Source: Botryllus schlosseri (Eukaryota). Taken from it: a stretch of DNA of 64,000 nucleotides. The notes beneath the pieces were generated by a model. It was given only the letters and a program-made list of their open reading frames with translations. It had not been told where the DNA came from and searched no databases. Made by a program: the position numbers and the translations under genes. The stretch spans positions 25,794,001 to 25,858,000 of the forward strand of contig CM119371.1 of the NCBI GenBank assembly GCA_051294905.1. The letters are read 5' to 3'. Shown here one piece after another: positions 1 through 64,000 of the stretch; the stretch's first letter is position 1; every line of letters starts with the position of its first letter.

Positions 1-9
1 TTCACCTTG

Positions 10-470
10 TCTTGGGACCACTTGTGCTATATTTGCATTCCTCCTAAAGAAGAATTAGACCCCCAGCAGCAATACTTTTTCATCGTGAATCATGAATGAA
101 TATACAGTTGTCCCAATGTCGTTTTTAGAGCGTGAAGAAACTTTTGCGGTATTTTGGCATCGCGTTGCTTTGGGATAGGTATGGATGTACGTTAATTTAG
201 ATTATTTTAGAAGCTGGCATGTAATCTGATTTACAAAGGACAGCAAGTAGGGTTGTAGGTACTAGGTAGCCCGTAAAATCACAGTCTCGCTCGTAAATGT
301 ACAGGAGAGAATGTAGATTGAATGTACCAGAGGTGACTGTAACATTACAGTCTGGCGTGTAAAGCTAGATGACCGGACGGGTGTAAGATGAGTCACATTG
401 AGTGACGGTAATGTTATATTACTGCCAAGTGGCTGGCCACCCTGCTTCCAGACATTTCGCGGTAAATTTG
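10..470 (-). repeat. Interspersed repeat, inverted relative of ~49850-50320
   Basis: Shared blocks such as CTCCTAAAGAAGAATTAGAC and CATCGTGAATCATGAATGAATATACAG in opposite orientation. The 49851 copy begins CACTGTAAAAAAT, a CACTA/CMC-like end. Confidence 0.7.
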
Positions 471-479
471 TTTTGTGTG

Positions 480-660
480 TATATGCGCAGCAGCTATGAA
501 GGTTGCAAGCGTGTTTGGTTTAACTTATCGTTGTGAATTAGCATTTACGAACATGAACTTCATCATCAACAAGCACGGAACACGCCTCACTAATCTACAT
601 CTGGAACACTCACTCAGAGTTGCAGTGTCAAGTTACATACCAGAGTACAACGCACTAGTT
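480..660 (+). mobile_element. hAT (Charlie/Buster-like) transposase C-terminal dimerisation-domain remnant
   Basis: SVFGLTYRCELAFTNMNFIINKHGTRLTNLHLEHSLRVAVS matches the FGSTY.CE..FS.M......RSRL....L...LR pattern; it continues after 2519. Confidence 0.8.
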
Positions 661-904
661 CAGGGGCGGGCAACATTCGGCCCGCAAAGAGATTTTGACC
701 GGCCCGCAGAGAGTTTCTACCGTGAAAGTTAAATTCTTATCTGAAAGTACAATAGGATGTTATATTCATTTCGAAATGAACCCGAATATTTTCGGCTGAC
801 ACTCGTCAGGGGTAATCGTCAGCAGCCAGCAGGGAATTGGAAAGAACATTGTATATCATCATCATCAGTGTATATTGTATATATGTGTGTCCAATAAATC
901 AAAA

Positions 905-1481
905 AATTCGGTGTCCTGAACATAAAATATATACGGAACCTCCAAATTGCAAAGTTTATGTATTAGTTCCTCTGCGGCCACTGCCCCGAAAACTTCAATG
1001 ACTTCTTTACCTCGATCGTTATCAAAAGTGCATAAGTACAACACCCGCGCGTCCACGTTGTCCAACTATAATCTAGTCGACTAAAAATATCATCGCTTTA
1101 TCAAATATGCCGGACCTGAAGTGTGGAACAATATCTCGCCGACTATCCGACAGTCGTCAAGCATGTCCACATTCAAGTCGAAATAAAAGCAATTTCTGCT
1201 GAATGAATTCTAGTCAGTCCTCACCATTTACCGGACCACGACCTCACATATCGATTTCGCCTTCCGTCACTTGCCACCTGATTTTATCGCCTGCCACTTC
1301 ATATATCTTCTTAGTTTAATTCAGTGTGCATGCCTCCTATTTACATCACCTAGGCATTGCCCAGTGGGAGTCTGATCTTAAGACTACTCTTAGTCGTTTC
1401 AGCATCTTCCTATCATCCATTGTATTGCAGTCTTGTGATGTTTTGAAGTGATGAAATTTTATGAATAAATTTGAACTTGAA
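905..1481 (+). mobile_element. 3' fragment of an L2/CR1-group LINE
   Basis: Degenerate ORF2 C-terminus (LQIAKFMY, HKYNTR, IKYAGPEVWNNI..FKSK); ends AATAAATTTGAACTTGAA. Confidence 0.75.
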
Positions 1482-1809
1482 ATGTTCTTAAAATGGTACA
1501 TTGAACGCTCTCTTATTTGAGATTACATTCCAAGCAGGTGACATCATATTTTGTGATAAGATTGTTGATATACAATGTTCTTTCCAATTCTCTACTAGTT
1601 GCTGACGATTACCTCTGACGAGTGTCAACCGAAAACATCCGGGTACATTTCAATATGAATATACCATTCAATTGTTTATTGAAGTTCTGTACCTCCAAGA
1701 AGTTCTTTAATCTGAAAGTATTGACAAATTTTATGCGTCACAGAATGAATCCAAGTTTGCCAACCAGGGAAAGATGGACAATTGGACATGAAACTACTTG
1801 CTCTGTTCG

Positions 1810-2122
1810 CAGTTGGTTAAACACTGCAGTCACGACATCGATGGTTGATGGTTCGAGTCTCGGCTCTGCCATGTTTCTATGTGTCGGAGGTTTATCTGGG
1901 CTCCTCATCGCCGATCCCGCTGTAATACAGCGCATTGAAATGCCCAGACGAAGAGAGAGCCGAACTCATGAAAGGAGGCAGCAAATGAGCCGAAAAAAAG
2001 ACTCAACTTCAAGAAGACATGCCATTATGAAATGTATGAAATTTACTGTGTGGGCGCAAATAACCACGATGTTGCAAGCGCCAATTATATGCGTTAATAA
2101 AACAACAACAACAACAACAACA
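1810..2122 (+). mobile_element. tRNA-derived SINE with (AAC)n tail and 14-bp TSD
   Basis: A-box-like CAGTTGGTT, B box GGTTCGAGTC, AATAAA followed by (AAC)n; TSD ACTTGCTCTGTTCG at 1796-1809 and 2123-2136. Confidence 0.8.
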
Positions 2123-2619
2123 ACTTGCTCTGTTCGGGTCTCAAGTGTATATATATTTTCGACCGTGAACATTACCGAGACAAGGCCACGTTCCAATATA
2201 ACTGATGTTAACGTACAGTCTTTACTAAGGGTTTCTGCATACAACATGCCGCCAGCGTCCAAAGAACTTGTTGACAACTCTGACCGGGTTAAGATGTCCG
2301 ATTGACTTCAACAGCTACTGTTAATAAATTCAATAAATAAGCTACTGTTTTGGTGTCTATGCTTTAAACCTAATGTTCACATTAAATACGATTTATTCCT
2401 TATATATAGGTGGATAAATACGCGAATAATGTATATATTCTGTAATCCGGCATGCCAAGTGCTTCATTTTCCCATAGCCAGCCCGCCGACCGGAGAAGTT
2501 ACCCGCCCCTGCACTTGTTGATAATGTGTAATGCCAGGCTTTCCAGGGACTGATATAAAAACAGATAACGTAATGTCCGTTCTGAAGTGTGTCAGGATTT
2601 ATTTTCAAATTTGAGTTGA

Positions 2620-5215
2620 CTGAGAGAGAGAGAGAGTCTTTATTTTCATCGAACCAAAATACATAACAAACGGCAGTGATGGTGGTAGAGAAAATATGCG
2701 TGCACAGTATTCGGTATTAGATAGGAATGATCGATAAGACCGTGAAGGTCATCTAGTCTGATCACCCAGCATCAAACAGGTACACTTGACTCTGAACAGT
2801 CTGGCTGTAAAAAATGTTTAGTTAAGAAAGGAAAATAGAAAAAGAATTACACAATGGTAGCAAATGATCAATGAAGCAATGTCTGGACGAGGTAGGGCAA
2901 CAGTGTTAGTGTAACGACAAGAGGTGATCAATTAGGGTTTTTTGAATCTATTATAAGGCAATTCACGGATATGTGGTGGTAATGCATTCCAGATGATAGG
3001 TCCCGAGTAGTCGATAGATCTCTTAGTTAGGTTGCTATTGGGTGGGGGTAAGTAGATGTTTCCTTTAGACGAGGATCTCGTGTAATGGGAATGGACATGT
3101 TTAGCAGGTATGAAAAAGTCATCAAACACAGGAGGCAGACTATTGGAAAAATATTTGTGAACAACTTTTGATACTTCGAAGCGATATAGTTCATCAACTC
3201 GCAAAATTCGATGCTTACCGTAGTAAGGCGATAAATTGGTACGTAAAGGTACAGATGAGATCAGCCGTATCGCACGGTTTTGCAGGGTTCGAATTCTGCA
3301 CAAAAATGTTGTGCATGCATTTCCCCATACTACGATTCCATATTGCAGATGAGAGTGGAAAAGAGAGAAGTAGATGGTTCGTAGTACTGATCTGGAAACC
3401 AAAGATTGGAGACGGGTCATTATTCCCACACACCGAGCTCGTTTTGATATTGTGCATTCAATATGCTGCTTCCAAGACAATTTGGAATCAATGGTGACGC
3501 CGAGATATTTTGCTGAGTCACATATTGAGATTTGTTTATGATAGATGTACACAGTGAAATTATGACTGGCATTATTTAAAACGAGCATCTCGGTCTTATC
3601 TGCGTTCAAACTTAGTTTGTTTGTTTGGAGCCATCTCGACACTTTTGGGAGTTCCCTATTCACAGATACATGCAAACCATCGACAGTGTTGGAGGTTATG
3701 AAGAGGTGAGTAGCATCAGCAAATAGCGTTGTGCGGAAATAAGATGCATTAACAATGTCGTTAATATAAATGAGGAAAAAGTCTGTCCAAGGACTGAGCC
3801 TTGTGGCACTCCACAAGTTATATCTCTGGTAGTCGTTCTTAATGTCCCCAGTTTAACAAATTGTTTGCGGTTTGCCAGGTAGCTTTCAAGTAGAGTTGCT
3901 GCAATACCCCTGATTCCATAGTGTTCTAGCTTGTATCTTAAGATTCTGTGGTTAACTGAGTCGAAAGCTTCGCGGAGATCGATAAAAATGCTGCAGCCAC
4001 TTTCTTTTTGCTTGATGGTTTTGTAATAGTCCGTTACAATTGATAGTATTGCATGGTTGGTGTTGTGGTTGGATCTGAATCCATGCTGAGTCGGAGACAG
4101 TACTGCATTCAATTCAAAAAAGTTCTTGAGTCGGCAGTCAATCAGTTTCTCAAAAACCGTGGCAAGATTTGGCAAATCAGATATTGCTCGGTAGTTCGAA
4201 ATTAGCTTTTTACAGTCTTCCTTAAACACTGGCATTACTCTGGCAGTTTTCAGTGCATCTGGGAAAATGCCTAGACGTATCGACTCATTAAAGAAAATGC
4301 ATATAAAATCACCAATAATATTTAGGACTAGCTTCAGAAAGTGAGTTGGGATGAGATCGGGTCCTACTGCTTTGTTACTTTTCATTTCAGATAATACGAT
4401 CGCAACTTCTCCTTTACTTGTCGGCTCAAGAAAAATGGATTTCTGAGGGCCAGGACTCAAGTACGAGAGAAAGTCATCGGAGGAGTTTGGTATTGAAGCT
4501 GCAAGATCCGGACCAATGTTGCAAAAATACTGATTGAACTTTTCTGCTACTGCAAGCTGGTCTTCGATGATGCTGCCATTCTCGAGTAACTCGATGTCAT
4601 CAGCACTCTTGGGAGCATTACCTTTAGTTAGGTTGATAATTTCTCCAATGGTTTTTAATGTGTTCTTGGGATCTTTGGAGCACTCTTCAAATTTTTTTTG
4701 GAAGTATGCTTTTTTGGCATTTTCTTTCATATGCGTCACTTGGTTTGCATATTTTTTGTATGCTTTTTTGCCTTCGATGGTGCCTTGCAGATAGTAGTGC
4801 TTATGCATCCAATCCCTTGTTTTGATCGCAACTAGTATGTCATGACCAATCCAGGGTTTCGATTTCAAGCGCCTTGCATTGCGGTTGACTTTCCTATTTG
4901 GGAAAGATGTGTCGAGGGCTGCCCGCAGTTCCTCAATAAATTTTTCAAAATGGCGGTTGTAGTTGTCAATTGTGAGTGGAGGAATTTTTGTAGTTGTTGA
5001 AGGTATTGCTGACAATTTCAATATACTCCTCAATACCGCGAGGGTTTAAGGGCGTTCGAGATTCAAATTCTTTAGCACAATGTGGCAGGCCCAATTTCAT
5101 GTGGCAGATGACGGGATAGTGATCAGTCATACTGTGTTGGAGCACAAAAGGGGACAGGTGATATTGATGAGTGTTGCAGTAGAAGTGATCTAGTAGAGTT
5201 GTTGCATAATTCATA
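2620..5215 (-). mobile_element. 5'-truncated L2/CR1-group (Crack-like) LINE with frameshifted ORF2 (endonuclease end plus RT)
   Basis: ORFs 4966-5214 (LLDHFY..TDHYPV), 3696-5033 (QHGFR, IDLREAFDSV, GVPQGSVLG) and 2932-3816 (FADA in place of FADD, YLGVTID, GPIIWNALP). AATAAA and (TC)n tail at ~2620-2645. Confidence 0.93.
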
Positions 5216-6356
5216 CCAACATGGTGCGAAGTAATTCATGATTCTTTAAAAATGTTAATTGCTAGCTAGTTGAACTGATATGTTTTGATTTAAAAGACTT
5301 TCATCGAAGTCTACCACAACGTGATTCCTGCTCAGTGCTATAAATATCAAAGCGGAAATTCAGTCTGGTAGGGGTAAACGGCGGGAGTGAATGGTAGCCC
5401 GTCGCTTCAATCAGTACCCAAAAAGTAGCTATTGGATGCAAAAAGTTTGGTTACCCTTGTCTATAGATTTTCAACGAGTTTCATAGCGAGGAGTGGACGA
5501 GATTTCCTAATTATAAGTCTGTGCAAAGTGGCAAGGCTGTTATCCTGTGATAAGGGTAGTAATTTCGTTATCGAAGTCGAGTATGTACTATTTATGGGTG
5601 CACGCAACCTATTACCCATCCTAGCCTAGTCTAGCCTAGCCCAACCTAGAGCATAGCAGATTTTTCGCAAAAGCCGGTATCCGTCTATGTAGATTTCGAC
5701 GGTGCTGCTTTCCAATATGTGCAAGTAACTATCGAATTGTATATCTTGATGACGTCATCTAACGCTGTAGCAAGTTTCAAGATTACCACCAACTCATTAG
5801 TATTAACGTATATTAGTAATTAACTACTAGAATAGTAATAATTTCGTTATCACAGTCGGATATCGATAATTGTGATATGCCATCTAGTAAAAGGTAAACT
5901 GTTTTGATTGTTGCGTTGCAATTGACCGAAACGGCTAGAAGTAGTCAAGCGTGACGTGGTAATTGGAAAACGGGAGTTGCTGTTCCATAGTCAAATTGGA
6001 TAATGTCAATGACGATGTTACTGTAGCAAAATGATTTGTAAATATTTTATATTATCTTCGGTCATCTTAGAAGTTGGACGTATAGTTGACATCTTATATT
6101 GGTTTGGTATTCGTCAAATAACTGCCCTAAATTTTCATCTCGTATTATTGGGCTCCACAGACAACGTTTTGAGCCCGGGACCAATTTGTCACCACTGAGT
6201 CATAATATTATTTGCAGTTTTATATCGGAATGACTAACTCAGGAATCAATTCTGAGAGCCCGTTGTTAGACCAAGCATTTAGTGGTGACGTAAACGAGTC
6301 GTCAAAATATTCACCAGCTTGAAAAATGTCGATCGATAGAGCATGAGCATCAGTAC

Positions 6357-6447
6357 CTGCAGTCTTCTGATCCGTCACAATAATCTGAAGCATCAAGGCA
6401 ACCCGATCCATCGTGACATGTAAACTCTCCTTTGGAACATTTCAATC
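6357..6447 (-). CDS. Exon A7 LKCSKGEFTCHDGSGCLDASDYCDGSEDC
   Basis: TTCCATAG| acceptor, CAG|GTACTG donor, 91 nt, canonical LDLa N-part. Confidence 0.9.
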
Positions 6448-9400
6448 CTATGGAATTATTCAATTAGACGATTTTCGTAGCTAGGCAATTTTTGTCGAAA
6501 CAATTTATTTACAAATATTTGAGTTATTCGCTACAATTTGCTATTCCCGGAAACTATAATTTTTATACTAAGCTTGTACTAGAAGCGGTAGTAGTTGTAT
6601 GAATGATTTATTAAATTCCAAGTTCCTCTAACTTGTAAACTCTCATAACTTTGCTTCTATAAATTTCGTTTATCGTTTACCTCTAGCCAACGGATCGGAA
6701 TCAGTGGAATTATTGTGCTATTATATTATACCGTTTTCAATTCTTAGTGATGTTATACCCGATAGGTCCCAAATGGCCACTTTACATTTACTATAGCTGC
6801 TTTCAAAAAGAAGATATGTAACAGTTTCATATTTACCATCTCTGCACAATCTCTTCCGGTCGTGTTCTAGGTATTGCGGTAGAATGCAAACTTGTGAAAG
6901 GCCTGTGGCTTTCTTTCTGCACATCGTCGCATTGTCAAATGTCATATTGTGTGGTTCGTCTGATCCATCGCTGTCAAAAACATTGATACTATAATATAAT
7001 TCTTTAATTTAATTTTTTCATAAAATAATTTCGACAACGCTACCCTGGAAATATTAAACCATGGACCAAGCACCTCCCTACCCGTAACCTCGACTGAAAC
7101 TTTTTTGTCAATTGCACGAACAGACCTAGTAAATACGTGCTATTCATGAATATTGACTTCGACGGCAGGAAACAATCATCACGGAAAAATAAAGTCTACT
7201 GAAGAGGTACTCATCTATTTGTAGCAAAGGTGCGTTTGCAAAAGTTTAAAATTTGCTTTGGTTAGTTATACCTCTCATGATATAATTTGTAGTCATACAA
7301 GTGTATTATAATACCATATAACGATATACAAATTCCTGTAAAGCAGGGCCGGCCAACCCGTGGCCCGCGGGCCACATGTGGCCCGCGAGAAGGTTTTGAG
7401 TGGCCCGCGAGGTAATTTCCGAAATTTCTAATCTCATGAAAACTGGATTGCACATATTGTGAACTTGCAAGGACAACGAAAAATTTGATTGGTCTGGTCG
7501 CAACACGTGAGATGTGATGACTAAAATATCAGTTTCGACTCATTGACAAATCCATCAACCATTCACATATTGGTATATCTTCGTACACAACAATAAATCA
7601 GAATAATTTGCGATAGATTTATCAGAGGTAACAATTTTCTACAAGCTTAGCGCAATATATTGTCACTCGATTTCTTGTTTTAAATATTGTTGCCCTTTTG
7701 TGAAAATTGAAGAACGCGTAATGTATCAGATTGAGTCTAACTATATTCACGATTACGAAACAAAGTGTCGTTCAACATATGCGACCTTGCGTTTGCGCTC
7801 GCAGTAAGACCGTCGATTATGAAACCTAGGCACGAAATAATTGACGCATGTTGGTCGCAGCTTTCGATATCGATATGTCCATGCGCCGAATAGCCCAGTC
7901 CTCGCAAACTTAGCCCAGCGATATACAGCAGGCCCGCAATATAGTCAAGTGATAACATTATTGACCTATAAACTTCAAAAAATTTTCGCGCTTCGCGCGG
8001 AAAGTGGCCCGCGCAAACGTTCGCCGATCGAATGTGGCCCTTTGGCTGAAAAGGTTGGCCAGCCCTGCTGTAAAGCGATAGTAGTAGGTGGAATGAGCGA
8101 AATGTAGACATATCTATTGGTCTATTCGTCACAGCAATGGGAAATATGGCATTATTCATTCATTGCTATTTCTTTATATTTTGGTTTTGAAGTGATGAGT
8201 GCGCTACTTTGCATTTATTCATAGGTTAAATACCGTAATAAATGATCAAACTGAAATACAAAAGAACAGTTGTTTAGACTAGCCCAATCTCAATCACTCC
8301 AACAACTCTCAAGAAGTGGGCGCTAATACATACATACACGCACGTCGCACAATGACAACAACAAAAAGACGGGATCGCTCATGCGTTTAAGGAAACTATT
8401 ACAGAGAGAGAGGTAACAGTAAGAGACAACCACTTCTCCAACTCCCAACAAAATCAACGTCCATTGAGTTAGGAGGTCAAAATATCGCGTGTAGAGAACC
8501 TCCAATCAAATACTCCAATGGCGATCGAAGCGGGAATCACCATAACATTTGTGCCCTAATAACGTAGTCATTGTGTCATACTAGAGGGGTAATAGTTCTG
8601 CCTGAGCGCTGGGGTCTATCGTTAGACGATGTGGCAACAATACTGTCCTCGATCTGTACTTCAACTGGTTGATGATTTTCTGCACTCGATTCGGCGTATC
8701 TCAGCACGTCAGGGTCAACCTCATTTGACAGTCCACTTCTAGCGGGTGGCGAAACGACTTGAGGTGACGTAGCTGTGCCGGGAGACGAGACCATTGGCAG
8801 AAAAGATGGGTGCTTTTCGCTCGGGAAGTACGGCTCGATCTTGAACAGAAATTTCCTGTTACGCAGAGTCAATCTAACGGAACCGTCCACTTTCACGAGG
8901 TACTGGTCATGGCTCCAACGAAGGGGATACCGACCGTTCTGGTTTTGAATGTGACAGACATCACCTTCATGAAGGGGTGGTTGTGGTTTAGTGCTCAACG
9001 ACAGAGATTCCAGCTGATTCGCATATCTAGTACGCAACGTGTGCTCGCCACTTTTCCAAACGTTTCGCAATAATGGCCGGATATTGAGCTGGGTGAAAAC
9101 TGGGACCCATGCTTTGATCGGCAAACCTTCTTTCGAAGTCCTGCCAAATACTATTTCTGCAGGAGAGAGTTCGTTTGCAGGGTCGGGGCAGATCTGAAAC
9201 TGTAGCAATGCCCGAGTAATTGTATCGGTCCGAATGCTGCCATCCTGCGATTTCTACGCAGCCTCCGCGCGGTCATTTGACATAGAGCGGTAAGTCGACG
9301 ACAGCTTGTGGCGCATCCCCCCATTTCTGTGCTGTGCGCAGCAAAACTCAAGGCCTCCGTCGCTGCCAAGTTCCTCGGCCGCTCCAAGCATGCCGAAGTA

Positions 9401-12400
9401 ACTTCGAAATTCATCTTTGAGTCCGAGGACTCCAGATGTTTGCCCACCGTGCTTTTCATGGAATATCACTGACCAGTTGCTGAAGCGGTCAGCAACGACT
9501 GGATAGTAGGTGCCTGCGGTGGTGCGATAATCGGCAGCAACAGCATGGAAAGGGTCGATCTGTTTGAATGGCTCGGCCGGAGACATGTATTCTTGACTTG
9601 GTGCCATTTACCGCAATCGTCACAACGTGCTCGTGTACTTGCTATACACTCAGTCATTCCAGGCCAAAATACTGTGGCCTACGCCTTCTGTGACATGGCG
9701 GCAGGCCCTTGGTGTGTTTAATGTAAGGCTTCACAAATAACGCCTCGCAGCGGCGGGGGAATGACAATCCAGTCATTATACATGGCAATGTCGTCTACAA
9801 TCGAAAGGTTGTCGCGGTACCGCCAATATGATTGCAGTTGAAGAGGCAGTTTGTCCGATTTATCTTGGAATCCTGAGATGGTGTGATTTTTCATCTCACT
9901 GAGGACAGGGTCGTAGGTGGTATTTCGATTCACATCGTCCCAGGAGACAACTTCAATCGCATTCAATGATGCTCGGGAGGTGGCCACAATGCTGTTTTCA
10001 ATCATATTGGTGTCGTCATGGGCAGCTATTATACTATCGCAGTAATCCAATGGCATGTCATCCGCGGGCGTCGAGGGAGCAGGGTGCCTGGACTGTGTTG
10101 TGAATATATTTGTAATATCGGCCCAATATTCGGTATTGCCAGTGTGTTACTTTACTTTTAAAAAAAAACTAATGACAGATCACAATTCGTCAGAATAAAT
10201 GCTGAATTTCAACAAAAATGTGCGTATATATAGTTTTTTTGGCTATAACTCATTTTGTGTTCACAATAGAGAAAACTTTCTTCAGAAGACAGATAGAAAC
10301 ATGATGCTTCCGCAGATTTTGAGCTATATATCATGACTCTACGACCAGCGGTTGCCGAGATGGGCCATTTTACCCCCCCACGCGCAGAAATTGGGGGGTT
10401 GTCGGGTGGAAAATTGGGGCAACACCCTGAAGTCACTTTTAATTGAAGTTTTAGATCATTTGTCAGGATTGAGGAAGGCCTTTTTTGATTTAAAAAAAAA
10501 AGTCATTTTCACTCCACCCTAGTGTCCGTCTAACCTGTTTACGCACGGTCAAAGAGTGGTAACCATTCCAGGCATCTGCGACAGACCTGTAAGTGTTAGG
10601 AGGTATCGAGCGTGTTTGTTTGAAAGGAGGCACAACATGGTGTGTGTTTCTAGAGTAGACGTGGTTCAACGATTGGAAGGCAACAAATCTCCTCGGGCTG
10701 CCATCTGCCTTGCGTACCCACATGGTCCTATGACACTAGTTCGTTTGCGTGTACGACACTTTTTCACTCGCCCCTAATTTTACGTCCGCCTCCAACTGCT
10801 TCTCAATTACGTCTTTCCAGTGTAGTGGAATGGGAGCCGGTGTGCGGACTGCAGTCGGTGTTGCCGACGGATCGATATGAATGGAAATAGGCGGCCCAGT
10901 CATGGTTGGCAACGATCTGTGTTTGCACTTGTTGAATTTGGATGATACATACCTCTCAAGTAACCATTTCTTCATTTCATCAACATTATCCGCACAAGGC
11001 TTGAATGGTATACGCTGGGGGCGTGGAGGAGGGGTTGACCTCTGTGGGCAGCTACATAATTGATGCGAGTTACCCTCATGGGTTGACTCTCGTGACGCGT
11101 GGAGTGCGGCTTCGCCAATTTGAGGAAAATCAGACCCAATGAGGTTCAACTTATGCATGGAATCTCGACTAAGGTAGAAGAGTGTCGTAGAATCCGTAAT
11201 GATATCACCAGAACCTGCTCCACCCGGAAGTCTCAGAAACGAAGCGCCCAGGATGCACTCATTATTAGCAGCACTCATCATTTGCAGCAAACATGCGTTT
11301 CTTCACCGTGATGCTAGAAACAGTTTCAATCCTATCAAGGATTATTTTGTACCAGTGTCCGACACCGCTTTCACCATCTTGGGCGATATTATGGGACGCT
11401 GGATATTGAACTGGGCATAATCGGCTTGCCGGGTGGAGACCAGAGTTGGATCAATTACATTATTTCAGTTCAATTACAATTACAATTACAATTACTTTCA
11501 TGCATGTTTCAATTACATTACAATTACAATTATTCCATGCTAAAAATAACGAATTACAATTACAATTACAATTACTCCTTGCATGCTTCAATTACATTAC
11601 AATTACAATTACAATTACAATTGCTGCTGTTGAACATGTAATTGAAAAATCATAAATTCAACCGTGCTTCTTGACAACCGTAGCGTCGTATTTAACAACA
11701 ATTCAAGTCTAGTTCAGATTGTGTAGTAATAAATGCGTTTATGTGCGTACATAGTATGCTATGTAAGATGTCATTGTGACGTAATATAAGCGTGTTTTGT
11801 ATGCTCGGTAATTATGGCTCACGTAATTGGAAATGTAAAATGTTATTTACCTAATTTCCTATGGGTTAGGATTAAGGATAGGGTGCAGTATGTCTTTGAA
11901 AAAGTATTATAATATATGCACGTGTTGGATTTGCGTATATAGTATATAATTAAAGAAATAATATTATTTTTATCGAGGGACGTAGGAATTAGGATGAGGA
12001 GTAAAAACAAAACCGTGCTTTGTCAGATAAGACGTTATATAATATCCAGTGGTCTGGTTAGTTAGCCAGACGAAGTAACGATGCAGCATAGTGATCTGAA
12101 ATCGTATTGTAGATTGCCAACCCACGGATAGATGCGCAAGATGCGAGTCACGGATGAATGCACCGACAAACGTACTGCAGAGCCGGCTAAAAGCAGCAAA
12201 CTTTGTAGTCCTAGAGCTGGCGATCCATGCGTACAAATTTGATGAATCTGGTCTTTATCGTAAGCTATTGATGTACTATTTCCGAAAATACAAAATAAAA
12301 TCTCGTCAGGGCAATGTAGCTGCTCCAAAATAGCCGTTTAAGGCCGACTGTTCTGAAAAGTGAGAGCGCTGCAGCAGCATGACCACAACAATTACCAATT

Positions 12401-15400
12401 ACGCCCAGCGATTGTTCAGAACAATGCCGATTCCCAAACTTTCACGACTATTTTGGGATGGTACCATTGCCTGGAAATATACTTTTATTGCGGAATCAGT
12501 GCGACACTAGCTTTCGATTAGGACCATACATATCAAATTTCGACGCTTAGATCGCCAGCTATGGGACTATCAATTCTGCTGCTTTTAGCCGGCTCAGCAG
12601 TTCGCTTCTCGGCGTATGCAATCGTGAGTCACGTGTTGCGAATCCATCCGTTGGTTAGTAATCTAAAAATTGTATACAATGGCAGCCGAGGCCAGCATAG
12701 CGGTAAAAAAAAAACTTCGCCCGCAAGGGCGCAGTCAAGGGCTTCCGCGAATGGATCCACCAAATTCCTTGTCGACATTTGAAGAGAATGCATTATAAGT
12801 CAATTATTTTATGTTGTGCTTGTCAGGTCTCAATAGCAATTTAATGTAATTGAAATTGTAATTGAGCAAAATTGTTGTCAAATACAATTACAATTACACA
12901 AAATAAAAATGCTTCAATTACAATTACATTACAATTACATTGAAAAATGTAATTAATTACATTCAATTACAATTACAAATTACAATTGATCCAACTCTGT
13001 TGGAGACTAAAAGATCAATGGTCGGTTGGGCCTTGCACTCTTTCAACAACCAACCGTATGTTCCATCGAATATATAGTGGTCTAAAATGGACTTCCGAAG
13101 CACGAGACTCGGGTTGTGGCTGGCGCATTGTACGGTTATTGGATTCGACGGTGTTATTGGTACGGTGTGATACTGAGGCGATGTTGCCACCAGAAGTGGA
13201 GCCAGTAACTATAGGCGTATCCGATTGTTTGCTTTTCCTTTCAGCAGGCTAGACATTGTTTGAACTCGCGCAACCTCGGCTTACCAAACTTCCCAGGCAA
13301 GAATTTATACTTCTTCATGACATTGCCACATCCGATACGTTTTATGACTTGAGAGAGATCGTGCGAAGGCGTGCCAGTTGAAGTGCTGGCTGCGACGCTA
13401 GCGTGATGCTGGTTTCTCATCGTGAAGGAGGTGGCTAAGAGAGCCATTTCCTTGTTTTCAATATTCTGGACAGTTTCGTCTAGCGATTTGGTATCGAGAT
13501 TTGCAACACTGAGGACTTGCTGCTGGACCTCATCATCGGCCAGGCCGGCGATGACAATATGCTTATCAGAAAAGTCGTTGACTTGGGTGCAGTCATGCTT
13601 AGTGCAATTCATTTGGAACGGGCAAATTCTTGCAGACGCTTTCACCTTGGCCAGAAATGCACTGAATGGTTGTCCTTGATACTGCTGGGTCGCAAATAGA
13701 GCAACGGTACGCATGTTTGTGGCGATTTTGTCAACTGCTAGTGATTCAATAGTTTTCAGCAAATCACCTTCACTGACCTGATTGAAGTCACCGCCTATGT
13801 TGAAGAGGTCCTTCGATAAAGATATCTGACAGCATTGCCACAAATGGCACTTGATTAGATTGTCGGCCGTCTCGGTCCCTTTTCTAAAAATCGTCCCATT
13901 TTCTGAGGAATATTTTCCATTCCTCGGCAGTGAATCCACACGAAATGGCAGGTCGTTCCATGGCAGGGGGTCTCGAACGCGAGACAGAAGGTCCTGTTAT
14001 GTGACCTGTAGCATGGATTGTGAGCTGCACGGCGGCGCCCGCCGCGTCTTTGGCTTCACTCTCATAATCGCAGTCTTGTAGTGGGCATGAAAGCTTCGGC
14101 ATTGTTATTCCCTATTAAGTTTGATCATTTGCAACTTTGTATTTATTCATAGGTTAATTATCGTGATAAATGATCAATCTGAAATACCAAAAAAAAAGTT
14201 GCACGGACTAGCCTAATTCCTATCACTCTAACAACTTACAGGACGTGGGCGCTAAAGGCTAATACATACATGAACGCACGTCGCACAATTATGGCGTTTC
14301 CATGCACGGCCGCTGGGCCCATTTCCGAGAGACTCAGCCGACGAACGAGAGAATTTTGTTTCGCAAGCACACCCACGTCGGCCCACTCGTCGGCCATCGA
14401 GTGAATACTTCGGCTTGGCCGTTCGGCCATGCTTGCGCTGTGTCGTCGATTAGCTAAGTTGCTACTTACAATACACTTTTAGTGTCAAATTAACCATGGC
14501 TGCACTCCGGATGGATCTTGGACGCATTGAGAAACCAGGAATATAATTACGATTGCGACGGACGTTAGTCGTGTAGTACGCATATAGCTACGAATTACCC
14601 GTCGGCTACCGACAAGACAGCGTAATGGTTAAGCGTCCGGCTTCTTGATCGGTAGGTCGTGGGTTCGATCCCCGGCCGGGTCAGACCAAAGTCCTGATTA
14701 GTAAAACTGGTATCCATGGCTTCCCTGCTTGGCGCTCATGCATTACTGGGATAGCATGGAGGGGTGGTGCATGAGTCAGAAAGCCGTAAAGGCTATATCT
14801 GCACTTATGTCCAGCGGCATATGCACATCATGCACTCATGATATGCATATGCGCAGATCGTGTGTATGTGTATCATGAGTCGGTGTATATGCCGCAAAAA
14901 CATCAAGGACAAAAAGAAACTACGTCCTCGTCCGAATATAAAAAAATACCGGCCGATGGGTAGACATGACCACCGTCTTACGAGAATGAATCTTCTTCGC
15001 AATCTACTTACATACAATGCTGCCACAATTCGAGGATTTGTGTTCTGGTGCATGGATACAATACAAAATACCGTTTGACCACAAACTTGGTGAACTTATT
15101 CACATTCCCCTGGTAAGCAAATCATCAACGGGACACTCGAAGTTCATGCCTGAATCACGACGACGAAACAGTAGTACCGGTAGACTACTGGACAAGTTAC
15201 TATTCTGCGCTCGAAATTATCGGACCACGATATCCCATATCTATATCCCCCCATACTAAGATATGCCTCCTAATTTTCATTTTTTTTTTCATCTTATTTT
15301 ATCTTCTGTTAGTTTTAAGCAAGTGGTTCATCATGACCATTTTACATGTTGGATGGATTTAGGCCTTCGTGCTCAATGTCAAAGCGGGTTGTTTGATTAA

Positions 15401-18400
15401 ATGACCGCTACAAGTCATCTGGGCTCATTCCTACCGAGTCATTTATCGCAATGTTGTGATTATTATGAAATTATTACTGAGTAAGCCAAAAACGTCATCG
15501 CGATCGCTTCGCCCACCTAGTTCGGCCAAGTCACGGTCGGATTACGCCTGGTCATGGAAACACGGCCGACATGTACAACGCATGCGACATAGCCTTTCGG
15601 CCGTCCGTCGGCCGTGCATGGAAACGAAGTAAATGACAACAACAAGACTAGATCGCTTTTGCGTTCAAGGAAACTATTAGAGAGGGAGAGGAGATGTAGT
15701 AGTAAGTGATAATCACACAATGAGAGATAGTTGAAGAAAATAATTATTGTTTTCCCCGGTCTCGCAGATTCAAAATCCGTTCACAAAAAAGGGGTTTTCA
15801 ACTTTTTCTCAATGTTTGCACCAGGGCTGTGGAGTCGGTGGAGTCGAAGTCGGGGTAATTTTCGCTTGATGGAGTCGGAGTCGTGAAAACTATAATAGCT
15901 GGAGTCGGAGTCGGTGGGAAAATAATGACTGGAGTCGGAGTCGGAGTTTGTGAGAATGACTATGACTTCGACTCCGACTCCGACTCCAACTTCTCTATCA
16001 TGAAAACATTTTCTTACAAAGAATTTTCAATAGAATTTATATGTACCACCAATCACTGTTATTATTAACCATACAGATCAGGTGCGGCCAGCCCGTGGCA
16101 CGCAGGCCAAATTTGGCACACGTGAAGGTTAGGTGTGGCTTGCGAAGTAATTCTCGAAATTATTTATGACATGCAGGTACAATTGCAAGGCCAACCAAAA
16201 TTTGATTAGCATGACCGCGAAATTTGATGATGACTAAAACAACAGTTCTGACGCATTGACGTATCCAGGGGTCAGCCACATTTATCCCAGATCTTCGTAT
16301 ATGACCATGAAGTAGAATATTTCATAGTAGATTTATTTGACTTGAAATTTTTCTCGGTCCTTCGTATGATTCATTGTCACTAGATTTCTTGCATTCAGTA
16401 TTTGAGCCCCCTCCTGAAAAATTGTAAATACATATTATTCACAGAATTGAGTTTAACTATATTCGCAATTAGGAGATACGGCTTCGCTTGTGCACTCGCA
16501 GCGAGATCGTCGACAAAACATTTGCACATAATGATAGATGCATGTTCATTGATACCGTCGATCATGCTATGTCTAAACGTCGAATAATCCTGTCCTTTTC
16601 AAATGAGCCTAGTGGTATACAGATGCGACCCCCAATGTATGTTAGCGACATATTTTTTGATATAGCTATAGCCTAATTCAATTGTTATTTTGCAAAAAAA
16701 ATTTCGCGATTCGCGCGACCAGGGCCTGGTGGAGCGCACTGCACACTTGCATGACATATTGTTATCAATTTTAGAGCGTATTAATATAAGTCTTGTTTGT
16801 AATGTTACCTAATTCGGTTCGCTTCTATCGGCGACTAAAAAAGGTTATCAACATTCCAGTTGCCCGCGCAATGGTTCGTAAATCTCAGGTGGCCCTTTCG
16901 CCGAAAAAGTTGCCCACCCCTGATATAGATAAAATTAGACATTACTTGCAAATTACAACTCATTTGCACATGGGAAGAAAATCGCAATATGCGTTTTCGC
17001 GATGCAGTCAAAATTGATGCAATTTTTGGAATTATACCATGATACTGTGACAGAGAAAATGCATCAGCTGGTTTTGTAAAATTGTAAAAATGATGTAAAT
17101 ATGACCAAACGATGCTTCCCACTTGACAAAATTAAAAATATTTGTAGTGTAGCTTAGCTGTTTGGGTCGAACAAATGATTAAGAAAGACTGCAAGTCACG
17201 AGACATGATCTTTGACTACTTAACTAAATTCCATTTATGACCAATGTCTATTTATTAGTAGTAAGGGTGTTTGTGCTTGTAATCAGGATAGTGTGGAATG
17301 ACAAAATTAGTAAGTTCAATTTCTTTATTAGTTGCTGAGTCATACACAAGAGCTACACTTGGATTTTTTATCTACATTTTTATTTTACAGGATTGGATAT
17401 CTGCCATATTTGAATGAATCATACATTTCAGGATATTAGAGAGTCCATGTTATATAAATTTGAATAAGGAAGGATATTTAGCAAATCTTTATTTCTTGTT
17501 AATTGCATAGTGGAAAATTCGAGCTGTGCCACAATGCCACAGTTAATCATATGTTTGCATAATGCATATGTTTAATGGTTGTATGATAGTCATTCAACCG
17601 ACAATGTGGCATATAATTTTCGAAGTAAATTGATAATAATGCTGGAGTCGGAGTCGGGAGTCGGAGTCGGTACGTTTAAAGACTCAGGAGTCGGAGTCGG
17701 TATATTGAAAATGTGTGGAGTCGGAGTCGGAGCCGGAGTCGGTGGTAAAATTTACCGACTCCACAGCCCTGGTTTGCACCCACATGCCGACATTCCCTCT
17801 TCATATTATTATGAGTATTAAAATACCAACTTTTACTGATGGGGAAATTTTGAACATAACTTGGAAGGTTTCTGACGTGACATCGCGTCCAAAGTCTACC
17901 TTCTACATATGATAATAAGTACTAATATTTAACGTTTTGTCACAATGCTGAAAGTGTTGCACAAAATTATTTAAAATTATGCTAAAAATCTACAGATCTA
18001 TGATATGTGAAAACTACGCAGAATATGACGAAATCGGTCTGGAAAATCTGGCGGCATATGACAGTATGATAAATTTAGCTAAAATCGTGTTAGTGTTTTA
18101 AACACGCATATCAGTTGTAATATCAGAAAGACAGAGACAGATTTCTCATTAAAAATAATGTAACTTTTCTTCGTTATTGGCGTTATTGCATTCGGGAATA
18201 ATTTTCAGATTAGCAATTTACCTGTCTCATTTTTTATTTATTTTACGTTTTAGTGATACGTATGCTGAAAGATATTCAAAACCACTGCATGTCACAGTAT
18301 CGCTCTCTCTATCTCACACATCATTTTAAACCATCGTCTACATCTAATGTGCGGTAACATACAAATAGAAAGAACAGCTTTACTTGAAAAAAATATAACT

Positions 18401-21400
18401 TCCCATGAGGTCAAAAACGGAACATATTATACGTTATTTCGGGTTTTCCATTTTGTGGAAAACGATTTTTTGTATTAATCCTGCACGAACCATATTTGAC
18501 GAATACGTTATAGTTCGTGCTTATCGAAATGTCCGTATTTAGAAGAGCTAGCCATATACTAACACTGTATCACCAAAATACCCTATAATCTCAGAATGGT
18601 CCTATATATTCACTAGCTATACACCTACTAACACGACCAGTGACCACTTCGAGTTGCTTGAACGCCATCAGATAAAAGAACAGATTTAATAACACGTATG
18701 TGTGTATGTGTGGTATCAAATATCACTTCTTATAGTCGACTATGCAAATTATAATTGAAATCATGGAGCAAATGTTTTCGTTGGGAAAAATATTGGTTTT
18801 ATCGTGACGACCGCAAAAATAGGCATCGGATCCATACAGCATGATGGTATATTTCAGTATTCGGGTGTATGTAATCCAGGGGTTACAAACTTTTCGGTGC
18901 GCGGGCCGGATTCAAACATGTTGATTAATCGTGTGTCGGACTAGTCAAAGGATTCCGAAATGTTACCCCAAAATCCATACCCGAAGAGATTTAACTATAT
19001 AACCCGAACCATTGAATTTAAATATTTTTAAATCACCATTCGGGATTCTCTTCGCACCGGGGTTCTGGGCCTTGTGTATGTAAGGGCAGCTGCGATCACA
19101 TTTGTTGGAGTTCTATTATTCGTGTAACTACATTAGTCTCCGTGTACGATGTAGCTAACTTGCAACGGTATTGCTTTGGTGTTTTCGCCTCTGTGAATAA
19201 TCAGTTTGGCCCATTTGTCCGGAAACCACTGTACTGAGTGTGCGCTTATTTGCTCTATCGAAATATTGTGTCAATTTCAACGACTTGTTCGTATTGGTGA
19301 CTTGAGTTAAACAAAAAAGTGCCGTGGAATGGTTATAATGTTGCTATGACCATGTACGACATCTGCTCTCTTTGTAACGTCAAAATATTTCTTACTCAAA
19401 ATGTCAACTTTTGTTGGAAGTGCGGGATATTACAAGGGTTTTGCCAGTTACTCAGAATTGCTTCGCAGGCCGGATGAAAGCGCCTGGCGGGCCGCAGACC
19501 TTCTGATACCCCTGATGTAATCGGTACCTGCATTCCTTTCTGCCGTTGCAGAACTCTTTAGCACGAATACACCTCCTCGAAGGGTCGCGACATTCGAATT
19601 CCGAAGCGGAACAATTAATCTCTGAAATGAACCATGTAATTAAACCATTCCGTGTGATTATATAATGTATTGCCTCATCGCCGATCTCGCTGTTAACGCA
19701 GCGACTTAGTTAGCCGAGCTCCAAAGTCGGCAGCAGAGACCCGAGATCGTATGTAAGAAATCGAGAATGAATGAAAGTGTGGGAGTGCGCGAGCACGACA
19801 AGTCGTATTCAAGAGCAAAAGAGAAGATACTCAACTGTACCAAATGCATTGCCATGGCGCACAAAGGCATGAACAGGCGATAAGCGCCAATGTTGTTGTG
19901 TGTGATAATAACAATAATATATACCAGTTATAACTGACCGTGAAATCAGGAGCGACCGCCCAGATATGATAATTAAACTAAAAAATAAAAGAGAAGGCTT
20001 ATTCATTGAACTGGCCGTCCCAGCTGATAATAACATATTACAAAAGGAATCAGAAAAACAATCGAAATACGCAGAGCTCAAAATGGAATGTGAGAAAATG
20101 TGGCGATGCAAAATGAACATTAGGGATGGTGGGAACCAATGATGAGCATCGGAGCGGAGTCGGAGTGGATTCGGAGCGGAGTTTTGCCGATTTTGTGGCA
20201 GTCGGAGTTTACTACAGATATTTTTTCGGAGAATTTCGGAGTATTGTAACTTTTGTCCCCGATATCTTTGGATAGCTCTGACCAGAACACACTATTGATT
20301 ATGATTACAAACCAAAACACAGACAGTTGACACCTTGTAAAGTTGTAATATGACGGGTAACATGCAAAAATGATTGCCAAGTGCATAAATATCAGCCATC
20401 TGCACTGCAATTGGAGACTTGAGAGTAAACAATACTATGAGGCGAACACATGTACCGTGTTCTACCATGTGTGCCATGTACCATGCTTGCCACTGTTTCG
20501 GATGCTTGACAAGATTCATCGGAGTATTTCGGAGTCTGGGATTGAGCTCTTCGGAGTCGGAGGGAGTTTTCCTCGGGCACTAAAGTTGTCGGAGGGATTC
20601 GGAGTATCGAAAAGCACTATCCGCTCATCACTGGTGTGAACGTGAGGTTCACGTTCGCGTTCTGTGTGTGAACCTCGGAAATTTAGAGGTTCGCGTTCAC
20701 AACAAAACCTTGGTAGGTTCTACACTGTGAACCATTTTCATATATTACAATTTTCACTTCATTACAACATCTTTAGTTCATATTTATTGTATTTTCAACT
20801 GCGTGCCACTCTATACACGGCGCTGGCAGCATTAAAAATCAACACTTAACGAGCATGCACCTTGACAATCTCAAATGTTTTACTTGCTTTGTTACAAAAG
20901 TTTTCTCGAAATATCCAGGTTTCCGTTGGTGAATATTTAGTGACTCTCTGTTGTGAGTTTGAGCCGCATTCAAAAACATCACGAGCAATATACGTAGTCA
21001 GCGAATGATGCTTATTCAACCAATCAATGAAATTGATATCGTTTTCTGATGAAAAAAATGTAGCAGGCGTACGGGGTCAATCTTGACTTCATATCTTGAC
21101 TGCATCAATAAACCAAATCCATGCGATTGAGGGGTTGGCCACTGCTGTATAGTGTATAACTTGTTAATGGGGTAATATTTGTAGCGAGTTTAGAAACCTG
21201 TTTTACACTCAGCTCAATATCAATGTAGCGATACTCAGACGCCGAATACATTGTCCGGTCTGGTCTCGACCGTTAGGCCTAAGTTTATCTTCCCTGGTAA
21301 GTCCTCGTCAGAATTGTTGGCAAAGCGACGGAAGATATTGATTTTATGGGAGTATTATATCCTTTAATTGCCTCAGTTGATACATTTACGGTATAAAGTT

Positions 21401-24400
21401 AGTGTTAATCTCATGATTTAACAAACTGGAACAATGTAGATTTCTAGTTATCTATAGAAACTGCGTACCATCCCTACGTCTAATTCAGGGGTCGCCAACT
21501 CAAAATAGGTCGCGGGCCACTTTTCCAAATTCCTGGAGGCCGCGGGCCACATGACATCAATATCGATATAAAAGTAGGCAACGCAGTTCAACAACCACGT
21601 CTGATAACTCTACGTTATTACAACGCTGTGCTTTCTAACATAGGCGACGGTTATAGTCACCACAAAAGAACTAATATTTTACTGAACAAATACAAATACA
21701 ACAAAAAGTATCATGATCATCAATGTCATTATATTTTGGACTATGAGCTGTACACGATACCTGACAATGACAACACTCTTTAGCCGCTAAAACAGGGGTG
21801 GCCAACATTTTTGTAATTCACGGCCGCATTTCGCGTACTCATGTAGCCTGCGGCCGCATACCGGTGGTTAGTCGTGATAAACTAGCTGGGGCCAAATACC
21901 CACGTTACCATGTCCATGTCCATTGCCGGTACACTCCGAACCAATCTATATGCACATATCGGCTTACTATGCGCACCAAATCGTTAGTAGTTATGTTGTA
22001 AATAGCCACAGAGAACCAATCTGTAGTCGCGCGAAGCGCGAAAAATTTTTCATGTTCATGAGTGAATTTCGTCAATAAATATTAGTATAGTTTCACATAT
22101 TACTATAAAATATTTATCCTTTCTCGGCCAATGTGATCAGATTCCCAGATACAGCTGATGCAGGGGGTATCTGCGAAAACTTAGGGTTGTTATTACAAGT
22201 GTCGACAGCCGCATAGTTTTCCTTCTACTGCTGCAGATTGGCCACCCATGGATTGAAGAACCAATATTGGGGTTAGCTATACACGGTAGGCCTACTTGCT
22301 AGACAACTATCTCCTCGTAAAGCATGGTCTTTTGGAGCGCCCGAAGTCGTTTTGCAGGCGTCTCGGTCTTGGCAGTGGTGGGCCATTGCACGTCAATGCA
22401 ATATGCCCATTCGTACCAGCAAATTCTTCATCCATGGAATGATATTACCATGCCGAAACCGTATCAACTAGTGAGTAATAGTGATAGTGGGCACATAGAA
22501 TGGCTCACTTTGAAAAACAACAACATTATGTTTCAACTGAAATCAATTTTAGCGTTTCAACATGATTTACTAAACGTTTTTCTGAATTTTTTTCAAATCA
22601 GGTCGCGTGTTGGAGACCCCTGGTCTAATTATTCCGGATAATGACCGTGCCGATTGTCTCCTAGGTTATGGCTTCACTAAACAATTAACGAATTATGTAT
22701 TCCCACCCGTCATTGCAAAGCGATATTCGTTTCTTAGCGGTACCATACGAATTGGACATGACTTTCATTTCGCGATGATGATAATTCTACCTGTTACAAT
22801 GACAGTATCGTCATTAGCAGGCGGCTGCTTCATTATGGAGATTGCGGAGATTGATTCATTCACCAACTAGCAGCCTATGTATAACGCATTTTCGCATTTT
22901 GATTCAACAGATACACTTGATTGAAAACTCGGGACACCGCGACTAACCATCGCGCGTAACCTCTCCAACTTCATGCGTCACGATTAGCAGTATTTAATCA
23001 CACGATTAGCATTCTTTCGGATCAGCTAACTTTATTATCTCCACCCTCAGCGACGTTTAAAACACCAATATGTACTTCGGAAATGTGGCATTATGTGGCC
23101 CGAGTCGTCGGTAGGTATCGTGTATATTAATATAGGCTATCACATCATTGAAAGATAGGGTTGGAATTAGCAATATGACGTCGACGTCACGTGACGTCAT
23201 GAGGTTCACGTTCGTGTTCACACAGAACCTTTCAAAAAGGTTCGGGTTCACACGAACCTGAACCTTTCAGAGGTTCACACCATCCCTAATGAACATTGTA
23301 CCGATAGTAATTCTCGCTACAGGGATCATAAGCAAAAAACTCATGAGACAAATCCAACGGATTCCGGGTAACATTTGATCCGACATGATCCAAAAGATCA
23401 AGTTATTGGGCACTGTGCATATTCTTCGGAAGGTCTTGAATGCACCATTGAACTTGCGCGCATGAATCACAGCATAATTTCTGTAACTTTGATTCATCAT
23501 TTTCCTTCATTTCTACCTCTGCTCTGCAACCCTTGCCAATTCTTTACCTACCGCAATTTTGTAATCCGACCTCTGCATGTATTGCATTGGAATAACAATT
23601 TGACTGTATTACTGAAATTTTATAAATTTACCTCACATTCGCTATATTCCTTTGGGGACAGGTTGCTGCCCGGATTATGTGTGTATTTACCAGTATTACT
23701 GTCAATAAAGAATACAATCATAGCATAATGTATTAGTTGAAAATCACTGATGATCGATGCCTCGTCGTGAGATTGGACGGCACTCTGCAGAATTTTGGAA
23801 AACGTGAAATGTAACTCGTTATTTGGGTGTCGGAACTTGGAAACAGAATAAACAGTAATTTAATCGGCGGTGAATTTATCGGAAATTGCAATATGAATCT
23901 TCGTGACAAGCACAAAACGACTAATTATAATAAAATACAAGTGGTCAAGCTTAGCAAAACCATTCACCTCTAGATATCGATCAAGGCGAACATCCGTAAT
24001 ATATCTTTCAGCGTTGGACCAAGTCAGTACTTACGAGTCACAAGTTATACAATGGTTTTGTCATCGCCCATTAATCTCTACGACGGCTACGCATTAGTTT
24101 AGCATTGCGAAGATATCATAATATTTTACAAAATTAAACAATTAGCTTTGCGTTGCTGATCAAATTAAATTATCTTGCAGAGCATAAGACATTCGTTTTC
24201 ATATGCCCCTTAATATGATTAATTACAGTGGTCAACACAATTTTTGTTGTCTTTGATCAGACAATTGATTTTGAATAACTTCTGGACGCAGCATTTATGA
24301 ATGGCTTCCGTTTTTCGCTATCACGTCAAGTTTTTGTGTTAGGCACCCACCACATTGCTTCGTAGGCCACATAAAAGTACTACATTAATATTTTGGGTTT

Positions 24401-27400
24401 ACTGTATAAAACGCTTTAAAAACCACCAGCAGCCGAAAGTAAATCAATAGACATCAAATAAACATTTACAATGCTTTATTCGGTCGATTCGAATTGATAT
24501 TGCTTCTGCAGGACAAATAAAGTGCGAGTTTCAAGGTCCCAATTTACCCTAATAACTAGGGCCATTTAAAGTCATTAAAGTCGTATTTTTTTCTCTGCAT
24601 CAGTAAGTCGTACAATCAATTTTAACGTAAAAACCGCATCCCTATGGGGTATATTATGAAAGTTATAAAGTCATATAAAGTCATATTTTCCTGGTTAGGT
24701 CATATTTGAGTTATAAAGTCATATTGTTGTATACTTTAAATAATAAGTGCCAATTGAAGCGGTGAAGCGATTAAGCACTAAGTAAGGCAAACTACAAGGT
24801 TAGCCTACATAACATTACAGTCACAGACCTATGAGGTCACACATTGCATTATGTGGTCAGATATTGCATCATGTTGCTACAAAATTTATTTTACTTCTGT
24901 GCACTGAAGTGGGGCGTCATTTGAAGTTCAGTCAGGGGGCAGGCAAGCTAAAAAGCTCAGTCTTGGTCTACTTATGTACAAATACATTACAACTAGCAGC
25001 GAACTGAAGAATATGACAGTTGAATATATACAGTTCACTTCAAGTTTATTCCTAAGAGACTTAGACACAAAGAGAATATCTGGTTCAGCATGCCAAAAGT
25101 GAGAGAATCTAATGCAGCGATAGTCAAAGCTATTGTAAATGAATTTAAGGACTTCAAAATCTCCCCTACAGAGAAAGTGTCCTGTCATATATGCAGTTGC
25201 ATTGTGAAGCATGAGAAACGTATTTTTGTTGAACAGCATCTTGCAACACTCAAGCATAAGATATGGATTGAAGCAAGAACGACCCCCTCTTCAGCTCTGC
25301 AACAAGCATTCTCTGCATCTGCTATGTTGTGTGTGTTTTACTCGTCAGTTCCATGAGTTGGTTACAGTTAAAATACACGATTTTCACATAAAGTCATATA
25401 AAGTCATATTTTCCAAAAAATAAAGTCATATTATTGATTTTTTAAGGTCATATAAAAATGGCCCTGCTAATAACCCATAATTTTGTGGGTTGTCTCGTTT
25501 GATACTGGAGCAATAGTCATCTAACATATGTAAGCTCCAATCTTCTCTGGTATCTTACCTCGAAGATCTTCAGATATTGTGGGACACTTTCCCCTTGCCC
25601 ATCGCTGACTATGCAATGTTTTCCGGGAAATTATTTCGATATTTTAGCTTTTGAACCACTTTAATATCAGTAATTGCTGCAAACACTTTTATTTGAGAAA
25701 AAAAGATGACTTGACCATGGTGTATAAATATATAGCCAAACGCATATAATATAATGCTAACTTACATCAGTCTCATTTTTCTGCATCGAAATGTGGGTAA
25801 AGTTGGTCAAATTGCAGGGCAAATGAGATACCCGACGTTAGAAGCGACATGATGGTAATCTGTAAGCGTCTCTACTTTGACGCAAAGTTATTTCTTTTGA
25901 ACATAACGATACATGTATCCAACGGAAGCCTCATCGTGTAAGAAGTTAGTGAATGCCGTTCGGTCTATGTTTCGTAAATCCAACCATCAGTTTATGTCAC
26001 GTGACATTAGTAGTGTTGTTGTTGCACGGCCCAATGCTAGTCTTTTCACGTGGCGAGGAGGCGTTCAGATACCCCTCCAACTTGAGTTGGAATTCTTGAG
26101 TCGACCCTGGTCGGATTGGAACCCGCAAAACATTGGTGTCGCAGCTGTGGAAAGTACCACAACCGCAACGCTATCTCGCCACTATTACTGAGTATCGTAA
26201 AACAATTATTGAGTCTGATGTTTCATTGACTGGTAAATTAAAAATAGAAATATTCACACAAATCTTTAAATATTAAGTTTTCAAGTGTTCGTATATAATC
26301 TGCAGTGCACATATACGGTTGATACTCCACAGCGGAGGTGTCAAACATGCGACCCGCGGGCCGCATCCGGCCCGCCAGACGATTTCAGCCGGTCCGCGAA
26401 GCGACTCCGAAAAATGGCTGTATTATGCAGCTCATTTCTGAAAAATGTTGAAATTACTTTCACTAAATAATCCCTCAAGACAGCCTATGTATGGTATGTT
26501 CATATGTTCATAAGCCACATTATAAGCATACACATCGGACAGAGTGGTGTTGTGGTTTCACTTTAATGCTAATCAGCAACTAATCGCTGCCATTGCCAGC
26601 TAATTCCGAGACGGTAAAATTGCACACTGAGCTCAGCGTTTTGTGGAAAAATCGACCTAAACGTAGTTAGTGACAAAAGTGAAAATCCAAGTTAGTATAT
26701 GCAGGCTACATGGAGAACATAATTGTTACAAAAAAAATATTTAAAATACCTCTGGTCCCACTTCATTTTCGCTAATGACAGCTCCTCGGCTTCCAGAAAA
26801 AACGAATCGCGATATGATAATAATAAATCAAATTTCATCGTCTGCGTTTTCAATTAAATATCGTGTATTCCTCACAACGCATACACACGACTATTGGTAG
26901 ATTATGACTGAAACAATGCCATTATAGCAATATGCCAACGTATACCATCGTCATAGTCACCGTTTTAGTAATTTATATAAATGTATTCAATCGAACAATT
27001 ATCGTCGTTTTGCCAATTCCATTAATTACGAATAAAGTTGAAAGAATAGACTCATAGGCTGTATAATTGAGTATTCAAGTGGGCAACACGCCTCACAGGC
27101 ATGGATTTTGAGACAACATTTTGGAATAATGTAACTGGTCCGGCCTTCGATCGATTTGAAGGTCTGAATCCGGCCCGTAACGCAACTTGAGTTTGACACC
27201 CCTGCTCCACAGTGTAAATTTGATGTACTTAATGCTAAACTCCAATGTATACAATTTTCAGACCTACCTGATCTGCACAGATACTTTCGTTTATGTTGGA
27301 GTTCAGGTGGAAGAATACATAGTCTGGAATTTCCCGACCGTCTTCTACACAGTGTGCTGTCATCTTCATTTAACGGATATGGCTCGTCAGATCCATCTCT

Positions 27401-30400
27401 AGCAAGGTTATATAGCAGATTTGGAATGCCGGCACAGGGAAAACTAAATAATAACTGAGATCATGCCTTGCAATGAGTCATGAGTCATGAGACATGAGTC
27501 ACCCAAGATTGGAGATGGACCGATTTAATGAATATATTATTAAATAAATATTCCAAAGCATATTGCACGATCCCAAAATGGCTTGTAGATCCATCATTCG
27601 ATCTTGTAATGTTCACCAAGCTATATTTATGTCATGTGTTTATTCCTATACCAACATGTTTATTATTATCCTGTTCTAAACAGTACTGGCTTCTAATTCT
27701 CCGATATCAATAAGTGGCATTCTACAACTTTCACATTTTTGCGCAACTCGTTATATTTCAGTAAACTCCGTTTGAAGCCACACTGCCTACTTCTTAATAT
27801 TAGAATGTGTCTAGTAGGAAGTAATAATAAGTTTACCATATTTTGGAATAGGGGCGCTTTTTTGAAATCAAAAAAGTTTAAAAAGTTCACCGAAATAAAA
27901 AAAGGCATATTTTCAAATATTTACGGGAAATATTGTTATGTAGACTATTTCAAAAAAAGCTCATCTTTCCGACTCGACTCCCGATTGACCCACTCGAACT
28001 TCCGCATTATAAATATTGCGTCTTCTGCGCCAATTTTCAGTTGACCTTATCCCTTAGCCTTGCTGTCAAAGCTGTAAATGGGAATAATTTCCGAAACGGA
28101 GAACATTTAAGTGTCCTTAGACGACATTTTCGATTTCCTGAAAAGGGAGGACATGTTGAAACCGTGTGGATAGTATATAAATACGTTTGCCTTCATTCCC
28201 CTTGGCATTGCGATGATAGCCAAACAAAGCAAGCATGTACGACGCTAACAATTTAACAACTTCGAAAATTACACCTGATACTTGTAATTTTGCGTTATTG
28301 CTGAATATGCATGTCGTAATTTTGAACACCAGAAAAAAACATTGCTAAACAAAAACCAGATTGAGTCTAACTATGTATTCGCAATTAATAAAGAAAGTGT
28401 CGGCCAACATGCGACCTTTCGTTTGATCTGGCGGAAAGGCCGTCGACGATGAAACCTATAGGCACAAAAAGGATTGACGCACGTTGGCCGAAGCTTTCGA
28501 TATCTATATATCCAGGCGCCGAATAGTCCTTTCCTTGCAAACTGAGCTCAGCGATTTACAGCGGACCCGCAATATCCTGCACTAACAATATGATTGACCT
28601 ATGAAAATTGAAAAATAGTCGCGCATTGCGCGGCTGGTGGCCCACGCAATATTTCGTCAATTGCATGTGGCCCTTTGGGCGAAAAGGTTGGCCACCCCTG
28701 TTTCAACGTGTTCCATATATCAGTTCTTCTATACTCGTAATTGAGTATAATTTTCCACTTTCACTTGTGTAGCAATATTGACTGCTTTGACCCACTCCAA
28801 CGGGGACTATGATTAGGAAAAGCTCTGTTTAGTCATAAATAAGTAATATAGCAATCTGAAAAAGTGCCAAGTTTTTTGTTATCTCAATCTCATTTTCACA
28901 CTGGCCTCGTATCATAAGTAGGGCTGGGCACAATGATTCGAGTACTCGAATCTGAATCGAGTATTAATTTTAATGATTTGAGTCGAGTAGCAAAAGTCGA
29001 TTTTTTCGAGTACTGAAATTATACGCTTATCGCCACTGAAAGTTAATTTATCATCTAGAATTATAGTTTCGATACTATCATCCATTGTTGAAGCCTTGAA
29101 ACCTCGATTGGCGGTATCGTAGCATATTAAACATATCGTACAAAGCTACAAAGGTTACTGGACATAGCACATTTCCGAAGTCATGGTTATCCCACAACAT
29201 TGTCACCAAGTGAAATGAAATCGGTATGGTCGAAAAATACCAAAGTATCATTTATGAGATGGATAACAGGCATTATATTCTTTGTGGTGGCATAAACGGT
29301 ACATATTTGAACTTTGACGCATTACAATCTGTTATGACGTCATAATGAGTGATACTCGATTACTCGACTCGACTCGAAGCATATTACGTGATTCAGAATC
29401 GAATCACTCAGGTACTCGATTTTGCCCAGCCCTAATCATAAGGAGCACTGTATATTTTCTCTCAATCATACACTGCATCAGTACAGACCCGTGGAATTGT
29501 ATTGTCAAGCTACGTGTACCTGCAGTCAATCGATCCATCGCAGAATTGTGCGAAGCGAAGACATCTTGGCCCATCCCGGCATTCGAGCTGCTCATCAGAA
29601 CATTTAATTCCTTGACAGAAAGAAATTGGGTACACTTTTAACATACTGTCGTTATTACTTAACGGTAATGATTCACAAATGTTTAAGGTTCCAATGAAGA
29701 CACTATCCTGAAACGGTTTTGAGATTAATTTGGACTGGTTTATATCCGTATTTAATGCACTTTCAAACCAGTGTTGGGATGACTCGAGTCATGACTTGAC
29801 TCGAGTTAGACTCGAGTCACTTTTCTCGCATGAATTGACTTGACTCGAGTCACTTTGCTAAAATGACTTGACTTGACATGACTCGGCGTATCAGAAATGT
29901 GGATTGACTCGTGACTCGGAGCAAAATTCACGAGTCAATTTCAAGTCATCAATTAATCGAGGTCGATAAAAATCACTGTATCTTGCATACGTTCTGATTG
30001 TTCGCGAAACAATGGTGTAACCCGTGAGAGCGACCAATCATTCATTCAATGATCGTGCGTTTTACTGAGCCTCTATTGTTCTCTCACAAATAAATTTACC
30101 ACAAACGAAGTGATCGAACCTTACAGCTTATTGTTGTTGTAAACTAGTAGTAAAGTAATATAATAGAAAATTATCTACCTTAACCAAACTTCTTGTTTTA
30201 TTGATTTTGAATTCGAATACAGCTTATATACTCCTCAACCATTGGCGCAGGCTCAAATTGTATCATATCAATATGTAAATGGGTAAAGGTTAATGTATTG
30301 CATCTTATCAATTCGTTTCTCTATTCTCTATTTCTGTCGATAACTATAAACTGAGACTACGTATATGTGAGCAATAGAGCGCCTTCTTGGGTGTTTATTC

Positions 30401-33400
30401 AACTCGATATTCGTTCATCGGTTCAAAATCAATGACCACTCAATCTGTATTTCAGACAGCTAGCAAAATGTATTGACGTAATCATGCCTCATACTACAAA
30501 AAGGCAACTTGACTTGAATTTTGACTTGACTCGTGACTTGACTTGACTTGACTCAGCTTGACTCGAGTCACCTCCGAAAATCGAGTGACTTGACTTGACT
30601 CGAGTGACCTTCGAAAACCGATTGACTTGACTTGACTCGAGTCAAAATGTGCAATGGCTCGAAATGACTCGTGACTCGAAGGTAGTGACTTGATCCCAAC
30701 ACTGTTTCAAACTACGCATTCTATAAACTACATTATGATGATGTTGTGTTAGAGATTGAACTGTCTTTGAATTTCTCATTTTACTTATAATACAAATTAC
30801 CTTATTTTAAAGTGTTGTAAATATCCTTTGTCTACTTATTGTGAACATTGAAGAGAGAAGTACCTAGCATGTGATGGTGTAATGTTCAACACACCACAAA
30901 ACCTTTGAAATGTGGCCAAGTTTTAATATAGGCTACTTTGCAGTGTTGGGATGACTCGAGTCAGACTCTAGTTCAATTTTTCTTGTGACTTGATTTGACT
31001 CGAGTCACTTTGAAAAATTGACTTGACTGGACTTGACACGGCGCTTCAGAAATGTGGACTGACTCGTGACTCGGAGCAAAATTTACGAGTCGATTCCAAG
31101 TCATCAAGTAAACGGTGTCGATTCATGCACTGTATTTTGTGTATGTAGGGAATGTTCGCGATACGCCGGTTTCACTTGTGAGAGCAACCAGTCATTCACT
31201 GATTATACATTCCAATGATATTTCATTGTTACATCACAAATAAATTGACCGCAAACGAAATGATCACAGCTTAAGTTGTTCAACTAGTAGTAGTAGTAGT
31301 AGTAGTCGATTATTCTAATATCAACATATATCTGTTTATTAGACGACCCTCTGCTTACATTGTACAGCGCTATCACCTTAACCAACCCTCTTGTATGATT
31401 TAAATGGAACGAATATTGTATATGCGTTTATACCCTCACGATGTGTAAATGGTTAGTCTATTGTACCATACCATTTAGTTTCAACTTCTCGAGGCATCGT
31501 ATTCGATCCTCCATTTCGGCCAACCAAGTCACAAGGCTCCGAGTCACAAGTCAATCTCACTTTTATATTTTTGACTCGAGTGAAGTCGAGTCATTTCCAA
31601 TTCCCACCGAATCAAGTCCGACTCCAAGTCAGCGAACAGAGGATCGAGTCCGAGTCATGGTATTATGACTCGAGTCCGAGTCCAAGTCATTGTGTTGACT
31701 GCTCAGTCTCCAGATAAAGTCTTCCTAAACCCACTTTTTAAACTCCGTTTGGTGATATTGAATGGTTCGCATTTATAATATACTGATTTTCCTCACTTTT
31801 AGCAGTTTCTGGTCGCATTTTCAAGCACCAGTACCAACAAACGAAATCCCAATAGTGTGTTGGCTTCGAAATTACAATGAAATGTCGGTATTGGCCGTCT
31901 GAATCTCGAGTCAATGACTTGCTTCAAGTCATGCGCAATGACTCGAGTCCAAGTCGAGTCAATACACAGATTAACTCGAGTCGAGTCGAGTCATTTCCGT
32001 ATTTTGTGAAAATGACTCGAGTCGAGTCGAGTCATCTGAAAATCGTGACTCGAGTCATTACAACCCTGCTGTATAGTTACTCACCGTATTTTATTAGCAG
32101 TACTGCGTGTGGGTAAGCGATACAACGCATTTTGCATGTATATTAAACGTTTTATTCGTTATTCGATTCAAAATAAATGACCAATTAATCTGTCTTTAAC
32201 ATAGCTAGCAAAATGTAATGACTTTGAATGATCACTCAAATTTCGGAAATTCAATTGGACTTGAATTGTGACTTGATTCATGAATTGACTTGACTTGACT
32301 CGAGTCAACTCCAAAAACGGCTGACTCGTCTTGACTCGAGTCACCTCCGAAAATAGATTGACTTGACTTGACTCGAGTCGAAATGTGCATTGAGTCGAGA
32401 TGACTCGTGACTCTAAAGTAGTGACTTGATCCCAACATTGATACGTTGTGCCGTTTGGGTTTCGGTAAAGTTACCAAAATAAACTGCGAATGACTGCAAA
32501 TAATCCTTAGTCAATGTCTAGCGCAACTGCCAAGTCTTATCAACAGAACTCACACTACACGATGTAATCTAACTCTGAAATGAGACTGCATGGGAAATTG
32601 ATTTTATATCGAAAAGTGCGCGACGAAAAACTGCAGAGTATACAACATTATCAGTATCAAGCAAATGGGAGAGTCACCAGCACACCAGCAGATAACAATG
32701 GTTTTGAATGATTCCCAACAAATAATTGTTACCGTGGATTTTTCCCAGCAACTTCGTAGGAACAGACAGTTTTATCTAGTGAATGTAAAAAAGTACCCAA
32801 AAATATTAACGTTTCGTGCAATATTACGCATTTTATACTGCAATTATTCTTCTGTCACAAATTTTCCAAACATCCACTTTTATAGTCAGAAAGTTTTCCA
32901 TCGTAGGTCAGATCCCACGTGTTATATAGGCACAAAATAGTCACCTATAAGATTTTTTGTTTCGATTTCACAGCTAAAATTCGAAGTATATCCCTATTTT
33001 TGAAGCGTTATTGTGATCGCATTTCGTTCACCAACTGTACAATGTCATCCGTATATATATAGATAGCGTGCACGATAGAATGAGATTCCAATATAGTTCA
33101 TCCGTCTCCTGAATGAGTTTCATTGCTTTAGTCTACTCAACAATTGCTTGAGCTGTGGATGCGGAACAGGTTATTTCCGGTTGGAAAGAAAACGAGTTAT
33201 TGTGATGGGTCGAAGTCTTAAATAATACAAATACATAAAAAGGCGATAATGCTTTGTTCATATACTTACTATCACTACAAAGATCGTGTCGTATGTGTCG
33301 GAGTGAGAGGGGAAGGATACAAAGTAGTCCCGGTTTCGAATATTTGACTCTTCTACATAAAGTTCCATTATCTCCATACGTCGCATATGGTTCATCGGAT

Positions 33401-36400
33401 CCGTCGCTAGAAAAATATTTATAACGAATGTATTTGTTGATGCCTAGCCTATAAGCGGAGGATTGTGTGTAAAATTTAGCCAACCGCTGCGGTTTGTCAG
33501 GAACATATGCAGTTCTGTCTACTCTAAATCGGGCGTCAGGCGCTTGTACTACAATAACTACATCGGTTCCAAAATTCCTGCGAATTTGCTCATCGCCTAT
33601 TTATTCACTATAATTAGTCCACACAACCAACTAAGTTTGGTTTGTGATCGCGAACCTGTAAATTATCAAGGTTTCGCTTTCCGAACACGAATGCGAGCCG
33701 GACGTTCGTAACACCCCCAATGCATACTCGCAATCAAATACATGAATATTTTCAGGAAATGAACTAATATGTTCTCGCTCATCATTCAATCACCAATACC
33801 TGCAATCTTTATATCCGTCGCAAAATCTTCTAGGATCAATACACCTCGATCCGTCACTGCACTGGAATTCCTCCATAGAGCAGTGTATTCCTGTAGAAAT
33901 AATTATTACAACAATTCACTCCATTGCACTAAGTTTGCGTTGAATTACCGGGAATTGAATGATAGCACTACTTGTTGCAATTGTCAACGTTTTTCAATAT
34001 GATTCAGGTGATCATATACCAGTTAAGCGATTATGACAAGTGGCTTACACTTAAAATCGATCAAGCCGCCTCATGCGCATTGCGCACTATCTTTACCTAT
34101 GATAGTGAAACACAATGACAAAATAGTTGTATACAAGTCACAAGACAAGCTCACATTATAGTTTTGACTCGAGTCAAGCAACCACCGATCCAAGTGCGAG
34201 TCCTAGTCAGGGTGCAAAGTGTCAAGTCCGCATCATGATATTCGGACTCGAGTTCTAGTACTGAACGCCGTGTTCACTGTTCGGTCCCTAGTTAAAGTAA
34301 CGTTCATCTCACAATTTTACAGTTTTGCTTGAGGTATGTCGACCCTGATGGGTCGCATTCATATTCCAATACTTTTTCTTACTCGCAACATGTTTATTCA
34401 AACAGATAAAAGACAGTTTGTTTCCTTACCGGCAGTGAAAGACACAATGTCAATATTGCGGTAACTTTACATTTTTTTCGAAGTTGCCTTGCTCGTATGA
34501 CACATTATGATGTGCTCAAAGTAGCCAAGACTGCTACGCTAGTAAAAGTAGACGTAGCGACCCAGAATTATACTAAACCACCATTAGAACTAGGAAATTT
34601 CGAAGCAGAAAAAACTACATAACCGGGAAATAGAATAAGCTGACTTTGAAAATTATTCAATGAGGTAAATAGTGTTTAAAAGCAGTCGCACACACGCTGC
34701 CATTATTCGTAGTCCACACTTGAACTGGGCAAAATCGAGTACCTGAGTGATTCGATTTAGAATCATGTGTTACGATTCGAGTCGAGTATTCAAGTATCAC
34801 TCATTATGACATCACAACAGAATGGACTATGCCAAAGTTCAAATATGTACCTTTTATGCCACCACAAAGAACATAATGCCTGTTATCCGTTACATTAAAG
34901 ATACTTTGGTATTGTTTCGACCATACCGACTTAATGACACTTCTTGACAATGGTGTGGGATGATGATGACTTGAGAAATGTGTTATTTCCACTAACGCTC
35001 GTATATTTGCACTATTATTTGTCAAAACTACATTTCTCGTTACTAAATTAGCTTTCGGTAGCGAGGAGCGTATAATTTCAGTACTCGAAAAAATCATCTT
35101 TTATTACTCGACTCGAATCAATAAAATTGATACTCGATTCAGATTCGAGTACTCGAATCATTGTGCCCAGCCAGACTCCAAACCCGGAAACTGACATATA
35201 TGGTGATGGTGTCGAGAACTGGTTTGGTTTGTGTTGCTATACATCATACGCAGTAGGTATATATTGTCAACTGCATAAGCAATCGACAGTATAATGTGTT
35301 ACAAAGAATGCTTTTGGTATCGAACAGTGGAACAGTGGAACTGTTTTCACTCCGGTACCACCTTTCAAAAATGTGTCGGTATGATGACCTCATCCGTATT
35401 AATACAAGGCCCGCAGTTAATGAGGCTATGAACACTAGGGGAGATGTGGTACCGATGGATCAAAAATTGGAAAATGATCGCTGGCCCCAAAATGTTCAGC
35501 CGAAAACCGGAGATCTTTTGCTGGCTCAGCACTTTGATACAAGCTCTACCTGTCGCGCACATATACATGAATATCCGTCTTTTCAAAAAATATTTATGGA
35601 CGTTTAAAATTAGTTGCTCGAACGTGTCATTGGTCCCCACCCGGTGGGTCCGATGGCACACGACCCGGGGACCTATGACACATATACCCAAAAAATCTCA
35701 GATGTGACAACTTTTCTTGCTCAGTATTATAATCTAAGCTGCAGCAAGCCAAAGAAAAATGTTTGGTCGCAACCGTCAAAAAATAGAATAAATATTAACT
35801 CAAATGTTGTCATAAAATCACGTTTCGATTTAGGCTCGGACTTATAAATTTGAGGGTACATACATATTGCCCGAAAATCGGCAGTGTGACTTCCAAATAC
35901 CTCGTTATAGCGATAAAACATCATATGCAATTATTACATAAAGATTTTCTGTACGTAGTCATGTTTCATTTGTTTCATGATTAGTATGCTTGATTATTTT
36001 GCTTGATTTGGCTATTGTATCATCGGTCCCCACCCTACGAATTTTATACATGAATCGGAAAAATTCCACTCAAGGAAAGAACTGAAAAAAATAATAGGTG
36101 CCATTATATGGCCTGATACAAGCACTACACTTCACAATAAAAATGATTGCTGGTTTGTTCGTGTTAAAGGTTACAAAGAAAAATGTACATGTCGATCTAA
36201 ATTTAGTTTACACCCCCCAAAACAAAAAACATCTGTGAGAGACCCCATAGCTCGCGCACGTCGAATTTTTTTGTATGAGAGGAAAGATTTTGCCAGCATG
36301 CAATTGTAGACAAGTTCACGGAGTGTAATCATGGAATTATCATGGAGAATTTTCAAAGTATTTTCGGTCCCAGTGATCCATCGGTATCACATCCCCCCTA

Positions 36401-39400
36401 CGTATAAGTTTGTATCGGATACTACCGCATTACCGCATTGCGCGATTAAGAAGTCAAGTGAGAATATGGTAGATCGTATCATGATTCCAAACTTTTTGCT
36501 GATATCTATTTACTGTGATGAAACTATCGTATGGGATACCATATATGTGGCAAGACACTGCCCAAAGGAACATTGTAAACGCTGGATAAATAATATTGAC
36601 CGATACTTCCGTGGAAAAGATTTTGATCACTCCATATATATGGCGTGCTAAAGACCGTCTGCGAATACAACCCCTGGTATTTTGGTCTCTCTCTGAACAG
36701 AATGAAACGCTCTGCTTGTCCGATATAATAGTATTTCCCTTTACTATAGTGCAGCTACCAACAACTAAGCATGTGTTGGATGGTGCGGACCACCGGATGA
36801 ATACCACTGCTCACGAATACTCGTGTTACAACTATGAACCCAAAATTTCATATTAAGATATGCCATTGCGACAAAACAAAATTTTGGAGTTTATTACCCC
36901 ACCACCCGATCTTGTTATGAGTAGGGCTGGCCACGATGATCGAGCAGCCTACTCGAATCAGAATCGAGTACTAATTCGCATAATACATTGTCCGGTCTGG
37001 CATGGACCGTTAAGGCGTAAGCTTATATTCCCTTGCAAGTCCTCGTCGAAATTCTTGTCAAAGCGACGAAAGATATTGATTTTATGGGATTATTATATCA
37101 TTTGATTGCCCAGTTGATACGTTTGGCGACGTTCAAAACGTCAATATGTTATTTCAGCATTGTGGTATTATGTGGCCCGAGTCGCCGCTAGATATAGTGT
37201 ACAATTGTACATTAATATAGGCTATCACTTAACTGAAATATATGACGTCACGTGACGTCATGAGGTTCACGTTCGCGTTCACACAGAACCTTTGAAAAAG
37301 GTTCGTGTTCACACGAAACTGAACCATTCAGAGGTTCACACCATACCTGAAGTTTTCCACTTTCCCTTGTGTAGCAATATTGACTACATTGACCCACTCT
37401 AACGGGGACTCTGATTAGGAAAAGCTCTCTTTAGTCATAAATAAGTAATATGGCAATATAAAAAATTCCCAAGTTTTTTGTTACTTGAATTTCATTTTCA
37501 CACTTGCCTCGTATCATAAGGAGCACTGTATATTTTCTCTCAATCACACACTGCATCTGTACAGACCCGTGGAATTGTATTGTCAAGCTATACGTGTACC
37601 TGCAGTCATTCGATCCATCGCAGAATTGTGCGACGAGAAGACACTTTGACCCATCCCGACATTCGTCATCAAGTAAACGGTGTCGATTCATTCACTGTAT
37701 TTTGTGTATGTTCGGTTTGTTCGCGATACGCCGGTGTCACTTGTGAGGGCAACCAGTCATTCACTGATTGTACATTTCACTGATATTTCATTGTTGCATC
37801 ACAAATAAATTGACCGCAAACGAAATGATCACAGCTTACGTTGTAGTAGTAGCAGTAGTAGTAGTAGTAGATTATTGTAATAGCAACGTATCTATGTTTA
37901 TTAGACGACTCTGTGCTTACATTGTACAGCACTATCACCTTTACCATCCCTCTTGTTTGATTTAAATGGAACGAATATAGTATATGCGTTTATATTCTCA
38001 CGGATGTGTATATGGTTAGTGTATTGTACCATACCAATTTGTTTAAACTTTTCGAGGCTTCGTATTCGATCCTCCATTTCGGCTGGTAGTAACAGAATGT
38101 AGCATGTAGCTGTATAGCTACTCACCGTATTTTATTAGCAGTACTGCGTGTGGGTAAGCGATACAACGCATTTTGCATGTATATTTAACTTTATATTCGT
38201 TATTCGATTCAAGCTAAATGGCCAATTAATCTGTCTTTAACACAGATAGCAAAATGTAACGACTTTGAATGATCACTCAAATTTCGGAAATTCAATTTGA
38301 CTTGAATTGTGACTTGATTCATGAATTGACTTGACTTGACTCGAGTCAACTCCAAAAAACGGCTGACTCGACTTGTCTCGAGTCACCTCCAAAAATAGAT
38401 TGACTTGACTAGACTCGAGTCAAAATGTGCACTGAGTCGAGATGACTAGTTACTCGTGACTCGCAACATTGATACGTTGTGCCGTTTCGGTTTCGGTAAA
38501 GTGACCAAAATAAACTGTGAATGACTGCAAATAATCCTTAGTCAATATCTAGCGCAACTACCAAGTCTTATCAACAGAACTCACACTACACGATGTAATG
38601 TAACTCTGAAACGAGACTGCATGAGAAATTGTTATTATATCGAGAAGTGCGCGACGAAAAACTGCAGAGTATACAACATTATCAGTATCAAGGAAATGGG
38701 TGAGTCACCAGCACACCATCAGATAACAATGGTATTGAATGATACCCAGCAAATAATTATTACCGTGGATTTTTCCAAGCAAATTCGTAAAAACGGACAG
38801 TTTTATCCGGAGAATGTAAAAAAGTACCCAAAGATATTAACGTTTCGTGCAATATTACGCAATTTATAGTGGAATTATTCTTCTGTCACAAGTTTTCAAA
38901 ACATCCGCGTTTATAGTCAGAAAGTTTTCCATTGCTAGGTCAGATTTCACGTGTTATAGGCACAAAATACTTGCCTATAAGATTTTTTGTTTCTATTTCA
39001 TAGTTAAAATTCGAAGTATATCCCTATTTTTTGAAGCCTTATTGTGATCGTATTTCGTTCGCCAATGGTACAATGTCAACTGTATTTATTAGGCCTATAT
39101 ATCTAGATAGCGTGCACAATAGAATGAGATTCCAATATAGTTCATCCGTCTCCTGAATGAGTTTCATTACTTTAGTCTACTTACCAATTGCTCGAGCTGT
39201 GGATGCTGAACAGATTATTTTCGGTGGGAAAGAAAACAAGTTATTGTGATGGGTCGAAGTCTTAAATAATACAAATACATAAAAAGGCGATAATGTTTTG
39301 CTCATATACTTACTATCACTACAAAGATCGTGTCGTATGTGTCGGAGTGAGAGGGGAAGGATACAAAGTAGTCCCGGTCCAAAACCGTTGACTCTTCTAC

Positions 39401-42400
39401 ATAAAGTTCCATTATCTCCATACGTCGCATATGGTTCATCGGATCCGTCGCTTGAAAAATATTTATAACGTATGTATTTGTTGATGCCTAGCCTATAAGC
39501 AGAGGATTGTGTATAAATTGAGCCAACCGCTGCGGTTCGTCGGGAGCATATGCAGTTCTTCTAACTGTCTACTCTAACCCTAGCGTCAGGCGCTTGTACT
39601 ACAATAACTGCATCGATTCCCAAATTCCTGCGAATTTACTCATCGCCCATTTATTCACTATAATTAGCCCACACAACCAACTAAGCTCGGTTGGTGAGCG
39701 CGAACCTATAAATTATCAAGGTTTCGCTTACCGAACACGAATGCGATCCGGACGTTCGTAACACCCCCAATGCATATTCGCAATCAAATACATGAATATT
39801 TTCAGGAAATGAACTAATATGTTCTCGCTCATCATTTAATCACCAATACCTGCAACCTTTATATCCGTCGCAAAATCGTTCAGCATCAATACACCTCGAT
39901 CCGTCGCTGCACTGGAACTCCTCCTTAGAGCAGTGTATACCTATGGAAATAATTATTATAACAATTCACTTCATTGCACTAAGTTTGTGTGGAATTAACG
40001 GGAATTGAATGATAGCACTACTGGTTGAAATTGTCAACGTTTTTCAATATGATTCAGGTGATCATATCTACCAGTTAAGCAATAATGACAAGTGGCTTAC
40101 AGTTAAAATCGATCAAGCCTCCTCATGCGCATTGCGCACTATCTTTACCTATGATAGTGAAACACAATGACAAAATAGTTGTATACAAGTTACAAGTCAC
40201 AAGACAATCTCACATTATAGTTTTGACTCGAGTCAAGCCACCACCAATCCGAATGCGAGTCCTAGTCAGGGTGCAAAGTGTCAAGTCTGCATCATAATAT
40301 TGGGACTCGAGTTGTAGTACTAATCGCCGTGTTCACTGGTCGGTCCCGAGTTAAAGTAATTTTCATCTCAGGATTTTACAGTTTTGCTTGAGATATGTTG
40401 ACCCAGATGGGTCGCATTCATATTCTCAAACTTTTTCTTACTCGCAACATGTTTATTCAAACAGATAAAAGACAGTTTGTTTCCTTACCGGCAGTGAAAG
40501 ACACAATGTCAATATTGCGGTAACTTTACATTTTTTTCGAAGTTGCCTTGCCCGTATGACACATTATGATGTGCTCAAAGTAGCCAAGACTGCTACTCTA
40601 GTAAAAGTAGACGTAGCGACCCAGAATTATACTCAACCACCATTAGAACTAGGACATTTCGAAGCAGAAAAAACTACATAACCGGGAAGTAGAATAAGCT
40701 GACTTTGAAAATTATTCAATGAGGTAAATAGTGTTTAAAAGCAGTCGCACACACGCTGCCATTATTCGTAGTCCACACTTGAACTGGGCTAAATCGAGTA
40801 CCTGAATGATTCGATTCAGAATCATGTATTACGCTTCGAGTCGAGTCGAGTATTCGCGTATCACTCATGATGACATCACAACAGAAGGGACTATGCCAAA
40901 GTTCAAATATGTGCCTTTTATGCCACCACAAAGAACATAATTCCTGTTATCCGTTACATGAAAGATACTTTGGTATTTATTAGACCATATCGACTTCATG
41001 ACACTTCTTGACAATGGTGGGGGATGATGGTGACTTGAGAAAAGTGGTATTTCCAGTAACGTTCGTATATTTGAACTACTATTTGTCAAAACTATATTTC
41101 TCGTTAGTAAATGAAGTTTCGGTTGCGAGGAGCGTATAATTTCAGTACTCGAAAAAATCGTCTTTTATCACTCGACTCGGATCATTAAAATTGATACTCG
41201 ATTCAGATTCGAGTACTCCAATCATTGTGCCCAGCCAGACTCCAAACCCGGAAACTGACTTATATGCTGATGGTGTCGGGAACTGGTTTGGTTTGTGTTG
41301 CTATACATCATACGCAGGAGGTATATATTGTCAACTGCATAAGCAATCGACAGTATAATGTGTTACAAAAAAGCTTTTGGTATCGAACAGTGGAACAGTG
41401 GGACTGTTTTCACTCCGGTACCACCTTAAAAAATGTGTCGGTATGATGACCTCATTCGTATTGATACAAGGCCCGCAGTTAATGAGGCTATGAGCAATAC
41501 GTATAAGTTTGTATCGGACACTACCGCATTACCGCATCGCGCGATTAAGAAGTCAAGTGAGAATATGGTGGATCGTATAATGATTCCAAACTTTTTTGCT
41601 GATATCTATTTACTGTGATGAAACTATTGCATGGGATACCATATATGTGGCAAGACACTGCCCAAAGGAACAGCGTAAACGCTGGATAAATAATATTGAC
41701 CGATACTTCCATGGAAAAGATTTTGATCACTCCATATATATGGCGTGCTAAAGACCGTCTGCGAATACAACCCCTGGTATTTTGGTCTCTCTCTGAACAG
41801 AATGAAGGGCTCTGCTTGTCCGATATAATAGTATTTCCCTTTACTATCAGAGGTGGTCAAAGTAGTCAAGAAAGCTACTCAAGTACAAGTAAAAGTAGGG
41901 GAGATGTGGTACCGATGGATCAATAATTGGAAAATGATCGCTGGCCCTAAAATGTTCCGCCGAAAACAGCAGGTCTTTTGCTGGCTCAGCACTTTGATAC
42001 AAGCTCTACCTATCGCGCACATATACATGAACATCCGTCTTTTCAAAAAATATTCATGGACGTTCAAAATTTGTTGCTCGAACGTGTCATCGGTTCTCAC
42101 CCGGTGTGTCCAATGGCACACGACCCGGAGACCTATGACACATATACCCTAAATACCTCAGATGTGACAACTTTTTTGCTCAGTATTATAATCTAAGCTA
42201 CAGTAAGCCAAAGAAGAATGTTTGATCACAACCGTCAAGAAATAGAATAAATATTAACTCAAATGTTGTCATAAAATCCCGTTTCGATTAAGGCTCGGAC
42301 TTATAAATTTGAGGGTACATACATATTGCCCGAAAAGTGACAGTGTGACTTCCAAACACCTCGTTATAGCGATAAAACATCATATGCAATTATTACATAA

Positions 42401-45400
42401 AGATTTTCTGTACGTAGGCATGTTTCATTTGTTTCATGATTAGTATGCTTGATTATTTTGCTTGATTTGGCTATTGTATCATCGGTCCCCACCCTACGAA
42501 TTTTATACATGAATCGAAAAAAATACCACTCAAGGAAAGTACTGAAAAAAATAATAGGTGCCATTATATAGCCTGATACAAGCCCTGCACTTCACAATAA
42601 AAATAATTGCAGGTTTGTTCGTGTTGTAGGTTACAAAGAAAAATGTATATGTCGATATAAATTTACTTTACACCCCCCAAAACAAAAAAAAACATCTGTG
42701 AGAGACCCCATAGCTCGCGCACGTCGAATTTTTTTGTATGTGAGGAAAGATTTCGCCAGCAACCAATTGTGGACAAGTTCACGGAGTGTAATCATGGAAT
42801 TATCATAGAGAATTTTCAAAGCATTTTCGGTCACAGTGATCAGTCGGTACCACATCTCCTCTACTTCTTTCATGAACAACCTAAATTTAGAAGTAGAATT
42901 GACTGACTTTAAAAGTACTCAAGTAAGTAAGTAGTTGTGAAAACGATCCTGATTGGATGGATTATAAAAAAAGTACAAATTGAGCTATGTGATAGGTGAC
43001 GAGCTTGATTCATATTGATGCATACCAGCAGGTATCCAAATGATAGTATTGATAAGGAAATGCGATACTAATCTTCTGTTTACTCGAACAACGCGTCATG
43101 GAAAATAGCATGGTATGGCGCCACCCCCTATAAGGCCCGTAGTTTAATCGAAGAGCAATATGGAGAAGTTGTATAGGATACGGTGTAAACACTTTGCGCG
43201 ATTAGTAAACGTTAATAAAAAATATGTTGGACCGTAAAATTGCCATATTGTGTAGCTTTAATTCCAGAAATTAAAGGCATTACTGCACTTGCTTTTATAC
43301 TTCAACATGTATGTTATTCCGACAAAAGAACTGATATTAATTATAACTCAAAGTATATAATATTGGGAATTGAAAGTGAAATATAAATACTACTTCTAAA
43401 AGCAGAATATGTATTTCATGTTTTTAGTCCAGAAAGTTTCAAAGGTGGTATGCTAAAACAGCTCTAAAACTAAAAAAAAGTCAAAGTCCACTCTTCCAGA
43501 TTAGGACATGCCATGGACATATATATGCTAGATTACGATATGACAAAAAAATGCTAGATTGCGAAACATCAGTTTCAAACGTTATAATGAGCCATATATA
43601 CTGTGATGAATTATTTCATATGGGCGAAGGGCGACAATGAGTTATGAACGGAACCACGCCAACCCGCCACCTAAATTATATTCACAGATACTTTCGTGAA
43701 ATCATACTGGTTACTCCGTATCCACTGCGTGCGAAGCGCGACGAAAATTCTGTGCTTTTCTAAACTTTTATGAAAATTAAATGTTAATACTGCGTGAAAA
43801 CAGTTCCGAAATTCCTCAGGCTATCTTCCTGATTGGAAGATTGAACTACTTCTGCTTGACAAACTGAAAACAGCGAAAAGTAAGTAAGTAGATCACAAAA
43901 TATTAAGAAGTAGAAGTAGAAGTAGCGAAAATCAGATCTACTTGAGTAAGTACCAGAAGTAGAAGAAAAATACTTGAGTACTTCGAAAAAGTAGAAGTAC
44001 TTCGTTACTGACCACCTTTGTTTTATATAGCGCAACTACCAACAAGTAAGCATATGTTTTATGGTGCAGACCACTGGATAAACACCACTGCTCACGAGTA
44101 CTCGTGCTACAACTATGAACTCAAAATTTCATATTAAGATATGCCATTGTGACAAAACAAAATTTTGGAGTTTATTACCCCACTACCCGATTTTCTTATG
44201 AGTAGGGCTGGCCACAATGATCGAGTACTCGAATCAGAATCGAGTACTAGTTCCAATGATTCGGGTCGAGTAGTAAAAAACGATTTTTCCGAGTACTGAA
44301 ATTATACACTTCTCGCCACTGAAAGTTAATTTACTAACGAGAATTATAGTTTCAATACTATTTTCCATTCTGGAAGCCTTGAAACTTTGATTGGCCGTAT
44401 CGCAGCATACGGAACATAGTCCAAAACTACTACCATTACTGGAAATGTCATATTCCGAAGCCATGATCATCCCACAACATTGTCAGAAAGTACAATGAAA
44501 ACCCTATGGTCGAGAAAATACCAAAGTGTCTTCAATGCAATGAATAACTGGCATTATATTCATTGCAGTAGCATAAAAGGTACATATTTGATATGTGACA
44601 TATTACATTATGTTATGACTTAATAATGATTGATACTCGAATACTCGACTCGACTCGAAGCATAATACGTCATTCAGAATCGAATCACTCAGATACTCGA
44701 TTCTGCCCAGCCCCAGTTAGGCGATGTCACTGCTGTAAGCTAAATTAATATCGATTTAGCGACTCGAGCAAAGTCAGGTAAAAATTGTTGGTACATATAA
44801 TTAGGGCTGGGCAAATTTGAGTACCTGAGTGATTCGATTCTGAATCACGTATTTTGCTTCGAGTCGAGTCGAGTATTCGAGTATCACTCATTATGACGTC
44901 ATAACAAAATTCATTTTGCCAAAGTTCAAATATGTACCTTTTATGCGATCAAGAGCAATATAATGCCTGTTATCCATCACACTGAAAATACTTAGGTATT
45001 TTTCGACCATACCGATTCCATCACACTTTGTGATTTTGATGTAGGACGATCATGACTTCGGAAATGTGTTGTTTCTAGCAACGTTCTTCGCTTTCAATTT
45101 TTATTTTGTACGCTGCGATACGGCCAAATAAGATTTTAAGGCTACCACAGTGGAAACTAGTTTCGTAGCTTTGATTCTCGTTGATAAATTTAATTTCAGC
45201 GGCGAAGAGCGTATAATTTCAGTAGTCGTAAAATTAGTATTTCACTACTCGACTCGAATCATTGAAATTAATACTCGCTTCAGATTCGAGTACTACATAT
45301 AATGTGCTGCTACGTTGCTACAGCAACGTTGAGTACATTATTTTCTAGTAGTCTAGTATCACGAACTGTAATATTTTCATGAGCTCAACGCACTCGGAAG

Positions 45401-48400
45401 TGAGGTTGATGGATGTTACGGAGAGACGGCCAGTTCGTTTTATGAATTTCCTGATTTCCCCGTTCTCAATGGGAGTTGCCGAGTTCTTTGAAACTATTTT
45501 GAGCAAAATCTAGCAGGTCCCATTTTAACTTCACCTTTTCGTCTAACCGCGAAAGTCACACGCACGATACATGCAGTGATCGCGGACAGTGAAAAGAACC
45601 AATTTGGTAGAAGGTCATGTTCTGTCATTTCAAATGAAACTTTAATATCTTTCATATTTACCGATCCTGCACAATTTCATCCTTTCATGTTCCAGATGCA
45701 GCGGTAGAATACAAAGTGATGCACCACGTGTAGACTTCCCTCTGCATAGTGTCTGATTGCTATTGTCAAAAGTGGCATATTGTGTCTCGTCCGACCCATC
45801 GCTGTCAATAGAAATTGTGTTATGCAAGATTGATTATTAGTCGATTCGTTGGAGTAATCTCATATAGTCATGTCGTGGAATAAGGCTAGATAAACGACTT
45901 GTGCCGCTCTCATCAGACTTCAAACAGGATATGATCATGGACTCTGTGGCATTGTTTATAATTAGGAAACGGTGGACGGACTTTTAGTTGAGTGCAATAG
46001 ATACTGTGTACACGAAATTCTAAAAGAGCCGCCCAGCAGGTATAAATCTTTTTGTACCAGACAACTTGTCGTCAGAGCAGGAGAAACTATAGGAGGTACT
46101 CTTTTTATGATGGTGCGAAAGGATCTTAAAATCGGAGGACCAGTTCCCTTTCTAATGAATAAACAACAACTTATCTAGAGTTTGAACTTCCTATGACTCG
46201 CTGCATTAGAGCGGTAGTAAGATCGTAAATTCAACACAAAATAAAGATAAACGACTAACATGCTGAACGTTTTAAATTAGTAGTGTTGCATCCAGGGTTG
46301 AATTTAAAACAAATATCAATGTAAAACAAACATGTTTAAAACAAAGCCATTGTTTGAAACATGTTTTTATTCTTTTTGTTGTTGTTGTTGTTGTTTATTT
46401 TCGGCCATGACGTCACGAATATTCAATTGTGGCGTCATAGTGGATTACCATTGACAATTGAAAGTATATGGTGAATATAGCTCCTTTGACGAAATATCTG
46501 TACTATTGCTGTTGAACCGACTATTTTTAGGGTGCCAACCATCTCATATCGATATGCGTCGGCTATATCTGGTAGCAATTGTCCGCAGGCTCATACAACA
46601 TGTTTTTTTGGAAAGTATTTACACAATTATGGCATAATTTTGCAACTTGAAAAAACACAATTGTTTTTTTAAAGGAGCCTTTGTTTAAAACACCGTTTGT
46701 TTAAAATGCAACCCTGGTTTCATCACATGATATCACAGATTCGTGTGACGTCTGTGTTTGCAGTTAACGTATTATTAATTTGGCGCTCAGAAAATCACAG
46801 CCATTCAGATGTCTACGCCAGCTTTGCTCGGTTAAGCATAATTGCACTCCATTGTTTTAGGTGAAAATTTATAGAATGATTGTGTAGTATTTTCAAGTAG
46901 CTGTAAGTTGAATATAATATTAAATTCTCAGAACAATCACAATTGCACTGAACGTACAGAATATTTGTTATGTCACCATCAAAAGAATGTTACAATTCAG
47001 TCCTTGGTATCGACACTTACATGAATCAAGATACGTTCCCCACTTGAGAACTGAAAATTATTGATGCAAAACGCATAGTCTATTTTCGCGAAGTTCTATT
47101 CCCTGATCCTAAATGAACTAGCTAGGAAATATATCTGATTGCAAATTTACCGCTTGCATGAGTGAACAATATAGTTTAGTAGGTCGCCAGGTATGGTTAC
47201 CTGCAATCTCTATCTCCGTCGCAAAAGTATGAAGCTGGTATACAGCCAGATCCATCGCTGCATTCGAAATCTTCTTCGGCACATTTCAATTCTAGAGAAG
47301 TATTGAATAGATAAATTAAATCGTCTATTTTTTTCTACATGTAACGGACGGCCGAAATCTTATCACTACGGACTCTTGGGATTTCGTTATAACTGTATGT
47401 AAATAGCAACTGTTTGCTTCCATACTAGCGTATGCGCTTTAAAGGAAAATTAACCGTCTGTTACTAAGCTTGTCATACTGTTCAACGAATAGTTATGGCT
47501 AATATGAGGACTCTAAATATGTGTATTTCAGTGGATTGTCAGGGTTTAAATATCTACTATCGCGTTCGATTCCTGCCTGTCGTTCTCAATTAAACTCAGC
47601 CACAGCCGAGGGTAATCGGGTGTCGAATGTTATTTAAAAATCACTTCAATTTCATTATTACGGGATACGGGAAATTAAGCCCGAACGAAGGACGTCACCC
47701 CGATGGCTGAGATCCACATGTTCGCGGTGGCGATTAGTCATGAAATTAAATTTAAATAGCCCTTAACTCTTGAAAAGAGGCACCCGAAAAGTCTTCGAGT
47801 TAATAAATATTAATATACAATGGATATTGTATTGAAATTAAATATGCACCATAAACATTTCGTGTGAACCATATCACGTAGAAGGGATTAGATGTTTGTT
47901 CATAATTACCAGCTTTGCATAACGTATTTCGGCGTTTTTGTAGCTCGGGCGGGAGGATACAAAGAACGTGTGGATATTTCGATCTTCTGCACAACCTGCC
48001 ATCGTTAGAATCATGTTCTGACGCATATCGCTCGTCGGATCCGTCTCTGACAAAAAATGCCTTAGATTATATTTCATATTCTGACGCACATGGTTGATCG
48101 CGTTGGGTCCTCGGAACGTAATGGACAATTCTTGACCACCCGGCATCAGTAAACGATATGTCTCGTGTATTAAGTTTCATCTCGCGTTAGCCCTGTCCCA
48201 AAGTTTCTGTCAAACTGATCTCTTTTCTTCAGTATCCATTAGGCCAGCGGTGGGCAATTATTTTCCTCCGCGGGTCAAATGAGAAAAATAAATACGTTGG
48301 CGGGTCGAATGAAAAGTCTTAGCTATATCCTCTAGCGTTTTTTAATTTTATTTCCAAATTACATTGGTAATAAATGCGGCTCAGTAAATGTTTTGATATT

Positions 48401-51400
48401 AGGTAATGAGAAAGTGACGGTTCATTGAAAGATATCTATTTGCTGGACAGGATTCGAAACAATGTTAAACATGATACATTTTAGCTCTCTTCCACGTTTT
48501 TCTAGTAAGACTCTTAAACAGTGGTTCTCAAACTTTTTTGGGCACGCCTCCCTTCCGGTTAGTGAACAATTTCGCGACCCCTTATCATGATATCACAAAA
48601 TATTAAAAGGGCAAGCAGAATGTTTGCAATCCCAACGGATAGTTAGATGGCATGAAAGATTATGGCTGTTAAAGAGAGAATTGTGACATATCAAAGTCGG
48701 ACAATACACAGAGCAGCAACTATAAGCTGAGGGTAAAAAATATTTGCACAACCCTTCTGATGCTTTCACGTCCCCCAGTTCGAGAACCACTGCAGTGAAA
48801 TGTTTATGCAATAGTATTCAGCTTATTTTCTTGGCTTCTGCCTTCCTGGCAGTGTGGAGCTCAAATATAGCCTTTATATTGAGCGATGCTTTTAGTTTTT
48901 CTGAACTTCGCCCTCCCTTGACCGAGTGCTTCGTGGTTTTGTTATAATACTGACTCAGGTATGCGACTATTTATTGCTCCAAATCCTAAACCTAACTGCG
49001 GAAGTCTGTAAACCTCGGTTGATCGTATCGTATCTTCTTTGAGTTTTAGTTTTCAGCTTTCTTTTTTTGACATGCCCGTTAATCATTTATGCGTGATAGA
49101 TATGATAAATAGTAATATAGATAGTAATCGCGAGCACTGGTTGACTTGTTTTACGAATTAGGGATTTGCTGACCACATTTGAACCACATACCGTATAATG
49201 CGTAATGTGACAATGGCATCAAGGTAGGTTTGAACTAAACTATATGGAAAAAGTGATTTCTTGTGACTTAAATTGCTACTCATCCTTTGCCACATTGCCT
49301 TTATTTTAAGTCTGGATTACGCATGCCAAGTATGTAGGCAGCGTAATCGTGGCATATTAATGTACAGGCTTCAAAGTAAACGAATTTCCTGTTCATTTGA
49401 TACAGCCTTTGATTTTAGTCATTCAAACAGCAAACGTTATGTTTTGAATTCCAAGCAACCTTTCGCGGGCCGCACAGAATATAGCTTCGCGGGTCGCACT
49501 TTGCCCAGGTTTGCATTAGGCTCACCATCAAATGCAACATTTTCAACGTATTATACTCAGCTATATGTTCAGAGAAAATGATCATCAGGGGGTGTCATTA
49601 ATGACTCATTTATACTTTTTGAAGTACTCAAGTAGATTTTGCGAGCTTGCACCATACTGACTTATATTGTTTCATTTCCAATTCCAGGTAACGAAAAAGC
49701 AGACGAATTAGCCCGAGTAGGCTCGTCAACGCAAGATCAATCGAGCCAAACTCCAATCATTACCGCGCCAGACGCCAAAGCCGCGATGAAGGGAGTTACC
49801 CAGGATATCTGGCAATGCGAATACTCTGCCGATGAACGGGGATCCCACTACACTGTAAAAAATAAAAACCTCGATTTACCGCGAAATGTTTGGAAGCACG
49901 GTAGCCAGACATTTCGTGGTAATTTAACATTACCGTTAGTCAATGTAAATTGAACTTACATTCGTCCGGTAATCTCACTTTACACGCCAGACTGTAATGT
50001 TACAGTCACCTCAGGTATATCCAATCTACATTTTATCCTGTATATTTGCCACTCAGACTGTAATTTTACCGCCTACCTACATGCTGTCTGTGTAAATCAG
50101 GATTACATACCAGCTTGTAAATTCACGTACATCCCATACCTATCGCAAGACAACCTGATGCTAAAATATCGCAAAAGCTTCTTCACAGCCCCAAAACGAG
50201 ATTGGAACAAACTGTATATTCATTCATGATTCACGATGAGAAGATTATCGATGGAAAAGTATTGCTGCTGGAGGTCTAATTCTTCTTTAGGAGACATGCA
50301 GTAACACGAGTGGTCTCCCACCATCGGCCAAACTTCCAATTGTTTCTCTTTCTCGTCCTCATTCCTTCTGTGTAGCTAGTATCTTGCAGCTCCACTAAAA
50401 AGAATTCATGCGTAAGTCGCTATAATAAGCAAAGTTCCTAACCTAGACATGACATTATAAAGACTACTAAGACAAAGAGGGTAACAAAAATATAACAATT
50501 TTTGAAGTACCGGTACTGATACATTGTGTGGTGACGGCTCCGCCTTTTACATGATATAGCAGAGATTCATGACCTACTTCACCATGCACTTTATTGCATG
50601 CTGTTATTTCTTGACCCCCGATCAGGATTGTCCAGCGTATCGGTAGTGGAAATATATTGAAATCGCCCAAATGTACCATAAAAAAATTCTTCCGTGAGGA
50701 GCACACGATTCTGATTCCTGGTCAGATTTAGAAGGGCGCTACTATATTAAAATCGAAAAATTAGGTTATGTTGAATTGCGTGGAGCGCGAAGAAAATTTC
50801 AAAAATAATTAAAATCTTTAAAAAAATTGAGAGTGAATTAGTAATTTCAATTTGCATGTCGACGGATGCTAACACATACTAATTGAATTAGGTGTTGGCG
50901 GCCGCACAAATTCCCATCTCCGGCAGCAGGTTGCCCATCCCTGATCTTATGTCTTACGCCATTGAATCCGTATTCCAGTCTTCAACATTTTTGACAAATT
51001 TCCCCAAACTTGTTTGAAAATAGCAAAAAAAACATTGGCCAGGACATCAATTTGTTTCAAGGTAGGTTGCACTGAGACTAACCATAATGCTGGTAGTGTC
51101 TACAGAGAACAAGGCATCGTTCTGTACTGCCATGCCCAATTTGATCAGTTTTGGAATTGAATTGAATTAAATTGTGTTGATATAGGGTAGCTTAATTGAG
51201 GGCGAAACCGAGCAACCTATATTGCATCGAAGTCTGTTTTACGCAGTGCAGTTCGCCAGCTATTAACAACAGCTTTCCAGCGCAACGAGCTTTAGGCTAC
51301 TGCCAAAGCTATGAAGTAATGAATGACTTACACGTGGGAATTCCTCTAAATCTTCAAAGAACATCACAAATTTGCTTAAATGAAGTTGAGCGCGACTGCT

Positions 51401-54400
51401 GGAGTTTGAATTTGGCGAGCTTTCTTGAATACGAAATAAGTTTCATCTTCAACAATCGTCTTCTGAAAATGGTTGTGAACACATGTTTAGTCAGAATTCA
51501 TACAGACTTTGTCAATTTCTCGCGTTCCCCAGGTTGAGAACCACTGATCTTATGTATTGAAGCAAAAGGTTCCGCATTTGAGGTGGCATGTGTACCAAAC
51601 AAATCTAGCAGTGGATGGAAACATGTCTATGCTATGGCCCAAAATGACATAAACATACCAACAGTTTCAACTACTCCGCGGCAGAGTATGTGGTGTCACA
51701 GGTCAGTATATAGGTCGACTAACATCCCAAAATAGAACAGAGAATGCGGCGAATGAAATATTTCAATCATGAAATCAAAGTCATCCCGGTGGTGTGCACA
51801 GTCGTAGATATTCAAGGTAACGAATACTATATAGTACTGTACCTTTTACGATGCGTATCCCAATCAGCATTCCTAGGAATCTTCAACGATCGTGTCCACT
51901 TTCTTCAAGCACAAGCTTCGCTCCACCCTTTGATCAAATCTCTATAATGGCCAGACGACGATACGCCACTCCAACGATTTCAAAATAAGTGGTATTCATC
52001 CGCTGACATGCCACTAATAATATTTACTGGCCACTGCGTTATAATCTTTGATTTAGGTCGTTTTTTTTTACAGAAACATTTATCATTACATGTAGTCCCT
52101 TTCTTTCCCATCTAATTGAGTATAAATTGATATTTATTCCATGTGATGTCACTACTTACCGTACTTACGTAACCAGACGCTGCTTGTGATGTCACAGTGG
52201 TGCGTTGGTTGTTTACTACGAATCTCAGAAAAATCAGTAACGGTAACCTTAAGTAAGCTATTACAGGTCGCCTTGTTCGCCATTAACAACTGGTCAACTT
52301 AGCATGCGGCGCTGATATTTCTAGTTTCCCGAACAATATTATACATCCTAAACTGATATTCCAACTCATCAGTCATATCCGTGACAACGAATGTAACCAG
52401 CGAGACCGGCCGATAGCCACAGCCTTATAATATAATATAGTGGCTATATCTACGATTGTCAGTTGTTTCTTTTACCCTACTATGTACTATACTGAAATTG
52501 GTACTAGGGCCAACAATTTCCGTATGACAGACCCCAGTCTCGCGAACGAGGTTGAATCAGGTCAAATCACCACGAGAATGATATCAGTAACATTCAGTTC
52601 CACGTATACATTGGCTGCAGAGATTCTCAAGCTAATCAATTTTGCCAATAGCCTGGTAAACTTCAGAAACGAGTAACTGTCAGTAATTCTGCGAAGAAAT
52701 TCTGGTAACTTGACTTTAGAGCTAAATTGAGGTAATATTACATATCAAAATGTAAAATGACAAGCTACGCACAGTTATTGACAGCTACCGGTAATTCGTT
52801 GCAAAATTTACGGAGATTTCCCAGTAAATCTACCAGATTTTTTACAGTGTACAAGCAATTCCACAGCACACTCACCACAGGACCCAAGAAAAACGGCAGT
52901 CGCCATATCGAACGCCTGATATTTCGACTGCGGTCGGGACATTGTGGAGTAGCTTCCCATTTATTCAGAATCGGCTGCTCGGACTCTCCGATGTGCGAAG
53001 AATGCGATGTCATCGAAACAGTCGAACACTTTTTGATATCGTGCATTAAATACGACTTTCATCGATCATTTTTAACAACCTATTGCAATCATGTACCGTT
53101 CACCATACGCAACCTACTTTCGTCATCGCAATTGTCTACCGCCGTCGCTGAGTTCGTGATAAGTTGTAATATGTTCATTTAGTTACTGCTTGATTTGAGT
53201 TTCCTAACGGCCGTGGCGCACAAGGCCATAAATGGCGAAAAGTACCACTCATGTTTGTGATAATAATAATATTAATATGTGAATAAAGAATATAATAATA
53301 ATGCACCACTGGACTAAAATTACACTTGTGAATCGCAGCATAATTTCTGTAATTTCGATTCTTCATCTTCAATCATCTCTACCTCTGCTCTGTAACCCTT
53401 GCAAATTCTTCATCTGCTGCAATTCTGTAATCTGACTTCTCTGTGTATTGCATATAGGAATAACAATTTGAATGTATTACTGAAATTTTAAAAATTTACT
53501 CCAATCTCGCCATTTTCCTTTGGGGGCAGGTTGCTCCCCGGATTATGTGTGTATCTACCAGTTTTACTGTGAATAAAGAATATATTAATATTAATAATAT
53601 TGTTTCATTTCAAGCTATTTACTTTTTACAAATTGGATTATGAACCGCAAGATAGTTTCGTGATAAGTTTGCCTCACTCTAATATGTGAAATCCCCATAA
53701 GAAATAACAGTCATACAAAATGCCGAATATATTTCATCGGCGAACTATGTCTCTCGATACCTTTACCGTACTGCATGAGCCTTGAGTCTCATTTGCTTGT
53801 ATCATATGCTTCAATGTAAAACAGGAGCACTATAATGCTGAGCAAACTAACGGCAAGAATATTTATGGGAAGAAATTATTAAACTTCGTTAATGGTCGGA
53901 CCGCTATAGAAATTACAATGTAGCCTAGTTATAGAAATCATAGTGATATAATTTATTTTCAATTGCCACTGTCTAAATACTCATTTGAATTTTGATTTAC
54001 TTTTGAAGGCCATGCAGACATTAGTATTTACTGGATCAACATCTGGATTAGAGTAGAAGTAAGAATCCTGCAAAACTATTTTTAAATTATTTTTCGTACC
54101 GAATAATCATAATTCGCTCGATTGCAATATAAGTCTAATTGGAATCGATATGTGTGCGATTTCCCCTTGCATAATTTTCCCAACTGGAATCCCCTTCTCA
54201 TATTCATAACTAAAAGATCCTAATACACACATACTTTCTGCAGTGTAGCTTAGTAGCACCGTGTTGTAGGCCTACTAATACTTTTTAAACATTAAGAAAG
54301 GTCACAGGGCCTCGTATGTACCATGAATAGTCAGGTGAACTCAATTTAAGGCTTTATGCCAGCGGTAACAAACTCTTCCCAGGTCGCAAGCCGGATTCAA

Positions 54401-55991
54401 ATTGCCGGCATGACCAGTCAAATGATTCCAAAATTATTCGCAAACAACGGAATTTGCAAAAATGTTATAGCTGGACCGCTGAATACAGTTGTTAAATACT
54501 GGATAAAATATGGCCTCTAACGACGATACAAGTTAGCATATTTCTATACCCAGTTGATTCATTCGTGATGTGGCGTTTGTCCTGCGTATGCGTTATGCGT
54601 ACCCTATAGACTTGGAAGTTTGTATTTGATACATTATTGAAAATCACCATTCGGTTTTCTCTGCGAGCCGGTGACCTTTTGAGTCAGAAGTAGCACACCA
54701 GTGCGACCGCATAGATTTGAATTTGGTCTATATTCTTTGTGTAGCGATTATATTATCCATTTCACCTGTATATAACGGTTTAGGATTGGCATTCTCGATT
54801 CACTGAATACCAACATTTAGGCTCAATGAGCACCTTTTTGCCTTCTCTGATTTAGGTATATAAATGCCAGTGACTTGTTTTTAATTGTGACTAACCGCAA
54901 CACTGATCTCGGAAGTATGCGTTGTGACCTATTCACACATTCGACATATGCCGAATATAGGTGGATTATTGTTTTATTAAACTCAAAATCTCAACATTTG
55001 TTAGGAATGTGCTGGATAAAAAGAGCAGTTGTCCATCCACTCGAAACTCGAAATTGCTTCGCGGGTCGGATGAAATCGTCTGTCGCGCCTAATGTTTGAC
55101 ACCCCTGCTATAGGCCGCTCATCACCCGTGCTAAGCGCTATGATTCGCGTACTTACATCCGAATTAAGCATTACTTGTTCTTATTCGAGCCCCTTTTCCA
55201 TTATCAACGAGAACTATGTTTTCGAAACTTTCCCTCAACGTCGCTATATCCCAAAACAACGAATTGTCGCACCGCAGCATCCAAACTTGTAATGCAAGCT
55301 AAGCACGTCGGTGGATAAGATATTTCTATCACATATCTGATGAACCTATATTATTGCAACAAAGCACAATTGAATAGGTATGATGAATAAAATTATTTTG
55401 ATTGTGTTTTTAAAAATTCATACACACATATATATATATTCACGCATATTTCCATATCATCCATAATGTAATGAGGTGATGAGTAGAGTGATGCTCTATT
55501 GCTTAATTCGGAATCGTAACCGGCAAGTAATCTAATTTGCACAACCCTATGTCACCTGCAATGTCGCACTCTGTCGCAGTAATACATGATGTGAAAGCAT
55601 TGACTTTGGTTTCTGCATTCGAAATGACGTTCCCCACATCTTCGTCCTGAAATCTTGTTATGTGAATACCAATAGCTCCGAATTTCGAAGAATCATATTC
55701 TAATCTCGAATAACAGACCAAAATTGTGACAATTTGTAAGCTCCGTGTTCCGCGCGGCCTGGTCAGGGGCTGCCGTATCGGAGAATATGTTTAAAGCAAA
55801 CAGACAAAATATAAATACACGTACACATTTATAGGAAGGATTAGGGCAACTGTATATATAGTAACAGATAATCACACAATGTTGGATTTCTAGAACTATA
55901 GTGAGCGATTATCACACATGCAATAACACTTACCTTGTACGCTTGCAACAGCTATGACTAAGGCGAAGTCCAAAAAATACATAGACGACAT
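6357..55991 (-). CDS. Multi-exon gene encoding a secreted or cell-surface protein: signal peptide plus tandem LDLa-variant 8-Cys repeats; 3' end unresolved. join(complement 55934-55991, 55556-55646, 47910-48046, 47201-47291, 45662-45801, 39850-39940, 39314-39450, 33800-33890, 33270-33406, 29520-29610, 27268-27398, 19528-19621, 6837-6970, 6357-6447)
   Basis: 14 exons with AG/GT boundaries; intron phases alternate 1,2,1,2 consistently; the 1514-nt concatenation has no stop. Each A+B junction rebuilds the LDLa motif C-D/N-x3-x-C-[S/R]-DGSDE. Confidence 0.88.
6837..6970 (-). CDS. Exon B6 DGSDEPHNMTFDNATMCRKKATGLSQVCILPQYLEHDRKRLCRD
   Basis: TTTTTGACAG| acceptor, |GTAAAT donor, 134 nt. Confidence 0.9.
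7344..8067. mobile_element. Non-autonomous hAT element
   Basis: TIRs CAGGGCCGGCCAACC / GGTTGGCCAGCCCTG; perfect TSD CTGTAAAG. Relatives at 16079-16922 and ~28360-28700. Confidence 0.9.
8205..8432 (-). repeat. 3' LTR of the Gypsy element, with PPT at 8433-8446
   Basis: Aligns with 14134-14290 plus 15632-15715. Minus strand reads GGGAGTTGGAGAAG|TG at the boundary. The left boundary is approximate. Confidence 0.8.
11441..12999. mobile_element. Non-autonomous hAT-like element with (CAATTA)n subterminal arrays, inside the Gypsy element
   Basis: TIR CAGAGTTGGATCAATT at both ends; TSD GTGGAGAC/TTGGAGAC. Confidence 0.88.
14293..15628. mobile_element. Non-autonomous TIR element (PIF/Harbinger-like) in the 5' LTR
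   Basis: 18-bp perfect TIR core CGTTTCCATGCACGGCCG (starts 14295, ends 15626), flanked by TTA/TAA-like triplets. The superfamily is inferred. Confidence 0.7.
14612..14950 (+). mobile_element. tRNA-derived SINE (second family)
   Basis: A box AGCGTAATGG, B box GGTTCGATCCC, followed by a non-tRNA body (GACCAAAG...CTTCCCTGCTTGGCGCTCA) and an A-rich end. The 3' boundary is approximate. Confidence 0.7.
15822..17771. mobile_element. Non-autonomous hAT element with (GGAGTC)n subterminal repeats; nested MITE at 16079-16922
   Basis: TIR CAGGGCTGTGGAGTCGG at both ends; perfect TSD GTTTGCAC. Nested element has TSD ATACAGAT/ATATAGAT. Confidence 0.9.
18877..19514. mobile_element. Non-autonomous hAT element next to the exon A6 donor
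   Basis: CAGGGGT..ACCCCTG ends; perfect TSD ATGTAATC. Relative at 54360-55107. Confidence 0.85.
19528..19621 (-). CDS. Exon A6 INCSASEFECRDPSRRCIRAKEFCNGRKEC
   Basis: CATTTCAG| acceptor, CAG|GTACCG donor, 94 nt (one extra codon). Confidence 0.87.
19670..19918 (+). mobile_element. 5'-truncated SINE related to 1810-2122, with a (TAA)-rich tail
   Basis: Shares CTCATCGCCGATC.CGCTGT....CAGCG, ACTCAACT and GCGCA..AAGCGCCAA with the 1810 SINE. Confidence 0.65.
19919..23730 (+). mobile_element. 3' fragment of an R4/Dong-like non-LTR retrotransposon (restriction-like endonuclease), split by a hAT insertion
   Basis: Joining 19921-20120 with 23297 onward gives RSDRPDMII..FIELAVPADNNI..EKQSKYAEL..W..IVPIVILATG..(stop)..IQKIKLLGTVHILRKVL. 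The 3' UTR to ~23730 matches 53300-53600. Confidence 0.85.
20121..23288. mobile_element. hAT element with nested MITEs (20137-20633; 21486-22622, which contains ~21793-22250)
   Basis: TIR TAGGGATGGTG / CACCATCCCTA; perfect TSD ATGAACAT. Nested TSDs GTGGGAAC/GTGTGAAC and GTCTAATT (perfect). Confidence 0.88.
24557..25466 (+). mobile_element. hAT deletion derivative retaining an N-terminal zinc-finger ORF (25090-25356, CGGBP1-like)
   Basis: TIR TAGGGCCATTT / AAATGGCCCTG; perfect TSD CTAATAAC; AAAGTCATA subterminal repeats; ORF MPKV...CHICSC...HLATLKH. Confidence 0.82.
26333..27204. mobile_element. Non-autonomous hAT element
   Basis: GGTGTCAAAC / GTTTGACACC TIR cores; perfect TSD CTCCACAG. Confidence 0.85.
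27268..27398 (-). CDS. Exon B5 DGSDEPYPLNEDDSTLCRRRSGNSRLCILPPELQHKRKYLCRS
   Basis: CCTTGCTAG| acceptor, CAG|GTAGGT donor, 131 nt. Confidence 0.9.
28919..29434. mobile_element. hAT MITE of the TAGGGCTGGGCA family; other copies at ~34725-35172, ~40785-41235, 44203-44715, ~44802-45295 and a fragment at 36922-36976
   Basis: Perfect TIRs and TSD ATCATAAG; the empty site is visible in duplicate copy 2 at ~37513. Confidence 0.92.
29520..29610 (-). CDS. Exon A5 IKCSDEQLECRDGPRCLRFAQFCDGSIDC
   Basis: CTTTCTGTCAAG| acceptor, CAG|GTACAC donor, 91 nt. Confidence 0.87.
29769..30704. mobile_element. hAT MITE with GACTT/GACTCGAGTC arrays; second copy 30941-32440 with a nested fragment ~31520-32068
   Basis: TIR CAGTGTTGGGAT at both ends; perfect TSD TTTCAAAC. 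Confidence 0.88.
33270..33406 (-). CDS. Exon B4 DGSDEPYATYGDNGTLCRRVKYSKPGLLCILPLSLRHIRHDLCSD
   Basis: TTTTTCTAG| acceptor, |GTAAGT donor, 137 nt; visible inside ORF 33133..33483. Confidence 0.9.
33800..33890 (-). CDS. Exon A4 IHCSMEEFQCSDGSRCIDPRRFCDGYKDC
   Basis: TTTCTACAG| acceptor, CAG|GTATTG donor, 91 nt. Confidence 0.9.
35438..36398. mobile_element. Non-autonomous TIR element with TA TSD (Tc1/mariner-superfamily-like); second copy 41898-42861
   Basis: TIR GGGGAGATGTGGTACCGATGGATCA with TA flanks; empty site in copy 2 near 41498. Confidence 0.85.
37600..37665 (-). pseudogene. Truncated pseudo-exon, paralogue of A5 (ECRDGSKCLLVAQFCDGSNDC), acceptor and first ~25 nt deleted
   Basis: Aligns to 29520-29585, then jumps to sequence matching 31101 onward. 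Donor CAG|GTACAC is retained. The nearest upstream AG gives a stop in either useful frame. Confidence 0.85.
39314..39450 (-). CDS. Exon B3 DGSDEPYATYGDNGTLCRRVNGFGPGLLCILPLSLRHIRHDLCSD
   Basis: TTTTTCAAG| acceptor, |GTAAGT donor, 137 nt. Confidence 0.87.
39850..39940 (-). CDS. Exon A3 IHCSKEEFQCSDGSRCIDAERFCDGYKGC
   Basis: TTTCCATAG| acceptor, CAG|GTATTG donor, 91 nt. Confidence 0.88.
41848..44020. mobile_element. hAT-like element with AAGTA(G) arrays, specific to duplicate copy 2
   Basis: TIR CAGAGGTGGTCA / TGACCACCTTTG; imperfect TSD TTTACTAT/TTTTATAT; empty site in copy 1 near 36745. Confidence 0.8.
45662..45801 (-). CDS. Exon B2 DGSDETQYATFDNSNQTLCRGKSTRGASLCILPLHLEHERMKLCRI
   Basis: TTGACAG| acceptor, |GTAAAT donor, 140 nt. 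Confidence 0.9.
46293..46716. mobile_element. hAT MITE
   Basis: CAGGGTTG / CAACCCTG ends; TSD GTTGCATC/GTTTCATC. Confidence 0.8.
47201..47291 (-). CDS. Exon A2 LKCAEEDFECSDGSGCIPASYFCDGDRDC
   Basis: CTTCTCTAG| acceptor, CAG|GTAACC donor, 91 nt, near-canonical LDLa sequence. Confidence 0.92.
47910..48046 (-). CDS. Exon B1 DGSDERYASEHDSNDGRLCRRSKYPHVLCILPPELQKRRNTLCKA
   Basis: TTTTTTGTCAG| acceptor, |GTAATT donor, 137 nt, phase 2-1. Confidence 0.9.
48245..49513. mobile_element. Non-autonomous hAT element with nested MITE 48519-48792
   Basis: TGGGCAA / TTGCCCA TIR cores; perfect TSD CATTAGGC. Nested TIR CAGTGGTTCTC. Confidence 0.8.
49680..49850 (+). mobile_element. RNase H C-terminal fragment of an I-group LINE
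   Basis: IPGNEKADELAR...WQ matches the GNE.AD.LA motif of non-LTR RNase H domains. Confidence 0.7.
52760..53275 (+). mobile_element. 3' fragment of an I-group (I/Nimb/Loa-like) LINE with CCHC finger and TAA tail
   Basis: FRLRSGH...LFRIG..DSPMCEEC..ETVEHFLISC; short 3' UTR ending (TAA)n. Confidence 0.85.
53277..53600 (+). mobile_element. 3' UTR fragment(s) of the R4/Dong-like element
   Basis: Aligns with 23439-23730, including CCTTTGGG.CAGGTTGCT.CCCGGATTATGTGTGT and AATAAAGAATA. Confidence 0.8.
55556..55646 (-). CDS. Exon A1, LDLa N-part RRCGERHFECRNQSQCFHIMYYCDRVRHC
   Basis: TTTCAG| acceptor, CAG|GTGAC donor, 91 nt, five Cys with LDLa spacing. Confidence 0.85.
55934..55991 (-). CDS. Exon 1, signal peptide MSSMYFLDFALVIAVASVQ(G)
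   Basis: ATG, hydrophobic core, V-Q-G cleavage-type site, consensus donor AAG|GTAAGT, phase 1 matching exon A1. Confidence 0.8.
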
Positions 55992-57503
55992 CACTGTGTG
56001 AAACGAACGCTGGTGACGTCACAGAGAGGTTATAGGAGACGAAAAACCCAGAAGATGGGGCTTGGTCAGAAAAATATCTATAGACCGTAATACAACTGGC
56101 GGTTAAGAGGTTGTTACAATCTGTAATAATTTCTTCGTTGTTATACCGTAAAAGCACATCTAGATGTTGAAATGCACATTTGTTGATAGTAGCGTTAGCC
56201 AATGCTTCGTTATTATATTTCCAATAACCAATGTTTATTGCGTACTTAAAATTTGATAAAGAGCTTATGTTATCTGCATGCAATATTTGACAAAATGTTT
56301 GGTGGTATAGTATAGTCAGAGGTAATGCTAGTCTAATTCACTACGGGAGAATACGTCCAAATCCGCAGTTTACAAAACGTGTGTAGTGGATTTCACCTTT
56401 AAGTTAACATTAGCTAATTCGCCCACTTCGAAGAGCTTTTGATTATTTCCTTCTACGGAAATTGTTCAAATACAATATGAAACAGTATGACCTCTTGAAT
56501 TATCAATCCACGTTACCTTACACGTCAGGGGAATGTTTGCTCAAAAGTAAGGTTTTGGAAATTTGTTCATAGCTTTCGATTAAAATTTCCCAATTATGCT
56601 GCCGACGCCAGGTATGATACTTGACTGTCATAGATAATCGGAACACCGGTTACCTACGAAATTGCACCTGAATATTTCAGACAGATCACATACTATGCCA
56701 TGAGTAATAAGATAAATTTAAATTTTTTCTATACATACGCGATATACGATGATTCAGTGCAAAACATGATCTTAATAATCCCACACAAAATAATAGAACT
56801 GTGTGCGACGTTCTAAAACTTCGCAATCAATCGTTTCTGCATTGAACACTACCTTAAAACATATCAAAAATCATATCTGAATGATTCCTCAAATAATCCT
56901 ACCTAAATATAGCCGGACTGGCTCAGTGAAACCGAAACTCCAGCATCAGATGGAAATCTTGAGAAAATAGCTTACCCCTTGCCATTATAAATAAATTAAA
57001 TACAAATAAATGAGAAGGCATAAATCAAATCCGGCCACTTCTGGCAACGCGCTAATATTGAAATATGTAGGGCCTGCGCAAGATCTAATGGTTCGCGATT
57101 CCAGACGCATTTATTTCAAATTCATACCTAACAAAGGCGTAAACATCTCCCTTTGCTTTGAGGATGTGACCATTGATAAAAATTAATCAGTGATCAAGTT
57201 ACAATACATTGAACAAGGGCAGGAATTTTGTGGGACATGAATTCGAGTTTTCCACAAAGCACTATTCTATTCACAAAATCGTTTAGAAACCAAGCAAGAC
57301 GCATAGACGCATAGCTTGCATTTTACCAATAACAATGGACCATTGCAGTGGCATTGACCAGCTACGGAACCTATGCGAATTAGCACAATACATGGCTTGA
57401 TATTCCAGATGTCAAACTATTGAAAGAACGGAAGAAGTGTTATAGTACAATACACGGATGCTATATTTCCAAACAGTAACATTCGTGAATGCAATCTATA
57501 GAC

Positions 57504-58836
57504 CAGTGGTTCTCAACCTTTTTGGCCTCGCGGACCCCTTTTGACCGTCACGGACCCTCGCGGACCCCCTCAAGTTTTAGTACAATTTTAGCTCTGTTAT
57601 GATGCAACCTTCATCTGTCTTGTGAAAATATGAACTGTAGGCTTGTGATAAACAGCAAAATAATGATTTTTCTTGAAGATAACATCATACTATTTATGTA
57701 GAAATTGGTGGACTTTTATTATTTCAAAGCTAATATTGCAGCGGTATTTCTTGAAGTACGTGGTCGTGTCTTGAAAATCCACGGCTTTGTTTTGATATGA
57801 ACGAGGAGTGCCGAAAACCATTTCCGCAAAGATAGATGGAGGCTAATGCAATATTAACGCATAACGCTTCCGACGATACTTTTGGTGTGATCGCAACATT
57901 TATGGCACCAAAATGAAGAAACACATATTTTATGAACACATCACGTCCAGCATCTAGCGCAGGGACGGGAAACATACGGACCGCTGGCCTAATTCGGCCT
58001 GCAACGGCATTTTCATCGGCCCGCAGAGAGTTTCTACCGTCAAAGTGAAATCCTAATCTAAAAGTATAGACAAATTTTATGCTCCAAAGAATGGATCCAA
58101 GTTTTCCTACCAGAGAAAGACTGTCATGAAACGATTTGTTCTGTTCGGGTATACATATATATTTACGAGCAAACATTTTCGACCATGAACAATTGAACAT
58201 TAACAAGACAAGGCTGCATACCAATATAACTTGTGATATGAATTTCTGGGTTGGAGTGTAATGCTTTGATAGCAACGAAACACTCCTTGTTCATGAAAAA
58301 ATCAGCCTTGTCGATAGGGAATCCGCAATAAGAATGCTCAAAATCTGATTGCCGAGCTCTAAGAGCAGGTTTATCATTGTCCGATTTATGACGAGTGTCA
58401 GCCGAAAGTATTCGGGTCCATATCAATATGAATATGCTATTCAATTGTATATTAAACTTCTGTACCTCCAAGAAGCTGTTCCCTGCATTGCGACAAATTA
58501 TGGAAATACTTCGGAAATTTTTATTTCAAACGACTGTTCAAACGACTGCTAACTTCATATCGAAAAGGTTCCGCAGACATTACGAAGTCACCCTGATTGA
58601 CGTTACTATCTCCATATTTTTATTTTTTCCACAAACCCCAACAAAACAACATTTTGATGATATGAGTCATGAGGTTTCAGCAGTTGTGGTGCGAAACTGC
58701 TTCATGCTTTCTCAAATTAAAAAATAGAATAAAAATTAGGTTATCAACCATTCTAAAACTTTAGAGGTCTCGCGGACCCCCTGAAATTGCTTCGCGGACC
58801 CCCAGGGGTCCGCGGACCCCTGGTTGAGAACCGCTG
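57504..58836. mobile_element. Non-autonomous hAT (Charlie-like) element with a nested fragment ~57960-58550
   Basis: TIR CAGTGGTTCTCAACC / GGTTGAGAACCGCTG; CGCGGACCCC repeats; perfect TSD CTATAGAC. Confidence 0.9.
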
Positions 58837-59099
58837 CTATAGACTATACACCAACTTCTCATTGATTTCATAAAGCTCATATCTTAAGTTTGAATTTGAC
58901 TAAGGGTGCCTATATATGCTACATATGGACCAACAGCTAAAACAAATACAATTTAAATTTAGTAACTTAACGATCCACTTCTGTCTATTCCACCCTATAA
59001 TTATATTGATTTTAACAGGACGTCAGCGTGATATCTTTTACATGCTGTAAAATAAACGAACATGGACAATGTATCGTAATCTAAACAGCATGAAACAAA

Positions 59100-59350
59100 G
59101 TGGCGAAATGGCGAAGTGGTATGATCTACAGTTTCAGAACCGATGGGTGAGGTCGAAAAAGGTCGACTCCCTAAATCCTACCATGTGTAGGCTTATCTGG
59201 GCTCCTCCTCGCCGTCTTATCCGCGTCAGTGGCGTCTTATAAGATGCCTAGCACATACAGAATCACATTAAAAAATATCGGCCTGCTGTAAATAGCCATT
59301 GTAGTAGAAAACGCAGTAATTACCATTAAAAACAACAAGAACCACACCAA
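59100..59350 (+). mobile_element. Diverged SINE sharing a core with 1810-2122
   Basis: TTATCTGGGCTCCTC.TCGCCG core, degraded tRNA-like head, AAC-rich tail. Confidence 0.5.
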
Positions 59351-62300
59351 ACATTAACTGATATTGTTAATTTATCTACTTGAAGCTTTATAATACAGAC
59401 TGTCATCGGTGACGAACTAACAGTTACCATTGCGAACCGCGACCTCTTCTACGTAAGCCACAGGACGCCACGTATCACCACAATTACAGTTACATACAGA
59501 TCGTGGGTAATTCCCTGAAGGAAATGAGGGCCAAGGTTGGCGTATCATCAAGAATCGTATGAGTAAGATGTGTGTCTTGACCTGCGGCAAACTGGCAGCA
59601 CTTTTCATGTGATCACACAAAAAATCATATTTGAAATTTCCAAGTCAGCTTTACTTTCTTTTTTGCATTGTAATATAAGTGTTACTTGTGTACTCGAGTT
59701 TATTACTCGGATGGAATTCGAACATACCAGGTACTCGATCTGGTCCAGGCTTAATTATGACATTAAATCAAACCAAATTGGTAAATATTCACGGTAGTTA
59801 TTTACAAACCAGAGCTAAATCGACGAAAGTAGTACTATATAGTTTGAAATTTTTAGATAAAAGCGTTGACATAAATAAGGGTTGGTGATCAAAATACTTA
59901 TCAGTGCTGGATTCACAACTACTAAACCGTTGTGTCTTCGATGAGTAAAATAATGGTATTTGGTAAAATGTTCATTTCGAATCTTCAGTTCTGTTTTCCA
60001 GTGCTACGCTGTTCATCAAGTTTTCATAAAATACATTTTCGCATGAGGCATATGCGCATGAGGCATATGCATTTACGCTGGTATCTGATTTCTATAGAAC
60101 TATTAATTAGTGGCAATCGCTATTTCCTCGTGTGACTTGCTTTTATGCGTAATCGAGTGTTCCGCGATCTGCCCCAACTAATGTCTATCTGTTATCTGAA
60201 ATCAATCATATTTACGAGCGATGGCAGTTGCTTGGGTTCAGCAGCATTGGATTCGCATTGGAGCTTCGTTGTATTTAATAACAATTTCCTACAACGGCAT
60301 ACAGATACAACTAAACAATAAAACGTATGGCTCGTGATATCTAAGGGATGAATAGAATTTCCTATGCGTTGCTGTTGTTACTGTTCGTGGTATTCATCAG
60401 GGCATGGTATGGTATGGAATGGGAATTTTCCATACTCCATACCCGCTCAATCGCTCCATACCATACTTGACAATTTTCCATACCATAGCAACATTCTTCC
60501 ATATCATATTTGATACTTTTTTCATACCTCCGCAACTAGCCCAATTTCTCAAGCGATATTCTATGATAATGTGTAGAAATGTTCCGGCGTTTATATTCTA
60601 ATTATTTTAGATGAAATTATTGACTTAAACAGGCCTGATGCACCAAACCAATAGTATCCTCCGTTTACTTATATCATATGTCGGCAGCGATGTAGGTTGC
60701 CTAATCATCGAAGACAGGACATATAGCCTAATATATAGGCCTACACACGGGATTATTTGGGAATCACAACAGAATCTTACGACATGTAAATCTAGTGTGG
60801 TAACGTACTGCTAGCTGAAACATAATCTACAACATTACATGGAACAAAGGTATCGTCAAATTATAAAATAGCTTCCAAATCTTTTATCTTCACTCAACAC
60901 AACCTGACATCGATATTTCCGCCTTTTAAAGTCGCTCCTCAAATAAAATTTGGTGAGGCTTTGGTTTGTCAAGACTTTGCTATTGGGGAAAGTTAAGACC
61001 CGGCGAATTGAACAGCACGCAATAAGATTAATGAGCAATGAACTGGTAACCGTAAACGCAATATTGGGCCTCCGTAAAATGTGTATGTCAGGTAAACCGA
61101 CAGAAAAATGGTAAGGATTTGCAATTTTTCCAAATGTATCAAGGTAGCATCAATTTACTTGCGTAAATGCCGAATATAATGCATGGGTCGGATAAACTTC
61201 CTGGTATTGATGAACTTATGTGTATGGTAGATATAAGCCGCCATAAGCTACACTTTAGCACGCTACCATTACTCGAACATAAAAAAATGTGATCTTTCAT
61301 CAATAACTAGTCCGGCTACGCTATCAATTAGCGATTACACGATCTCCCGTGAGTACATGTTCATAACCATATAAACTCTTATCATAATGAATCAGGTGGT
61401 TTAAACCACACCATTTCGCATACGAATGAATATCAACCTAAATGAGGAAGATCGCGTGCCGCTGTCCACAATCGGTTCTCGTTTTTTATAGAAGAAACCA
61501 CATTTCACGTCAAAATTTAGGATTCATGACGTCATGGCTACAAGAACCAATGAAAAACAATGAAAGCATGTTTTAAACAAGGGTAATTGATTCAAATGCA
61601 ATCCTACACTATTATACTTACTCAAATGATACATTTTTGAATATTCTTAGTTGACTGCACAGTAGAAAATTGTTTGGGGATATGCTTCCATTTCGGTTTT
61701 GAGTAAAAATGTAATACAGACTGGACGAAATGCATTCAAGTAAGTAGGATGACAATATTCTGTGATGAGACATAGTTTAATTAATTTGGATATGACCGCG
61801 GATATCCGTGCGGCCGCAATTAAGATTTGCCTGTGACAAGCTACCGTGTAATGTATCAACAAAAATTGCATAATTTCGTTCATTCACAATTCATTTTGCC
61901 TTGGTCACAAATATGCACCCTGCAGTTACATCTGGTTAACTGCTAGAAGTATCCGACCCCTCGATCAAATCTACCGTTTCAACCTACCTATTTGATTACT
62001 TTTCTGATCGTCATTTTCGACATCCACTTGATATAGTCGTCATATACCTAGTAAATCGCGACTTCTGCCTGTAATTGAGTGTAATTGAGCGTCAGTTCTA
62101 CTTCTACGTGATTACAAACGACCACTACTTCGAACATGTCTGGCCGGAGGGCGGCAATAGATGACAGATAATGAAACGTGGCGCTGGTCATAGCTGCCAT
62201 AGGGAAATATTATCCTTTGCATCACATAAGCTCGAATTTTTATGTTGTTGAAAATCTGTACCAACCGGGATGTATCAGCATGAACGCAGCTTTCTGCAAC

Positions 62301-63059
62301 TTCCGCATTGACCACGTAGGAGTACAATTCGTGGCTCATGACCTATAGCAGTGGTCGGGAACCTTTTTTGTCCGAAGATCCATATCGGCCCTATATTTTC
62401 CATCTTAACTCCCAAAGAGCCAGGCATGCAAATATGCTGCTACGTCACAATTAAAAATCCGCGACGTCATGGTAGCACTAATTCGAACTCACTACATGGG
62501 ATTTGTCGAGTGCGCCACATTTTCCCCGAAAATACTGGTATTTTTACTATTCGAAAATATAGCTCGAAACGAGAGTTAAGGTTCAGACGGGCCAAGAATC
62601 ACTATTCTTGACGCAATCCATCGAAAATAGCTTAGAATTTATTGCAACTGATGATTATCAAATGTAGTTGTCACACTAATTTCGAGAATTTAAATACTGT
62701 TCGACTTCTCAATTCCCGGCGGTATCATAACGTTGCACCGCACGGCTACATTTTATCGCCGGTACTACAGAGCTATACTTGCCAATCAAGGACGTGGATA
62801 GCTATGGCGTTGTTTGTAATTCGAGTTTGTAATTGTGAATGTCACGTCCACGGCAGTTTATTTCGCACCGTAGATCAGGATGACAATGTGTATTCGAAAA
62901 CTGCATTGTGATATGGGTTTTACCAGCATGTCTGCTATGCTGTTAGATTATAATTAACAACGAGTCGCACAATCCAAGATTTCGAGTCTGGTATATAAAA
63001 TTCGCGACAGATATTGGTCGCCGGCGCGACAGTAACTTAAATTTGAGGATATTCAAAAG

Positions 63060-63918
63060 CAGGGGCGGGCAACTTCTCCAGTCGGCGGGCCGGATATAGG
63101 AAAATTAAGTACTTGGCGGGCCGGATTGCAGAATCGATACATTTTTCGCCCATTTATCCACATATACAAGGAATAAATCGTATTTAATGAATATATTTTA
63201 ACGACAGCAATGTCACTTCACAGCCATTTCTCGGCCATAATGACGAAGACAATGCGGATTTGAGAATAGCGTTGTCATACAGGCGACACCATGTCTGGTT
63301 CTCTCTGATCAATCAACACACGGTGCAATCCTTAATTAAGATTTCAAGGGGTTCGATAAGTCCAGTACCCCAAATTTACAAAGATACCAATTCATTAGGG
63401 TTGAGTAGGTGACGCCGCCGGTGACGGGATAGCGTCGTTGTTCAAGTGCGTGGCTTAATTAATCTCGATATTGAATTCATGCGGCCTGCGTCCCCTACGA
63501 AATTTTGATAGTGGCCAGTGACCCGTTTTGAGTTGGCAACCACTGGCATAAGCGGTGTCTCACAAAAGCCGAGAAGTGTGCCGTGCTACATGTCGGCAGT
63601 TACGGAATCAAAAATAAGAAACATCAGCCTGGTGTAAGTGACCATTGTAGTCGACAAACACCATGATTACCACAAACGACATTAGGGTTGAGTACATCGT
63701 AAATGCCGATAATGTATTCTCGCTTCGACGAACTTACGTGTATAATCTCCACTCTCGCACGCTGCGCAATGCGCATACACGTATGCATATAATAACATAC
63801 AGTCACCAAAATTGGACCTAGCAAGCAAGTAGTGGGGAATCTCGGCAGACCGGGGCCGCGGGCCACATTATCATGTAAGATGGAAAGCAGGCCGCGGGCC
63901 GTATGTTGCCCACCCCTG
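63060..63918. mobile_element. Non-autonomous hAT element
   Basis: TIR CAGGGGCGGGCAAC / GTTGCCCACCCCTG; perfect TSD TTCAAAAG. Confidence 0.88.
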
Positions 63919-64000
63919 TTCAAAAGGGTGGGTCTGAGCCCCTAAACTGAAGACGGCATTATCTTTGCCTCCCAAGGACGTGCATAATTGTTTATACGGC

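Follow-up and report, generated by a model that had tools for sequence, protein, structure and literature searches.

In the canonical LDLa module, the sixth Cys lies two to three residues past the Asp-Glu (DE) pair and is bonded to Cys4. Among receptors bearing such modules, the closest described relatives of the gene studied here are the LDLRR-GPCRs of the ascidian Ciona intestinalis. In the passages devoted to them by Kamesh et al. 2008 (PMC2396169), these receptors carry LDL-A modules, either single or in 2-10 tandem repeats, have no LRR, and possess TM regions similar to those of the INSL3/relaxin receptors; the group was deemed functionally unrelated to relaxin receptors, and tandem LDLa was noted in GRL101 of Lymnaea. 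Those passages speak of typical six-Cys LDL-A only, with no mention of a variant. Several of the Ciona sequences in Additional file 1 of that paper contain one DG[ST]DE-x8-C-x8-12-C[VI]LP module, in which C[VI]LP continues either as x4-CDGxxxCxDLSDEC or as x10-C-EDGSD. Judged by these motifs, single copies of the module analysed here are already present in published Ciona sequences; the receptor family itself has been known since 2008, and what is not described is the alternating A/B repeat. We report such a repeat in a stretch of 64,000 nucleotides of Botryllus schlosseri DNA, referred to as the window. The reading that we favour, with a probability of about 70%, is that the window holds the 5' exons of a tunicate orphan receptor gene of the LDLRR-GPCR type, the units of which are pairs of LDLa modules, copied in tandem to eight.

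Exon structure of the repeat

The window contains the first 14 exons of the gene, all on the minus strand, namely a signal-peptide exon, six pairs of A and B exons, and a seventh A exon; all were found in one open frame at the positions proposed in an earlier note on this DNA. Spliced in a script by their coordinates, they gave 1514 nt, i.e., 504 codons with no stop and 53 Cys (six times eight, plus five). Exon 1 (55934..55991) starts at the ATG at 55991, encodes a 19-residue hydrophobic leader that is signal-peptide-like as judged by eye from the sequence, and ends in a phase 1 donor (G/GTAAGT). The A exons encode Cys1-5 of an LDLa module, and all six of those tested against Pfam PF00057 matched positions 2-28 of its 37 (E 1.2e-8 to 0.014), four of them above the Pfam cut-off of 24.1 bits and two below. 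The best match was A2 (47201..47291; E 1.2e-8), followed by A4 (33800..33890; E 8e-7), A7 (6357..6447; E 2.5e-6), A6 (19528..19621, with CNGRKEC; E 3.9e-5), A1 (55556..55646; E 8.3e-4) and A5 (29520..29610; E 0.014). A1 is a degenerate N-terminal LDLa part with five Cys, in which CDRVRHC replaces CDGxxDC, and it scored 20 bits, under the cut-off, whereas A3 (39850..39940, with CDGYKGC) was assigned from its sequence and splice sites. An aromatic residue before Cys4 is kept, as are, in most units, the acidic CDGxxDC and DGSDE motifs.

The B exons were recognized by an ORF motif and their splice sites, and lie at 47910..48046 (B1), 45662..45801 (B2), 39314..39450 (B3), 33270..33406 (B4), 27268..27398 (B5) and 6837..6970 (B6). 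All six open with DGSDE, followed by 11-13 residues (13 in B1) and then C-R-x8-10-CILP-x11-C, the last Cys standing in an LC pair. DGSDE is invariant in these six as well as in 26 of 26 aligned exons of the family, and in the same two sets no Cys occurs within 10 residues past DE, so that the claim of Cys1-5 plus DGSDE with no Cys6 at the canonical place holds in each window unit. In the family exons, the Cys after DE is reached at 11-17 residues and is followed by Arg. The repeat unit measures about 77 residues, which is the length of two LDLa modules.

AG/GT splice sites and fixed intron phases are found throughout the 14 exons. The acceptor of the A exons is a pyrimidine-rich AG (7/7), and TGCAG/GT marks the end of all eight A-type copies, including a truncated remnant; each of the six B exons comes after AG plus one base, then GAYGGNTCNGAYGAR, and has its donor 7 nt past the last Cys codon. 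Exons of this type, with these splice phases, were found at 55 places in the genome, 53 of which are stop-free, and the phase pattern was present at all 30 loci inspected; chance is excluded by this recurrence.

Units 3 and 4 are products of a recent tandem duplication (about 92% nucleotide identity) within 29435..41000, in which 37513-41000 matches 29435-34936 at 90-93% identity. The remnant, at about 37600..37665 on the minus strand, is a 5'-truncated A exon that lacks the acceptor and Cys1-2; on sequence comparison, it is what remains after the upstream duplicate copy lost 1.5 kb. It is probably skipped in splicing, in which case the frame is kept, since B3 leaves in phase 1 and A4 enters in phase 1.

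The series does not end at the window. B7, the partner of A7, lies 14 kb further on, left of the window (C1:25786061-25786195), and a tblastn search of the 30 kb on that side recovered B7 together with A8 and a final, variant unit. The idea of a self-contained 50-kb gene is thereby abandoned: the exons continue leftward, and the predicted gene spans at least 168 kb, with the window as its 5' third.

Nature of the B tail

The identity of the tail that follows DGSDE was considered next to two possibilities raised earlier, an undescribed domain and a lineage-specific degenerate second LDLa. The absence of a match to any annotated Pfam family was borne out, as none of the six B exons gave a Pfam hit at E<=10. 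Profile comparison by hhalign gave a probability of 0.3% for the tail against the A exons, and only DGSDE was aligned when the B profile was compared with the last-unit exon or with the tunicate-like protein P0006. The top match of the B profile was residues 392-428 of a Styela clava protein (P0004, LOC120333763 isoform X1, 1400 aa, with PF00057 and PF00001), where 33 columns aligned at 45% identity (hhalign E 1.6e-3, probability 16%). In that segment, Pfam placed CSIP..DCADGSDE at LDLa positions 15-35 (E 4.4e-4), scoring 20.9 bits against the cut-off of 24.1.

The exon of the last unit has a phase-2 acceptor before DGSDE and a phase-1 donor after C-x-x-G, both as in the B exons, and likewise has 13 residues from the Cys of C-x-L-P to the Cys before the donor. 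In the last unit, however, those 13 residues read ..CDGxxxC, and a mini-exon encoding IDEC follows. An AF2 model of the B exon, built from the 26-row alignment (mean pLDDT 71), consists of a hairpin followed by a helix, the first two Cys of the tail being placed on adjacent strands and the last two being separated by a helix of 10 residues. With this model, Foldseek retrieved no PDB match at E<=0.001, and a wide VIA-align search reached a top Z of 2.3.

A second LDLa module that has degenerated is the most likely identity of the tail. The evidence is positional, comprising the intron position, the Cys spacing and the Styela and Ciona intermediates, while the profile comparisons stay short of statistical significance; between the two earlier possibilities, the degenerate LDLa is favoured over the undescribed domain. 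The alternative, which was the main inference of the earlier note, would be a new subdomain, in which Cys6 has moved by 11-13 residues but still pairs with Cys4, and the Cys of CILP and LC form a fourth disulfide around a basic helix. The failure of both Pfam (0/6) and hhalign (0.3%) to link the tail to LDLa, and the restriction of the last-unit alignment to DGSDE, speak for this arrangement, as does the modelled 10-residue helix, which canonical LDLa is not known to have. A six-exon B profile also found no match among 1.84 billion protein representatives, except for one of low complexity. Nonetheless, the tail shares its intron phase and position and its 13-residue spacing with the last unit, where it becomes CDGxxxC..IDEC; the Styela and Ciona intermediates have the Cys of C-[SVI]-[IL]-P followed by LDLa Cys4 and Cys5 and by acidic motifs; the unit of about 77 residues is two LDLa modules long; and the first two tail Cys, in the model, would sit on adjacent hairpin strands like Cys1 and Cys3 of LDLa. 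We therefore regard a new subdomain as possible but doubtful.

Expression and sequence constraint

RNA was sampled from four runs under the same species label, each of 1.1-1.9 billion letters, at 6-13% of the reads. In the four runs, the bins of exon 1/A1, A2 and B2 had a mean depth of 0, those of A3 and B3 did not exceed 0.13, and none of the predicted junctions was found among the 15 of 52 joints listed. RNA confirmation of the junctions, as suggested earlier, yielded no spliced support among these joints. Among the 26 B exons of the family, the median pN was 0.31 versus a median pS of 0.75, and dS was usable in 140 of 325 pairs, for which the median dN/dS was 0.31, with 96% below 1. Between the window copy and the neighbouring duplicate gene, exons and flanks are equally diverged, by about 1-4%, and therefore no constraint is visible on the window copy itself.

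These observations bear on the possibility that the gene arose by a recent duplication and is silent or in decay, its exons being readable only because the copy is young, and no protein being made from it. RNA depth was zero or near zero in the four runs over exon 1, A1, A2, A3, B2 and B3, six of the seven exons considered, the small divergence from the neighbour copy (1.2-2.2%) is no lower in exons than in flanks, A1 has lost the acidic CDG..DC motif, a truncated exon persists at ~37.6 kb, and introns reach 82 kb, all of which would suit a dying copy. It is to be noted, however, that all 14 exons retain frame, Cys pattern and splice sites without a stop in 504 codons, that the downstream exon types are all present once and in order, and that transcripts of such receptors may be scarce in runs sampled at 6-13% of reads. 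Silence or decay of this copy is thus considered unlikely.

Downstream exons and the proposed 7TM link

Exon searches of the same genome placed the variant exon of this gene at C1:25775700, the next LDLa-like exon at C1:25769541, an LDLa/TM1 exon at C1:25687069 and a TM6 exon, with CWxP, at C1:25681861. The putative TM exons of this gene are search matches, with 79% and 46% identity to the exons of a paralogue. These four exon types occur once each per unit and in constant order in four tandem units on the minus strand. Two compact paralogues, at C1:10.77-10.80 Mb and 21.85-21.87 Mb, have the same collinear exon series within ~30 kb, ending in exons for ECL2/TM5, TM6 and TM7 (PINSALNPFLYS). 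An intronless relative, L051, with an ORF of 832 aa, matched two Pfam families, 7tm_1 at 3.6e-20 and Ldl_recept_a at 3.6e-12; the top match by sequence in the PDB was RXFP1 (7tmw_R, 1.1e-16), followed by FSHR, TSHR and LHCGR. No LRR-like exon was seen among the exons conserved between the two paralogues, and no LRR family in a profile scan of 110 downstream ORFs of at least 55 aa. The interval from the window to the 7TM exons contains a C2H2 zinc-finger ORF.

By the collinearity of the paralogues, rather than by a transcript, the exons of the window would form one gene with the 7TM exons, from which they are 100-170 kb distant. That the repeat exons instead form a separate secreted LDLa-repeat gene, ending before 7TM exons that have a start of their own, is very unlikely: 82 kb with an intervening zinc-finger ORF separate the last LDLa-like exon from the TM1 exon and no transcript joins the two parts, but the genome-wide exon search listed no second B-type or signal-peptide exon between C1:25786067 and 25607336, exon order is 1:1:1:1 in the four tandem units and recurs within ~30 kb in the two compact paralogues, and gene models of Styela and Ciona have the same modules and the 7TM in one protein.

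The earlier note had left the choice between a secreted protein and the ectodomain of an LDLa-bearing GPCR of the GRL101/RXFP type, and had advised a look at the adjacent DNA to the left. That DNA did reveal matches to TM exons, with no LRR seen among the exons and ORFs compared, and a stand-alone secreted protein is unlikely. The GPCR ectodomain fits the downstream exons and, since the gene probably belongs to the same family as the Ciona LDLRR-GPCRs, is the better reading; the strict GRL101/RXFP assignment is dropped in view of this lack of LRR matches and of the absence of LRRs from the tunicate relatives described so far.

Proposed architecture

In the favoured reading, the receptor would have a rhodopsin-class 7TM core, most like those of the relaxin and glycoprotein-hormone receptors, placed after LDLa modules with no LRR. 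Each unit would comprise two LDLa-derived modules. The first, made of the A exon and the opening DGSDE of the B exon, would keep Cys1-5, the aromatic residue ahead of Cys4 and, in the majority of units, the acidic calcium-cage residues, having lost Cys6. The second, encoded by the rest of the B exon, would be a basic remnant with counterparts of Cys1, Cys3 (in C-I-L-P) and Cys5 only, cut off at D-G by the phase-1 intron. The ancestral tunicate receptor would have had one such pair just before the conserved CFRC..CDGxFDCxDLTDECLC module, the A+B exon pair being later copied in tandem to eight units in this subfamily. The orphan Cys4 of the full module could then bond with Cys5' of the remnant, giving a stapled double module, and the acidic cages may bind calcium together with basic groups of a ligand or of the neighbouring remnant. 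By analogy with LDLa in RXFP1/2, the ectodomain would present or gate a signal to the 7TM core.

A bolder and speculative extension, to which we give little credence at present, is that the A+B unit is an undescribed stapled double module, in which a five-Cys, calcium-binding LDLa is joined by a Cys4-Cys5' bond to the basic three-Cys remnant, the Arg/Lys-rich helix of the latter being seated in the acidic cage of its own unit or of the following one. The eight units would then make up a rod, either rigid or self-inhibited, on the GPCR, and the receptor would be controlled by the opening of this rod in response to calcium, to pH or to a cationic ligand. If true, the arrangement would be a novel design for the assembly and gating of LDLa ectodomains, and its amplification would be a recent event in a single ascidian lineage.

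Comparison with known receptors

The gene resembles the Ciona LDLRR-GPCRs in its tunicate origin, its N-terminal LDL-A modules, the predicted absence of LRR and the predicted relaxin-receptor-like TM regions, and in the single variant module of several Ciona sequences that, as in its own last unit, stands just before C..CDGxxDCxDL[ST]DECLC. It differs in having a five-Cys LDLa plus a three-Cys remnant eight times over, in strict A and B exons, in its predicted length of 168 kb or more, and in a remnant that lacks the Cys4 and acidic positions retained by some Ciona copies. The Styela protein likewise combines 7TM and LDLa with no LRR among its precomputed Pfam domains, aligns with the conserved LDLa-like exon at E 2.3e-12, and supplies, in DGSDE..KCR..CSIP.., the top match of the B profile; unlike the present gene, it has one such module and no array, and in it ADGSDE is retained after the third Cys. 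The type C LGRs (RXFP1/RXFP2 and GRL101) share N-terminal LDLa, and RXFP1 is the nearest solved 7TM by sequence for the intronless relative, whereas here no LRR exon was found among the conserved exons and the LDLa modules abut TM1. Lastly, canonical LDLa (PF00057) is matched in Cys1-5 spacing and in having an aromatic residue ahead of Cys4, and most units also share the acidic motifs, the difference being the loss of Cys6 near DE, which is common to all six window units and all 26 family exons.

The exon array in the window

The window consists of AT-rich animal DNA (GC 0.36-0.48), and the closest database relatives of the sequences analysed were from Styela clava and Ciona. On its minus strand, six open reading frames (ORFs) encode DGSDE followed by CILP, while tblastn with exon peptides located eight copies of the A-type exon, i.e., the LDLa half bearing Cys1-5. 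The A-type donor is TGCAG|GT in phase 2 in all eight, and each of the seven complete copies (91 nt in six, 94 nt in one) has a pyrimidine-rich AG upstream. The B exons, comprising DGSDE, 11-13 residues and the CILP tail, are equally regular; in 6/6 a single base, A or C (hence Arg or Ser), separates the acceptor AG from GAYGGNTCNGAYGAR, and the GT donor lies 7 nt past the last Cys codon, in phase 1. Their tails are basic, with a net charge of +2 to +7 by manual count of the window B exons. Exon 1 opens with an ATG at 55991 (minus strand), encodes a hydrophobic 19-residue leader and ends in the donor G|GTAAGT. The exon array is real. The earlier note had described a signal peptide, six repeats and a seventh A half between 6357 and 55991, and these bounds coincide exactly with where A7 and exon 1 end; with splice sites intact, the 14 exons, spliced by script from their coordinates, gave 1514 nt and 504 codons with no stops and 53 Cys (six times eight, plus five).

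The eighth A-type copy is a 5'-truncated remnant at about 37600-37665 (minus strand). Since 37513-41000 duplicates 29435-34936 in tandem (90-93% nucleotide identity), units 3 and 4 are young duplicates; a 1.5-kb deletion in the upstream duplicate took the acceptor and Cys1-2 of the remnant, and the reading frame survives when the latter is skipped. Of the transposons said to lie among the exons, one could be named, at 2935-5045 (minus strand), a non-LTR-type reverse-transcriptase element in the A7-to-B7 intron with two overlapping ORFs of 449 and 306 amino acids (Pfam RVT_1, E 7.4e-19 and 2.8e-4); seven other large ORFs had no Pfam match at E<=0.01. A microsatellite-like tract at 11400-11650 reads ITITIT, NYNYNY or LQLQLQ in its three frames.

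Identity and conservation of the two exon types

All six A exons tested matched Pfam Ldl_recept_a over profile positions 2-28 of 37 (E 1.2e-8 to 0.014), four of them beyond the gathering score. Cys1-5 and the aromatic residue before Cys4 are kept in the LDLa modules, as are the acidic residues of CDGxxDC and DGSDE in most units, one or more being lost in A1 and A3. None of the six B exons matched Pfam at E<=10, and a profile built from them found no genuine match at E<=0.001 among 1.84 billion representative proteins; the sole protein at that threshold (P0001) was a low-complexity, Leu/Cys/Tyr-rich repeat protein and was rejected as spurious. A word-index protein search with the B alignment left none of 558 candidates at E<=0.01, the same search with the LDLa/TM1 exon described below gave no candidates, and the ESM Atlas returned no usable match to the B tail (residues 15-45).

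Copies of the B exon occur at 55 places in this genome, 53 of them stop-free. All 30 loci inspected showed the AG acceptor one base ahead of DGSDE, three Cys, C-[INV]-L-P, and a GT donor directly past C-x-x-G, this donor being at +4 rather than +7 in two. Among 26 non-redundant B exons, median pS was 0.75 (synonymous sites near saturation) and median pN 0.31, and where dS was usable (140 of 325 pairs) the median dN/dS was 0.31, with 96% below 1. At the level of the family, selection on the B exon type is purifying and acts on it as coding sequence.

Downstream exons and extent of the gene

Exon searches to the left of the window recovered, on the minus strand of the same contig (C1), B7 (C1:25786061-25786195) and A8 (C1:25778779-25778883), together with the last B exon, a variant reading DGSDE, 13 residues, C, 12 residues, C-RLP-x4-CDG-x3-C-SEG, then a mini-exon (IDECLCGEKDE) and an LDLa-like exon (C1:25769541-25769705; ..CFRC..LCDGSFDCPNLTDECLC..). 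Single-exon genome searches further placed an LDLa-C-half/TM1 exon assigned to this gene at C1:25687069-25687209 and its probable TM6 exon, with the CWxP motif, at C1:25681861-25682022, both also minus. With the TM6 exon at 25681861 and exon 1 at 25849991, the gene would span at least 168 kb; it extends beyond the window, which holds its 5' 50 kb, and the 50-kb extent first assigned to it is therefore too short. The left flank, which the earlier note had proposed to inspect for LRR, 7TM or TM exons, contained matches to TM1 and TM6 exons, while no LRR exon was seen among the exons conserved between two paralogues or the downstream ORFs of at least 55 amino acids that were scanned.

The variant, LDLa-like, LDLa-C-half/TM1 and TM6 exons matched 29, 87, 58 and 84 places in the genome, respectively, the weaker rows including other LDLa or GPCR genes. 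All four occur once each, in identical order, in four tandem minus-strand units at C1 25.18-25.85 Mb. This region accommodates four paralogous LDLa-repeat GPCR genes of 100-170 kb, each with 5-7 B exons, and two further members of the family are on the plus strand at C1 25.04-25.17 Mb. Many family copies show one TAG near the start of the LDLa/TM1 exon match, the simplest reading being that this is the acceptor (..TAG|) for an exon starting 3-4 residues into the query, not gene damage.

Pfam scans of 20 and then 110 downstream minus-strand ORFs gave nothing but RVT_1, weak LDLa and a single zf-C2H2 ORF, with the 7TM family absent among ORFs of at least 55 amino acids in C1:25724001-25764000; the larger scan took, of 204 downstream ORFs, the 110 outside 25694001-25724000. 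The zf-C2H2 ORF (145 amino acids, E 1.7e-16; C1:25761785-25762219, minus strand, or 7785-8219 of the stretch L035) is located within the 82-kb intron of the receptor gene and may represent either a gene nested there or a portion of a mobile element.

Paralogues and an intronless relative

Two compact, divergent paralogues at C1:10.77-10.80 Mb and 21.85-21.87 Mb carry the same collinear exon series in about 30 kb. As tblastx of these against the downstream 106 kb was swamped by repeats, only stop-free matches common to both paralogues were kept. Five short exons from the 7TM region of a paralogue gave no 7tm_1 match in Pfam and one LDLa C-half match, and phmmer of the TM6 exon against the PDB gave no more than weak matches to GPCR TM6 (best E 0.03). 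An intronless relative (L051:2-2497, C1:17801802-17804297, plus strand), open for 832 amino acids with its 5' end not reached, has LDLa modules and a complete RXFP1-like 7TM region (7tm_1, 3.6e-20; Ldl_recept_a, 3.6e-12), and aligns exon by exon with the TM2-3, ECL2/TM5, TM6 and TM7 (NPxxY) exons of the paralogues. Its best sequence matches among solved structures were RXFP1 (7tmw_R, 1.1e-16), then FSHR, TSHR and LHCGR. Judging from neighbouring search rows, intronless genes of this kind may form a cluster at C1:17.77-18.05 Mb. Other clusters of the family are found on C1 (29.5-31.8 Mb), C3 (10.1-11.6 Mb) and contigs C2, C11, C13, C14 and C16.

Origin of the CILP tail

Judged from sequence comparison, the CILP tail is probably a worn-down second LDLa module, to which we assign a probability of roughly 0.6-0.65. 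The unit of about 77 residues has the length of two LDLa modules. The exon of the last unit and B1-7 are alike in having a phase-2 acceptor before DGSDE and a phase-1 donor past C-x-x-G, and in both exactly 13 residues separate the Cys of C-x-L-P from the pre-donor Cys; in the last unit, these residues contain C-D-G and continue into C-SEG|IDE-C, an LDLa-like Cys3-Cys4-Cys5-Cys6 series. By position, the tail cysteines of B1-7 would correspond to Cys1', Cys3' and Cys5' of a second module that has lost Cys2', Cys4' and Cys6'. The best alignment of the 26-exon B profile was to residues 392-428 of Styela clava LOC120333763 isoform X1 (P0004), DGSDE..KCR..CSIP.. (45% identity over 33 columns; hhalign E 1.6e-3, probability 16%), and the CSIP..DCADGSDE of this protein fits Pfam LDLa positions 15-35 at E 4.4e-4 (20.9 bits, under the cut-off). 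In the Ciona supplement of PMC2396169, LDLRR-GPCR ectodomains hold 4 of 6 CVLP, the single CILP and 1 of 2 CSLP occurrences; five of these six come soon past a Cys, which in four stands about 8 residues past DG[ST]DE, and downstream of the motifs there is x4-CDGxxxC-x-DLSDEC, x10-C-EDGSD, or neither.

The first reading of the tail, as a new subdomain with a displaced Cys6, draws on several nulls: hhalign found no relation between the tail and the A exons (probability 0.3%), the B profile aligned with the last-unit exons and with another tunicate-like protein (P0006) over DGSDE only, and the AF2 model of a B exon alone, which was moderate (pLDDT 71; hairpin 14-19/28-32, helix 33-42), had no match in fold searches. 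Against it stand the shared phases, 13-residue spacing and LDLa-like continuation of the last unit's exon, and the LDLa-like contexts of the motif in P0004 and Ciona. Weighing four supporting observations against the hhalign and AF2 nulls, we favour the degenerate LDLa module and hold the displaced Cys6 to be unlikely, though still a real contender.

Expression and state of the window copy

RNA from four runs under the same species label was mapped on 39200-56050. Mean depth was 0 in the bins of exon 1/A1, A2 and B2 and did not exceed 0.13 in those of A3 and B3; the depth in the B1 bin, as read off tables and not counted, is probably due to a narrow pile around 47801 that lies off the exon. 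The earlier note had looked to RNA for the exon junctions, and none of those predicted appeared among the 15 joints listed (37 further joints being unlisted). In well-aligned flanks the neighbouring paralogue diverges by 1.2-2.2%; its exons diverge equally, so that constraint since duplication is not shown for the window copy itself. That this copy is a silent or decaying duplicate would agree with the near-zero depth in the exon bins and with exons no better kept than flanks, but all its frames and splice sites are intact, and we consider such decay unlikely.

RNA depth was very high at 49878-52125, reaching about 660 per strand class in run X7, with many minus-strand GT..AG joints, e.g., 50394-51332, 51462-51843 and 50394-51843. 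Since these reads are 95-99% alike and nearly all continue into unlike sequence, their origin lies elsewhere, in paralogous copies of a repeated unit that are expressed. This region has no notable ORF, and its portion 49954-50229 recurs at 200-364 of the window and in another stretch of the genome (L031).

Proposed mechanism

In LDLa modules, disulfides pair 1-3, 2-5 and 4-6, and the calcium cage binds basic side chains. The present gene encodes a signal-peptide-like leader, eight LDLa modules and basic three-Cys spacers. By analogy, Cys1-3, Cys2-5 and Cys1'-3' would form in the usual manner; as this would leave Cys4 and Cys5' as the sole unpaired cysteines, the two would be expected to bond to each other across the modules. 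In the AF2 hairpin, Cys1' and Cys3' are predicted on adjacent strands, which would be consistent with a Cys1'-3' pair. The ectodomain may bind calcium together with either a cationic ligand or the receptor's own basic spacers, and its effect on the 7TM core may resemble that of the LDLa module in RXFP1/2.

Significance and relation to known receptors

Exons that were orphans are now placed in a tunicate-specific receptor family that, although known, is unstudied. It has at least 58-87 exon-level loci in the genome, and in part of it exon duplication has multiplied one odd pair of modules into an eight-fold repeat. The repeat is a natural experiment in how far LDLa can lose cysteines and its calcium cage under purifying selection, and the 77-residue unit offers a clean test object for an inter-module disulfide. 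No long-standing question is opened by the array itself.

The family is most likely that of the LDLRR-GPCRs of Kamesh et al. (2008; PMC2396169), of which the available text reports a Ciona-specific cluster of 14-15 receptors, with LDL-A modules single or in tandems of 2-10, no LRR, and an INSL3/relaxin-receptor-like TM region. Considering this match, and that the 1400-residue P0004 of Styela (PF00057 and PF00001) matches the conserved LDLa-like exon at E 2.3e-12, the alternative raised in the earlier note, the ectodomain of an LDLa-bearing GPCR, is supported. A GRL101/RXFP type in the strict sense is not, as neither the exons shared by two paralogues nor the downstream ORFs scanned included an LRR exon, and LRRs are missing from the Ciona relatives. 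The same portions of PMC2396169 describe the typical six-Cys LDL-A module, and neither in them nor in those of PMC2246102, within the literature on LDLRR-GPCRs and tunicate LDLa GPCRs, was a description of the Cys6-less module found. By exon-level counts, in which weaker rows are mixed, the family is several times the size reported in Ciona. The receptor family has been known since 2008 and the odd module is present in published Ciona and Styela sequences, where it occurs as a single copy; what is new is its eight-fold A/B amplification in the present gene, and the exon-level evidence for the pairing of a five-Cys LDLa with a three-Cys remnant.

Follow-up and report, generated by a model that had tools for sequence, protein, structure and literature searches.

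The closest described systems are the LDLRR-GPCRs of Ciona, an ascidian lineage-specific expansion of receptors with 1-10 tandem N-terminal LDL-A repeats and no leucine-rich repeats (Kamesh et al., 2008, PMC2396169). The parts of that paper drawn on here assign no ligand to these receptors, and they cite the LDLa module of the relaxin receptors RXFP1/2 as needed for signalling. RXFP1/2 and Lymnaea GRL101 are likewise GPCRs with LDLa modules in the ectodomain, but they differ in having leucine-rich repeats, with only one LDLa, of canonical type, in RXFP. We know of no relation of GRL101 or RXFP to a variable loop. Variable loops on a conserved cysteine scaffold are familiar from conotoxins and some defensins, in which duplication is followed by bursts of amino-acid-changing substitutions in the loops, with frequent multi-nucleotide codon changes.

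The window (the whole stretch of 64,000 nucleotides of Botryllus schlosseri DNA analysed here) holds part of a gene that has tandem LDL-A repeats in common with the Ciona receptors. No relaxin-receptor-like, rhodopsin-type 7TM region as known for Ciona was found in the window or in the 100 kb downstream of it, and the gene's extra two-cysteine linker and variable loop are not described in the parts of PMC2396169 drawn on here. Conotoxins and defensins are single small secreted peptides, whereas the loop described below belongs to a repeat inside a large multi-module protein; unlike theirs, its rate excess is confined to young duplicates from two genomic clusters. The gene and its exons, in their order on the reverse strand, are as follows.

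6357..55646, reverse strand: part of the multi-module gene inside the window (splice sites, Pfam, frame)
55556-55646, reverse strand: exon A0
47910-48046, reverse strand: exon B1
47201-47291, reverse strand: exon A1
45662-45801, reverse strand: exon B2
39850..39940, reverse strand: exon A3, 91 nt, LDLa core of the module completed by B3
39314..39450, reverse strand: exon B3, 137 nt, as B4 except for the derived loop RRVNGFGPGLL, AG/GT sites
33800..33890, reverse strand: exon A4, 91 nt, LDLa core C1-C5 completed by B4; Pfam PF00057 31.2 bits, profile positions 2-29/37
33270..33406, reverse strand: exon B4, 137 nt, supported by AG/GT splice sites and reading frame, same as B3 apart from the cluster
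29520-29610, reverse strand: exon A5, downstream of B4
27268-27398, reverse strand: exon B5
19528-19621, reverse strand: exon A6
6837-6970, reverse strand: exon B6
6357-6447, reverse strand: exon A7

All 13 exons have AG/GT sites, and the lengths of A (91-94 nt) and B (131-140 nt) sum in frame. Below the window start the gene goes on, and a B7 exon (~7.8-7.9 kb), an A-type match (~15 kb) and a cysteine-rich C-terminal exon (~24.3-24.5 kb) follow there. In and just below the window, the tandem LDL-A repeats amount to 7 A/B exon pairs. Read from its exons, the gene strings together no fewer than seven or eight small, disulfide-rich modules, with two exons per module. Cysteines 1-5 of an LDL-receptor class A calcium-cage domain come from exon A; the acidic motif DGSDE, a sequon for N-glycosylation, the sixth cysteine, a loop with a basic start (C-R-R/K-x5-11), the motif C-I-L-P, a predicted helix and the last cysteine come from exon B. 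The first-pass annotation had chosen the right frame, the sole one conserved across the six B-type exons of the window and the homologous proteins of other tunicates.

The module has in common with the ligand-binding LA repeats of LDLR/LRP (PF00057) its first five cysteines, the aromatic residue that precedes C4 and the CDGxxDC-x-DGSDE cage, but its sixth cysteine comes 11-15 residues after DGSDE, against 2-4 in the canonical repeat, it has two further cysteines (8 in total), and an intron lies between C5 and DGSDE. When six A exons were scanned with PF00057 at a cut-off of 24.1 bits, A1 (35.5), A4 (31.2) and A7 (30.0) scored above it and A6 (23.0), A0 (19.5) and A5 (17.0) below; all matches span profile positions 2-29/37 only, ending at position 29 in exon A against 34-35 in full-length homologs. 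The calcium-cage residues are present in A4+B4 (CDGYKDC-S-DGSDE). The second cage Asp is replaced by Gly in A3 and by His in the paralog-gene copies, and the A3+B3 module could be decaying, since A3 lacks this canonical calcium-binding residue.

Outside this genome, the exon-B profile matched 8 proteins that share the module order. Their two named clusters are both from Styela clava, one with 7 LDLa domains and a 7TM region; P0001 and P0002 have a signal-peptide-like N-terminus followed by 7-9 LDLa stretches. In Styela clava LOC120346100 (XP_039271686), 7 LDLa stretches with a matching C-R-x-C-L-L-P linker precede a rhodopsin-type 7tm_1 domain, and the cysteine-rich exon that follows the repeats in the window gene is 51% identical to this protein over 55 aa. 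A tblastn search with the Styela 7TM protein found no 7TM exon in the window, 100 kb downstream or 40 kb upstream, and the window gene may for this reason encode a secreted form like the transcript-derived P0001; 7TM exons do occur near B-type exons in a cluster at 31 Mb on the same chromosome. Protein searches with the 45-aa exon peptide against longer proteins and with the 155-aa genomic ORF around B4 for allelic ORFs, and a scan of metagenomes for the two exon flanks separated by a gap, returned nothing.

Modules A3+B3 and A4+B4 lie in the two copies of a tandem segmental duplication of ~6-7 kb, which adds one complete in-frame module to the gene. Its parts, and the codons that distinguish B3 from B4, are listed here.

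32068..36977, no strand assigned: lower copy of the tandem segmental duplication (A4, B4), self-BLAST, 92-97% identity to 38109-44253
38109..44253, no strand assigned: upper copy of the tandem segmental duplication (A3, B3), self-BLAST
37599..37665 (approximate), reverse strand: exon A5 remnant, 3' 66 nt at the duplication junction, donor kept, acceptor lost
33334..33345, reverse strand: B4 variable codons K21 Y22 S23 K24 (AAA TAT TCG AAA)
39378..39389, reverse strand: B3 variable codons N21 G22 F23 G24 (AAC GGT TTT GGA), 7 substitutions relative to B4

The A5 remnant, recognized by self-BLAST (29435-29585 vs 37513-37665), should be skipped, so that B3 splices in frame to A4. The encoded B4 peptide is DGSDEPYATYGDNGTLC-RRVKYSKPGLL-CILPLSLRHIRHDLCSD, with a loop of ancestral type. 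It had been reported from the letters alone that the two exons are identical apart from a KYSK versus NGFG patch and that the introns around them differ throughout. This was confirmed: there are exactly 7 mismatches, at 33335-33338 and 33341-33343 in B4 and at 39379-39382 and 39385-39387 in B3 (forward-strand positions), all within 9 nt, with the rest of the 137-nt exon identical and two lysines lost in the change from KYSK to NGFG. The next-closest differences between the duplicated units are at 33257 and 33409 (B4-side coordinates). Across the surrounding units (32068-35431 vs 38109-41493), 212 mismatches in 3348 aligned columns (6.3%) are scattered, the largest other clusters having 4 mismatches; intron mismatch between the upper and lower copies is 163/2655, or 6.1% (BLAST HSPs). 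With 212 mismatches scattered randomly over 3348 positions, 0.5% of 20000 trials produced a cluster of at least 7 at any place. Gene conversion is unneeded as a cause of the B3/B4 exon identity, as the synonymous differences in the A+B scaffold (3 in ~38 sites) fit the intron divergence. Between A4 and A3, the C1-C5 core (81 nt) shows 3 synonymous changes and 5 non-synonymous ones, among them Asp to Gly in CDGYK[D/G]C.

The direction of the change was read from related copies. In the intron mismatch tree, two paralog-gene copies (1.9% apart) group with B4 (2.4-2.9%) and then with B3 (6.1%). The paralog gene, ~250 kb away, shows ~1% intron difference around B5-B7 and 5.8% over the 556 nt alignable around B2; both of its units are B4-like. 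KY at the first two variable codons is kept in copies L002, L003 and L005, and the more distant copy L006 has none of the B3 states. Judged from five other genomic copies of the exon that keep KY-type codons, NGFG in B3 is the derived state. All 7 changes thus fall on the B3 branch, and the B4 branch has none. Their position on one branch and in four adjacent codons agrees better with a single complex mutation than with seven point changes under selection. Independent changes at S23 (to L or R) and K24 (to E or Q) have also occurred in other copies.

The genome (495 Mb) holds ~50 B-type exons. Among 26 distinct B exons, no part varies more, both in sequence and in length, than the segment that runs from the first to the second B cysteine, and the loop sequences quoted for other repeats in the first-pass annotation are present as given. 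The 35 B exons extracted contain no frameshifts, while introns that have diverged to a similar degree show 20-46 gap openings per ~2 kb, which indicates coding constraint. Rates were estimated from 8 phylogenetically independent young paralog pairs, with intron divergence from BLAST HSPs as the neutral yardstick. Non-synonymous changes in the loop numbered 28.0, against 8.5 expected from intron K (~3.3 times), and 22 loop codons had an amino-acid change, against at most 8.5 expected (P 8e-5). Synonymous changes followed expectation in the loop (3.0 vs 2.9) and the scaffold (8 vs 8.3), and non-synonymous scaffold changes (14 vs 31 expected) ran at ~0.45 of neutral. Without the focal pair, the loop still had 21.5 non-synonymous changes against 7.0, and 18 changed codons against at most 7.0 (P 4e-4). 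Loop non-synonymous changes made up 28/39 of these together with all synonymous changes, at a site share of 0.42 (P 2e-4), and dN/dS among young paralogs is above 1 (loop dN 0.160 vs loop dS 0.048, scaffold dS 0.045 and matched intron K). The counts behind the rate excess are small, and per-site counts are inflated by changes of several adjacent bases or by compensating +1/-1 indels in an ungapped loop alignment, a bias that the codon-level test only partly cures. CpG hypermutability does not account for the loop changes, only ~1/17 of which is a CpG transition (alignments counted by eye).

The idea of a conserved scaffold with a diversifying loop, put forward from the window sequence, is partly supported: it agrees with the conserved scaffold, the variability of the loop segment and the rates in the young pairs, but does not extend to the older subfamilies, where acceleration is absent and loops are conserved: L036/L037 have loop nd 2/25 vs scaffold sd 8/23.8, L036/L058 have identical loop peptides, and in the B7 and B2 groups loop dN about equals scaffold dN. 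The rest of the module is under purifying selection; the loop alone can vary freely, and among young duplicates change in it seems to be favoured. The excess is a hint, not proof, that new binding specificities were selected for.

The loop after the sixth cysteine is probably the tip of a beta-hairpin. AlphaFold, run on a 26-sequence exon-B alignment, predicted strands over residues 15-21 and 25-30, joined by a turn (22-24), and a helix (33-42), at low confidence (mean pLDDT 61); this exon-B model cannot show disulfides. Full-length P0002 without an alignment gave an unusable model (mean pLDDT 36.6), and a PDB profile search with the exon-B module gave chance matches only (E at least 1.5).

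The explanation that we prefer, with about an even chance of being correct, is that an LDLa-plus-loop module was duplicated, that its loop tip is favoured to change, and that the B3 patch arose by one complex event. On the model of LDLa ectodomains, the acidic cage would bind basic ligands generically, with a variable tip beside it tuning specificity; modules duplicated and then changed at the tip would offer a wider range of binding surfaces. Among the loop changes, B3 versus B4 is the extreme example. In the B3 lineage, the most likely route would be replacement of four adjacent tip codons by one complex multi-nucleotide event, which was then kept. This could have been a template switch around the local TTCGAA palindrome followed by two later transitions. 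The first-pass annotation had itself cautioned that one template switch might explain the cluster. The inverted local template CGGTTTCGAA does match 8/10 bases, and a quasi-palindrome template switch accounts for 5/7 changes, with two extra substitutions still needed, but the chance probability of such a match is not significant (0.06, 0.08 and 0.23 within 20, 50 and 100 nt, respectively). No exact match of at least 8 nt to the derived segment was found on either strand within 5 kb, and distant 9-10-mers occur at chance level. A simple micro-inversion was rejected, the reverse complement of the changed 9-mer matching the derived 9-mer at 1/9 positions only.

The same mutation could also have been a neutral accident, which we regard as possible but rather unlikely. 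The loop would then be an unconstrained spacer in a redundant module, perhaps one in decay, where a single complex mutation struck, either a template switch or a deletion-insertion of equal length, and the excess elsewhere would reflect multi-nucleotide events and hidden indels. The lost calcium-site Asp of A3, the kept loops of the older subfamilies and the fit of the local inverted template all agree with this, as does the clumping of changed bases, which stand in adjacent runs in 20/31 cases in loops (65%), against 147/764 in introns (19%) and 0/22 in the scaffold. RNA run X23 also counts on this side, with depth 0 on the A3, B3, A4 and B4 bins, although with ~6/100 reads (~6%) sampled it says nothing on expression; most of its depth elsewhere comes from transposon copies. 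Yet a neutral rate cannot be exceeded neutrally, and the excess of changed codons persists without the focal pair. The unraised synonymous rate of the loop speaks against a mutation hotspot there; no cluster above 4 occurs in the duplication's 3.2 kb of intron, so that such an event in the 33 nt of loop has a prior chance of ~1%; and the scaffold and splice sites of B3 are intact.

Stepwise diversifying selection, the reading first proposed for this locus, holds that seven point substitutions were fixed singly in the B3 tip codons as new tip chemistries were favoured. It would account for a family-level loop dN ~3 times neutral and for the independent changes at S23 and K24, but we consider it improbable. 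No copy compared has an intermediate state between KYSK and NGFG, the changes sit on a single branch, and the remaining 128 nt of the exon have no change at all, synonymous or other. A rate of ~3 times neutral predicts, as a rough estimate, ~2-4 loop changes on this branch, spread over ~9 free codons and not in 4 adjacent ones.

Least probable of all is an imported patch, brought in by micro gene conversion from an unsampled paralog or haplotype, or by unequal crossing-over that joined two divergent alleles and captured a KYSK/NGFG allelic polymorphism. Heterozygosity is high in ascidians, the paralog gene differs by only ~1% in the introns around B5-B7 against 6% between the B3 and B4 units, and the B4-like state of both paralog units shows large conversions or unequal exchanges at this spot. 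But the exact 15-mer is unique to B3 in the 495-Mb genome, its one-mismatch matches (30, vs 33 for a reversed-pattern control) include none in a B-type exon, and the assembly has no alternative haplotig of the locus.

A contig from another sample aligns across B3 with 67 differences in 1140 nt, a figure for the alignment as a whole, and B4 is essentially uncovered in three contig-based runs (X5 0, X7 0, X6 0.62). The suggestion of a recognition-type protein agrees with a loop dN/dS above 1 among young paralogs; nothing ties the gene to immunity, allorecognition or gametes, and an immune or allorecognition role has no support.

It is a bold and quite improbable proposal that sea squirts hold an undescribed germline recognition repertoire, a tunicate-specific set of ~50 eight-cysteine LDLa-plus-hairpin modules in secreted multi-module proteins and orphan LDLa-GPCRs. 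Its specificities would arise by module duplication and rapid rewriting of a four-residue hairpin tip, partly through templated multi-nucleotide mutation and capture of divergent alleles, and would serve recognition of non-self, symbionts or gametes. As for the family itself, the ascidian repeat is not a plain LDLa but an eight-cysteine module with an added linker, in which one short linker loop diverges fastest in young duplicates. This loop points to a likely specificity-determining surface of four codons per module, and the B3/B4 pair may exemplify how a multi-nucleotide mutation makes a new surface patch in one step.

The gene under study runs on the minus strand and is assembled from two repeated exon types. 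A tblastn search with the B4 peptide detected six B-type exons in the window, and self-comparison of open reading frames revealed the second type, A, which matches positions 2-29 of the Pfam profile Ldl_recept_a (above cut-off in three of the six exons scanned). B exons (131-140 nt) open with DGSDE, where the LDLa calcium cage ends. Next come 11-15 residues, often including an N-x-T sequon, and a cysteine; a loop starting R-R/K/G then leads to the motif C-I-L-P, and a final cysteine stands about 10 residues further on. Since B-exon phases are compatible with those of the A exons (91 or 94 nt), an A+B pair makes up a single module, in frame, that spans about 76 residues and holds 8 cysteines. 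No 7TM exon was found in the window, 100 kb downstream or 40 kb upstream, and the gene may therefore encode a secreted form.

Features of the gene and of the duplicated exon pair
Whole window, minus strand: exon order A0, B1, A1, B2, A3, B3, A4, B4, A5, B5, A6, B6, A7
33270-33406, minus strand: exon B4, 137 nt, AG acceptor, GT donor
39314-39450, minus strand: exon B3, 137 nt, AG acceptor, GT donor
32068-36977 versus 38109-44253: tandem segmental duplication containing B4 and B3
About 37599-37665 (in the stretch 37599-37691), minus strand: 5'-truncated exon A5 remnant, 66 nt, between B3 and A4
About 7.8-7.9 kb below the window start: exon B7 of the continuing gene
About 15 kb below the window start: A-type match
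About 24.3-24.5 kb below the window start: Cys-rich exon

Most of the 26 distinct B exons carry an N-x-T/S sequon just ahead of the first B cysteine and an arginine right behind it, and in the B-exon alignment the loop opens with a run, R-R/K-R, similar to a dibasic processing site. In the calcium-cage motif CDGYK-D-C, the position of the second Asp holds Asp in A4 (33800-33890), Gly in A3 (39850-39940) and His in both copies of a paralog gene (loci L002 and L003), indicating that a canonical calcium ligand was replaced twice independently.

Exons B3 and B4 had been described in the first-pass annotation as identical save for seven clustered substitutions, with scattered differences in the surrounding introns. 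Both statements hold when the duplicated units are aligned with MAFFT: the only exonic differences lie at plus-strand positions 33335-33338 and 33341-33343, seven substitutions in 9 nt, and the nearest flanking differences are at 33257 and 33409, while the best-aligned part of the units contains 212 scattered mismatches in 3348 columns (6.3%). The reading frame is conserved, AAA TAT TCG AAA encoding KYSK in B4 and AAC GGT TTT GGA encoding NGFG in B3. This is the largest mismatch cluster in the unit alignment, the runners-up having four mismatches each, and clusters of at least seven arose in 0.5% of 20000 trials in which the 212 mismatches were placed randomly. The patch is thus real, and independent neutral substitutions do not explain it. 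One duplication breakpoint falls inside exon A5 and is marked by the remnant, which kept its donor and lost its acceptor and first Cys; B3 should therefore splice in frame to A4, with the duplication contributing exactly one module.

A sharply bounded, transposon-like repeat of about 450 bp also occurs in the window (34725-35172, with further copies at 40784-41242, 28914-29440 and 44198-45307). Each of the four runs shows loose ends accumulating at positions 34725 and 35172, the word depth of the repeat reaches the hundred-thousands in the deepest run, RNA reads were found for it, and near 44.2-45.3 kb two copies lie in opposite orientation as a pair. The three contig-based runs left B4 with practically no coverage (depth 0 in X5 and X7, 0.62 in X6), and at about 6% sampling no reads of the RNA run fell on exons of the B3/B4 region. 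B3 is covered by a contig from another sample (39098-40237; 67 differences, 8 gaps). A 1047-nt X7 contig, also from another sample, aligns to 39130-39450 with 24 differences, beginning exactly at the B3 acceptor (39450) and spanning the exon and 184 nt of downstream intron; its first 706 nt map elsewhere, and it could represent a paralogous locus or an incompletely spliced transcript.

The direction of change was established from five further copies of the B3/B4-type exon on the same chromosome. Whole-locus and intron comparisons gave the tree (((L002/L017, L003), B4), B3), with loci L005 and L006 as outgroups, and intron mismatch rises through its levels from 1.9% (L002/L017 versus L003) to 2.4-2.9% (versus B4) and 6.1% (versus B3). 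The variable codons read KYSK in B4, KYLE and KYSE in the paralog-gene copies and KYRQ in L005, L006 has a shorter, QFE-type loop, and NGFG is confined to B3. Together with the tree, this indicates that NGFG is derived and that all seven changes fell on the B3 branch; none of the copies shows a state intermediate between KYSK and NGFG. L017/L002 and L003 (contig 1, G000:C1:25573141 and 25568416), some 250 kb from the window gene, form a tandem pair of their own at the same position in the paralog gene. Its introns differ from those of the window gene by about 1% around B5-B7 and by 5.8% over 556 alignable nt around B2. Both of its units are nevertheless B4-like, 7.6-7.7% from B3 in MAFFT flank alignments, which implies a large conversion or unequal exchange there. 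The L002 exon (G000:C1:25573141-25573275) carries three synonymous scaffold changes absent from its sister L003, where 0.46 would be expected between the two from the 1.9% intron divergence; a short conversion from an unsampled copy may account for this excess.

How the NGFG patch arose was considered against the earlier caveat of a micro-inversion or template switch. A plain inversion fails: in our own reading, reverse-complementing the changed 9-mer reproduces the derived one at only 1 of 9 positions. No donor for the patch was found in the assembly, nor any exact template of at least 8 nt for the derived segment within 5 kb. As for a local template switch, the ancestral B3/B4 sequence includes the palindrome TTCGAA, and an inverted copy of the 10-mer that overlaps this palindrome, CGGTTTCGAA, agrees with the derived CGGTTTTGGA in 8 of 10 bases. 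Such an inverted template accounts for five of the seven changes, the remaining two being transitions, one of them at a CpG. The fit is suggestive and not significant, as patches randomised at the seven positions changed in B3 do as well in 5.7% of trials with templates taken from within 20 nt, 7.9% within 50 nt and 22.8% within 100 nt. The confinement of the changes to a single branch and four adjacent codons, with no intermediates, favours one complex event. One such event plus one or two point changes would have made the B3 patch, which would then have been retained in a loop tolerating or favouring novelty.

Across the 26 distinct B exons, DGSDE, three cysteines and the L and P of ILP are invariant, whereas the loop has no conserved column beyond its first Arg and varies from 8 to 13 residues. 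Nei-Gojobori counts were obtained for all 58 within-group pairs, and rates were taken from eight phylogenetically independent young pairs with alignable introns, the mismatch fraction in colinear BLAST HSPs of introns (0.9-12.8%) serving as neutral yardstick. Pairs with unequal loop lengths or unalignable introns were left out; L002/L003 was retained despite its loop-length difference, with the deleted codon removed. Observed synonymous changes equalled expectation in the loop (3.0 versus 2.9) and the scaffold (8 versus 8.3), indicating that the yardstick fits synonymous sites. Non-synonymous changes numbered 28.0 in the loop against 8.5 expected, with 22 loop codons changed in amino acid against at most 8.5 expected (P = 8e-5), and 14 in the scaffold against 31. 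Leaving out the focal pair brought the loop figures to 21.5 observed and 7.0 expected, and the number of changed codons to 18 (P = 4e-4). The scaffold is thus constrained, at about 0.45 of the neutral rate, and the loop evolves about three times faster than neutral, an excess that rests on small counts.

Only about 1 of the 17 loop changes counted by eye on the loop alignments is a CpG transition. None of the 35 extracted B exons contains a frameshift or stop, against many indels in the introns of the same pairs, which marks the B exons as coding and under selection. Of the changed bases, 20 of 31 in loops belong to adjacent runs, as do 147 of 764 in introns and none of the 22 in the scaffold; per-site counts are thus inflated by multi-nucleotide events or compensating indels. 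In older comparisons the effect was absent: the 31-Mb subfamily, near 7TM exons on the same chromosome, has retained its loop (nd 2 over 25 sites between loci L036 and L037, identical loop peptides in L036 and L058), and loop and scaffold dN are about equal in groups B7 and B2. Acceleration is therefore a trait of young duplicates in two clusters and not of the whole family. The earlier proposal that the scaffold is conserved and its loop diversifying is supported for the young paralogs, in which the divergence may be adaptive. The immune, allorecognition or gamete-recognition label attached to it found no support. Among the matches listed for literature on tunicates, LDL receptor, positive selection and allorecognition, none contains the term LDL receptor.

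Three partly overlapping protein searches of the 495-Mb genome gave at least 37, at least 34 and at least 14 B-type exon matches, and those listed cluster on contigs 1 and 3. In a second cluster, at G000:C1:30.3-31.8 Mb, the B-type exons have a conserved loop (RRGKDSFTPRL type) and are interspersed with many exons that resemble the Styela LDLa-GPCR in its 7TM region; a single in-frame stop is present in several of these 7TM matches. A profile of the 26 distinct B exons retrieved only 8 proteins at E <= 0.001 from 1.84 billion representative proteins. Both named clusters among them come from Styela clava, one combining seven LDLa stretches with 7tm_1. The homologous proteins P0001 and P0002 (715 and 794 aa, from public run assemblies), with a start resembling a signal peptide, contain 7-9 equivalent modules.

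A PDB profile search with the B module gave no meaningful match. AlphaFold, run on the 26-sequence exon-B alignment, predicted two strands (15-21 and 25-30) with a turn between them (22-24), followed by a helix (33-42; mean pLDDT 61), hinting that Y22-K24 sits at the tip of a hairpin; the model of full-length P0002, run without an alignment, was unusable (pLDDT 36.6). Among described families, the nearest is the LDLRR-GPCR expansion of ascidians (Kamesh et al. 2008; PMC2396169), a name for which the full-text literature search returned this article only. The window gene belongs to an LDLa-repeat family with an additional, fast-evolving linker, probably a hairpin.
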